From contig NC_092374.1 of assembly GCF_030028105.1 (NCBI RefSeq), forward strand, positions 7,339,334 through 7,403,333: DNA of 64,000 bases, given 5' to 3'. The notes below the pieces were generated by a model. That model saw only the letters and a list, made by a program, of their open reading frames with translations. It searched no databases and was not told the origin of the DNA. Positions 1-64,000 of the stretch are shown piece by piece; position 1 is the first letter of the stretch, and each line of letters starts with the position of its first letter. A program made the translations under genes and the position numbers. Source of the stretch: Mobula birostris. Taxonomy: Eukaryota.

Positions 1-2475
1 AGATGGGGTGGAGTTTGTTAGGTGTGTTCAGGAAGGTTTTCTGACACAATATGTAGATAAGCCTACAAAAGGAGAGGCTGTACTTGATCTGGTATTGGGA
101 AATGAACCTGGTCAGGAGTCAGATCTCTCAGTGGGAGAGCATTTTGGAGATAGTGATCACAATTCTATCTCTTTTACCATAGCATTGGAGAGTGGGTAGG
201 AACAGATAGGTTGGCAAAATATTTAATTGGAGTAAGAGGAAATAGGAAGCAATCAGGCCGAACTTGAAGGTATAAATTGGGAGCAGATGTTCTCAGGGAA
301 ATGTATGGCAGACATTTGGCAAATGTTTGGGGGATAGTTGCATGGCGTTCTACATAGGTACTCCAGTGAGACAGGGAAAGGATGCTAGCGTACAGGAACC
401 ATGGTGTACAAAGGCTGTAGAAAATCTTGTCAAGAAGAAAAGAAGAGCTTACAAGAGGTTCAAAAAACTAGGCAATGATAGAGATCCAGAAGATTATAAG
501 GCTATCAGGAAGGAGTTTAGGAATGAAATTAAGAGAGCCAGAAGGGGCCATGAGAAGGCCTTGGCGAGCAGGATTAAGGACAATCACAAGGCATTCTACA
601 AGTATGTGAAGAGTAAGAGGATAAGACATGAGAGAATAGGACCAATCAAGTGTGACAGTGGAAAAGTATGTACGGAACCGAAGGATATAGCAGAGATACT
701 TAATGAATACGTTGCTACAGAAAAGGACCTTGACAATTGTAGGGATGACTTATGGCGGACTGAAAAGCTTGAATATATAGACATTAAGAAATGGAATGTG
801 CTGGAGCTTTTGGAAAGCATCAAGTTGGATAAGTCACTGGGACCAGACGAGATATACCCCCAGCTCTGTGGGAGGCGAGAGAGGAGATTGCTGAGCCTCT
901 GGCAATGATCTTTGCATTATAAATGGGAGAGATTCCAGAGGACTGGAGGTTTGCAGATGTTGTTCCCTTATTCATGAAAGGGAGTAGAGATAGCAAAGGA
1001 AATTATAGACCAGTGAGTCTTACTTCAGTGGTTGGAAAGTTGATGGAGAAGATCCTGAGAGGCAGGACTTATGAACATTTGGAGAGGCATAATATGATTA
1101 GGAATAGTCAGCATGGCTTTGTCAAAGGCACGTCATGCCTTGCAAGTCTGATTGAATTTTCTGAGGATGTGACTAGACACATTGATGAAAGTAGAGCAGC
1201 AGACATAGTGTGTATGGATTTCAGCAAGGCATTTGATAAGGTACCCTATGCAAGGCTTATTGAGAAAGTAAGGAGGCATTGGATCCAAGGGGACATTGCT
1301 TTGTGGATCCAGAACTGGCTTGCCCACAGAAGGCAAAGAGTGGTTGTAGACGGGTCATATTCTGCATGGAGGTCAGTCACCAGTGGTGTGCCTCAGGGAT
1401 CTGTTCTGTGACCCTTACTCTTTGTGATTTTTATAAGTAACCTGGATGGAGAAGTGGAGGGATGGGTTAGTAAATTTGCTGATGACACAAAGGTTGGGGG
1501 TGTTGTGAATAGTGTGGAGGGCTGTTAGAGGTTACAACGGGACATTGATAGGATGCAAAAATGGGCTGAGAAGTGACATATGGAGTTCAACCTAGATAAT
1601 TGTGAGGTGGTTCATTTTGATAGGTCAAATATAATGGCAAGATATAGTATTTATGGTAAGACTCTTGGCAATGTGGAGGATCAGAGGGATCTTGGGGTCC
1701 GAGTCCAGAGGACACTCAAAGCTGCTGCACAGGAGAACTGTGTGGTTAAGAAGACATACAGTGTATTGGCTTATTAAATATGGGATTACTTTGTAGTTAG
1801 TAACAAAGGGTATTTATAATCTGCACGATCCTCTTACGACTAACATCCTGATTATATGTTATATTCCAGAATGATCCCCATGAAGATTGAGTTCAAGAGC
1901 CGAGAGGTAACGTTACTACTATATAGGACTCAGGTCAGACCCCACTTAGAGTACTGTGCTCATTTCTGGTCACCTCACTGCAGAAAGGATGTGGATATTA
2001 TACAAAGGGTGCAGAGGAGATTTACGAGGATGTTGCCTGGATTGGGGAGCATGCCTTATGAGAAAAGGTTGAGTAAACTTGGCCTTTTCTCCTTGGAGCG
2101 ACGCAAGATAGAGGTGTAGAAGATGATGAGAGGCATTGATCGTGTGGATAGTCAGAAGCTTTTTCCCAGGGCTGAAATGGCTAACATGGGAGGGCACAGT
2201 TTTTAAGGAGCATGGAAGTAGGAACCGAGGAGATGTTGGGGATAAGTTTTTTTATGCAGAGTGGTGAGTGCATGGAATGGGCTGCCAGCGTCGGTGGTGG
2301 TGTCGGAAACAATAGGGTCTTTTAAGAGACTCCTGGATGGGTACATGGAGCTTAGAAAAATAGAGGGCTATGGATAACCCGAGGTAATTTCTAAGGCAAG
2401 GACATGTTCAGCACAGCTTTGTGGGCTGGAGGGTCTGTATTGTGCTGTAAGTTTTTCTGTTTTTTTCTATGTTTC
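1..2475 (+). mobile_element. CR1 LINE copy 1 (endonuclease C-terminus, RT, 3' tail), decayed; runs off the left edge
   Basis: ORF pieces 8-199, 327-908, 923-1411 ([43 protein letters not shown]) and 1856-2119 (RPHLEYCAHFWSP) with stops and frameshifts; ends in a ttctatgtttct-type tail. Confidence 0.95.
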
Positions 2476-2489
2476 TGTATACCTACGTG

Positions 2490-3247
2490 TATAATTTTAC
2501 ATTAAATAGGTAGTGAAAAAAGAGAGAAAAAAGGAGACAAAGTTGATGGTCCTCACTTTCTGACTGTCCATTCAGAAACCTGACGGCAGAAAGGAAGAAG
2601 CTCTTCCTGAAACATTGAGTGTGTGTCTTCTCTGGGAAGCTTCCTGATCCTCCGTTAGAATCCACTCATTCCTCCCAGGCTCAGGCAAGGCCCCGACAGG
2701 GGGCCCGTTGAAGGTCTGGGGGCCACCCTGTGTGAAGGACCATCTGAGATGGAGATGTGGTGGGGAAACGGAACTCATCACCAGCCGAGACTGGGAGTGG
2801 CCAACATAACACTCAGTCCCGGCATCTGGACACATAAGACAATGGGTGCTGGAGATCCCGACCCATCCCTGAACACTGCAGAAGATGCCGAGATGGTGTG
2901 GGAGAGAGCAACGGCCTCTGTGGAAGTGCTGGAGTCCGTAGTGGGTGGGGGACAGGCCCCTCCCATTGGTGCTGCCTTCCTCTGTTGCTTAGTGCCACCC
3001 TCCAGTGTTCACTTAGTGAGAGACAAGCTGGACCAGGACAATATCCAATCTACCATCAAGCTACAAGCCAGAACACTCAGGAACTTGGGCTATATTATGT
3101 GTTTTTGTGACTGTATGCTTTTCTGCTATCGTAACGATGTGTACTGTGTGCTGTTGCCACTCTGCTTTACACCTTGTCCCTGGAGAAACAGTGTTTGGTT
3201 GTGCTGTATGCATGTGTGGCTGATTGACAATTAAACTTGAATTTGAA
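2490..3247. repeat. Non-LTR retrotransposon fragments (Rex/L2-type 3' pieces)
   Basis: Minus-strand KTHTQCFRKSFFLSAVRFLN resembles other Rex-type 3' ends in this window (31718-32047, 60125-60816); plus-strand part ends in a cttgaatttgaat tail. Family assignment tentative. Confidence 0.5.
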
Positions 3248-3424
3248 TGTGGCGATGGGTTCTTTTCCGGATCTGAACTACAGTCAGATCTCACTCGGGC
3301 ACAGACGATAAACCCGGGGTGGGGGTTGATTAGAGAAAGGATAATGGTAGCAGGCGTCCCTTCTCTCCCCCCCCACTCCCAAAACTCCCCCCATACCCTG
3401 CAGAATGTGTCAATGGTTTCTTAC

Positions 3425-3814
3425 CTGATCTGACCTGCAGCTGGATCTTACTCTGGAACACATGGATAAATGGGGGTTTGACGTGGTCTCTGTTGGATGA
3501 AACTTCATGGCTCTTTTTCCTGAACGCAGCCAGACACAGGTAGCTGTGACTGTCCTCCACACTCAGCTGCTTTATCCTGATGAAGGCGTTTCGCCGCTCT
3601 GGGTCCCGGACGAGCTCGTACCGAGTCACTCCGTTTTCCGCTGCCCACGATCTATTTTCATAACGCCTGAATGTGACGATGTGTCGGTAGGGATCCTTCC
3701 TCATCCACGTCACCGTGTGTGCGGTGAGGTTCTGCGGAGGCCATGTGAACTCACAGGGTAACGTGGCCGAAGCTCCCTCGGTTCCAGTCATCACAGAGAC
3801 ACTCTCGCCGGGAG
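3425..3814 (-). CDS. Ig V-set exon, divergent Siglec/PILR-like; second V domain in transcript order
   Basis: Acceptor ctgtccttccctcAG|CT, donor TCAG|GTAAGA; 390 nt, phase 1-1, open. Encodes B-strand Cys (ATLPCEFTW), C-strand Trp (VTWMR), RYELVRDPERRNAFIRIKQL, F-strand DSHSYLC and G-strand IQLQVR. Confidence 0.85.
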
Positions 3815-4194
3815 CTGAGGGAAGGACAGGTGCCAGAATAAATCAGTTAATCACCACCAAACATGTTTAAACACTGACAAAATTTCCAGCCTACAAAATA
3901 ATAAAAACTCCCCACAGCACCCTTCCAAATGAAAACACCCCCACATGTGTCTGACTAATTGCAAACTATTCCAACAAGAGAAACTCTTTCGAACATAAAA
4001 CAGTCCCATCGGGCAGGAGGTAGAGAAGCCTAAATCTCACACCACCACGTTCAGGAACAGCTAATCTCCTTCAACCATTCAGGTGTTGAACCAATTGACA
4101 CGAACACTGATCAGTACAGTATAACACCAATCAGTACAGTGTAACAACATTAGTCAGTACAGTGTAACAACACTAATTGGTACGGGGTAGTTTT

Positions 4195-7100
4195 TTTCTT
4201 TTTCAGCGGTTTGATCGAGGTATGACTACACAGGCACGTGGACATCAGCGAGTTAGACTGGCAGGCAGAGTTCAAAAAGAAGACAGCTTTATAGAGTCGG
4301 TACCAGAGTGGAGGGAGTCAGAGTAGGAAGGCTTTGGCGATAACACGTTGAGGCGAGGTAAGTTACTTGTGTAGAATAGAAACAGGAAATATGTTGGTGA
4401 GCCCGGTGTTCTGTACTGGGTGTGAGATGTGAGAAGTCCGGGAGACTCTCAGCCACCCGGACGGCCACATCTGCTCCAGGTGCGTCGAGCTTCAGCTCCT
4501 TAGGGACCAGGTAAGGGCAGTGGCGTATCTAAGGTATGGCAGGTATGGCACGTACCCTGGGCACCACTAAGCAGTTTCTATTAAAGTCAGACAGGCCATT
4601 CTCGGACAGTGAAGAACAGAGTTTTCTTCAGATGTACGATCTGTCTTTCATTATCATGGGTGAGAAGCACTAGGATGGTCTTATTTCAGAGCATTGTGTA
4701 AGAAGACCACGAGGAAGAAGGAAGGTGGAGTTGAAAGACGTCAGAGATGAAAGAAACAAATGGCTGGTGAGAACTCCAGAGGCGCTGGGTTAACGACTAA
4801 GGAGGAAATGGAAAGAGTTATGAAGGGAACACTCGACCGTCTTCACAGAGAAATGGACGAAAGGTTCGCTTGTTTGCACGACACTGACGCCAGCTTTGAG
4901 TCCTTCTTGATGTCGAGGGACTGTGTTACGGTGCCGACAGTAACGACTTAACGAAGAGGTGCGAAAATTTGGGCGAATTGTACAGCTCTGATGTTGATGG
5001 ACAGCAGCTATATGAAGAAATTTTGGATTGCAGAATGTTGCTATCAAGGCGGGTCAACATGAAAATATCAAGACCTGAAGAGCTTCTTGAATTTATTGTT
5101 CAGTATGGAGCTGAAGGCTTCTTCCCCAATCTTCGCATTGCTATTCAGATAATGCTAACCATTGCAGTTTCCATCGCCAGCTGTGAGAGATCATTCAGTA
5201 AGTTAAAATAAATACTTTCATATTTGAGAACCTCCATGGGTCAAGGCAGACTCTGTGATCTTGCTCTGATGAAAAAACTGACTTTGATCACATCATAGAC
5301 CAACTTGCATCAGTGAAAGCAAGGAAGGTGCTGTTATAATTTTCATGTAGTGCCATAATTTGTTAGTTAAAAGATTAACGAGCTTGACTCGTATTTTTGA
5401 GCTGATATTCTGGTAAATTTATCTAAAAGATGGGTGTCAGATGTTTGGACAGGGGCACAATTTCAGTGCTTGCCATAGGCGCTATTTTCCGTAGATACGC
5501 CCCTGGGTTAGGGAACTGCAGATGCAGCTCGATGACCTTCGTCTGGTCAGGGAGAGTGAGGAGGTGATAGAGAGGAGTTATAGGCAGGTAGTCACACTGT
5601 GGCATCGGGTACAGATATGTGGGTAACAGTCAGGAGAGGGAAGGGCAAGGGTCAGATATTAGAAAGTACCCCTGCGGCTGTCCACCTTAACTCTAAGTAC
5701 TCTTGCTTGAGTACTGTTGGGGGAGGGGAGGACCTACCTGGGGGAAGCAACAGTGGCCACGCCTCTGGCACAGAGTCTGGCCCTGTGGCTCAGAAGAGTA
5801 GGGAAAGGAAGAGAATGGCAGCAGTGATAGAGGACTCTCTACCTAGAAGGTCAGACATAGGTAGGAAAAGGGAAGAAGTCCTGAAAACAGACTACAGGGA
5901 GTTGAGAAGCAGGACCACAAAGGTGGTAATCTCAGGATCACAGCCTGTGCCACGTGACTGAGTATAGGAATAGAATGAGGTGGAGGATAAATGTGTAGCT
6001 GAGGGATTGGAGCAGGGGGCAGGGATTCAGATTTCTGGATCATTGGGACCTCTTTTGGGGCAGGAGTGATCTTATACAATCAGGATGCGTTGCACTTGAA
6101 TCCCAGGGGGACCAATATCCTGGCGGGGAGGTTTGCTAAGGCTGCAGGTGAGAGTTTAAACCAGAATTGCTGGGGGGGAGGCATGGTGGGAACCAAACAG
6201 AAGAGACGGAGGAAGGGGCAGTTGACTCACAAATAGAGAAAGCTTGGAGACAGTGCGAGAGAGGGAGGATAGGCAGGTGATAGAGAAGGGATAAGCTCAG
6301 TCTGATGCTTCTGTCTATTTAATGCGAAGAGTATCATGAACAAAGCAGATGAGCTTAGACCGTGGATCAGTACTTGGAGATATGATATTGTGGCCATTAC
6401 AGAGACTTGGATGGCTCAGGGACAGGAATGGCTACTTAAAGTGCCAGGCTTTAGGTGTTTCAGGAAGGACAGGGAGGGAGGCAAAAGAGGTGGGGGTGTT
6501 GATCAGAGATAGTGTCACTGTCATAGAAAAGGAAGAAGACATGGAGGGATTGTCTAAGGTGTCTCTGTGGGTGGAGGTTAGGAACAGGAAGGGGTCAATA
6601 ACTCTACTGGGTGTTTTTTATAGACCACCCAATAGTAACAGGGACATCAGGGAGCAGATAGGGAGACATATTCTGGAAAGGTGTAGTAATAACAAGGGTG
6701 TCGTAGTGGGAGATTTTAATTTCCCAAATATTGATTGGCATCTCCCTAGAGCAAGGGGATTAGATGTGGTGGAGTTTGTTAGGTGTGTTCAGGAAGGATT
6801 TCTGACACAATATGTAGATAAGCCTACAAGACGAGAGGCTGTACTTGATCTGGCATTGAGAAGTGAACCTGGTCAGGTGTCAGATCTCTCAGTGGGAGAG
6901 CATTTTGGAGATAGTGATCACAATTCTATCTCCTTTTCCATAGTGCTGGAGAGGATTAGGAACAGACATGTTAGGAAAGTGTTTAATTGGAGTAAGGGGA
7001 AATATGAAGCTACCAGGCAGGAACTTGGAAGTATAAATTTGGAGCAGATGTTCTCAGGGAAATGTACAGAAAAAATGTGGTAAATGTTCAGGGGATATTT

Positions 7101-7276
7101 GTGTGGCGTTCTGCATAGGTACGTTCCAATGAGACAGGGAAAGGATGGGAGGGTACAGGAACCATGGTGTACAAAGGCTGTTGTAAATCTAGTCAAGAAG
7201 AAAAGAAGAGCTTACAAGAGGTTCAAAAAACTAGGTAATGATAGAAATTCAGAAGATTATAAGGCTAGCAGGAAGG
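4195..7276 (+). mobile_element. CR1 LINE copy 2, 5' part (5'UTR, ORF1 zinc finger and esterase, ORF2 endonuclease); interrupted by a hAT element
   Basis: CxxC..CxxC ORF1 start near 4400-4500, esterase-like segment 5820-6160, endonuclease ORF 6349-7083 ([23 protein letters not shown]). Continues at 12117 after the LTR-like insertion. 5' boundary approximate. Confidence 0.9.
4518..5505 (+). mobile_element. hAT-superfamily DNA transposon, internally deleted (988 bp)
   Basis: 14-bp TIRs cagtggcgtatcta / tagatacgcccctg (1 mismatch); 8-bp TSD ggtaaggg (4510-4517) / ggttaggg (5506-5513); hAT C-terminal dimerisation remnant FPNLRIAIQIMLTIAVSIASCERSFSKLK. Confidence 0.92.
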
Positions 7277-7481
7277 TGTCACGGTCCTGATTGGTTATTC
7301 CCTGGGTCCCTTTAAATTTACTTTGTGTCACAATCAGGACCGTTGACTCCTTGTTTTCCTTAATTCATTGTTTCCTTGTGTTTCTTGGGCTCTGTAATTA
7401 AAGGCACTTGAGTCTCAGCTGAACGAGCAGTATTTAGTATTGGGCTTACAGCTGCTCGCGCTAGATCATCATCGGACATCA

Positions 7482-10400
7482 TAGAACATATAGAACATAG
7501 AATAGTACAGCACAGTACAGGGCCTTCGGCCCACAATGTTGTGCCGACCCTCAAACCCTGCCTCCCATATAAGCCCCCACCTTAGATTCCTCCATATACC
7601 TGTCTAGTAGTCTCTTAAACTTCACTAGTGTATCTGCCTCCACCACTGACTCAGGCAGTGCATTCCACACACAACCACTCTCTGAGTAAAAAACCTTCCT
7701 CTAATATCCCCCTTGAACTTCCCACCCCTTACCTTAAAGCCATGTCCTCTTGTATTGAGCAGTGGTGCTCTGGGGAAGAGGCGCTGGCTATCCACTCTAT
7801 CTATTCCTCTTATTATCTTGTACACCTCTATCATGTCTCCTCTCATCCTCCTTCTCTCCAAAGAGTAAAGCCCTAGCTCCCTTAATCTCTGATCATAATG
7901 CATACTTTCTAAACCAGGCAGCATCCTGGTAAATCTCCTCTGTACCCTTTCCAATGCTTCCACACCCTTCCTATAGTGAGGTGACCAGAAATGGACACTG
8001 TACTCCAAGTGTGGCCTAACCAGAGTTTTACAGAGCTGCATCATTACATCACAACTCTTAAACTCTATCCCTCGACTTATGAAAGCTAACACCCCATAAT
8101 CTTTCTTAACTACCCTATCCACCTGTGAGGCAACTTTTAGGGATCTGTGGACATGTTCCCCCAGATCCCTCTGCTCCTCCACACTACAAAGTATCCTACC
8201 ATTTACTTTGTACTCTGCCTTGGAGTTTGTCCTTCCAAAGTGTACCACCTCACACTTCTCCGGGTTGAACTCCATCTGCCACTTCTCAGCCCACTTCTGC
8301 ATCCTATCAATGTCTCTCTGCAATCTTTGACAATCCTCGACACTATCTACAACACCACCAACCTTTGTGTCATCTGCAAACTTGCCAACCCACCCTTCTA
8401 CCCCCACATCTAGGTCGTTAATAAAAATCATGAAAAGTAGAGGTCCCAGAACAGATCCTTGTGGGACACCACTAGTCACAATCCTCCAATCTGAATGTAC
8501 TCCCTCCACCACCACCCTCTGCCTTCTGCAGGCAAGCCAATTCGGAATCCACCTGGCCAAACTTCCCTGGATCCCATTCCTTCTAAATTTCTGAAGAAGC
8601 CTACCGTGTGCAACCTTGTCAAATGCCTTACTAAAATCCATATAGATCACATCCACTGCACTACCCTCATCTATATGCCTGGTCACCTCCTCAAAGAACT
8701 CTATCAGGCTTGTTAGACACGATCTGCCCTTCACAAAGCCATGCTGACTGTCTCTGATCAGACCATGATTCTCTAAATACCTATAGATCCTATCTCTAAG
8801 AATCTTTTCCAACAGTTTTCCCACCACAGACGTAAGGCTCACTGGTCTATAATTATCCGGACTATCCCTACTACCTTTTTTGAACAAGGGAACAACACTC
8901 ACCTCCCTCCAATCCTCCGGTACCATTCCCGTGGACAACGAGGACATAAAGATCCCAGCCAGAGGCTGAGCAATCTCTTCTCTCGCCTCGTGGAGCAGCC
9001 TGGGGAATATTCCGCCAGGCCCTGGGGACTTATCTGTCCTAATGTATTTTAACAACTCTCAACACCTCCTCTCCCTTAATATCAACATGCTCCAGAACAT
9101 CAACCTCACTCATATTGTCCTCACCATCATCAAGTTCCCTCTCATTGGTGAATACCGAAGAGAAGTATTCATTGAGGACCTCACTCCCTTCCACAGCCTC
9201 CAGGCACATCTTCCCACCTTTATCTCTAATCGGTCCTACCTTCACTCCTGTCATCCTTTTTTTCTTCACATAATTGAAGAATGCCTTGGGGTTTTCCTTT
9301 ACCCTACTCGCCAAGGCCTTCTCATGCCCCCTTCTTGCTCTTCTCAGCCCCTTAAGCTCCTTTCTTGCTTCCCTATATTCCTCAATAGACCCATCTGATC
9401 CTTGCTTCCTAAACCTCATGTATGCTGCCTTCTTCCTCCTGACTAGATTTTCCACCTCACTTGTCACCCATGGTTCCTTCACCCTACCATTCTTTATCTT
9501 CCTCACCGGACAAATTTATCCCTTACATCCCGCAAGAGATCTCTAAACATTGACCACATGTCCATAGTACATTTCCCTGCAAAAACATCATCCCAATTCA
9601 CACCCGCAAGTTCTAGCCTTATAGCCTCATAATTTGCCTTTCCCCAATTATAAATTTTCGTGTCCTCTTTGATTCTATCCTTTTCCATGATAATTATAAA
9701 GGCCAGGGGGCAGTGGTCACTGTCCCCCAGATGCTCACCCACTGAGAGATCTGTGACCTGACCCGGTTCATTACTTAGTACTAGATCTAGTATGGCATTC
9801 CCCCTGGTCGGCCTGTCCACATACTGTGACAGGAATCCATACTGGACACACTTAACAAATTCTGCCCCATCTAAACCCTTGGAACTAATCAGGTGCCAAT
9901 CAATATTAGGGAAGTTAAAGTCACGCATGATAACAACCCTGTTATTTTTGCACCTTTCCAAAATCTGCCTCCCAATCTGCTCCTCTGTATCTCTGCTGCT
10001 ACCAGAGGTCCTATAGAATAACACCAGTAGAGTAACTGCTCCCTTCCTGTTCCTGACTTCCACCCATATTGACTCAAAAGAGGATCCTGCTACATTACCC
10101 ACCCTTTCTGTAGCTGTAATAGTATCCCTGACCAGTAATGTCACCCCTCCTCCCCTTTTTCTGCCCTCTCTATCCCTTTTAAAGCACTGAAATCCAGGAA
10201 TATTGAGAATCCATTCCTGCCCTGGTGCCAGCCAAGTCTCTGTAATGGCCACTACATCATAATTCCATGTATGTATCCAAGCTCGCAGTTCATCACCTTT
10301 GTTCCTGATGCTTCTTGCATTGAGGTACACACATTTCAGCCCTTCTACCTTACTGTCTTTACACCATTTGTTCTGCTTCTCTTTCCTCAAAGCCTCTCTG

Positions 10401-11782
10401 TATGTTAGATCTGGCTTTACTCCATGCACTTCTTTCACTGTTCTATCGCCCTGGGTCCCATCCCCCTCGCAACTTAGTTTAAACCCTCCCGAACCATGCT
10501 GGCAAACCTACCTGCAAGGATATTGCTCCCCCTCGAGTTCAGGTGCAACTCATCCAATCTGTACAGGTCCCACCTTCCCCAGAAGAGATCCCAATGATCT
10601 AAAAATCTAAAACCCTGCTCCCTGCACCAACTCCTCAGCCACGCATTCAAATGCCATCTCCTCCAATTCTTACCATCACTGTCACGTAGCACTGGCAGCA
10701 ATCCTGAGAGCGTCACCCTTGAGGTCCTGTTCTTCAGCCTTCTGCCTAATTCCCGAAACTCACACTTCAGGACCTCATCCCTCTTCCTGCCTATGTCGTT
10801 GGTGCCAACATGTATCACGACTTCTGGTTGCTTTCCCTCTCGTACCAGGATGTCGTGCACCCGGTCAGAGACATCCCGGACCCTGGCACCCGGGAGGCAA
10901 CAAAGCATGTGGGTGTCCTTCTCACGTCCACAAAATCTCCTGTCTGCTCCCCTGACTATAGAATCTCCAATGACGACAGCTCTCCTCTTGTCCGTCCACC
11001 CTTCTGCACCACCGGGTCAGACTCAGTGCTGGAGGCCCTGCCACTGTGGCTCACACCTGGTCGGTCGTCCCTGCCGACAGTATCCAGGACGGTATACTTC
11101 TTATTCAGGAGAATGGCTATAGGGGTGCTCTGCACTACCTGTCTGCTCACCTTCGCTTTCCCCCCTCTGACTGTCACCGTGACCTGCTTCCGACAGCCTA
11201 GGTGTGACTACCTCCCTGTAGCTCTCATCTATGACTGCCTCATTCTCCCTTATGAGTCGAAGGTCACCCAGCTGCTGCTCCAGATTCCTTACACGGTCTT
11301 CCAGATCACTCAGCCGTATGCACTTCTGGCAGATGTGACTCTGCGGGAGAGGGGAGTTCCCCCAAGACTGCCACATCTCACATGAGAGGCATATCACCGT
11401 CTCAGGAGACATTGTAAAAACTAACTGCGAGCTAGCTTGTCCTCAGCCTCTTCTCGTCGAAGCCTCTCGAATCAAAGCCTCAAGGCTCCACTCCTTCATT
11501 GGCCCACTCACTCACTGACCACTCCGCTTGAGCTATCCTGCTATTTAACTGTTTGAGCTTTTCAAAATGTTTGGTCACCTGACCTCGACTGCCCAATCAG
11601 TTGCTTTCTGCTGAGTCTGAGCTATTCAAATCTTAATTGTCTAATCAACAGCTTTTTGCTGATCTATTCAAATCTTGATTGACTTGATTGCACAGACCAA
11701 CTGCCAAAACTGCCAGAATCTCTCGAGTCAAAGCCTCAAAGCTCCACTCCTTCAATGGCCCACTCACGCACTGGCTGCTTTT
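7482..11782 (-). mobile_element. Near full-length CR1 LINE (ORF1 zinc finger and esterase, ORF2 EN and RT), frameshifted
   Basis: ORFs 11101-11412 (CLSCEMW..CQKC), 10474-10908 (HVGTNDIG), 9503-10438 (EN), 9039-9506 and 7625-9055 (RT with FADD); tail revcomp atagaacatatagaacatagaa at 7481; putative TSD catca (7477-7481 / 11783-11787). Confidence 0.95.
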
Positions 11783-11789
11783 CATCACC

Positions 11790-11945
11790 GAAGCAAGGTC
11801 TCTGATGTGCCGAGTCCGGGCTCTGATGTTCTGAGTTCGGGCTCTGATGTTCCAAGTCCGGGCTCTGATGTTCCAAGTCCGGGCTTTGATGTTCTGAGTC
11901 TGGGCTCTGATGTTTCGGGTCCGGTCTCTGATGTTCTGAGTCCCG
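11790..11945. repeat. 21-bp tandem repeat inside the LTR-like element
   Basis: About 7 units of ctctgatgttctgagtccggg-like sequence. Confidence 0.85.
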
Positions 11946-12116
11946 AGACTTACCCACGCTTATTCCTGCTTCTGCTATGCCCACTCCTTGATCTGCCTCT
12001 GAACAATCCTTGCTTTCCTGCTTTCCTAGTAACGATTAATAAACTCTATTCGTGTTAATGCTACCAAACGTGTTTGTGTCCTGCTTTTGGGTCCATCCGT
12101 ACCCGCACTTGTGACA

Positions 12117-13518
12117 GAAGGAGTTGAGGAATGAAATTAGGAGAGCCAGAAGGGGCCATGAGAAGATGTTGGTGAGCAGGATTAAGGAAAACCGCAAGGC
12201 ATTCTACAAGTATGTGAAGAGCAAGAGGATAAGACGTGAGAGAATAGGACCAATCAAGTGTGACAGTGGAAAAGTGTGTACGAAATCGAAGGATATAGCA
12301 GAGATACTTAATGAATACGTTGCTATGGAAAAGGACCTTGGCATTTGTAGGGATGACTTACAGCGGACTGAAAAGCTTGAGCATACAGACATTAAGAAAG
12401 GGGATGTGCTGGAGCTTTTGGAAAGCATCAAGTTGGATAGGGCACCGGGACCAGGCTCTGTGAGAGGCCAGAGAGGAGATTGCTGAGCCTCTGGCAATGA
12501 TTTTTGCATCACAAATGAGAGAGATTCCAGAGGACTGGAGGGTTGCGGATGTTGTTCCCTTATTCACGAAAGGGAGTAGAGATAGCAAAGGAAATTATAG
12601 ACCAGTGAGTCTTACTTCAGTGGTTGGTAAGTTGATGGAGAAGATCCTGAGAGGCAGGATTTATGAACATTTGGAGAGGCATAATATGATTAGGAATAGT
12701 CAGCATGGCTTTGTCAAAGGCAGGTCATGCCTTACAAGCCTAATTGAATTTTTTGAGGATGTGACTAAACACATTGATGAAGGAACAGTAGTACATGTAG
12801 TGTATATGGATTTCAGCAAGGCATTTGACAAGGTACCCCATGCAAGGCTTATTGAGAAAGTCAGGAGGCATGGGATCCAAGAGGACATTACTTTGTGGAT
12901 CCAGAACTGGCTTGCCCACAGAAGGCAAAGAGTGGTTGTAGACGGGTCATATTCTGCATGGAGGTTGGTGACCAGTGGTGTGCCTCAGGGATCTGTTCTG
13001 GGACCCCTGCTCTTCGTGATTTTTATGAATGACTTGTATGAGGAGGTGGAGGGATGGGTTAGTAAATTTGCTGATGACACAAAGGTTGGGGGTGTTGTGG
13101 ATAGTGTGGAGGGCTGTCAGAGGTTACAGCAGGAAATTGATAGGATGCAAAAATGGGCTGAGAAGTGGCAGATGGAGTTCAACCCAGATAAGTGTGAGGT
13201 GGTTCATTTTGGTAGGTCAAATATAATGGCAGCATATAGTATTAATGGTAAGGCTGTTGGCAATGTGGAGGATCAGAGGGATCTAGGGGTCCAAGTCCAT
13301 AGGACACTCAAAGCTGCTGCGCAGGATGACTGTCCGGTTAAGAAGGCATACAGTGTATTGGCTTCTTAAATATGGGATTCCTTTGTAGTTAGTATCAAAG
13401 GGTACTTATAATCTGCACAATCCTCTTAGGACCAACATCCTGATTATATGTTATATTACAGAATGATCCCCATGAAGATTGAGTTCAAGAGCCGAGAGGT
13501 AATGTTACTACTATATAG
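12117..13518 (+). mobile_element. CR1 copy 2, middle part (RT)
   Basis: ORFs 12124-12486 and 12497-13369 with RT motifs including SKFADDTK; colinear with copy 1 (510-1926). Confidence 0.95.
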
Positions 13519-16500
13519 AAACATAGAAAATAGGTGCAGGAGTAGGCCATTCGGCCCTTCGAGCCTGCATCGCCATTTATTATGATCATGGCTGATCATC
13601 CAACTCAGAACCCTGCACCAGCCTTCCCTCCATGCCCCCTGATCCCCGTAGCCACAAGGGCCATATCTAACTCCCTCTTAAATATAGCCAATGAACTGGC
13701 CTCAACTGTTTCCTGTGGCAGAGAATTCCATAGATTCACCACTCTCTGTGTGAAGAAGTTTTTCCTAATCTTGGTCCTAAAAGGCTTCCCCTTTATCCTC
13801 AAACTGTGACCCCTCGTTCTGGACTTCCCCAACATCGGGAACAATCTTCCTGCATCTAGCCTGTCCAATCCCTTTAGGATTTTATACGTTTCAATCAGAT
13901 CCCCCCTCAATCTTCTAAATTCCAATGAGTACAAGCCTAGTTCATCCAGTCTTTCTTCATATGAAAGTCCTGCCATCCCAGGAATCAATCTGGTGAACCT
14001 TCTTTGTACTCCCTCTATGGCAAGGATGTCTTTCCTCAGATTAGGGGACCAAAACTGCACACAATACTCCAGGTGTGGTCTCACCAAGGCCTTGTACAAC
14101 TGCAGTAGTACCTCCCTGCTCCTGTACTCAAATCCTCTCGCTATAAATGCCAGCATACCATTCGCCTTTTTCACCGCCTGCTGTACCTGCATGCCCACTT
14201 TCAATGACTGGTGTATAATGACACCCAGGTCTCGTTGCACCTCCCCTTTCCCTAATCGGCCACCATTCAGATAATAATCTGTTTTCCTATTTTTGCCACC
14301 AAAGTGGATAACTTCACATTTATCCACATTAAATTGCATCTGCCATGAATTTGCCCACTCACCCAACCTACCCAAGTCACTCTGCATCCTCTTAGCATCC
14401 TCCTCACAGCTAACACTGCTACCCAGCTTCATGGCATCCGCAAACTTGGAGATGCTGCATTTAATTCCCTCATCTAAGTCATTAATATATATTGTAAACA
14501 ACTGGGGTCCCAGCACTAAGCCTTGCGGTACCCCACTAGTCACTGCCTGCCATTCTGAAAAGGTCCCGTTTATTCCCACTCTTTGCTTCCTGTCTGCTAA
14601 CCAATTCTCTATCCACATCAATACCTTACCCCCAATACCGTGTGCTTTAAGTTTGCACACTAATCTCCTGTGTGGGACCTTGTCAAAAGCCTTTTGAAAA
14701 TCCAAATATACCACATCCACTGGTTCTCCCCTATCCACTCTACTAGTTACATCCTCAAAAAATTCTATGAGATTCGTCAGACATGATTTTCCTTTCACAA
14801 ATCCATGCTGACTTTGTCCGATGATTTCACCGCTTTCCAAATGTGCTGTTATCACATCTTTGATAACTGACTCCAGCAGTTTCCCCACCACCGACGTTAG
14901 GCTAACCGGTCTATAATTCCCCGGTTTCTCTCTCCCTCCTTTTTTAAAAAGTGGGGTTACATTAGCCACCCTCCAATCCTCAGGAACTAGTTCAGAATCT
15001 AACGAGTTTTGAAAAATTATCACTAATGCATCCACTATTTCTTGGGCTACTTCCTTAAGCACTCTGGGATGCAGACCATCTGGCCCTGGGGATTTATCTG
15101 CCTTCAATCCCTTCAATTTACCTAACACCACTTCCCTACTAACATGTATTTCGCTCAGTTCCTCCATCTCACTGGACCCTCTGTCCCCTACTATTTCTGG
15201 AAGATTATTTATGTCCTCCTTAGTGAAGACAGAACCAAAGTAATTATTCAATTGGTCTGCCATGTCCTTGCTCCCCATAATCAATTCACCTGTTTCTGTC
15301 TGTTGGGGACCTACATTTGCCTTTACTAGTCTTTTCCTTTTTACATATCTATAAAAGCTTTTACAGTCAGTTTTTATGTTCCCTGCCAGTTTTCTCTCAT
15401 AATCTTTTTTCCCCTTCCTCATTAAGCCCTTTGTCCTCCTCTGCTGAACTCTGAATTTCTCCCAGTCCTCAGGTGAGCCACTTTTTCTGGCTAATTTGTA
15501 TGCTTCTTCTTTGAAATTGATACTATCCCTAATTTCTCTTGTCAGCCATGGGTGCACTACCTTCCTTGATTTATTCTTTTGCCAAACTGGGATGAACAAT
15601 TGTTGTAGTTCATCCATGCAATCTTTAAATGCTTGCCATTGCATATCCACTGTCAATCCTTTAAGTGTCATTTGCCAGTCTGTCTTAGCTAATTCGCGTC
15701 TCATACCTTCAAAGTTACCCCTCTTTAAGTTCAGAACCTTTGTTTCTGAATTAACTATGTCACTCTCCATCTTAATGAAGAATTCCACCATATTATGGCC
15801 ACTCTTACCCAAGGGGCCTCTCACGACAAGATTGCTAATTAACTCTTCCTCATTGCTCAAAACCCAGTCTAGAATAGCCTGCTCTCTGGTTGGTTCCTCG
15901 ACATATTGGTTCAAAAAACCATCCCGCATACATTCCAAGAAATCCTCTTCCTCAGCACCTTTACCAATTTGGTTCACCCAATCTACATGTAGATTGAAGT
16001 CACCCATTATAACTGCTGTTCCTGTATTGCACATATTTCTAATTTCCTGTTTAATACCATCTCCGACCTCACTACTACTGTTAGGTGGCCTGTACACAAC
16101 TCCCACCAGCGTTTTCTGCCCCTTAGTGTTACGCAGCTCTACTCATATCGATTCCACATCTTCCCGGCTTATGTCCTTCCTTTCTATTGCGTTAATCCCC
16201 TCTTTAACCAGCAACGCCACCCCACCTCCTTTTTTTTCATGTCTATCCCTCCTGAATACTGAATATCCCTGAACGTTGAGCTCCCATCCTGGTCACCCTG
16301 GAGCCATGTCTCTGTGATCCCAACTATATCATAATCATTAATAACAATCTGCACTTTCAATTCATCCACCTTGTTACGAATGCTCCTTGCATTGACACAC
16401 AAAGCCTTCAGGCACTCTTTTACAACTCTCTTAGCCCTTATACAATTATGTTGAAAAGTGGCCCTTTTTAATGCTTGCCCTGGATTTGTCGGCCTGCCAC

Positions 16501-16834
16501 TTTTACTTTTCTCCTTACTACTTTTTGCTTCTACCCTCACTTTACACCTCTCTGTCTCTCTGCACTCTTTCCCATCCCCCTGTTATGAACTAACCTCCTC
16601 TCGCCTAGCCTCTTTAATTTGATTCCCACCCCCCAACCATTCTAGTTTAAAGTCACCTCAGTAGCCCTCGCTAATCTCCCTGCCAGGATATTGGTCCCCT
16701 TAGGATTCAAGTGTAACCCGTCCTTTTTGTACAGGTCACGCCTGCGCCAAAAGAGGTCCCAATGATCCAAAAACTTGAATCCCTGCCCCCCTGCTCCAAT
16801 CCCTCAGCCACACATTTATCCTCCACCTCATCGC
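13519..16834 (-). mobile_element. 5'-truncated CR1 LINE with an 833-aa EN-RT ORF, nested in copy 2
   Basis: ORF 13605-16106; RT catalytic motif reads FADA instead of FADD and the EN start is frameshifted (16184-16540); 6-bp TSD atatag (13513-13518 / 16835-16840). Confidence 0.95.
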
Positions 16835-17310
16835 ATATAGGACTTAGGTCAGACCCCACTTAGAGTACTGTGCTCATTTCTGGTCACCTCACTGCAGAAA
16901 GGATATGGAAACTATAGAAAGGGTGCAGAGGAGATTTACAAGGATGTTGCCTGGATTGGGGAGCATGCCTTATGAGAACAGGTTGAGTGAACTCGGCCTT
17001 TTCTCCTTGGAGCAACGGAGGATGAGAGGTGACCTGATAGAGGTGTATAAGATGATGAGAGACACTGATCGTGTGGATAGTCAGAGGTTTTTTCCCAGGC
17101 TGAAATGGCTAACATGAGAGGGCACAGTTTTTAAGGTGCATGGAAGTAGGAACCGAGGAGATGTCAGGGATAAGTCTTTTTACGCAGAGTGGTGAGTGTG
17201 TGGAATGGGCTGCCAGCGACAGTGGTGGTGTCGGAACGATAGGATCTTTTAAGAGACTCCTGGACAGGTACATTGAGCTCAGGAATATAGAGGGATATGG
17301 ATAACCTGAG
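16835..17310 (+). mobile_element. CR1 copy 2, 3' end
   Basis: Resumes atataggacttaggtcagaccccacttagag, matching copy 1 from 1921; ORF 16905-17117. Confidence 0.92.
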
Positions 17311-17668
17311 GGGGAGGGGGAGGGGGAGGGGAGGGGGAGACTCTCAGACAGGTACACGGATGTTGAAGAAATGGAGGAGTATGTGGGAGGGGAGAGAGGG
17401 GCAGAGGTTATAGAAATGGAGGGTATGTGGGAGGGAAGGGTTAGATTGATTTTGGAGCAGGTTAAAGGGTCAGCACAACATTGTGGGCTGAAGGGCCTGT
17501 ACGGTGCTGTAGTGTTCTATGTGATGTGCACATGACAATCACGTGCAATTTGACATGATTATCCTGCAAAATGTACTTGTAGATTATGAATAAAATAAAT
17601 TTTCAGGGAGATAAAATGTGAAATGATTAGTTTAGTTTTACAACTCAATGTTTGAACATCGTCCTCAC

Positions 17669-18049
17669 CTCTCACAGACAGATCTGTTAGAACCGCCGTT
17701 TGAAAGTTATCAATATTGAGCTCCACCCGGCACCGATACCGACCACCGTCACTCCGGTTCAGACGCTGCACCACTATCGAGGCATCTCTCCGACTGAGGT
17801 TCCCCACGAATCCGAACCGCCCTCCTCCAGTCTTCAGTGTTGTATCGCACCCGGAGCGACCGGAATCGGGATATGAGCAGTGAAATACCGGTTTGTTAGC
17901 ACCTGGTTCTGTCTTGTACCAGATCACGGTGCCGGAAGGGACGAGCTCAGTGGGTGGGAGGGTGAAAGTACACGGTAACACAGCGGAGGCTCCTTCCACC
18001 GCAGAGACCACATCAGCGCCGGACATTGACCAACCATTTAACGAAAAGT
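17669..18049 (-). CDS. SIGLEC15-like: Siglec-15-like V-set Ig exon
   Basis: Acceptor ctctctgcAG|AC, donor GAGAG|GTGAGG; 381 nt, phase 1-1, open. WSM..VSA..G..AVLPCTFT, VFHC..C.T.L, GRF..GN..R.D.S..V.RL and D..RY.CRVE match my recollection of the Siglec-15 V domain, including four Cys and the F-strand Arg. Orthology not tested. Confidence 0.88.
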
Positions 18050-18051
18050 CT

Positions 18052-18098
18052 GCAGAGAGAGAGAGTGAGAGATACTGGGAGTGAGTGAGACAGGGAGT

Positions 18099-18139
<41 letters not shown>

Positions 18140-18198
18140 TGACAGAGGGAGATACTGGGAGTGAGTGAGACACGGATTGAGTGAGAGCGAGAGTGTGT

Positions 18199-18237
<39 letters not shown>

Positions 18238-18320
18238 AGTGACGGAGAGAGAGAGATACTGGGAGTGAGTGAGACAGGGATTGAGTGAGTGAATGAGTGA
18301 GTGACAGAGAGTGTGTGAGT
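18052..18320. repeat. (GA)n / GAGT low-complexity tract with ~90-bp internal repeats; supplies the V-exon polypyrimidine tract on the minus strand
   Basis: Three degenerate copies of gagatactgggagtgagtgagacagg followed by (ga)n. Confidence 0.9.
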
Positions 18321-18665
18321 GGGAGGACGGGTAGACAGTGGTCGATATTTGAACATCTGTGGGGGTAAAAGAACACTGAAGTTTTGGACTTGCATTGGGA
18401 CTGATAGAGGACTGTTGAATGGCCAGAGGAAAAGGAAAGGGGAGAGACAGCAGTCTGAGGGGATTGACTGATTGAGGAGTGGAGAGTCAGGAGTCTGAGG
18501 TGAGTGATGGATTGAGGAGGGTTGAGACAGGATTCTGAGGTGATTGATGGATTGATGAAGGGTGAAACAGAAGTTGGTGATTGATGGATGGTGAAGGGGT
18601 GAGTTAGGAGTCTGAGGTGATTGATGGATTGAGGAGGGCTGAGGCAGGAGTCTGAGGTAACCGTG

Positions 18666-19365
18666 GACACAAAATACTCTGCAGATGCTGGGGTCAAAGC
18701 AAAACGCACGACACGCTGGAGGAATTCAGCAGGTCGGGCAGCATCCGTGGAAACAGTCAATGTTTCGGGCCAAGACCCTTCGTCAGGACTGAAGAGGGAA
18801 GGGGAAGCGGCCCTATGAACAAGGTGGGGGGAGGGTGGGAAGGAGAAGGCAGGTAGATGCCAGATGAGGTACCTGGGATCCTCGCTGGGCCTGAACTGGG
18901 AAGCCTGGAACCGGAGCTGTAATCCCTGCGGTACAAGATGGCGGCAGAGACACGTTCCCAGGAAGGAGACGTGGCTGTGGTAGCGGGTCTGGGTCAGGAT
19001 GTAGTCGAAGAGTCGGAGAGAGGCGGAGACCACAGAGGGGGAGCAGTGAGAGAGGGTCTCACTGAACTCCTGTTGAAGGGAAGATTTAAACTTCTTCAGC
19101 GTAGGCATACCTCGAAGAGACTTCACAGCGGAGTAGCAAATCGTAAACACAAAATACTCAGCAGATGCTGGGGTCAAAGCAACACTCACAACACGCTGGA
19201 GGAACTCAGCAGGTCATGCAGCATCCGTGGAAATGAACAGTAAACGTTTCAGGCTAAGACCCTCCATCAGGACTGAAGAGGGAGGGGGCAGGGGCCCTAT
19301 AAAGAAGGTGGGGGGAGGATGGGAAGGAGAAGGCTGGTAGGTGCCAGGTGAAAAACCAGTAAGGG
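18666..19365 (-). mobile_element. Penelope-like element remnant (two terminal direct repeats around a short ORF piece)
   Basis: Direct repeats starting acacaaaatactc..gcagatgctggggtcaaagca at 18666 and 19147; similar to the end of the GIY-YIG element at 34550-34657. Confidence 0.7.
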
Positions 19366-19489
19366 GAGTGGGAGGATGGGTAGACAGTGGTCGATATTTG
19401 AACAACAAACAATCTGCATCTGTGGAGGTTGAAGTTTTGGGCTTGCATCGGGACTGATAGCGGACTGTTGAATAGCCAGAGGGAAAGGA

Positions 19490-22400
19490 AAGGGGAGAGA
19501 CAGCAGTCTGAGGGGATTGACTGATTGAAGAGTGGAGAGTTAGGAGTCTGAGGTAATTGATAGATTGAGGAGGGGTGTGACAGGAGTCGGTGATTGAGGA
19601 GGGGAGAGTCAGGAGTCTGATTGATAGATGGATGTTTGGATTGAGGATGGGTGAGACAGAAGTCTGAGTTGATTGATGGATTTAAGAGGGGTGAGACAGG
19701 AGTATGAGGTCATTGATGGATTGAAGAGGGGTGAGACAGGAGTCTGAGGTGTTTGTTGGATTGAGGACAGGTGAGGCAGAAGTTTGAAGTTTTTGATGGA
19801 TTGAAGGGGTGTGAGAAAGCAGTCTAAAGTTATTGATGGATATAGGAGGGATGAAACATGTCTGAGGTGATCAATGGAATGAGGTGTGGTCTGACTTGTA
19901 TGAGATGATTGATGAATTGAGGGGGTGGTGTGACAGGAGTCTGTGATTGATTTATTGCAGAGGGGTGAGACAGGAGTCTGAGGTGATTGATGATGGCTGA
20001 GACAGGAATATGAGGTGATTGATGGATTGAGGAGGTGTGAGACACGAGCCGGAGGTCATTGATGGATTGAGGATAGGTGAGACAACATTCTGAGATGATT
20101 GGTGGATTGAATAGGGGAGAGATCAGTAGTCTGACGTGATTGGAAGATTGAGGAGAGTAGGCAGCAATTGGAGGTGTCTTAGGGATTGAGGGATAAGTGA
20201 GGTGTCTGAGGTGATTGATGGGTTGAGGAGGAGTGAGACAGTGGTCTGAGGTGATTGATGAATTGAGGATGGGTGAGATAGCGGTCTGAGCTGATTGATG
20301 GACTGAGATGGGGAGAGACAGTAGTCTGGAGTTATTGGAAGACTGAAGAGGGGTGAGGCAGCAGTCTGAGGTTCCTGAAGAATTGAGGAGGGATGAGATA
20401 GGTGTCTGACGTGATGGATGGGTTGAGGAGGGGTGGGACAGGAGTCTGAAGTGACTGATGAATTGAGGAGGAGTGACACAAGTCTGAGGTGATTGATGGA
20501 TTGTGGATGAATGAGACAGAAGTCTGAGGTTATTGATCGATTGAGGAGAGGTGAGATGGATCTCTGAACTGGTTGATGCATTGAGGAGGGGTGAGACAGG
20601 AGACTGAAGTGATTGATGGACTAAGGAAGTTTGAGGCAGAATTCCCAATGATTCGTGGTTTGAGGAGGGGTGGATTGAGGATGGGTGAGACAGGATTCTG
20701 TTGTGATTGATGGATTGAGATGGTGTGAGACAGCATTCTGAGATGACTGATGGATTGAGGAGTGGGGGGACAGTAGTCTGAGGTGATTGATGGATTGAGG
20801 ATGGGTGAGACAGGATTCTGTTGTAATTGATGGATTGAGATGGTGTGAGACAGCATTCTGAGATGACTGATGGATTGAGGAGTGGAGGGACAGTAGTCTG
20901 AGGTGATTGGGACTGAGGAGGGATGAGAGATGTCTGAGGTGATTGTTAGGTTGAGGAGGGGTGAGACAGGAGTCTGAGGTGATTGATGGATTAAGGAGGG
21001 TTTAGATAGGAGTCTGAGGTGATTGATGGATTGAAGAGGGGAGAGACAGGAGTCAGATGTTTGATGGATTGCTGGATTGATGAGGGGTGAGACAGAAGTC
21101 AAAGTGATTTTTGGATTGAGGAGTGGTGAGACAGGAGACGGGTGATTGATGGACTGATGAAGGGTGAGAGAGGAGTCTGTGGTGATAGAGGAGGGGTGGG
21201 ACAGGATTTTGAGGTGACTGATGGACTGAGGAGGGTGAGACCGGAGTCTGGGGTGATTGATGGATTGAGGAGGGTGAGACTGGAGTCTGAGGTGATTGAT
21301 GGATTGAGGAAGGTGAGACCGGACTCTGAGGTGATTGATGGATTGAGGAGTGTGAGACTGGAGTCTGAGGTGATTGATGGATTGAGGAGGGTGAGACAGG
21401 ATTCTGAGGCAATTGATGGATTGAAGAGAGGTGAGGCAGGTGTTTGATATATTGAGGAGGGGTAAAACAGGAGTCTGAGGTGATTGATGGATTGAGGAGG
21501 GGTGAGACAGGATTCTGAGGGGATTGGTGGATTGAGGAGGGGTGAGAAAGGTGTCTGATTTGATTTATAGATGGAGAAGGGTCGAGACAGGAGTCTGAGG
21601 GTGTTGATGAATTGAGGATGGGTGACACAGGAGTCTGAGTTGATTGATGGATTGAGGAGGGGTAAGACAGGAGTCTGAGGTGATTGATGGATTGAGGAGG
21701 GGTGAGAAAGGTGTCTGATGAGATTGATGGATTGAGGAGGGCTAAGACAGGAGGGGATTGATGGATTTAGGAGGGGTGAGACAGGAGTCTGAGGTGATTG
21801 ATGGATTGAGGAGGGGTGAGACAGGATTCTGAGGGGATTGGTGGATTGAGGAGGGGTGAGAAAGGTGTCTGATTTGATTTATAGATGGAGAAGGGTCGAG
21901 ACAGGAGTCTGAGGGTGTTGATGAATTGAGGATGGGTGACACAGGAGTCTGAGTTGATTGATGGATTGAGGAGGGGTAAGACAGGAGTCTGAGGTGATTG
22001 ATGGATTGAGGAGGGGTGAGAAAGGTGTCTGATGAGATTGATGGATTGAGGAGGGCTAAGACAGGAGGGGATTGATGGATTTAGGAGGGGTGAGACAGGA
22101 GTCTGATGAGATTGATGGATTGAGGAGGGCTAAGACAGGAGGGGATTGATGGATTTAGGAGGGGTGAGACAGGTGATTGATGGATTGAGGAGGGGTGAGA
22201 CAGGATTCTGAGGGGATTGGTTGATTGAGGAGGGCTGAGAAAGGTGACTGATTTGATTTATGGATGGAGAAGGATTGAGACAGGATTCTGAGGGTATTGA
22301 TGAATTGAGGATGGATTGTTGAAATCAGTCTGAGGTGATTGATGGAAGGAAATGCAGTCTGAATGCAGTCTCCTAAGGAATCTAAGGTGAGTGATGGATG

Positions 22401-25400
22401 GAGGATTGTTGAAATCAGTCTGAGGTGATTGATGAATTGAGGTGGGGGCAAGATAGGAGTCTGTGATTGATGGACTGAGGAAGGGTGAGAAATGAATCTC
22501 GGTGATTGATGCATTGAGGAGGGGAGAGTCAGGATTCTGATTTGATTGATGGATAGAGGAGGGTTGAGACAGGGGTCTGAGGTAATTGATGGATTTCCGA
22601 GGGGTGACAAAGGAGTCTCGGGAGATTGATGGATTAAGGACGGTTGAGACAGGAGTCTCAGGTGATTGATGAATTGAGGACGGGTGAGACAGGAGTCTGA
22701 GATGATTGATGGATTGAGGAGGGATTAGACAGGCTTCTGAAGTGATTGATGGATTGAGAAGGGGTGAAACAGGAGTGCAAGGTGATTGATAGATTGAGGA
22801 AGTGTGAGACAAAATTTGTGTTGATTGGTGGATTGAGGAGGGTTGAGACATGAGTCTGAGGTGATTGATGGTTTGAGGAGGAGTGAGATGAGTCTGATGT
22901 GATTGATGGATTGAGGAGGGCTGAGACACGAGTCTGTGGTTCTAGATGGAATGAGGAGTGTGAGAGTGGGGTCTGAGGTGATTCAGTGATTGAGGAGGGG
23001 TGAGACAACTGTCTGAAGTGATGATGGTGTGAAGGGATCCTGAATTATCCCGTATGAACTGTACCTTTAAAGAGAGAGAGAGAGAGAGAGAGAGTGCGAC
23101 TGACTTAAAGAGAGAGAGAGCAACAAACAGCTCGTGAAGTCGTCATGGTAACCGAGGTTGGATTGAAGTGGTATGAGACAGGAGTCTAAGATAATTGAAG
23201 CACCGAGGATAGGTGAGACAGGAGTCTGAGGTAATTGATGGATTGGGGAGGGGTGAGACAGGAGTCTGAGGTAATTGATGGATTGGGGAGGGGTGAGACA
23301 GGAGTCTGAGGTGATTGATGGATTGGGGAGGGGTGAGACAGGAGTCTGAGGTGATTGATGGATTGGGGAGGGGTGAGACAGGAGTCTGAGGTGATTGATG
23401 GATTGGGGAGGGGTGAGACAGGTGATTCATGGATCTAGGAGGGGTGAGGCAGGAGTCTGAATTCATTGATGGATTGAGGAGGGGTTAGACAGTGAGGTGA
23501 TTGATAAATTGAGGAGGGGTGAGAGAGGAGTCTGAGGTAATTGATGGATTGAGGAGGGTGAGAGTTGACTCTGAGGTGATTGATGGACAGGAGTCTGAAG
23601 TGATTGATGGGTTAAGGAGGGGTAAAACAGGATTTTGAAGTGATTGATAATTTGTCAAGCGGGGACACTGGAGTCTGAAGTGATTGTTGGTTTGAGGATG
23701 GGTGAGAAGTATTTGAGGTGATTGGACTGTGGAGGGGTGAGACAGAGGTCTGAGGTGATTGATGGATTGAGGAGAGGTGAGACAGGAGTCTGAAGTGATT
23801 GATGGATTGTGGAGGGGTGAGACGTGTCTGAGGTGATGGACTGTGGAGGGGTGAGAAGTGTCTGAGGTGATTGATGGATTGAGGAGGGGTGAGGCATTTG
23901 TCTGAGGTGGCTGATGGACTGAGGAGGGTTTAGACAGGAGTCTGAAGTGATTGAAGGATTGAGGAGGAATAAGGCAGGAGTCTGAGGTGATTGATGGATT
24001 GATGAGGGGTGAGACAGGAGTCTAAGATGATTGATGGACTGAGGAGGGGTAAGACAGAATTATGAGGGGATTCATGGATTGAGGAGGGGTGAGACAAAGC
24101 CTGTGGTGATTGATGGATTGATGGAGAGGTGACACAGGAGCCTGAGGTAATTGATGGTTTGAGGAGTGGTCAGTCAGGAATGTCAAGTGTTTGATGGATG
24201 GAGGTAAGGTGAGACAGGAGTCTCAGGTGATTGATGGAATGAGCAGGGGACTGACAGGGGTGTGAGGTGATTGATGGATTTTCAACGGGTGAGACAGGAG
24301 TCTGAGGTGATTGATGGATTGAGGAGGGGTGAGAAAGGTGTCTGATGAGATTGATGGATTGAGGAGGGCTAAGACAGGAGGGGATTGATGGATTTAGGAG
24401 GGGTGAGACAGGAGTCTGAGGTGATTGATGGATTGAGGAGGGGTGAGACAGGATTCTGAGGGGATTGGTGGATTGAGGAGGGGTGAGAAAGGTGTCTGAT
24501 TTGATTTATAGATGGAGAAGGGTCGAGACAGGAGTCTGAGGGTGTTGATGAATTGAGGATGGGTGACACAGGAGTCTGAGTTGATTGATGGATTGAGGAG
24601 GGGTAAGACAGGAGTCTGAGGTGATTGATGGATTGAGGAGGGGTGAGAAAGGTGTCTGATGAGATTGATGGATTGAGGAGGGCTAAGACAGGAGGGGATT
24701 GATGGATTTAGGAGGGGTGAGACAGGAGTCTGATGAGATTGATGGATTGAGGAGGGCTAAGACAGGAGGGGATTGATGGATTTAGGAGGGGTGAGACAGG
24801 TGATTGATGGATTGAGGAGGGGTGAGACAGGATTCTGAGGGGATTGGTTGATTGAGGAGGGCTGAGAAAGGTGACTGATTTGATTTATGGATGGAGAAGG
24901 ATTGAGACAGGATTCTGAGGGTATTGATGAATTGAGGATGGATTGTTGAAATCAGTCTGAGGTGATTGATGGAAGGAAATGCAGTCTGAATGCAGTCTCC
25001 TAAGGAATCTAAGGTGAGTGATGGATGGAGGATTGTTGAAATCAGTCTGAGGTGATTGATGAATTGAGGTGGGGGCAAGATAGGAGTCTGTGATTGATGG
25101 ACTGAGGAAGGGTGAGAAATGAATCTCGGTGATTGATGCATTGAGGAGGGGAGAGTCAGGATTCTGATTTGATTGATGGATAGAGGAGGGTTGAGACAGG
25201 GGTCTGAGGTAATTGATGGATTTCCGAGGGGTGACAAAGGAGTCTCGGGAGATTGATGGATTAAGGACGGTTGAGACAGGAGTCTCAGGTGATTGATGAA
25301 TTGAGGACGGGTGAGACAGGAGTCTGAGATGATTGATGGATTGAGGAGGGATTAGACAGGCTTCTGAAGTGATTGATGGATTGAGAAGGGGTGAAACAGG

Positions 25401-27118
25401 AGTGCAAGGTGATTGATAGATTGAGGAAGTGTGAGACAAAATTTGTGTTGATTGGTGGATTGAGGAGGGTTGAGACATGAGTCTGAGGTGATTGATGGTT
25501 TGAGGAGGAGTGAGATGAGTCTGATGTGATTGATGGATTGAGGAGGGCTGAGACACGAGTCTGTGGTTCTAGATGGAATGAGGAGTGTGAGAGTGGGGTC
25601 TGAGGTGATTCAGTGATTGAGGAGGGGTGAGACAACTGTCTGAAGTGATTGATGGTGTGAAGGGATCCTGAATTATCCCGTATGAACTGTACCTTTAAAG
25701 AGAGAGAGAGAGAGAGAGAGAGTGCGACTGACTTAAAGAGAGAGAGAGCAACAAACAGCTCGTGAAGTCGTCATGGTAACCGAGGTTGGATTGAAGTGGT
25801 ATGAGACAGGAGTCTAAGATAATTGAAGCACCGAGGATAGGTGAGACAGGAGTCTGAGGTAATTGATGGATTGGGGAGGGGTGAGACAGGAGTCTGAGGT
25901 AATTGATGGATTGGGGAGGGGTGAGACAGGAGTCTGAGGTGATTGATGGATTGGGGAGGGGTGAGACAGGAGTCTGAGGTGATTGATGGATTGGGGAGGG
26001 GTGAGACAGGAGTCTGAGGTGATTGATGGATTGGGGAGGGGTGAGACAGGTGATTCATGGATCTAGGAGGGGTGAGGCAGGAGTCTGAATTCATTGATGG
26101 ATTGAGGAGGGGTTAGACAGTGAGGTGATTGATAAATTGAGGAGGGGTGAGAGAGGAGTCTGAGGTAATTGATGGATTGAGGAGGGTGAGAGTTGACTCT
26201 GAGGTGATTGATGGACAGGAGTCTGAAGTGATTGATGGGTTAAGGAGGGGTAAAACAGGATTTTGAAGTGATTGATAATTTGTCAAGCGGGGACACTGGA
26301 GTCTGAAGTGATTGTTGGTTTGAGGATGGGTGAGAAGTATTTGAGGTGATTGGACTGTGGAGGGGTGAGACAGAGGTCTGAGGTGATTGATGGATTGAGG
26401 AGAGGTGAGACAGGAGTCTGAAGTGATTGATGGATTGTGGAGGGGTGAGACGTGTCTGAGGTGATGGACTGTGGAGGGGTGAGAAGTGTCTGAGGTGATT
26501 GATGGATTGAGGAGGGGTGAGGCATTTGTCTGAGGTGGCTGATGGACTGAGGAGGGTTTAGACAGGAGTCTGAAGTGATTGAAGGATTGAGGAGGAATAA
26601 GGCAGGAGTCTGAGGTGATTGATGGATTGATGAGGGGTGAGACAGGAGTCTAAGATGATTGATGGACTGAGGAGGGGTAAGACAGAATTATGAGGGGATT
26701 CATGGATTGAGGAGGGGTGAGACAAAGCCTGTGGTGATTGATGGATTGATGGAGAGGTGACACAGGAGCCTGAGGTAATTGATGGTTTGAGGAGTGGTCA
26801 GTCAGGAATGTCAAGTGTTTGATGGATGGAGGTAAGGTGAGACAGGAGTCTCAGGTGATTGATGGAATGAGCAGGGGACTGACAGGGGTGTGAGGTGATT
26901 GATGGATTTTCAACGGGTGAGACAGGAGTCTGAGGTGATTGATAGATTGAGGAGGGGTGAGACAGGGGTCTGAGGTGATGGATGGATTGAGGAGGGGTGA
27001 GACAGGAGTCTGAGGTGATTGATGGATTGAGGGGGGTGAGACAGGAGTCTGAGGTTATTGATGGATTGAGGAGGGTGAGACAGGGGTCTGAGGTGATTGA
27101 TGGATTGAGGAGGGGTAC
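19490..27118. repeat. 40-bp minisatellite array (~7.6 kb), consensus GAGGAGGGGTGAGACAGGAGTCTGAGGTGATTGATGGATT
   Basis: Period of 40 read directly (e.g. 21461-21540, 23240-23400); a few extra units at 18480-18660. Confidence 0.97.
21665..26919. repeat. Near-identical 2627/2628-bp tandem duplication within the minisatellite
   Basis: 21665-24291 matches 24292-26919; identical ORF translations recur at offsets 2627-2628 (21742/24369, 22258/24885, 23143/25771, 23655/26283). Confidence 0.95.
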
Positions 27119-27424
27119 GAGGTTAAGGGCAGGTTGTGCTGGGTATGAAAGGGCGAAGGGAGATGGGAGATGTGGTCAGTGGTGATGGATGGAGAAGAGG
27201 GAAGGAAAGGAGATTCAGACGGAGAGAAGTGATTGTAATCAGTTGCTTGAGGGAGGGTCACTCAGGGCTCCCAGTCCTAGAGCCTGATAATGTGAGATGA
27301 GAATGGGACCCATTGGGGAGATGCGTCTGGCAGGTGGAACCGGGTCAAGAGTTGGGAAGGTGGGGAAAGTGGGTGAAAAATCTGAGGAACAGACGTTGAG
27401 TTTCACTACTGTGGGGTGTCGTCA

Positions 27425-27790
27425 CGAGTGGATCTTCAGATGTCAGTGGGCCTGACTTGACCCAAGGCCACATGAGAAGCCAGTGAGATTGCATCTGCTG
27501 TAGACCTGTTGTGGTGACAGGCAAATTGCCATGGGCCCAGGTTCCTCCTGAGGCAGGAGTGGATTCCAGCCGAAATCAACCTCTCACGGCATTTCATGGC
27601 AGTAGATGTGAGTGCCCCTGGGTGAGGGTGGTTAAGGCAGCTCATCCTGCTCTGCTTGGGCACTGGTATGATTGTTACCCTGTTGAAGCAGGTGGGGGCG
27701 TCTGACTGCAGTCGTGAGGGATTGAAGATATCCTTCATCTTCCCCACCAGTTGATTGACACAGGCTTTCAGCGATCTTCCAGATACACCA
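27425..27790 (-). mobile_element. Rex/Babar-type LINE RT fragment
   Basis: KACVNQLVG..DIFN..PTCFNRVTIIPVPK..ALTSTAMKC..QFACHHNRSTADAISL. Confidence 0.8.
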
Positions 27791-27954
27791 GCAGGGCCTG
27801 ACAACTAAATGAGCAGTAATGGATAGCCAGGACTGGGTACAGACTGTGATCCATTGGAGTGTCCAGGCTGGGGGGTTTATATGTGCAATAATGGATACTC
27901 GGGAGTGGGCTACACGCTGTGGTGTGATGCTGTAGAGTCCGGGGTGGGGGTCAC

Positions 27955-28127
27955 ATCAGAATCAGAATCAGAATCAGATTTAATATAGAAAACAATAGAA
28001 TAAACAACGAGACTGCATCACTGGTGGAATTTGTTGTTTTGCAGCAGCAGTGCAAGGCAATGTATAATAATAAAATCTATAAATTACAGTAAATACATAT
28101 AAAATAAGAAAAGTAAATTAAATAATT
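27955..28127 (-). repeat. LINE 3' tail with (gaatca)n microsatellite
   Basis: atcagaatcagaatcagaatcag followed by an AT-rich 3'UTR that recurs at 31528-31680. Confidence 0.7.
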
Positions 28128-31100
28128 GAGAAGCAGGACCAGAAAGGTAGTAATCTCGGGATTACTGCCTGTGCCACCTGACAGTGGGTATAGGAATAGA
28201 ATGAGGTGGAGGATAAATGTGTGGCTGAGGGATTGGAGCAGGGGGCAGGGATTCAGATTTCTGGATCATTGGGACCTCTTTTGGGGCAGGTCTGACCTGT
28301 ACAAAAAGGACGGGTTGCACTTGAATCCCAGGGGACCAATATCCTTGCAAAGGCTGTTGAGGAGAGTTTAAACTAGAATTACTTGGGGGTGAGAACCGAA
28401 CTGAAGAGACGGTGGAAGAGGCGGTTGGCTCACAAATAGAGAAAGCTTGGAAACAGTATGAGAGGGAGGACAGGCAAGTGATAGAGAAAGGATGTGCTCA
28501 GAGGTGCTCTGGCAATGATCTTTGCATCATCAATGGGGACGGGAGAGGTTCCGGAGGATTGGAGGGTGTCACAATGGCGGGAGCATTGGGAGCAAGAGTG
28601 GACCCAAATGCAAGACACATCTTGTGAGGTTAATTAAATTATGTTTATTGTTCGAAACCAGGAGAGCAAGGCAGGAGCGGGAATAGCGAACTGGACAAGG
28701 ACTCAGGACTACGACTAGGCTAGGACAAGGGTCTGGGCTTGGACTCAGAATCGGCTCCCAGAACTAGAGGCGACATGAAGAGGCTACGGTATGGACTCCG
28801 AGCCAGAGACTGGGCAAGGACCCAGTACCTGGGTCTTACCCCGGGCTCGGACTCCAGAACCAGGCACGGACATGACATGGGCTAGGGAGAGGAGGAACAT
28901 GGGAACACAGAGCCTCGGTCTCGGGAGAGCAGGTAAATGGAACCATGACACATACACAGAACAGAGAGTTTCCGGAGGATTGGAGGGTGTCACAATGGCG
29001 GGAGCATTGGGAGCAAGAGTGGACCCAAATGCAAGACACATCTTGTGAGGTTAATTAAATTATGTTTATTGTTCGAAATCAGGAGAGCAAGGCAGGAGCG
29101 GGAATAGCGAACTGGACAAGGACTCAGGACTACAACTAGGCTAGGACAAGAGTCTGGGCTTGGACTCCTTGGGTACAGGACATAGGGCCGGGACTTTCAC
29201 ACAGAACAGAGAGCCGGGACCCCTCCTTGGGTACAGGACATAGGGCCGGGACTCATGACCCCGGGGGGGCAATGGCAAGGCGGCCTGACTTACCCCACGG
29301 AGGCGAGGACAAGACAAGACAAACACCAAAGAACAACACAGTTCCTATCTAGCTCCAGCAATAGAACTAGACCGAGGTGCAGGCGAGGGCTACAGATGAG
29401 GGCTAGAGGTGAGAGGGGCAGAGAAGGGATTCAGACAGGGGGGCAGGACAGGAATCACAGACCACCAGGGCCAAGACTTGACTAGGTACTCGGATGCTGC
29501 CAGGACCAGGACTTGACTTGGTACTCAGATGCCACCAGAGCCAAGACTTGACTAGGTACTAGGATGCCGCCAAAGCCAGGACGTGGACGTGGTACTTGGA
29601 TCCCCTGGAGCCAGGACTTGGACTTGGACGTGGTACTTGGATGCCGCTGGAGCCAGGACGTGGTACTTGGAACCTCCGGGTAGTGGCAAGCACTAGACTC
29701 GGCCCGGGAACAGTAGACAGCGGCTCCTGATTCTTTCTGGCGGGTTAACTGGCGGACCCACCTCGATGAGGAAACTTTGCAGGCTCGCTTCGGTGAGGTA
29801 ACTGGATAGGGTTGTTCCGGTGAGGAACGGCGAATTACTGGCACTCGGTTTGGCAGAGACTAGGCTTGCTCCGACCAGATGACATCGGCACACCATACCT
29901 TTGATGACTTTGCAGACGCTCCCGCGCCAAACGGCTGAAAGCCGGAGACTATAAACTACCGGTTCAGCCAAGCGTTTACTGCCTCTAATCACCAAAGCCG
30001 AGGGACACAGGAAAACAGGGAATCAACGGTCCAGATCGTAACATAAACAAGGTAAATTTAAAGGGACCCTGATCCGGACCATGACAGAGGGTTGTGGATG
30101 TTGTTCCCTTATTCAAGAAAGAGAGTAGAGATAGCACAAGAAATTATAGACCAGTGAGTCTTACTTCAGTGGTTGGTAAGTTGATGGAGAAGATCCTGAG
30201 AGGCAGAATTTATGAACATTTGGAGAGGCATAATATGATTAGAAATAGTTAGCATGGCTTCGTCAAAGGCAGGTTGTGCCTTACGAGCCTGGTTGGATAT
30301 TTTGAAGATGTGACTAAACACATTGATGAAGGAACAGATGTAGATGTAGTGTATATGGATTTCAGCAAGGCATTTGATAAGGTACCCCATGCAAAGCTAA
30401 TTGAGAAAGTAAGGAGGCATGGGATCCAAGGGGACATTGCTTTGTGGATCCAGAACTGGCTTGCCCACAGAAGGCAAAGAGTGGTTGTAGATGGGTCATA
30501 TTCTGCATGGAGGTCGGTGACCAGTGGTGTGCCTCAGGGATCTGTTCTGGGACCCCTACTCTTTGTGATTTTCATAAATCACCTGGATAAGGAAGTGGAG
30601 GGATGGGTGAGTAAATTTACTAATTACACAACGGATGGGGGTGTTGTGGATAGTGTGGAGGACTGTCAGAGGTTACAGTGGGACATTAATGGGATGCAAA
30701 ACTGGGCAGAGAAGTGGCAGATGGAGTTCAACCCAGATAAGTGTGAAGTAGTTCATTTTGGTAGGTCAAATATGATGGCAGAATAAAGTATTAATGGTAA
30801 GGCTGTTGGCAATGTGGATGATCAGAGGGATCTTGGGGTCTGAGTCCATAGGACACTCAAAGCTGCTGCGTAGGTTGACTCTGTGGTTAAGGAGGCATAC
30901 GGTGCATTGGCCTTCATCAATCGTGAGATTGAGTTTAAGAGCTGAGAGGTAATATTGCAGCTATATAGGATCCTGGTCAGATCCCACTTGGAGTACTGTG
31001 GTTCTAGTCGCCTCACGACAAGAAGGACGTGGAAACCATAGAAATGGTGCAGAGGAGATCTACAAGGATGTTGCCTGGATTGGGGAGCATGCCTTATGAG

Positions 31101-31507
31101 AATAGGTTGAGTGAACTTGGCCTTTACTGCTTAGAGTGACGGAGAATGAGAGGTGACCTGATAGAGGTGTATAAGATGATGAGAGGCATCGATCGTGTGG
31201 ATAGTCAGAGGCTTTTCCCCAAGGCTGAAATGGCTGGCACGAGAGGGGATAGTTTTAAGGTGCTTGAAAGTAGGTACAGAGGAGATTTCGGGGGTAAGTT
31301 TTTTTACGCAGAGAGCGGTGAATGCATGGAATGGGCTGCCGGCGATGGTGGTGGAGGCAGATACAATAGGGATTTTTAAGAGACTCCTGAATAGGTACAT
31401 GGAGCTTAGAAAAATACAGGATTATGGGTAACACTTGGTAATTTCTCAGGTAAGGACATATACAGCACAGCTTTGAGGGCTGAAGGGCCTGTATTGTGCT
31501 GTAGGTT
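28128..31507 (+). mobile_element. CR1 copy 3 (ORF1 esterase joined by a deletion to RT, then 3' tail), split by an LTR-like element
   Basis: Esterase ORF 28126-28371; jump into RT near 28508; RT ORF 30274-30786; 3' ORF piece 31146-31379; tail ttttctatgtttct. Confidence 0.92.
28567..30086 (-). mobile_element. LTR-like element related to 7277-12116, opposite orientation
   Basis: Termini TGTCAC...ATGACA; 5-bp TSD gaggg (28562-28566 / 30087-30091); reverse complement of the right end (gggtccctttaaattta) matches ~7304-7320; internal ~30-bp tandem repeats at 29470-29670. Confidence 0.85.
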
Positions 31508-31527
31508 TTCTATGTTTCTGTGTTTCT

Positions 31528-32047
31528 AAAACAATGGAATAGACAATAAGATTACATCACTGGCGTATGTCATGAAATTTGTTATTTTGCAGCACCAGTA
31601 AAAAGCAATGTATAATAATAAAATCTGTAAATTACAGTAAGTGCATATAAAATAAGGAAAGTAAATAAATAAGTTGTGGTAAAAGAGCAAAAAAGTACTG
31701 GGGAAGTGCTCATGGATTCATTGATCATTCAGAAATCTGATGGCAGAGGGGAAGAAGCTGTTCCTGAAACATTGAGTGTGTGCCTTCGGGCTCCTGTACC
31801 TCCTCCCTGATGGTAGCAATGAGAAGAGGGCAGGTCCTGGGTGCTGGGGGTCTGTAATGATGTATGCTGCCTTTTTGAGGCATTGCATTTTGAAGGTGTT
31901 CTGGATGCTGGGGACACTAGTGCTCGTGATGGAGCTGACTGAGCTTACAACTTCCTGCTGCTCTCTCTGATCCTGAGCAGTGACCCCTCCAGACCAGAAT
32001 GCTCTCCAGGTATATCTATCGAAATTTTCCAGTGTCTTTGGTGACAA
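31528..32047 (-). mobile_element. Rex/L2-type LINE 3' fragment
   Basis: ORF 31718-32047 ends in HPGPALFSLLPSGRRYRSPKAHTQCFRNSFFPSAIRFLN. Confidence 0.8.
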
Positions 32048-32626
32048 ACCTGCTCACCTCAGACTCTGAATGAACCATACTGTGTTACAGGCTGGGGTCG
32101 AGTCAGGGTTTCGGGGGTTTGTCATTGTCGTCTGTTCCCTGGGTCTGATGGCTTTTACAATCCTGCCATTTCATTTTCAGGAGGGGAAGTGATTGGAGAA
32201 TCGGGGGCACCGGTTACAGAGGAGAGCTCTTGGAATTACCTCGGAGTGACGGAACAGTAGCAGCATTCAGGAGGCCATTCAGCCCATTGAGTTCATACTG
32301 GCCCTGTGTAAGAACAACCCAGTCAGTCCCACTCCCCCACCACCATATTCTGGCATCTTTCCCCTTCCTTTCCAGTCCTGGTGAAGAGTGTCAGGTCAAA
32401 ACATTGACTGTTTATTCCCCTCCATAGATGCTGCCTGACCTGCTCAGATCCTGCAGCATTCTGTGTGTTCCTCCCGTGGTGGTAGATCGTGATGTCAGAA
32501 GTTCATTTTTATTCCCTGGAAATGGGAAACAGAGTGACGCCATGAACCACAGGCACCTGGTGAGCCGGGTAGAGAACAACCAGGATTTCTCAACAGCAGA
32601 TGATCATAGATTTACTGTATTTAACA

Positions 32627-33230
32627 CGAGAACATAGAACACAGAACAGTCGAGCACAGGAACAGGCGCTTCGGCCCACAATGTTGTGCTGAACCAATTA
32701 AATTAGTGATCCAATGACCAACTAAACTAATCCCCTCTGCCTGCACAATGTCCATTCCCTTCCATTTTCCTCACATCCATGTGCCGATCTAAATGTCTGT
32801 TAAAAATCTCTGATGTATCTGTCTGTAACACCTCCCCAGGCAGAGTATTCCAGGCATCCGGCACTCTGGGTATAAAACATTTACCCCTCACATCCCCTTT
32901 CACCTTCAATGCAGGCCTTTGGTGTCAGACATTTCAACCCTGGGAGGAAGATACTGTCTGTCTACTCTATCTCTGCCTCTGATAATCTTACAAACTGTGT
33001 CAGATCTCCCCTCAGCCTCCGTCACTCCAGGGAAAACAACCCGAGTTTATCCACCCTCTTGTTATAGCACACGCCCTCTAATCCAGGCAGCATCCTGGTG
33101 AACCTCTTCTGCATCCTCTCCAGAGCCTCGACATCCTTCCTGTAGTGAGTTGACCAGAACTGTACGCAATACTCCAGATGTGGCCTCACCAGAGTTTTAT
33201 AAAGCTGTAACATAACTTCTTGACTTTTGC
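32627..33230 (-). mobile_element. CR1 3' fragment
   Basis: ORF 33022-33213 (RPHLEYCVQFWS) and 32727-32909; tail revcomp agaacatagaacacagaac. Confidence 0.85.
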
Positions 33231-33309
33231 GTGGGTGGAGGAGGGGAAAGGACCTCGAGGATAAGGATCAAGAGATTATGGTCATTGAGAGGGGATCTCA
33301 TTGCAATGT

Positions 33310-34278
33310 GTCGAATATTGATAGGCCTAGGTAGAGTGGATATGGAGAGAATCGTTCCTATGATCAATTTGAATATTGATAGGCCTAGATAGAGTGGATA
33401 TGGAGAGGATCTTTCCTATAGTCGGTTCGAATATTGATAGGCCTAGATATCTCAGGATGAGGCTTTTCATTCCAGGACGAGGGAGATGTCCTCCTTTTTT
33501 AAAGAAAGGGGCTTCCCTTCCTCCATCATCAACTCTGCTCTCAAACGCATCTCCCCCATTTCACACACATCTGCTCTCATCCATCCTCCCACCACCCCAC
33601 TAGGAATAGGGTTCCCCTTGTCCTCACCTACCACCCCAGCAGCCTCCGGGTCCAACATATAATTCTCCGTAACTTCCGCCACCTCCGACGGGATCCCACC
33701 ACTAAGCACATCTTTCCCTCCCCCCGTCTCTCTGCTTTCTGCAGGGATTGCTCCCTACGCGACTCCCTTGTCCATTTGACCCCCCATCCCTCCCCACTGA
33801 TCTCCCTCCTGGCACTTATCCTTGTAAGCAGAACAAGTGCTACACATGCCCTTACACTTCCTCCCTTACCACCATTCAGGGCCCCAGACAGTCCTTCCAG
33901 GTGAGGCGACACTTCACCTGTGAGTTGGCTGGGGTGATATACTGCGTCCGGTGCTCCCGATGTGGCCTTTTATGTATTGGCGAGACCCGACGCAGACTGG
34001 GAGATCGTTTCGCTGAACACCTACACTCTGTCCACCAGAGAAAGCAGGATCTCCCAGTAGCCACACATTTTAATTCCACGTCCCATTCCCATTCTGATAT
34101 GTCTATCCATGGCCTCCTCTACTGTAAAGATGAAGCCACACTCAGGTTGGAGGAACAACACCTTGTATTCCGTCTGGGTAGCCTCCAACCCGATGGCATG
34201 AACATTGACTTCTCAAACTTCCGCTAATGCCCCACCTCCCCCTCGTACCCCATCTGTTATTTATTTATATACACACAT

Positions 34279-34330
<52 letters not shown>

Positions 34331-34720
34331 CTCCCTCTGTCCCTCTCACTATACCCCTTGCCCATCCTCTGGGTTTTTCTCCCCCCTCCCCCTTTTCTTT
34401 CTCCCTGGGCCTCCTGTCCCATGATCCTCTCGTATCCCTTTTGCCAATCACCTGTCCAGCTCTTGGCTCCATCCCTCCCCCTCCTGTCTTCTCCTATCAT
34501 TTTGGATCTCCCCCTCCCCCTCCCACTTTCAAATCTGTTACTAGCTCTTCTTTAAGTTAGTCCTGACAAAGTGTCTCAGCCCGAAACGTCGACTGTACCT
34601 CTTCCCAGAGATGCTGCCTGGTCTGCTGCGTTCACCAGCAACTTTGATGTGTGTTGCATGGAAAGGATTGTTCCTATAATCAGTTTGAATATTGATAGGC
34701 CTAGATAGAGTGGATATGGG
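33310..34720. repeat. ~58-bp CR1-derived tandem repeat (about four copies), split by a Penelope insertion
   Basis: gaatattgataggcctag(a/g)tagagtggatatgg at ~33314, ~33371, ~33428 (truncated) and ~34687. Confidence 0.8.
33451..34657 (+). mobile_element. Penelope-like element 3' part with GIY-YIG endonuclease
   Basis: ORF 33748-34227: GVIYCVRCSRCGLLCIGETRRRLGDRFAEH, VATHFN, RLEEQHLVFRLGSLQPDGMN; followed by (ct)n and a terminal repeat. Confidence 0.9.
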
Positions 34721-37170
34721 GCTTGTCTACCGAGGCCATATGGGTGGAGCTGAGAAACAGGAATGGTATGACCACATTAATGGGGTTGTATTATAGACCA
34801 CCCAATAGTCAGCGAGAATTGAAGGAGCAAACCTACAGAGAGATTGTAGACAACTGCAGGAAACATAAAGTTGTGATAGTAGGGGATTTTAACTTTCCAC
34901 ATATGGATTGGGATTCCCATACTGTTAAAGGTCTAGACGGCTTAGAGTTTGTAAAATGTGTTCAGGAAAGTTTTCTAAATCAATATATAGAGGAACCAAC
35001 TAGAGAGGATGCAATATTAGACCTCCTGTTAGGAAACGAGTTAGGACAGGCGACGGAAGTGTGTGTAGGGGAACACTTTGGTTCCAGTGATCATAACACC
35101 ATTAGTTTCAACTTGATCATGGATAAAGATAGATCTGGTTCTCCGGTTGAGGTCCTAAACTGGAAAAGGACCAAATTTGAAGAAATGAGAAAGGATCTAA
35201 AAGGTGTAGATTGGGACAGGTTGTTCTCTGGCAAGGATGTGATTAGTAAGTGGGAGGCCTTCAAAGGAGAAATTTTGAGAGTGCAGAGTTTGTATGTTCC
35301 TGTCAGGATTAAACGCAAATTGAATAAGAATATGGAACCTTGGTTCTCAAGGGATATTGGAACTCTGATAAAGAAGAAGAGAGAGATGTATAACATGTAT
35401 AGGAAACAGGGAGCAAATAAAGTGCTTGAGGAGTACAAAAAGTGCAAAAAGAAACTTAAGAAAGAAATCAGGAGGGCTAAAAGAAGACATGAGGTTGCTT
35501 TGGCAGTCAAGGTGAAGGATAATCCAAAGAGTTTCTACAGGTATATTAAGAGCAAAAAGATAGTAAGGGGTAAAATTGGTTCTCTCAAAGATCAGAGTGG
35601 TCGGCTATGTATGGAACCAAAAGTAATGGGGGAGATCTTAAATGGGTTTTTTGCATCTGTATTTATGAAGGAAATTGGCATGGAGACAATGGAAATAGTC
35701 AGGTAATGGAACCTATACAGATTGAGGAGGAGGAGGTGCTTGCTACCTTGAGGCAAATCAGAGTAGATAAATCCCTAGGACCTGACAGGGTATTCCCTCG
35801 GACCTTGAAGGAGACTAGTGTTGAAAAAGCAGGGGTTCTGGCAGATGTATTTAAAATGTCGGTATCTACGGGTGAGGTGCCGGAGGATTGGAAGATAGCT
35901 CATGTTGTTCCGTTATTTAAAAAAGGTTCTAAAAATAATCTGGGAAATTATAGGCCAGTAAGTTTGACATCAGTAGTAGGTAAATTGTTGGAAGGAGTAC
36001 TAAGGGATAGGATCTACAAGTATTTGGATAGACAGGGACTTATTAGGGAGAGTCAACATGGCTTTGTGCGTGGTAGGTCATGTTTGACCAATCTATTGGA
36101 GTTTTTCAAGGAGGTTATCAGGAAAGTGGATGAAGGGAAGGCAGTGGATGTTGTCTACATGGACTTCAGTAAGGCCTTTGACAAGGTCCCGCATGGGAGG
36201 TTAGTTAGAAAGTTTCAGTCGCTAGGTATACAAGGAGAGGTAGTAAATTGGATTAGACATTGGCTCAATGGAAGAAGCCAAAGAGTGGTAGTGGAGGATT
36301 GTTTCTCTGAGTGGAGGCTTGTGACTAGTGGTGTGCCACAGGGATCAGTGCTGGGTCCAATTTTATTCGTCACCTATATCAATGATGTGGATGATAATGT
36401 GGTAAATTGGATCAGCAAATTTGTTGATGATACAAAGCTTGGAGGTGTAGTGGACAGTAAGGCAGGTTTTCAAAGCTTGCAGAGGGATTTGGACCAGCTG
36501 GAAAAATGGGCTGAAAGATGGCAGTTGGAGTTTAATACAGACAAGTGTGAGGTATTGCACTTTGGAAGGACAGACCAAGGTAGAACATACAGGGTAAATG
36601 GTAGAGCACTGAGGAGTGCAGTAGAACAGAGGGATCTGTGAATACAGATACAAAATTCCCTAAAAGTGGCGTCACAGATAGATAGGGTCGTAAAGAGAGC
36701 TTTTGGTACATTGATCTTTAAAGTCAAAGTATTGAGTATAAGAGTTGGAATGTTATGGTGAGGTTGAATTAGGAAACGTCGACTCAGACCATGAGAGGTC
36801 CGCATTGGGCATTTTCGCACCTTACAAGGCGCAGATTGGAAGTCTGTGTGGGGCGCCACTCCTTGCACAGACTAGAACAATGTGTGATTAAGTGCCTTGC
36901 TCCAGGACCTAAACATGCTGCCACAGCTGAGGCTCAAACTAGTGACCTTCAAATCACTAGACGAATGCCTTAACCACTTGGCCACGTGCCCAACACAACA
37001 CATGCCCAACACAAGGTCTGAGTCGACATTCCCCCCTGAATAAGGCATTAGTGAGGCCAAATTTGGAGTATTCTGTACAGTTTTGATCACCAAATTACAA
37101 GAAGGATATTAATTAGTTTGAAAGGGTGCAGAGGAGGTTTACAAAGATGTTGCCAGGACTTGAGAAACTG
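34721..37170 (+). mobile_element. CR1 LINE ORF2 (EN and RT), frameshifted; SINE inserted near the 3' end
   Basis: ORFs 34723-35706 and 35607-36641; resumes near 37040 after the SINE. Confidence 0.93.
36775..36990 (-). mobile_element. tRNA-derived SINE
   Basis: Minus strand TGGCCAAGTGG (A box) and AGTTTGAGCC (B-box-like) followed by a non-tRNA body. Confidence 0.7.
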
Positions 37171-37849
37171 GATTTATTTACATAGATTGATATATAGATT
37201 GACAGATAGACTTTATGTTCATAAAGTGATTCTAGGCCCAGGAGTGTCTGTACTTCAGGTGACTGACAGGAAATGATAAAGTAGTCATTCGTATGGAACT
37301 TTATGTATATACAATCAATCCATGTATATAAGCTGTCTAACGTACTAATATTTCTTGTGTTCCTTAGTATTATAAATTATTCTGTTATTCTTATACAACT
37401 TCGATGTAACATCCCAACTTCTGTACTCTATATGTCTTCACCAACATCTTGTACAACCACAACATCACACACCCCAGGACAACAGTGACCACGTGAGCAC
37501 CCAGTCAGTACTCCCTCCTTCCACCGCCAATGCAGAGTGGCTGCGGTGTGCACCGTCTACAATACACAATGCAGTTACTTGCCCCTGCTATTCCAGCAGC
37601 CTCCATCTCTCCACATCAGGATATCGGGAGTACTTGAACACCATCACCCGCAGGCTCCCTTCCCAAGTATATTTACTTACTGAGACACAATGCAGAATAG
37701 GCTCCCTCTGGCCTTTTGAGCTGTGCCGTCCAACATCCCGAGCCTAATGACGGACAATTCACAATGACCAACTGACCTACCAGCCATTAGACTGTGGGAG
37801 AAAACCAGAGCACCTGGAGGAAACCCATGTGGTCACAGGGATTTCAGAG

Positions 37850-38135
37850 TTCAAAGTTCAATGTACAACCTTAAGATTTGTCTCCTTACAGGCAGCCACA
37901 GAACAAAAAAGCCAAAAGAACCCATCATTACTACAGTCCTGATCGATAAGAACCTGGGCCTCTGTACCTCCCTCTGCAACTGGATCCTCGAATTCCGAAC
38001 CAGAAGGCAGCAATCTGTGCAGGTTGGTAATAACATCTCCACCTCACTGACAATCACCACTGGTGCACCTCACGGATGTGTGCTTAGCCCACTGCTCTAC
38101 TCTCTCTGCACCCATGACTGTGTGGCTAGGCGAAA
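37850..38135 (+). mobile_element. Rex-type RT fragment
   Basis: [39 protein letters not shown]. Confidence 0.8.
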
Positions 38136-39575
38136 GCCATACTCAACACTGGGTGGCAGGTCACGTTGTTGTACTGTTCGTTCTACAATCAGAATTTGGA
38201 GCATTTACCCTTGATACACTTCAGTGCACTTGAGATTTGGGGTATCAGTGCTGGTGATTACCCGTACGATGGTTATTCGTCAGTGAAACTGGAGTTCTTG
38301 GAGGCCGATGTGGGAGTGTCTGAGGTCTATGAGGCCTTGGTGCTGGTTTGCCTGGACCCGGTTGAGACGGGGGGGTGTTTCATTCCTGGCAGGGACCAAC
38401 ACCCCTATAGTACAGAGGCTCATGGAGGCCTGTAAGGAGGATGCGGGTGAGAGTTTTTTGGAGACCCTGTCGATGCACCCAGTGTTTTGAGCTGCTTTTG
38501 AGGAAGTACAGGGTCGCACTGGGCTGGATACTGTGTTTAAACGAGGGACTTTGTAGTGTGCTCAGTCGAAGCCTAGGGCAGTGCGGCCCGGAGAATTAAC
38601 GAGAGTGATGGGGACCCCCAGATTTCCGGAGTGCCTGATGGTGAGGCCCTCTTAGTGGACGCCCCAGAAGACCTTGAGGAGGAGTCATGATTTCTGGCTG
38701 GGGTGCTGGTGAGGCCCGAAGTGCAGAGGCCCTTGGTGGTACAGGCGAGGAGGATGGCTGTGATTGTCAGGAACACTACGAAGAGAGAAAGGACCGTTAA
38801 GAGAGGGATGCCCTGGCGCATTTGTTCCCGGTGACAGTAATGTCTGGTGCCCCCGTGAGGCACAGCTGGGGGAAACTATTGGTAAACAAGGAAAGGTTGA
38901 CTGCTGAGGCCTTTAATTTTGGGGACTCTCCTGTACCGCCGGGTTGGAAGCAAAGGCTGGTGGAGAAGATGTTGAAGCTGGAAGATATCTTTTCACTTGG
39001 CAAGTTTGATGTGGGTTGTTCCAAGAGCACCCGACACACCATCCGAATGACTGAGAAAAGTCGCGGTGACTGGCCCCTGCAGACGTGGAAGACGTGCAGC
39101 AGTATTTGTGTAAGTTGAAGGAAGCTGCAATCATCACTGAATCTCGAAGCCCTTATGCGTCCCCAATAGTAGTGGCCTAGAAGAAAAACAGGAAGGTGCA
39201 CGTGTGTGTGGACTATAGGACCCTGAATAGGCGCACTGTCCCTGACCAGTGTATGGTTCCAGGGATCGAAGATAGCTGGCCTGTCTGAATGGGGAAAAGT
39301 GGTTTAGTGTACCGGACTTGCGGAGTAGATATTACCAGATCCTGATGAGTGAAGCCAATAAGGAGAAGACGGCACTTATATGCCATCTGGGATTTTTCCA
39401 GTTTGAAAGGATGCGCAGGACATATGGTGAGCCCTGCTACTTCCCTGAGGGTCATGGAGAAGACGGTGGGAGATAGGAACTTGCTTGAAGTGTTGGTATA
39501 CCTGGATGACTTGATAGTATTTGGATCCACCTTAGAAGAACACGAAGCGAGGCTACAGAAGGTGCTAAGCCGACA

Positions 39576-40065
39576 GTGCTATCATGTTTGCTGTTGTGTG
39601 CTGGGGCAGCAGGCTGAGGGTAGCAGACACCAACAGAATCAACAAACTCATTCGTAAGGCCAGTGATGTTGTGGGGATGTAACTGGGCTCTCTGATGGTG
39701 GTGTCTGAAAAGAGGATGCTGTCTAAGTTGCATGCCATCTTGGTCAATGTCTCCCATCCACTGAATAATGTACTGGGTGGGCACAGGAGTACATTCAGCC
39801 AGAGACTTATTCCACGGAGATGCAACACAGAGCGTCATAGGAAGTCATTCCTGCCTGTGGCCATCAAACTTTGCAACTCCTCCCTTGGAGGGTCAGACAC
39901 CCTGAGCCAATAGGCTGGTCCTGGACTTATTTCATAATTTACTGACATAATTTACATATTATTATTTAACTATTTATGGTTCTATTACGATTTATTATTT
40001 ATGGAGCAGCTGTAATAAAAACCAATTTCCCCTGGGATCAATAAAGTATGACTATGACTATGACT
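39576..40065 (-). mobile_element. LINE 3' fragments inserted in the Gypsy RT
   Basis: Rex-type ORF piece 39695-39913 (SHPL..RCNTERHRKSFLPVAIKL, plus strand) ending in a (tatgac)n tail near 40050; interrupts colinear Gypsy RT. Strand assignment mixed. Confidence 0.6.
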
Positions 40066-40665
40066 GAAGGAGGAAGGGTTAAAACTTTCCTTGGATAAGT
40101 GCCAGTTCTGCAAGACGTCAGTTAGCTATGTTGGGTGCATAATCTCACGGATTGGAGTAGCTACGACCTGGCTAAGATAGAAGCGGTGACCACGTGGCCG
40201 AGGCCCCAGACTGTGAGCACTCTGCGCTCGTACTTGGGGTTCTGTGGTTATTATCGGAGATTCGTGAAGGGCTACGCCAAAGTGAGTCACCCCTTGAACC
40301 ATCTTCTGCGTGGTTACCCTCCCTTGGGGAAGAAAGGGAAAGGAAAAAGAGGACAGGAGGTTGGAGAATATCTAAACCCGTTGGAGCCCTTCGGACAGGG
40401 GTGGGATGCAAAATGTGAGGAGGCTCTTCAGTCGCTGAAAGAGTCGCTGACCCAGACACCGGTGCTGGCTTTTGCAGACCCCCGATTGCCTGATGTACAG
40501 CACACCGATGCCAGCTGAGAGGGATTAGGGGCCGTCCTATATTAGGGTTAGGGCACCGGGTTGAGGCCTGTAGCGTTTGTCAGCCAGAGTTTGTCGCCCT
40601 CCGAGAGAAACTATCCTACCCACAAGTTGGAGTTCCTGGCATTGAAATGGGTTGTGGTGGATAAA

Positions 40666-43600
40666 CATAGAACATAGAATAGTACAGCACAGTACAGGCC
40701 CTTCAGCCCACAATGTTGTACCAACCCTTAAACCTTGTCTCCCATATAATCCTCCACCTTAAATTCCTCCATATACCTGTCTAGTAGTCTCTTAAACTTC
40801 ACTAGTGTATCTGTCTCCACCACTGACTCAGGCAGTGCATTCCATGCACCAACCACTCTCTGAGTAAAAAACCTTCCTCTAATATCCCCCTTGAACTTCC
40901 CACTCCTTACCTTAAAGCTATGTCCTCTTGTATTGAGCAGTGGTGCCCTGGGGAAGAGGTGCTGGCTGTCCACTCTATCTATTCCTCTTACTATCTTGTA
41001 CACCTCTATCATGTCTCCTCTCATCCTCCTTCTCTCCAAAGAGTAAAGCCCTAACTCCCTTAATCTCTGATCATAATGCATACTCTCTAAACCAGGCAAC
41101 ATCCTGGTAAATCTGCTCTGGACCCTTTCCAATGCTTCCACATCCTTTCAATAGTGAGGCAACCAGAAACGGACACAGTACTCCAAGTGTGGCCTAACCA
41201 GGGTTTTATAGAACTGCATCATTACCTCACAACTCTTAAACTCCATCCCTCGACTTATGAAAGCTAACACCCCATAAGCTTTCTTAACTACCCTATCTAC
41301 CTGTAAGGCAACTTACAGGGACCTGTGGACATGTACCCCCAGATCTCTCTGCTCCTCCACACTACCAAGTATCCTGCTATTTACTCTGTACTCTGCCTTG
41401 GAGTTTGTCCTTCCAAAGTGTACCACCTCACACTTCTCCGGGTTGAACACCATCTGCCACTTCTCAGCCCACTTCAGCATCCTATCAATGTCTCTCTGCA
41501 ATCTTCGACAATCCTCTGCACTATCTACAACACCACCAACCTTTGTGTCATCTGCAAACTTGCCAGCCCACCCTTCTACCCCCACATCCAGGTCATTAAT
41601 AAAAATCACGAAAAGTAGGGGTCCCAGAACTGATCCTTGTGGGACACCACTAGTCACATCCCTCCAATCCAAATGTACTCCCTCCACCATGACCCTCTGC
41701 TTTCCGCAGGCATGCTAATTATGAATCCACCTGACCAAACCTCTCTGGATCCCACGTCTTCTGATTTTCTGAGTAAGCCTACCATGTGAAACCTTGTCAA
41801 AAGCCTTACTAAAATCCACGTAGATCACATCCACTGCAGTACCCTCATCTATATGCCTGCTCACCTTCTCAAAGCACTCTATCAGGCTTGTTAGACATGA
41901 TCTGCCCTTTACAAAGCCATGCTGACTGTCCTTGATCAGACCATGATTCTCTAAATGCTCGTGGGTCCTATCTTTTAAAATCTTTTCCAACAGCTTAAGG
42001 CTCACAGGTCTATACTTACCCGGACTATCCTTACTACCATTTTTGAACAAGGGGACAACATTCGCCTCCCTCCAATCCTCCGGTACCATTCCCGTGGACA
42101 ACGAGGACATAAAGATCCTAGCCAGAGGCTCAGCAATCTCTTACGTTGCCTCGCGGAGCAGCCTGGGGAATATTCCGTCATGCCCCGGGGACTTAACTGT
42201 CCTAATGTATTTTAACAACTCCAACACCTCCTCTCCCTTAATATCAACATGCTCCAGAACATCATCCTCACTCATATTGTCCTCACCATCATCAAGTTCC
42301 CTCTCATTAGTGAATACCAAAGAGAAGTATTCATCGAGGACCTCACTCACTTAGAAACCATAGAAACTACAGCACAGAAACAGGCCTTTTGGCCCTTCTT
42401 GGCTGTGCCGAACCATTTTCTGCCTAGTCCCACTGACCTGCACACGGACCATATCCCTCTATACACCTCCCATCCATGTATCTGTCCAATTTATTCTTAA
42501 ATGTTAAAAAAGAACCCGCATTTACCACCTCGTCTGGCAGCTAATTCCATACTCCCACCACTCTCTGTGTGAAGAAGCCCCCCCTAATGTTCCCTTTAAA
42601 CTTTTCCCCCCTCACCCTTAACCCATGTCTTCTGGTTTTTTTCTCCCCTTGCCTCAGTGGAAAAAGCCTGCTTGCATTCACTCTATCTATACCCATCATA
42701 ATTTTATATACCTCTATCAAATCTCCCCTCATTCTTCTACGTTCCAGGGAATAAAGTCCTAACCTATTCAACCTTTCTCTGTAACTGAGTTTCTCAAGTC
42801 CCGGCAACATCCTTGTAAACCTTCTCTGCACTCTTTCAACCTTATTTATATCCTTCCTGTAATTTAGTGACCAAAACTGAACACAATACTCCAGATTCGG
42901 CCTCACCAATGCCTTATACAACCTCATCATAACATTCCAGCTCTTATACTCAATACTTTGATTAATAAAGGCCAATGTACCAAAAGCCCTCTTTACGACC
43001 CTATCTACCTGTGACGCCACTTTTAGGGAATTTTGTATCTGTATTCCCAGATCCCTCTGTTCCACTGCACTCCTCAGTGCCTTACCATTAACCCTATATG
43101 TTCTCCCTTGGTTTGTCCTTCCAACGTGCAATACCTCACACTTGTCAGTATTAAACTCCATCTGCCATTTTTCAGCCCATTTTTCCAACTGGTCCAAGTC
43201 CCTCTGCAGGCTCTGAAAACCTTCCTCACTGTCTACTACACCTCCAATCTTTGTATCATCAGCAAACTTGCTGATTCAATTTACCACATTATCATCCAGA
43301 TCATTGATATAGATGACAAATAACAATGGACCCAGCACTGATCCCTGTGGCACACCACTAGTCACAGGCCTCCACTCAGAGAAGCAATTCTCTACCACCA
43401 CTCTCTGGCTTCTTCCATCGAGCCAATGTCTAATCCATTTTACCACCTCTCCATGTATACCTAGTGACTGAATTTTCCTAACTAACCTCCCATGCGGGAC
43501 CTCGTCAAAGGCTTTACTGAAGTCCATGTAGACAATATCCACTGCCTTCCCTTCATCCACTTTCCTGGTAACCTCCTCGAAAAACTCCAATAGATTGGTC

Positions 43601-46285
43601 AAACATGACCTACCACGCACAAAGCCATGTTGACTCTCCCTAATAAGTCCCTGTCTATCCAAATGCTTGTAGATTCTGTCTCTTAGTACTCCCTCCAATA
43701 ACTTGCCTACTACTGATGTGAAACTCACCCGCCTATAATTTCCTGGATTACTTTTCGATCCTTTTTTAAACAACGGAACAACATGAGCCACTCTCCAATC
43801 CTCCGGCACTTCACCCATAGACAGCAACATTTTAAATATTTCTGCCAGGGCCCCCGCAATTTCAACACTAGTCTCCTTCAAGGTCCGAGGGAACACTCTG
43901 TCAGGTCCCGGGGATTTATCCACTTTAATTTTCCTCAAGACAGCAAGTACCTCCTCCTTTTCAATCTGTACAGTTTCCATGGTCTCACTGCTTGATTCCC
44001 TCAATTCCATAGATTTCATGCCAGCTTCCTTAGTAAATACAGACGCAAAAAACCTATTTAGGATCTCCCCCATTTCCTTTGGTTCCGCACATAGCTGACC
44101 ACTCTGATCTTCAAGAGGACCAATTTTATCCCTTACAATCCTTTTGCTCTTAATATACTTGTAAAAGCTCTTTGGATTATCCTTCACTTTGACTGCCAAG
44201 GCAACCTCATGTCTTCTTTTAGCCGTCCTGATTTCTTTCTTAAGTATTTTCTTGCACTTCTTATACTCCTCAAGCACCTGATTTACTCCCTGTTTCCTAT
44301 ACATTTCATACAACTCCCTCTTCTTCTTTATCAGAGTTGCAATATCCCTTGAGAACCAAGGTTCCTTATTCCTATTCAATTTGCCTTTAATCCTGACAGG
44401 AACATACAAACTCTGCACTCTCAAAATTTCCCCTTTGAAGGCTTCCCACCTACCAATCACATCTTTGCCAGAAAACAACCTGTCCCAACCCACGCTTTTT
44501 AGATCCTTTCTCATTTCTTCAAATTTGGCCTTCTTCCAGTTCAGAACCTCAACCCTAGGACCAGATCTATCCTTGTCCATGATCAAATTGAAACTAATGT
44601 TGTTATGATCACTGGAACCAAAGTGCTCCACTACACAGACTTCTGTCACTTGCCCTAATTCGTTTCCTAACAGGAGATCCAATATTGCATCCCCTCTAGT
44701 TGATCCCTCTATATATTGATTTAGAAAACTTTCCTGAACACATTTTACAAACTCTAAACCATCTAGACCCCTAACAGTATAGGAGTCCCAATCAATGTAT
44801 GGAAAATTAAAATCCCCTACTACCACAACTTTATGTTTCCTGCAGTTGACTGCTATCTCTCTGCAGATTTGCTCTTCCAAGTCTCGTTGACTGTAATACA
44901 ACGGTGGTCTGTAATACAATCCCACTAATGTGGCCATACCTTTCCTGTTTCTCAGCTCCACCCACAAGGACTCAGTAGACAAGCCCTCTAATCTGTCCTG
45001 CCTGAGCACTGCTGTAATATTTTCCCTAACAAGCAATGCTACTCCCCCACCTTTCATTCCCCCACCTTCCACAGCCTCCAGGCACATCTTCCCATCTTTA
45101 TCTCTAATCGGTCCTACCTTCACTCCTGTCATCCTTCTTTTCTTCGCATAATTGAAGAACGCCTTGGGGTTTTCCTTTACCCTACTCACCAAGGCCTTCT
45201 CATGCCCCCTTCTTGCTCTCCTCAGCCCCTTCTTAAGCTCCTTTCTTGCTACCCTATATTCCTCAATAGACCCATCTGATCCTTGCTTCCTAAACCTCAT
45301 GTATGCTGCCTTCTTGCACCTGACTAGATCTTCCACCTCACTTGTCACCCATGGTTCCTTCACCCTCCCATTCTTTATCTTCCTCACCGGGATAAATTTA
45401 TCCCTAACATCCTGCGAGAGATCCCTAAACATCGACCACATGTCCTTAGTACATTTCCCTGCAATAACAATATCCCAATTCACACCCACAAGTTCTAGCC
45501 TTATAGCCTCATAATTTGCCCTTCCCCAATTAAAAATTTTCCTGTCCTTTCTGATTCTATCCTTTTCCATGATAATGCTAAAGGCCAGGGAGCAGTGGTC
45601 ACTGTCCCCCAGATGCTCTCCCACTGAAAGATCTGTGACCTGACCCCATTTATTACCTAATACTAGATCTAGTATGGCATTCCCCCAATCCTGTCAACAT
45701 ACTGTGACAGGAATCCATCCTGGACACACTTAACAAACTCTGCCCCGTCTAAACCATTGTAACTAATCAGGTGCCAATCAATATTAGGGAAGTTAAAGTC
45801 ACCCTTGATAAAAACCCTGTTGTTTTTGCACTTCTCCAAAATCTGCCTCCCAATCTGCTCCTCTGTATCTCTGCTGCTACCAGGGGGCCTATAGAATACT
45901 CCCAATAGAGTATTCCACCCATACTGACTCAAAAGAGGATCCTGCTTCATTACCCACCCTTTCTGTAGCTGTCATAGTATCCCTGACCAGTAATGCCCAA
46001 CCCTTCTCTGCTTTCCCCCCTCTCTATCCCTTTTAAAGAACTGAAATCCTGGAATATTGAGAATCCATTCCTGCCCTGGTGCCAGCCAAGTCTCTGTAAT
46101 GGCCACTACATCATAATTCCATGAATGTATCCAAGCTCTCAGTTCATCACCTTTGTTCCTGATGCTTCTTGCATTGAGGTACACGCACTTCAGCCCTTCT
46201 ACCTTACTACCTTTACACCCTTTATTCTGCTTCTCTTTCCTCAAAGCCCCTTTATATGTTAGATCTGGCTTTTCTCCATGCACTA
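40666..46285 (-). mobile_element. CR1 of the same family as 7482-11782, with internal deletions, split by another CR1
   Basis: 40666-42350 (RT pieces 40728-41141, 41313-41690, 41715-42110) and ~45061-46285 (EN pieces); near-colinear with 7490-10430. Confidence 0.9.
42351..45060 (-). mobile_element. 5'-truncated CR1 (family of 34721-37170) nested in the previous CR1
   Basis: Tail revcomp agaaaccatagaaac at ~42353; RT ORF 42541-43197; EN-RT in 43276-45060. Confidence 0.9.
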
Positions 46286-46569
46286 TGCCTGCAGTTCTCG
46301 CATGACCTTTACCTTATTGCCGCCGAACAATTGATACGAGAGCGTACAATTATCACAGCGATATTTGATTCTGCGCTTCGCTCTCCCTGGAGTACAAATC
46401 GACAGTAAATAGTAAACATTTAAATTATAAATCATAAATTAAAAATAGAAAAGGGAAAGTAAGGTAGTGTAAAAAAAAAACGAGAGGCAGGTCCGGATAT
46501 TTGGAGGGTACGGCCCAGTTCCGGGTCAGGATCCGTTCAGCAGTCTTATCAGAGTTGGAAAGAAACTGT

Positions 46570-47279
46570 TCTTTATCTTCCTCCACCTCACTATCTGCTC
46601 TAACACTCTGGTTCCCCTCCCCCTGCAAATTTAGTTTAAACCCCCCGGAGCAGCACTAGCAAACCTTCCCGCAAGGATGCTAGTCCCCCTCCAGTTCAAA
46701 TGCAAACCGTCCCGTCGGAACAGGTCCCACCTTCCCTGGAACAAAGCCCAATTGTCCAGAAACATGAAGCTCTCCCTCCTGCACCATCTCCTTAGCCACG
46801 TATTTAGCTGCATTATCTTCCTATTTCTAGCCTCACTAGCACGTGGCACGGGTAGCAATCCTGAGATTGCAACTCTGGAGGTCCTGTCCTTCAACTTTGC
46901 ACCCAACTCCCTAAACTTTCTTTGCAGGACCTCCTCCTCCTTCCTATCCATGTCATTGGTCTCTGCATGGACCACGACATCTGGCTACTCACCCTCCCTC
47001 CTGAGAATACCGAGAACTCGATCCGAGATGTCGTGGACCCTGGCACCAGGGAGGCAACAGACCATCCGGGATTCTCGATCTCTTCCATAGAACCTCTTAT
47101 CTGTCCCCCTAACTGTCGAATCCCCTATCACTACTGCTCTCCTCTTTTCCCCCCTTCCCTTCTGAGCTGAGGGTCCCGTCTCGGTGCCAGAGACGTGACC
47201 ACTACAACTTGTCCCGGGTACGTTGTCCCCACCAACAGTATCCGAAACGGTATACTTAGTATTGATGGGAACGGCCTCC
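46570..47279 (-). mobile_element. CR1 ORF1 esterase fragment
   Basis: ORF 46631-46975 (VAISGLLPVP..LHLNWRG) and AVVIGDS upstream. Confidence 0.85.
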
Positions 47280-48394
47280 TCTACGGGGCCAAGTTTGAGG
47301 TGAGGATGGACAACAACCCGTTCACTTACATCCTGACCTCGGCGAAACTGGATGCTACAGGCCGTCGGTGGTTGGCGGCATTGTCGGTTTATGATTTCAG
47401 CCTGAAGTAACGAAGACACTTTGTCCCGACGGATGCATGAGGAACTGGAGAGGGACGAGGAGTGGGAGAGCGTTCCTGCCCCTGGGGTGAAGGCCATGTG
47501 TCCGTTTGCTATCACCGTGAAGGCCGAGGAAAAGGAAAGGCTGGATCACGCAGTGGACCATTGGGGGTTTCTGATGACACCCTGCCCTCAGTTTACTGTG
47601 ACCTGACTGCTCTGAAGACTAAGCAGTTGCCGGAGTTAAGTCCTGGGGAAGTGGCAACTGCTCAGCGAGATGACCCGGGCATTGGCGCTATTTGTTATGC
47701 GGTGGAAAAGGGGGATATGGCGCGGGCGGAGAAGGCGAAACACGTTTGGGTGTCTCCACTACTGAGGGAATGGCCTCGGTTGAAGTTGAAGAACCAAATT
47801 TTATACCGAGTAACGTCACTCCCGGACCGACCTCGGGGCGATGGAAGAGCCCACCGCAAAAGAGACTGCCCAGCCCCGGAAAGGGATACTGATTCGGAAG
47901 GCGATGATTCGGATGAGTGGTACATGCTGCCGTTCGCTAACTTCCCCGTGAGGGAGGAAGAGACTCCAGGCCCTTCTCCCACTGCGTCAGGGGAGGTGAG
48001 GGGGGCTACGGTGGACAACAGAGAGTGCAGCCGGCCTCTGGAGGAGAGGGAGGGAGGCCCGAACCCGGGACAGGGGACTCCGAGTTGCAGAGGGGTTTGA
48101 GTGACAGGTCACGGGAGGTTTCGCCAGGTAGCCCCGAAGTGTCTCCAGTAGTGGCTGAGCCGGAAGAGTTAGAAGAGGGGGTACTACGGAGGTCTCAGCG
48201 AATTAGGACATCACCCCCCCCCCACCCCCGGAGGGGTTGGCCTATGTAGCACCTGGAGAAAAGGATGTGATCTCTCCTGTTTTGGGGAGCTAATTCACTG
48301 CTTTCTGCACTTCGATCGGGCTCTGTTTTTACAGGAAGAGTTGGCAAATTATTTGAACGTCATGAGGACATGACTAAATTCGGTGGGGGGAGAA

Positions 48395-49008
48395 TGTAGG
48401 GTTCTCAGTAATATTAACTGTTAACTGCTAAAATAAAATGGCTTCTCTGTAGTGTTATAATGAAATGGTTTCTCTGTAATGTTAACTGATGAGGTAATGT
48501 TTCTTTGTAGCTGAAATGTTTGGGTTATAACTATAGAGATAATGGGGAACTAACCAATGGAAGTTATGTTACTCTATCTGTATGTGTGGGAACCTGAGTG
48601 AGTGCGCAGGACGTTTCGGGAGGAGAGGCGAAGAGGAAGGACGTGCTGGGAGCGCTCTGGTAGACCACCGTGGTTGGTCCCAGTCCGAGGGTCGCGGAGT
48701 TCGGAGGAAATGGAATGGTGGAGAGAAGACCCTGTTCCTTGAGCTCCAGCGATTGTGCACGAACTGTTTAACTTTGATAGAGTGGCGCCTTTTTCTTTTA
48801 TATTTTGTTTCCCCACTAATCACATAGTCACGGTTAGATTTATAAAGTGTAATCATTTAATCGCTTATTGTGTACTGTCTGATGTTTGCATTCTGGGTCT
48901 GTACTGGGGTACATTACACAGCATCCGCACAAACTCGATTACCCAGGTTGGCGGAGCTGAGGGTTCTTCCCCTGGACGAACACGAGCTGAGCGAGTCGGA
49001 GGCTCACA
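48395..49008 (+). mobile_element. 3' LTR of Gypsy A
   Basis: Polypurine tract ggtggggggagaa (48382-48394), then TGTAGG...; ends ggctcaCA. End position inferred. Confidence 0.7.
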
Positions 49009-49214
49009 AATATCCGTATACACTTACTGTGATTCAATTTTTCTGTATTATTATGTATTGCATTGTACTGTCGCCACAAAGTTAACAAGTTTCACGACAA
49101 ATGCCGGTGATATTAAGCTTGGTTCTGATTCTGAAGACCGTCGAACAGCCAATGTACAGAGGGGAAAAATCGTGAAAACAATAAAAGTAAGCAAATAGCA
49201 TTCAGAACTGAAGA

Positions 49215-49290
49215 ACGCACAGACAGCGGCGAGAATTGAACCTGGGTCACAGGGACTGTGAAGCATCATGCTAACCACCACGCTACAGCT
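49215..49290 (-). mobile_element. tRNA-derived SINE head
   Basis: Minus strand gtagcgtggtggttagcatg..GGTTCAATTC (A and B boxes); no complete cloverleaf or CCA stem supported. Confidence 0.65.
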
Positions 49291-49542
49291 TCGCTCCAAA
49301 TTCCAGACCACCCAGGCTTGGAATTGTGCCCGGCCTTTAACTTGGACGTCTCTCCCCAGTAGTACTGGGGTTCATCGTCACCAGCAGGCAGTCCACCCCA
49401 GCACTCAGGGAAGGACAGGGTCCCAACACCAACCCTCCACTGGCAGAACCAACGTCTAAGTCGATCGCGCTTCACCAGAAAGTAAAACGAGCCTTTAGGA
49501 GAGAGACAACGAGGAGATAGGCGGACAATGGAAAACACCTAC

Positions 49543-49603
49543 TGTATCCCCGGACTGAGACGGACAACAGGACCGTGCAGAGACAAACCCGGAGAGAGAG
49601 CAT
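49543..49603 (-). CDS. Candidate signal-peptide (leader) exon: MLSLRVCLCTVLLSVSVRGY plus 1 nt
   Basis: ATG at 49603 in gaaATG context; n-region Arg, hydrophobic core VCLCTVLLSVSV, small residue at VRG; donor CA|GTAGGT leaves phase 1, matching both V acceptors; lies in a non-repeat, CpG-containing island. No transcript evidence. Confidence 0.65.
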
Positions 49604-49850
49604 TTCCAGCGCTTCGATATGGAGTCCGCTCACGCTTCAGTTCTTTCTTTATTCCCTGTCGCTGAAATACAGAAGCTGCTCAATTTGCTTCTTCATTTCC
49701 TGAAAAAACTCTCAGGAACTGTCGAAGTTAGTGGCTGGTAGGAAGTAATTTCAACACAGTGCACTTTCTCACGACGGTAGTGACAAACTCTTTGCGTTTA
49801 CTGGAAGCAAATTTTATGCAAGTACCGAGCTGAGCAAAAGTCTGAGGCAT
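49604..49850 (-). promoter_or_regulatory. Putative 5'UTR / TATA-less promoter with clustered ETS cores
   Basis: GGAA cores at 49697-49700 (GGAAATGAAG on minus, ETS/IRF-composite-like), 49715-49718, 49741-49744 and ~49803; unique sequence directly upstream of the leader ATG. Confidence 0.35.
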
Positions 49851-49854
49851 ATAC

Positions 49855-52800
49855 ATATATATATAGAGAGGCTTTTAAAAGACGTTTGGATAGGCGCATG
49901 GATGTAAGGAAGGTAGAGAGATATGGACATGGTGTAGGTGGGGGGATTAGTGTTTGGATGCTTTTGATTTATTGAGTTGGTTCAGCGATCATTATGGGCC
50001 GAACGCCCTGTTCCTGTCCTGTACTCTTCAATGTTCTCCGTTCTGTGAGTGATGATAAGCCTGATTCTGATATGGGGCTCGATTGTGGACTGAGTGGGAA
50101 AGGGGAATCATGGTTGGGAAAAGGGGAAGGGAGCGGGAAACACCAGAGAGACATTGTGTAATGATCAATAAACCAGTTGTTTGGAATCAAACGATCTTGG
50201 CTGGCGTCTCAGGTCTGGGTGTGTCGGCACCCGCACCACCCCCTGCCCCAGCACTTCTCTGCCACCTGTCCCTCATTCGTCCCGTGGCACTTCATCCTCA
50301 CCATTCCCAACGGCCTTTGCTTCCACCACATTTACAAACTCGCTCTCCGCTCCACGTTGACAAATACAGAACTGCAAATGTCTTTGACACCCCAGCTATA
50401 TATAGGTATCTAAGAGTTTTTCACGGCACTGTAGAATTTCCAGAGAATTCTGCAGGAGACTAGATAGAAAGTCATAGAACAGTATAGCACAGGAAAAGGC
50501 GTTTCGGTCCACAAACTACTTAAAGTCATAATTAAATGCTTAACTAAACTAACTAACTGCCTCTGCTACACCGAGTCTATATTCCAAATCACAATTCATG
50601 CATCTGTCCAAGAGTGTCTTAAACGCCTCTCTCGAATCTGCCTTCCCCCACCCCAGCAGTGCGTTCTGCGTACCCAGCACTCTCTCTGTAAAGACAAATT
50701 TGTCCCCCACACCCCCTTTGAACTTACTCCCTCCCAGCTGAATTGACACCTTTCTTCAGCCAGGCAGTAGTGATTCTGTGAAATTCATTGCCACAGACGA
50801 CTGTGGGAAGCCAAGTCACCGGTATATTTAAAACGGAGTCTGATAGTTTCTTGATTAGTAAGTGTATCAAAGGTTACGGAAAGAGGGCAGGAGAATGGGG
50901 TTGAGAGGGAAACTAAATCAGCCATAATGGAATGGTGGAACAGAATCGATGGACTGAATGGCCTAATTCTGCTCCTATATCTTGTGATCTTACGGTCCAA
51001 TTCCTAGAGTGAACAGGGATAAAATACATAGATTTGGCAATTGCAATTAGTGGGTGAGGTCAAAGAGAGAGACCATAAAGTACGGGACTAGAGGGGGAGA
51101 GAACTGACCGGAAGGAAGAGGTCCTGCAGGTAAGTGGACACAGGGGGAGTTGGTGTCCGGGGTTTCATCGAAGGCAGAGTGACCATCATCACGGAGCACA
51201 AGAGACTGCAGATGCTGGAAACAAAACACACTGCAGGAACCCAAAATTCAACATTCAACGTTCAAATTGTTTCATATCATTTCCAGTAGACAAGTATAAA
51301 GGAGAATGAAATAATTGTTACTCTGGGTTAAAAGAAAATAAAGATAAAGAACACAATAATACAAAAATACACAAAATAAGTGTAAACACATAAGATAGTT
51401 TCTAGACACAGATTGATTGTGTGTCCATAAAGTGACATTAGGCACAGGAGTGTCTGTACATAAGGTGCCTGTCAAGAAATGATAAAGTGGTTGTGGTTGG
51501 GGGTGTGGAGGGGTGGGTTAGTGTGTGGGGGTGTTGATTAGACTTACTGCTCGGGGAAAGTAACTGTTTTTGAGTCTGGTTGTCCTGGTGTGGTCCTGAT
51601 GGGAGTGGGACAAACAGTCCGTGACAAAAAGGGGGGTTGGGAGTGAGATCATTCATGATGTCACCTGCCCTTTATTGGCACCTTTCTGTGTTTAATGCTG
51701 GGTAGGCTGGTGCCAGTGATGCATTGGGCAGTTTTGACTACCCATTGTAAAGGGTTAACGTTGTTATTATAGCTGAGGGTGGTAATAGATACAAGATCCA
51801 CTACCTATCCCCTATCCCAATGGCGTGCGCCTGAAATAGCCTCTGACAACCAAGTCCAGCTCCTGGCCTTCACGTCTGGCTCAGCTACAAAGCCCGGAGG
51901 AACCGTTTCTACTGACAGGAGAAAGGGCACATATGGGTCACTGGCACTTTAAAACCAATCGCTTTGGACAGATGGGGCTGGTCAATCATGGTTGGCAGCT
52001 CATCTAGGAGAAGGAAAATGCTGATCTCAAATCTCCACTGCCTTGTGAGTATACCCACTCATGGGAAGGCTTTGGGAGTAAACCCCGAGGGAAAATTCTG
52101 GAGCTGAAATCCCTCAGGCAGCCCTACGTTAAGTTCAACACTGACTGGCAACTCCTGTGATGCAGCTGGTGCCAAACTGTACTGGTCTCTGCCATTCCTT
52201 TGGGTTCATCAGATGCTTGGAGAGGGGGTTCTTGCTACATGAGCAACAACCTTCTGTCCATATGGTACTGCCCTGACTTGCGTATCTAGGCAGCTCGGAC
52301 ACAACATCCATGGTTGACCCTGACCGACAGAGGCCTCTCTCATCACTCCCACTGTAAAGTGTTCCTGGAGCAGTTCTGTCTGTAATCATGTTGGTGGGTG
52401 TCCAATGTGGCAGGAATCAAATTTTTGATATGTGCCGTATCAGAACAGGTCAGACAGCATCTGTGGAGACAGATGTACAGGTGAGGTTTGAAGGAGATGG
52501 ACAGTTGATGTTTTTGGTCGAGTTGAGACCCTTCCTGTGAACCGCTCTATCTGTCACATTGTTTCTTGTATTACCTGCAGCAATAATCAGTCTGCTATGC
52601 ACAGGGAACGTTTGAATGCTTGAGGACGTTCTCCCTGGAGTGTAGGAGAATGAGAGGAGGTTTGATCGAGGTATGCAAAATTGTGGGGGGTATGGACAGG
52701 CTTTTTTCCACTGAGGTCAGGCTGAGACTGGAGGCCTGGGGTTGGATGACTGTCCCTGTGTGTGGGTGGGTGGGTGTGAGGGAGCAATGGGGCTTGTCTC

Positions 52801-53100
52801 ACTATTGACGTTCAGGTGCTGTTGTGTTCTGTGTTGTTCTGCTGAGCATGGTGAGCTTGTTATGTGGCAACTCTTGCGGGCTGCCCCCAGCTCATCCTCA
52901 ACACAAATGCTGCATTTCACTGTATGTTTCAATGTACATGTGACAAATAAAGCTCATCTTGTGTATAGTTTTTCATAAGTTCTCTGGTATTTCTTTTCAC
53001 CTGTAAACCTCTGCAGACAATGAATCTCATACTTTGATAATCAATTTACTTTGGAACTTTGCCCCTGGTGACTTTTTCCAGTTTAAGTTCAATAAATTTT
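49855..53100. repeat. Mosaic of short LINE 3' ends, SINE-like and Penelope fragments
   Basis: CR1 tails (49870-50040, 50460-51000), Penelope-like piece (51050-51250), Rex-type 3'UTR (51250-51760); 51790-52340 has an inverted relative at 54500-54790. Boundaries approximate. Confidence 0.55.
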
Positions 53101-53239
53101 TCTAATATTCTCATGCAATTTTTAATCTATATAGAGTCCAAACCATCTTTTTGTTCCCTCTTACTCTGATATGACTCTCTCTCTAGCTCAATAGTGAGAG
53201 AGGGTCTGCTGATTCTCGAGTCAGGGGAACTTGAAATAA

Positions 53240-53760
53240 GCGACACTGCAGAATTTGGCCATTTGGCCCATTGAATCAGCTCCACCATTTCATCATGGCC
53301 AATCCAATTTTCCACTCAGCCCCAGTCTCCTGCATTTTCCCATATCCCTTCATGTCAATCAAGAATCTATCAAACTCTGTTTTAAATATACATAAAGGCT
53401 TGGCCTCCACAGCTGCCTCTGATAACAAATTCCACAGATTCACCACTCTCTGGCTAAAGAAATTCCTCCTCATCTCTATTGTAAAAGGATGCCCCACTAT
53501 TCTGGGCTGTGAACTCTGGTCTTAGACTCTCCCACCATAGGAAACATCCTCTCCACATCTACTACGTCGAGGCCTTTCACCATTCATTAGGTTTCAATGA
53601 AGTCACTCCTCATTCTAATGAATTCCAGTGAACACAGGCCCAGAGCCATCAAACACTGTTAATGTGACAAGCCATTCAATCCTGGAATCATTTTCCGTGA
53701 ACCTCCTTTGAACCCTCTCCAGATTCAGCACATCCTTTCTCAGATAAAGGGACCCAAAAC
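53240..53760 (-). mobile_element. CR1 3' fragment
   Basis: YLRKDVLNLERVQRRFT and RRNFFSQRVVNLWN. Confidence 0.85.
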
Positions 53761-53779
53761 TGCTTCTGATATTCAGAGG

Positions 53780-55580
53780 AACAAACAGGAGATTCTGTGG
53801 ATGTGAACAGGACACCCAGATGCGATGTTGACTCCCAGGTGCCAGGGTGAGGGACGTCTCAGATCGTGTCCACAGCATTATGGAGAGGGAGGGAGAGCAG
53901 CCAGACATTTTGATACATATTGGTACCAATGACAAAGCAAAGAAAAGCAAAGAGTGAATTTAGACAGCTCGGTAGAAAGCTGAAAAGCAGGACCTCCAGG
54001 GTAGTAATCTCTGCATTGCTGCCTGTGCCACATGGCAGTGATGGTAGAAACGGGATGATTAGGTGGATAAATGCGTGGCTGAGAGGCTGGTGCAGGGGCC
54101 AGGGCTTTGGTTTCGGATTATTGGGGTCTCTTCTGGTGGTGGTATGACCATGTTCAAAAGTGATGGGTTACACCTGAACTCAGGGGAAACCAATATTCTT
54201 GTGGGCAGGTTTGTTCGAGCTGTTGGGGAGAGTTTAATCTAATTGGGCAGGGGGATGGCAACTGGAGTGCGGGGACTCAGGATAGGACAGATGGTGAAAA
54301 AGCAAAGACAGCATGCAGTCAGACTGTCAGGAAGGACAGGCAGCCATCAGGGTGAGTGTCAGTGCATCAGGGATGCGGAATCAAAAAGGGGAGCAAATAC
54401 AGTCGGCAGCCGTCAATCCCAGGGGATCATGGGTTTGCGCCTCTGGTGGACTGTGTCCTCTCCAGGGCACAAGCCTGGGTGGGAAGATTTGAAGAACCGG
54501 CTGTTCCCGTGCAGTGGGCTCCCCCTCTCCACGTCACTGATGTAGTCCAAGGGAAGGGCAAACACCGATACAGCTTGACACCAGTGTCGTCACAGAGGTT
54601 GCCAGAGTGAAGTTGTAAACAACATCAAACTGCCTTAGGGACCCCAGCTCTGGATTTCTTCCTCGGGGTTTACTCCCAAAGCCTTTCCCATGGGTGGGTA
54701 TGGCCGCAAGTAATGAAGGCTTAAAATCAGAGTTTTCCTTCTCCGAGACGGGCTGTCGTCCAAGGCTGATGAGCCCCATCTGCCTGAAAAGCAAATACAG
54801 TACTCAGTGTGTTATATCACAATGTACTGAGAATAGGAAATGAGGTGGATGATCTTGTTGCAATATTACAGATTGTCAGGTATGATGTTGTGGCCATCAC
54901 TGAATCATGGCTGAAGGATGGTTGGAGTTGGGAGCTGAATGTCCAAGGTTACACATTGTATCAGAGGGATAGGAAGGTAGGCAGAGGGGCTGGTGTGGCT
55001 CTGCTGGTAAAGAATGGCATCAAATCGGTAGAAACATCTGACATTGGATCAGAAGATATTGAATCCTTGTGGGTTGAGTTCAGAAACTGCAAGGGTAAAA
55101 GGACCCTGATGGCAGTTATATACAGCCTCCCAACAGTAGCTGGGATTTGGACTGCAGATGACAAAGGGAAATTTGTCATTGAGCCTACTGGGGGATCAGC
55201 TGTACTGAATTGGGTGTTACGTAATGAACTGGAGGTGATTAGGGAACTTAAGCTAAAAGAACCCTGAGGAAATAGTGACCACAATATGATTGTGTTCAAC
55301 TTGAAATTTGATAGGGAGAAAGTAAAGTCTGATGTAGCAGTATTTCAGTGGAGTAAAGGAAATTACAGTGGTGTGAGAGAGGAGTGGGCTGAAGTAAATT
55401 GGAATGAGATGCTGGCAGGGATGACAGCAGAGCAGCCACGGTTTGAGTTTCTATGAAAAATGAGGAAGGTGCAGGGTAGATGCGTTCCAAAAACAAAGGA
55501 AACCTCAAACAGCAAAATAATATAACTGTGGTTGACAAGGGAAGTGAAAGCTAATGTAAAAGCAAAAGAGAGGGCAAGAG
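53780..55580 (+). mobile_element. CR1 ORF1 esterase and endonuclease fragments with intervening repeats
   Basis: HIGTND-like segment near 53915; EN ORF 54809-55267 (YDVVAITESWLK). Confidence 0.8.
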
Positions 55581-55800
55581 GCTGAGTACAGAAGAGTGGT
55601 GGACAACTTTGTTGAGTGGTGTGGGCTGAATTACCTGCAGCTCAACATCACTAAAACAAAGGAGTTGGTGGTGGACTTCAGGAAGGTGAAAACACCCTGC
55701 ATTCCCATCTCCGTCAAGGGAACGGATGTGGAAGTCGTCCAATACTACAAATACCTGAGAACTCACCTGGACAATAAACTGGACTGGACTAAAAATACGT
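55580..55800 (+). mobile_element. Rex-type RT fragment
   Basis: FVEWC..NYLQLNITKTKELVVDFRK..KYL..HLDNKLDW. Confidence 0.8.
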
Positions 55801-58800
55801 TTGGGACAAGCACTCCGGGCGTAGGTTCCTGGTGGACACGGGGGCGGAAATCAGTGTTCTACCCCCCTCGAGCCACAATACCCAAACTAGAAGAACAGAA
55901 CCGGAACTTATGGCAGCCAACAGCTGTACCATCTGCACCTACGGCACAAGAACCATCCCCTTGCAGTTCGGTTCCAGCCACTTTACATGGACATTTACGC
56001 TGGCCGCAGTATCACAGCCATTGCGCACTGCCTGCTCGTGGATTTGAAGGGACGACGATTGGTCGATGTGAAGACGTTCCAAACTTTCTCCCTCGGTGAG
56101 GCCAGGCTACCGGCCCCGCAGCTGGACTCTGCCACTTATTCCGACAACGAGTTCGCCAGAGTGTTATCGGAGTTCCCATCTATCATCACGCCGCAGTTTT
56201 CCTCAACAAACCCCAAGCACGGCGTGATGCATCACATCCCCACACGGGGACCTCCCCTTCATGCCCGGGCCCACAGACTACCGCCCGACAAGCTCCGCCT
56301 CATGAAGGAGGAATTCAAGAAGGTGGAGATGGGGATTGTGCGGCATTCCGACAGCCCGTGGGCCTCCCCACTCCATATGGTGCCCAAGTCTGCGGGAGGG
56401 TGGAGATCACACTGCGACTATCGGAGGCTGAACGACGCCACCTCGTCCGATCGCTATCCGGTACCACACATCCAGGACTTTATGGCCAACCTGCATGGGA
56501 CGTGCATCTTTCCGAAGATTGACCTGGTCCGAGGGTATCATCAGATCCCAGTCCACCCGGACGATGTACCCAAGACGGCCCTCATTACCCCCTTTGGCCT
56601 GTTCGAGTTCCTCAGGACGCCGTTCGGGCTCAAAAACACGATGCAAATGTTCCAGTGCCTGATGGACGCAGTAGGGCGAGGTCTGGACTTTCTGTTCATC
56701 TACCTGGATCCACCAGGAACATCTAGCACATTTACGTCTGCTCTGCAGCCGCCTAAGCGACTACGTCCTGGCTATCAACCCCACCCAGCGCCAATTCGGC
56801 CTACCCGCCATCGACTTCTTGGGACACTGGATCGACCCCCATGGAGCTGTGCCCCTGCCAGCAAAAGTTGAGGCCATCCGCCAATTCGCCAGACCCAGCA
56901 CTGTTACAGGCCTGCAGGAATTTGTTGGGATGGTTAACTTTTACCACCGTTTCCTGCCCTCAGTGGCCTGGATCATGCGGCCCCTTTTCGGCTTGATGTC
57001 CGGCAAGCTCAAAGAGGTCACCTGGACAGAGGAGGCGTAGGCGGCTTTTGAACAGGCCAAGAACATACTAGCAAACGCCACGCTCCTGGTCCACCCCCGG
57101 GTCGACGTCCCCACTGCCCTCACTGTGGATGCCTTCAACGCGGCAGTTGGCAGCATGCTCGAGCAGCTCATCGAAGGCCAGTGGAGGCCACTTGCTTTTT
57201 CCAACCAGCACCTACGACCCCCAGAACTTAAGTACAACGCTTTCGACAGGGAGCTGTTGGCCCTGTACCTTGCCATCTGGCACTTCAGGTATTTCCTGCA
57301 AGGGAGAGAGTTCACGGTCTTCTCAGACCACAAGCCCCTCACTTTCGCGTTTGCCAAAGTGTCAGACCCGTGATCCGGCTGCCAGCAACGCCACCTGTCG
57401 TACATCTCGGAGTTTACCACCATGATCAAGCACATCTCCCGGAAGAACAATGTGGTAGCTGACGCGCTGTCATGCACCTCCGTCCAATCAGTGCACCCTC
57501 TGTCTCCAGGGGTGGATTACGCTGCGTTAGCTAAGACGCAACAACTGGACAGCGAGGTGCCAGTGTACTGAACCACAGTCTCAGGACTCAGCCTCGAAGA
57601 CATACCCATTGGGCCCGAAGGTAATGAGCTCCTTTGCGATGTGTCCACCGGGCAACCTCGGCCCAGTGCTCCGACCGCTTGGAGGCGCCGCGTTTTCGAC
57701 ACCTTGCACGGTTTAACCCACCCTTCCATCCGGGCGACCATCCGGCTGATCGCAGACAGGTTTGTGTGGCACGGCGTACGCAAGCAGGTCGGGCACTGGG
57801 CCAGGACATGCATGCACTGTCAAACCTCCAAAATCCAGAGTCACGCGAGGGCCCCACTGCAACCCTCCCAGCCGATGCATAGGAGGTTCGAACATGTCCA
57901 TGTGGACATCGTCGGCCCACTGCTGGTTTCGAGAGGAGTGAGATACCTGTTCACCACGGTGGACAGGTTCACGAGGTGGCCGGAAGCTACCCCACTCGCT
58001 GACACGGCCACGGAGACATGTGCCAGAGCCCTGATTACTATCTGGGTGGCACGGTTCGGAGTTCCAGCCCATGTCACTTCAGACAGGGGTGCGCAGTTCA
58101 CATCGGCTTTGTGATCTGCACTGGCACAACTCCTGGGAACCCAGCTCCACCGAACGACTGCAGTCCAATGGCCTGGTGGAACGTTTCCACAGGCACTTGA
58201 AGTCAGCCCTGATGGCATGCCTCCAAGGGCCAGACTGGGTTGACAAACTCCCCTGGGTGCTGCTTGGCAACTGCACAGCACCCAAGGAGGACCTGGCCGC
58301 GTCATCGGCCGAACTCGTTTACAGTGCCCCGCTCACAGTTCCTGGTGAGTTTGTGCCAGCACCCCGTGGCCAGGAGGACACACCTACGGCGGTCCTAACT
58401 AAACTCCGGGAGCGGCTTAGGACACTTGCCCCAGTCCCGACATCCCATCATGGAACAACACCTTCTTTCGTGCCCAAGGACCTACAACAGAGCAAGTATG
58501 TTTTCATTCGCCGAGGCGTGCACAGACCACCCCTGCAGCGACCAAACGAAGGACCCTACAAGGTGGTGCGCCATAATGGGACGACCTGCGTTCTCGACAT
58601 CGGCGGTTGTGAAGAGACTTTTACCATTGACCGTCTCAACCTGGCGCATCTAGACCTTGAACGCCCGGTTGCAGTGCCACCCCCACGACGACGAGGCTGG
58701 CCACCTGGAAGAACTGACAGTGTGCAGGCTGTGGACTCTGCACCTCCTAGCGCCGGTTCTGGGGGGGGGGGTCATGTGGTGGCTCGCCCACGCGGCAAGC

Positions 58801-59013
58801 AAACCGGCTCCAGCAGTCGCGGGCAAGTCCACAGCCAGCGGCAACCGAGAGGGCTCTGAGTGCGGGGCAGACCTCGGCCCGGAAGCCGACGTCACTTCCA
58901 CCCCGCAAAGAGCGGGCACTTAAACGTGCGTGAATTGAAACAGTAAAGAGTTCAACCAGACTCTGCTCGACTCAGTGTGTTGCTTTCACTCGATGTGTAT
59001 CACCGCGACCACA
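55801..59013 (+). mobile_element. Gypsy LTR retrotransposon B: pol (PR, RT, RH, IN) and 3' LTR, frameshifted
   Basis: FLVDTGAEISVLP (protease), WASPLHMVPK, DYRRLN, KIDLVRGYHQIP, RNase H 57120-57370, integrase HVDIVGPL, TSDRGAQFTS, NGLVERFHR; G-run PPT at 58761-58771; LTR 58775-59013 with TGTGGT...ACCACA termini. Confidence 0.93.
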
Positions 59014-59900
59014 ATACGAAGATTGGTGGAGGGGCATGTAGTGTTGAGCAAACAGGTAGGCTGCAGAAGGACTTAGACAGATTAGGAGAATGGGCAAAAA
59101 AGTGGCAAATGAAACACAATGTTGGAAAATGTGTGGTCATGGTAGAAGAAATAAATGTGCGGACTGTTTTCTAAACAGGGAGAAAATTCAAAAATCTGAG
59201 ATGCAAAGGGACTTGGGAGTTGTTCTGCATAACACCCTAAAGGTTAACTTGCAGGTAGAGTTGGTGGTGAGGAAGGGAAATGCAATGTTTGCATTCATTT
59301 CAAGAGGTCTGGAATACAAGAGCAGGGATGTGATGCTGAGGCTTTATAAGGCACTGGTGAGGCTTCACCTTGAGAATTGTGACTCGTTCTGGGCTCCCTA
59401 TCTAAGAAAAGATGTTCAGGCATTGGAGAGGGTTCAGAGGCAGTTCACAAGGATGGTTCCGGGAATGAATGGGTTATCATACGAGGAACGTTTGATAACT
59501 CTGGGCCTGTACTTGCTGGAATTTAGAAGGATGAGGGGGATCTTACTGAAACCTTTTGAATGTTGAAAGGGCTAGATAGAGTAGTTGCGGAAAGGATGTT
59601 TCCCATGGTGGGGGAGTCTAGGACAAGAGGTCACAGCCTCAGGATAGACGGATGTCCATCCAAAACAGATATTCAGAGAAATTTCTTCTGCCAGAGGTAG
59701 TGAATTTGTGAAATTTATTACCACAGGCAGCTGTGGTGACCAGGTTGTTGGGTGTATTTAAGGCGGAGATTGATATGTTCTTGATTGTCCACGACATCAA
59801 AGATTACCGGAAGAAGGCTGGATAGTGGTGCTGAAGAGGGAAAAAAAGGATCAACCATGATTGAATGATGGAGCAGACTTGATGGGCAGAATGGCCTCAT
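59014..59900 (+). mobile_element. CR1 3' fragment
   Basis: TKIGG, RLQKDLDRLGEWAKKWQM, ALVRLHLENC..W.PYLRKDV. Confidence 0.88.
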
Positions 59901-59924
59901 TCTGCTCCTATGTCTTATGGTCTT

Positions 59925-60710
59925 ATTATCTAGTCTTTGCTCTATTATATGCCCTCTATACACAAACAAAGACAGACATACAACCAATATACAAAAAATG
60001 ACAAACTGGGCAAAAAGAATGAGATAAGTAACACTGAGAACATGAGTTACAGAATCCTTGAAAGTGAATCCATCGGTTGTCGAATCAGTTCACAGTTGAG
60101 CTGAGTGAAGTTTTCCACACTGGTTCAGGAGCCTGATGGTTGAGGGGTAATAACTGTTCCTGAACCTGGTGGTGTGGGTCCTGAGGCTCCTATACCTCCT
60201 GCCTGATGGTTGAGGGGTAATAACTGTTCCTGAACCTGGTGGTGTGGGTCCTGAGGCTCCTCTACCTCCTGCCTGATGGTTGAGGGGTAATAACAGTTCC
60301 TGAACCTGGTGGTGTGAGTCCTGAGGCTCCTGTACCTCCTGCCTGATAGTTCAGGGGTAATAACAGTTCCTGAACCTGGTGGAGTGGGTCCTGAGGCTCC
60401 TGTACCTCCTGCCTGATGGTTGACGGGTAATAACGGTTCCTGAACCTGGTGGTGTGGGTCCTGAGGCTCCTGTACCTCCTGCCTGATGGCAACAATGAGA
60501 AGAGAGCTTGGCCTGGTTGGTGGGGGTCCTTGATGATGGTCACTGCTTTCTTGTGACTGCACTCCTTGTAGATGTGCTCAATGGTGGGGAGGGCATCTCC
60601 TGTGACGGACTGGGCCGTACCCACCTCTTTCTGTAGGATTTTTTGTTCTTGGGCATTGGGACTTCCACACCCGGTCGTGATGCGACCAGTCCACAAGCTC
60701 TCCACTGTGC
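59925..60710 (-). mobile_element. Rex-type LINE 3' fragment containing a 70-bp tandem expansion
   Basis: IIKDPHQPGQALFSLLPSGRRYRSLRTHTTRFRN. Confidence 0.82.
60131..60490. repeat. 70-bp tandem repeat, about 5 copies
   Basis: gcctgat(g/a)g recurs at 60131, 60201, 60271, 60341, 60411 and 60481. Confidence 0.95.
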
Positions 60711-62236
60711 ATTTTTTTTTAATTAAGTGCAATCGTGAACAATAGCAAGAACAGAAATGCTGATCAAGTCGACTAGTTCCCAAAGAGAACTCTGATAGGC
60801 CAATCAGATGATTCACTGCTGCTCAGCGATAGAATTCAAAAAATCATGTGTACTATTAAAAAACATTAAAGAATAGTAGAAATACTGGAGTCACGGTGAT
60901 CATGATGGTCTGCTGGAGAGAGACATCTATACACATGCTGTCCTCCGTAATTCAAAGAGATTGAAGGATGAGGTTGCAGGGTGACAAAACGTGGCAGGAG
61001 AACTTGGAATTAAAACTAATCCCTACCGGGAGAAAACAGCACCTGTTCTTTCCGCACTCTTCTCCAGCAGTTTAGCACTGTTCTTTAACATTACAGAAGT
61101 TACTCACACCAGAGATCATAGGTTCACATTATAATATTGGTAACAAGAGTGACAACTAGAAAGAGGAACTTACAAACGTTTGTAGATGGTGCCAGAGAAT
61201 GACTTCTTCGAGCTCATCTGTGAAACAGCTTAAATTCCTCTCTTTAATGTCTCCTTTTTCCCCTATTCAAGGGTACAGGAGTCCTGTTGGAGTCCGTGAT
61301 CTACGACTGCACTCAAACAGCAGTGGGTTCCCGCTCCCAGAGCTTGCTGACTGCCCATTTTTGATATCTCCGGGGTGGCCTGGAAGACATGTATCTTTGG
61401 GGTGCGGCCTTGCGAAGCCCCTGTGGACTGGATTCCATGGCACTGTCACCAACTGAAGCGTTACAAAAGATTGAAACATTGAGTCAGGGGGTGCGGCAGT
61501 CGGAGGCCTCTGCACTGGAGTGATGTTCATATTTGTTCTCCCTCTCCTCCTCCACCTCTCGCCCCTCTGTCTCCCCCTCTTCCCCTCCCTCTCCACCTCT
61601 CTCTCTCCCCTCTCTCTCTGCCACCAGAGGATGGTACTGGAATCTTGGGTCTTGGGCAAGGTTTGATCGCTGTGGATGGGACTCTGTAGTTCATGTTAAG
61701 ATGTGTTTCTGATCTCTGGTTGCTCCTTTTTTTTGCTATTTTGTGTGATTTTGGTCAGGACGGACTGGCTCTGTGGCCTGCAGGCAACGAGTGGCGGCGT
61801 GAGATTGAGCTGAACTGAACTAAACTGAACATTCCTGCACTGGTTGAAGAACTCTGCGGTTTGATGTTTTATATTCTGGGTTTTATTCGCTTGTTTCTTT
61901 TTGTTGTTTGCACAATTTGTTCTGTCTTCTGCACGTTGGGTGTCTGAGCTTTTTCTTTGAACGGGATCCACAGTGTTTCATTGTTTCGTGGCTGTCTGTG
62001 GGAAGACAAATCTCAGGGTTGAATACTGCACATGTACTTTGATAACAAATGTACTTTGAACTTTAAATAAATAAATTTTGCAAGTTTTCATCACTTTTTT
62101 ATATTTCAAAAATAAGCCTCGTACATATTAAAAATATATACAAAGAAACTACAAAATCTTTATATTCAGGTCATTAATTAGTGTCAACCTATTTTTTAAA
62201 ATTATAACACCACTGTCATTTAAGTGGCCACTAGTC

Positions 62237-62777
62237 TGTTCAAGGGGCTTCCCCACTGGCCTCAGCCCTCCAGTTGAGGTACTGGACATCCCGTTGCCCT
62301 GGGTGACCAACAAGTTTTGGGCAGATCAAAGTGTCAGGCTTGCTCACACTGACAACCCCAGCCTGCACATTCAGGCACCTCGCATCTCCACCCAGCCAAT
62401 AGGATTCACCTGCCGATCATTCCAGACTCATCACCGGCAGCCTATTTAAACCCAGTTCTCATCCACACTCCTTGTTCACTCATCAAACCAGCTGACCTGA
62501 AATAGTTATTCCCAGCCTTCACTCTCCCTGTCTAAAGTTTACCTTGTTGCCTGTTTCTGTTTCTCTCTTGTTTTATGGCCCCTCATGGCTTGTTATTTTA
62601 CAGTCTATTATCAAAGTTATTGTTCACGGCTGAATCGTCTCCGCTGCTCTGCTTTTGGGATAAGCCTCCTCGACATTCCCTGACACAAAGTACTTCCGTC
62701 ACTGAGTTGCTGATCTTCCAGCACACTTGTAGTCTGCCTCGGTACACCCGTACATCAGAGAGTCAGTCCGCTGTTAC
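62237..62777 (+). mobile_element. Possible solo LTR
   Basis: TG...CA bounded; TATTTAAA box; ctgcttttggg motif as near the end of the LTR at 12080; no TSD confirmed. Confidence 0.4.
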
Positions 62778-62934
62778 ACAGCTGCTGTGAGGAATGAACT
62801 GTGACACGAGCTCTTGCATCTTCTCCACATCCTCTTAGCAAATCCACATTCTGCAAGGAGCTGGGTGACCACAGGAATGTGTTTTTTAAAATTTATTGCA
62901 CAAACAATTTACAAGAATAAACTTTATTACGTCA

Positions 62935-63345
62935 CCATAAGTTATAGGAGCAGAATGAGGCCACTCAGCCCATCAATTCTGCTCCATCATTGCTGATTTA
63001 TTTTCCATCTCAAGCCCATTCTCTTCCCTTCTCCCTGCAACCTTTAACTCCCTGACTAATCAGGAACCTACCAAGCTCTGCTTTAAATATGCCCACTGAT
63101 TTGGCCTCCACAGCTGTGTATTGCAATGAATTCCACAGATTCACCACTCTCTGGCTAAAGAAATTCCTCCTCATCTCTGTTCTAAATGGCCATCCTTCTA
63201 TTCTGAGGCTGTGCCCTCAGATCCAAGACTTGCCCAGAATCGGAAACATCCTCTCCATGTCCACTCTATCTAGGCCTCTCAGTAATGCAGAGTTTTCAAT
63301 GAGACCCCTGCACCCCCAGCATTCTTCTAAACTCCAGCGAGTACA
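62935..63345 (-). mobile_element. CR1 3' fragment
   Basis: Similar to 53240-53620; LEFRRM..; SINE/LINE-like tail. Confidence 0.8.
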
Positions 63346-63623
63346 AGACCAGAGTTATTAAGCACCATAGACAGCACCCTGTCTTGATGCATCTCAGCAT
63401 GATGTGCACATCTGTCTGTAACACAAGAAACTGTTTATTTCGTTGATGTGGGACAGATAAGCCAATCTGTAACTTAATCTTGCTCAAGTCACTGAGAGCT
63501 CTCTGTTGTTCTTCCTACTGCAATGAAAAAGGAGATATTTTCAGCTACTTCCTTATTTATCACATCCCCAAAAGGCAAGGTCAGTCTTTTCAGCTGTGAA
63601 ACTAATTAAGCATTATTAATATT

Positions 63624-64000
63624 TCCCCTCAGACCAAACCCAGTCTGTCCGATCTCCCCTCAGACCAAACCCAGTCCGTCCAATCTCCCCTCAGACCAAA
63701 CCCAGTCTGTCCGATCTCCCCTCAGACCAAACCCAGCCCGTCCGATCTCCCCTCAGAACAAACCCAGCCCGTCCGATCTCCCCTCAGACCAAACCCAGCC
63801 CGCCCGATCTCCCCTCAGACCAAACCCAGCTCGTCTGATCTCCCCTCAGACCAAACCCAGCCCGTCCGATCTCCCCTCAGAACAAACCCAGCCCGCCCGA
63901 TCTCCCCTCAGACCAAACCCAGCTCGTCTGATCTCCCCTCAGACCAAACCCAGTCCGTCCGATCTCCCCGCAGAACAAACCCAGTCCCTCCAATCTCCTC
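63624..64000. repeat. 31-bp minisatellite (ctcccctcagaccaaacccagcccgtccgat), runs off the right edge
   Basis: Period of 31 read directly; about 12 copies. Confidence 0.97.

Follow-up and report, generated by a model that had tools for sequence, protein, structure and literature searches.

Three exons on the minus strand of a 64-kb stretch of the Mobula birostris genome (hereafter the window, meaning the whole stretch analysed) are genuine and form the front half of a Siglec-15-derived receptor gene. Most probably, they supply the 5′ portion (signal peptide, V1 and V2) of one gene in a family of Siglec-15-derived surface receptors of cartilaginous fish, with V1 as a lectin domain, V2 as a spacer, and signalling of the paired type.

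Exons and introns in the window

The exons, and the introns with their repeats, are listed here from the leader leftwards.

49603–49543, minus strand: exon 1, leader, 61 nt, beginning with ATG, phase 1, donor GTAGGT; encodes the signal peptide MLSLRVCLCTVLLSVSVRGY plus 1 base
18050–49542, minus strand: intron 1, 31.5 kb, with LINE fragments and a minisatellite
43279–45624, minus strand: LINE endonuclease/RT ORF region in intron 1 (Pfam RVT_1, Exo_endo_phos)
34723–36638, plus strand: LINE endonuclease/RT ORF region in intron 1 (Pfam RVT_1, Exo_endo_phos)
19491–27116: minisatellite in intron 1, 7.6 kb, 40 bp × 192 (TRF and self-BLAST)
18049–17669, minus strand: exon 2, V1, 381 nt, phase 1, acceptor ending in CTCTGCAG, donor GTGAGG
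3815–17668, minus strand: intron 2, 13.9 kb, largely LINE remains
13608–16106, minus strand: LINE ORF in intron 2 (Pfam RVT_1 and endonuclease)
12497–13366, plus strand: LINE ORF in intron 2 (Pfam RVT_1 and endonuclease)
7628–10438, minus strand: LINE ORF in intron 2 (Pfam RVT_1 and endonuclease)
3814–3425, minus strand: exon 3, V2, 390 nt, phase 1, acceptor ending in CCCTCAG, donor GTAAGA
1–3424, minus strand: start of intron 3; the downstream exon (membrane anchor with or without tail) is absent here

When the leader, V1 and V2 exons are spliced in silico, the result is a single open reading frame, 277 codons long with one base over. The original prediction had placed three minus-strand exons at these positions, with GT–AG sites, phase 1 throughout and a single frame; all of this was confirmed, and the peptide is as quoted there. 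Two further points of that prediction, that no other leader is present between the two V exons and that transposons fill most of the space there, also held. Exon 1, which matches the leader of the M. birostris paralogue P0001 at 90% identity (tblastn), is the only family-type leader that BLAST and a motif search detected in the window, and the introns contain LINE ORFs for endonuclease and reverse transcriptase in addition to the 7.6-kb minisatellite.

Family proteins used as tblastn queries (about 180–260) against the 64 kb matched these three exons and no other site. BLAST, motif search and family tblastn revealed neither a second leader nor extra Ig exons in the window. By region, tblastn found no Ig exon within intron 1, tblastn and motif searches found no Ig, leader, membrane or tail exon within intron 2, and family tblastn found no C2 exon anywhere in the window. 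The parts present are those of a single gene: a leader, a V1 and a V2, each occurring once, in order and on the same strand. A search against Rfam identified no RNA families in the window.

The first V domain

Judged by its sequence, V1 is a Siglec-15-type V domain. It passes the Pfam V-set cut-off (E = 2.4e-12), and its best PDB match by phmmer is human Siglec-15 (7zoz, E = 4.7e-17), with the runner-up at 3e-7. In the human protein, R143 is the essential strand-F arginine, and W44 and both disulfides have been described (PMC10264397). V1 keeps the strand-F arginine, with RYRCRVEL aligning to RYFCRVEF of human Siglec-15, as well as all four disulfide cysteines (LPCTF, FHCSY, SGCDT and YRCRV), the equivalents of C64–C142 and C95–C104; these make up a B–F pair and an extra C′–C″ pair. 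Regarding other sialic-acid contacts, W44 is kept and the human contact residue Y87 is replaced by Gly (phmmer alignment). The G-strand region is ∼3 residues shorter, with a Phe near the position of Y154 (same alignment, extended). Within the family, V1 is 88% identical to that of P0001 and 87% identical to that of P0185.

The second V domain

V2 is likewise a true V-set domain, the second of the pair. It passes the Pfam V-set cut-off (E = 5.3e-13), and its AlphaFold model (pLDDT 81.6) has nine strands, including C′ and C″, with low confidence for residues 103–113 of the F–G loop. The best 50 Foldseek matches listed for this model are nearly all V-type Ig domains, and among single-domain sequences matched by the V2 profile, the Siglec-15 V domain again ranks first (44 bits). 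V2 reads YLCLAAF in strand F and lacks the arginine. The family signature VTWMRKDPYRHIVTF is present, as is the pattern GTEGxSxTLPC ... VTWMRKxxY ... DxxxYxC; the F–G loop is long, and all 19 invariant columns of the family V2 alignment are retained (19/19). V2 is 91% identical to domain 2 of P0225 from M. hypostoma. V1 and V2 share about 30–34% identity, and V2 is an old separate domain type rather than a recent duplicate of V1.

A receptor family of sharks, rays and skates

Sharks, rays and skates have at least 100 predicted proteins with the order leader-V1-V2 (34, then 102 elasmobranch proteins), anchored either by the PLGLK type or with an ITIM tail. In the bamboo shark, locus L001 comprises four exons whose phase-1 junction sequences match those of the window gene, and its V2-to-TM intron measures 8.5 kb. 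The order in these proteins and the bamboo shark exon layout lend support to the leader-V-V model that had been proposed. Family members with near-identical ectodomains come in two kinds, activating (with a membrane lysine and the PLGLK motif) and inhibitory (with an ITIM tail). Among the paralogues, P0001, P0002 and P0004 have the membrane lysine. More generally, V-V-C2 and V-V are the usual builds of Siglec-15-like proteins in cartilaginous fish, the chimaera and devil-ray proteins being V-V-C2-TM.

Strong matches to the V2 type were confined to cartilaginous fish, in line with the earlier suggestion of a lineage-specific immune receptor. The idea that the locus represents an undescribed system is not supported; the two-V build is already present in the computational annotation of many related genomes. 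A search of the available literature found no paper on Siglec-15-derived V-V receptors of cartilaginous fish. The window gene is a fairly ordinary further copy of a large shark-and-ray receptor family.

Membrane and tail exons, and read data

A sensitive tblastn search and a motif scan, covering both activating and inhibitory tails, revealed no membrane or tail exon in the window; hence, these exons must lie beyond its left edge. The only hit, a segment at 61318–61482 that matches the last 55 residues of P0225, was rejected, as it appears to be a repeat that was taken up into that model and not a family exon. Among public sequencing runs, the share of sampled words present peaks at 0.42, and no run is recorded as RNA of this species. 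Contigs of reads from four runs over positions 1–6000 consist mostly of repeats, and those over V2 are 3–15% divergent and end inside the exon. A single contig continues past the 3425 donor, pointing to an origin in DNA or unspliced RNA.

Placement and integrity of this copy

In a maximum-likelihood tree of the V1+V2 ectodomain, the window copy falls in a Mobula-only clade (100/99), where it adjoins P0185, a protein with an ITIM tail, at sub-threshold support (92/88). The V2 tree also sets the copy beside ITIM-tail genes, again at sub-threshold support (85/87). The window V2 is nearest to inhibitory-tail genes, but only weakly so. We decided against reading the signalling type off the trees, since the ITIM-tail neighbours are sub-threshold and activating and inhibitory forms are mixed across trees. 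Identity to any retrieved protein peaks at 88–91%, so this copy may be unannotated; no match of at least 95% was found among proteins of 112–553 aa in a database clustered at 90% identity. If no protein was called at this locus, weak expression or some defect beyond the window could be the reason.

A rival reading takes the copy for a duplicate that is silent or in decay, its front exons intact and its 3′ end broken or missing, or the gene not expressed. We consider this unlikely. It is true that no match of at least 95% turned up even though the M. birostris paralogues are all listed, but the protein searches were limited in length and clustered as described above. The introns are very large and rich in retroelements, but annotated family genes elsewhere span 28–80 kb, and large introns are therefore normal for the family. 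V2 is altered at three columns that are at least 90% conserved in the family (G to R twice, E to K once), yet the overall number of conserved-column deviations is within the ordinary range: V1 departs at 1 of its 36 conserved columns and V2 at 3 of its 42, where the family medians are 1 and 2. Consequently, the copy shows no apparent sequence sign of decay, and relaxed constraint was rejected as an explanation, as the copy is no outlier in this count. The read contigs gave no RNA support for the window copy, which would fit a silent duplicate, but the 277-codon frame is open, the splice sites are canonical, and the structural cysteines and the arginine are all retained.

A gene with more ectodomain exons than these three, in which three or four V domains would precede the membrane anchor, also seems improbable. 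Family proteins with two V2-type domains do exist (P0030, P0038, P0187 and P0225), and in the V2 tree the window V2 groups with domain 2 of P0225, at sub-threshold support (85/87). However, P0225 is a 5′-truncated model of 80 kb that may fuse two genes, and the majority of family members are L-V1-V2-TM. That V1 and V2 come from two adjacent genes with separate leaders is highly improbable: although 13.9 kb and retroelements separate them and single-V isoforms (V1-TM-ITIM) are known in the family (P0016, P0018 and P0025), neither a second leader nor a membrane or tail exon lies between them, the end of V1 and the start of V2 are both phase 1 with good splice sites, and V1-V2 adjacency is conserved in the models of dozens of species and at the bamboo shark locus.

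Proposed mode of action

We thus return to a single gene of the leader-V1-V2 family. In such a receptor, V1 would bind a sialylated glycan via the conserved strand-F arginine, and V2 would hold V1 off the membrane. The long, variable F–G loop of V2 may provide a second contact surface. The signal would run through exons outside the window, by one of two routes. A TM helix with lysine (the PLGLK motif, common to Siglec-15) would recruit a DAP12-type ITAM adaptor; alternatively, a lysine-free helix would be followed by an ITIM-bearing tail. Since the closest paralogues are of both types, the family would behave as paired activating and inhibitory receptors. In a more specific version of this model, which we put forward as a tentative possibility without favouring it, the window copy is an intact, expressed and unannotated paired receptor, in which V1 still reads sialic acid and the long F–G loop of the inserted V2, which varies between paralogues, forms a second, fast-evolving recognition surface, e.g. 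for pathogen ligands.

For annotation, the analysis extends the Siglec-15-like array of the manta ray by one copy that had probably been overlooked. The family proteins are already in public annotation and the architecture as such is known, so the window adds little that is new in this respect. For comparative immunology, the family shows that the Siglec-15 lineage, supposedly single and conserved, gained a second V early in cartilaginous fish and later expanded in sharks and rays into activating/inhibitory pairs.

Comparison with known systems

The nearest relatives are the Mobula paralogues, namely P0001 (activating), P0185 and P0236 (both with ITIM tail), and P0002, P0004 and P0225 of M. 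hypostoma. They share leader type, exon order and clade with the window gene, and their V1 and V2 domains are 84–91% identical to it. None is at least 95% identical, indicating that the window gene is a separate copy.

More distant are the V-V-C2-TM(Lys) proteins, Callorhinchus P0071 and M. hypostoma P0075. Like the window gene, they have leader-V1-V2 with a second domain of the V2 type; the window's subfamily, in contrast, is without a C2 between V2 and the membrane. Identity of the window domains to those of P0075, in which the arginine is lost, is only 34% for V1 and 29% for V2. P0075 aligns with bird Siglec-15 over its C2 and membrane parts (33% identity, E = 3e-15), an alignment that links the entire group to Siglec-15.

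Siglec-15 of bony vertebrates (human Q6ZMC9, PDB 7zoz; bird P0173) itself shares with the window gene the V1 type, the strand-F arginine, W44 and both disulfides, and paralogues of the window gene bear the PLG(L/I)K membrane motif of the bird protein. Differences lie in the second domain, which is V-set in the window gene and C2-set in Siglec-15; in Gly at the place of human Y87; and in gene number, Siglec-15 being a single conserved activating gene whereas the window gene is part of a multigene family, some of whose members are inhibitory and bear ITIMs.

Near-identical ectodomains joined to either a charged membrane residue or an ITIM tail are also seen in Siglec-5/-14, PILR, SIRP and KIR. 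Here, the likeness is in logic only, as the window domains descend from Siglec-15 and not from any of these families.

Human Siglec-XII has two tandem N-terminal V-set domains; it is CD33-related, and C2 domains lie behind the V pair. The tandem arrangement at the N-terminus is shared with the window gene. However, the window V1 matches CD33-type domains (CD33, Siglec-8) weakly, with E of about 1e-3 to 2e-3 compared to 4.7e-17 for Siglec-15, and the window gene differs further in that its V2 is a distinct old type and that the window holds no C2 exon.

Exon structure of the window copy

Both the minus-strand reading and splicing of the pieces by script bear out the exon lengths, splice sites, phase 1 boundaries and single frame of the original prediction; once joined, the exons stay open for all 277 codons. 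The acceptors consist of a polypyrimidine tract followed by AG, and both large exons pass the curated Pfam V-set threshold (E = 2.4e-12 for the first, Siglec-15-type domain, V1; 5.3e-13 for the second, V2).

Exons of the window copy and repeats of intron 1
49603-49543, minus strand: leader exon, 61 nt, GT donor, ends in phase 1
18049-17669, minus strand: V1 exon, 381 nt, canonical acceptor and GT donor, ends in phase 1
3814-3425, minus strand: V2 exon, 390 nt, canonical acceptor and GT donor, ends in phase 1
19491-27116: minisatellite in intron 1, 7.6 kb, 40-bp unit, about 192 copies, 70% matches
18050-18330: long CT/GA-rich simple repeat directly upstream of the V1 acceptor, 100-bp period, 2.3 copies

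When ∼180–260 related proteins were compared with the 64-kb window by tblastn, matches fell at the three exon places only, and BLAST and a motif scan found one family-type leader. The window thus has a single copy each of leader, V1 and V2, all on one strand and in that order.

LINE ORFs coding for endonuclease and reverse transcriptase occur in the introns (31.5 and 13.9 kb). Counting both strands, the window has at least six ORF fragments of LINE type, with endonuclease, reverse transcriptase or both, at 7628-16106, 34723-36638, 43279-45624 and 55987-56868, some of them stop-free for up to 833 codons. The minisatellite, which lies 1.4 kb upstream of the V1 acceptor, carries an internal duplication (92% identical, offset ∼2.6 kb) and gives rise to many spurious ORFs. 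Because of the CT/GA-rich repeat, the coding strand has an exceptionally long polypyrimidine tract at the V1 acceptor.

Organization of related genes

Relatives were gathered by a word-based search (34 predicted proteins) and then a profile search (102), and come from Mobula birostris, M. hypostoma, Hypanus, Hemitrygon, Narcine, skates, sawfish and many sharks. Their sequences run leader-V1-V2 and then take one of two endings. One is a lysine-bearing membrane helix (..LCIPLGLKTLALLV..) followed by a short tail (DKLRKRRD); in the other, the helix has no lysine and leads into a long tail that carries ITIM-like motifs (..CTYASI.., ..VIYAAV..). In a bamboo shark locus (L001), four exons encode leader, V1, V2 and TM/tail, with an 8.5-kb V2-to-TM intron, and the junctions agree with those of the window both in phase and in the sequence flanking the splice sites. 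Family genes in Mobula span 28–80 kb, so the 46-kb spread of the window copy is normal. The order in relatives and the L001 layout uphold the proposal of one leader-V-V gene, which we hold with high confidence. A division into two genes, with a separate leader for V2, is unsupported, as the only family-type leader in the window precedes V1.

The C-terminus of the M. hypostoma model P0003 (..LGQKPLTHSAGYGEGFGSWGGGVK) is the V2 donor read through into the intron, with homologous intron text at 3405-3424 of the window; the model is either an annotation artefact or a secreted form of the protein. In another M. hypostoma model, P0225, the final 55 residues have an 80% protein match at 61318-61482 (minus strand); they come after its ITIM tail and resemble repeat sequence read into the prediction, suggesting that this model is over-extended or fused.

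The two V domains

Against all solved structures, V1 matched the human Siglec-15 V domain best (E = 4.7e-17), followed by JAML, sialoadhesin and CAR (∼3e-7). Mutation of R143 in strand F of Siglec-15 abolishes sialic-acid binding, and the structure also has a B-F disulfide, an unusual C'-C'' disulfide and W44 (PMC10264397). In the alignment, V1 retains the strand-F arginine, both disulfides and W44; Y87 is not retained. The B-strand cysteine (LPCTF), present in the window copy, is W, Y or F in the annotated paralogues P0001, P0004, P0019 and P0025, which keep the strand-F cysteine. Part of the family can therefore do without the core V1 disulfide.

In V2, strand F (YLCLAAF) lacks the arginine. 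The AlphaFold model of V2, calculated from 19 family sequences (mean pLDDT 81.6), has nine predicted strands, including C' and C'', and a long F-G loop (residues 100–116; 103–113 of low confidence). Among the Foldseek matches listed, the top ones are nearly all V-type Ig domains (nectin, CAR, PVR, Siglec-15), and when a V2 profile was used, the Siglec-15 V domain again came first among single-domain sequence matches (44 bits). Identity between V1 and V2 is only ∼30–34%, which marks V2 as a domain type of its own and of long standing.

Status of the window copy and its signalling type

Among the retrieved proteins (112–553 aa), the best identity to the window copy was 88% over V1 and V2 and 91% over V2 alone, and none was identified as its own product. 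Hence the copy appears to have no protein model in that size range. Deviations were counted at columns conserved in ≥90% of the family: V1 has one (H to L; family median 1) and V2 three (G to R twice, E to K; family median 2), a number equalled or exceeded by 25 of the 99 family V2 domains. By these counts there is no sign of decay. No run among the sequencing runs searched carries the exons near-identically, and read contigs aligned over positions 1-6000 are uninformative about the junctions.

Neither type of membrane/tail exon occurs in the window, including the 3.4 kb downstream of V2, so the gene continues past the left edge. In the ectodomain tree, the window copy falls in a Mobula-only clade (100/99), adjoining the ITIM-tail paralogue P0185 (92/88), and in a V2-only tree its V2 pairs with domain 2 of the ITIM-tail P0225 (85/87). 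These placements lean weakly towards an inhibitory tail, and only weakly because activating and inhibitory forms are intermixed in this neighbourhood.

Relation to Siglec-15 and other known systems

The original prediction had also proposed a possibly undescribed receptor. This does not hold, as the family is already in public annotation; the window copy is a further, ordinary member, possibly itself unannotated. Nothing on Siglec-15 of elasmobranchs or chimaeras turned up in the non-subscription literature searched.

Callorhinchus P0071 and M. hypostoma P0075 are V1-V2-C2-TM(Lys) proteins; the NCBI name Siglec-15 was formerly attached to the first and still is to the second. In P0075, C2 and the membrane part can be aligned with bird Siglec-15 (33% identity, E = 3e-15), and the membrane motif PLG(L/I)K is common to birds, rays and sharks. 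These features point to a history in which the second V domain would have been inserted before the chimaera/elasmobranch split, C2 subsequently lost in the subfamily of the window copy, and the subfamily afterwards expanded into pairs of activating and inhibitory members. Siglec-15 of bony vertebrates is V-C2 in bird; lungfish and gar have duplicated V1-type domains, an event distinct from the second-V insertion. The window gene is thus derived from Siglec-15, yet differs from Siglec-15 proper in that its second domain is V-set and not C2-set, and it is unrelated to the double-V type of Siglec-XII.
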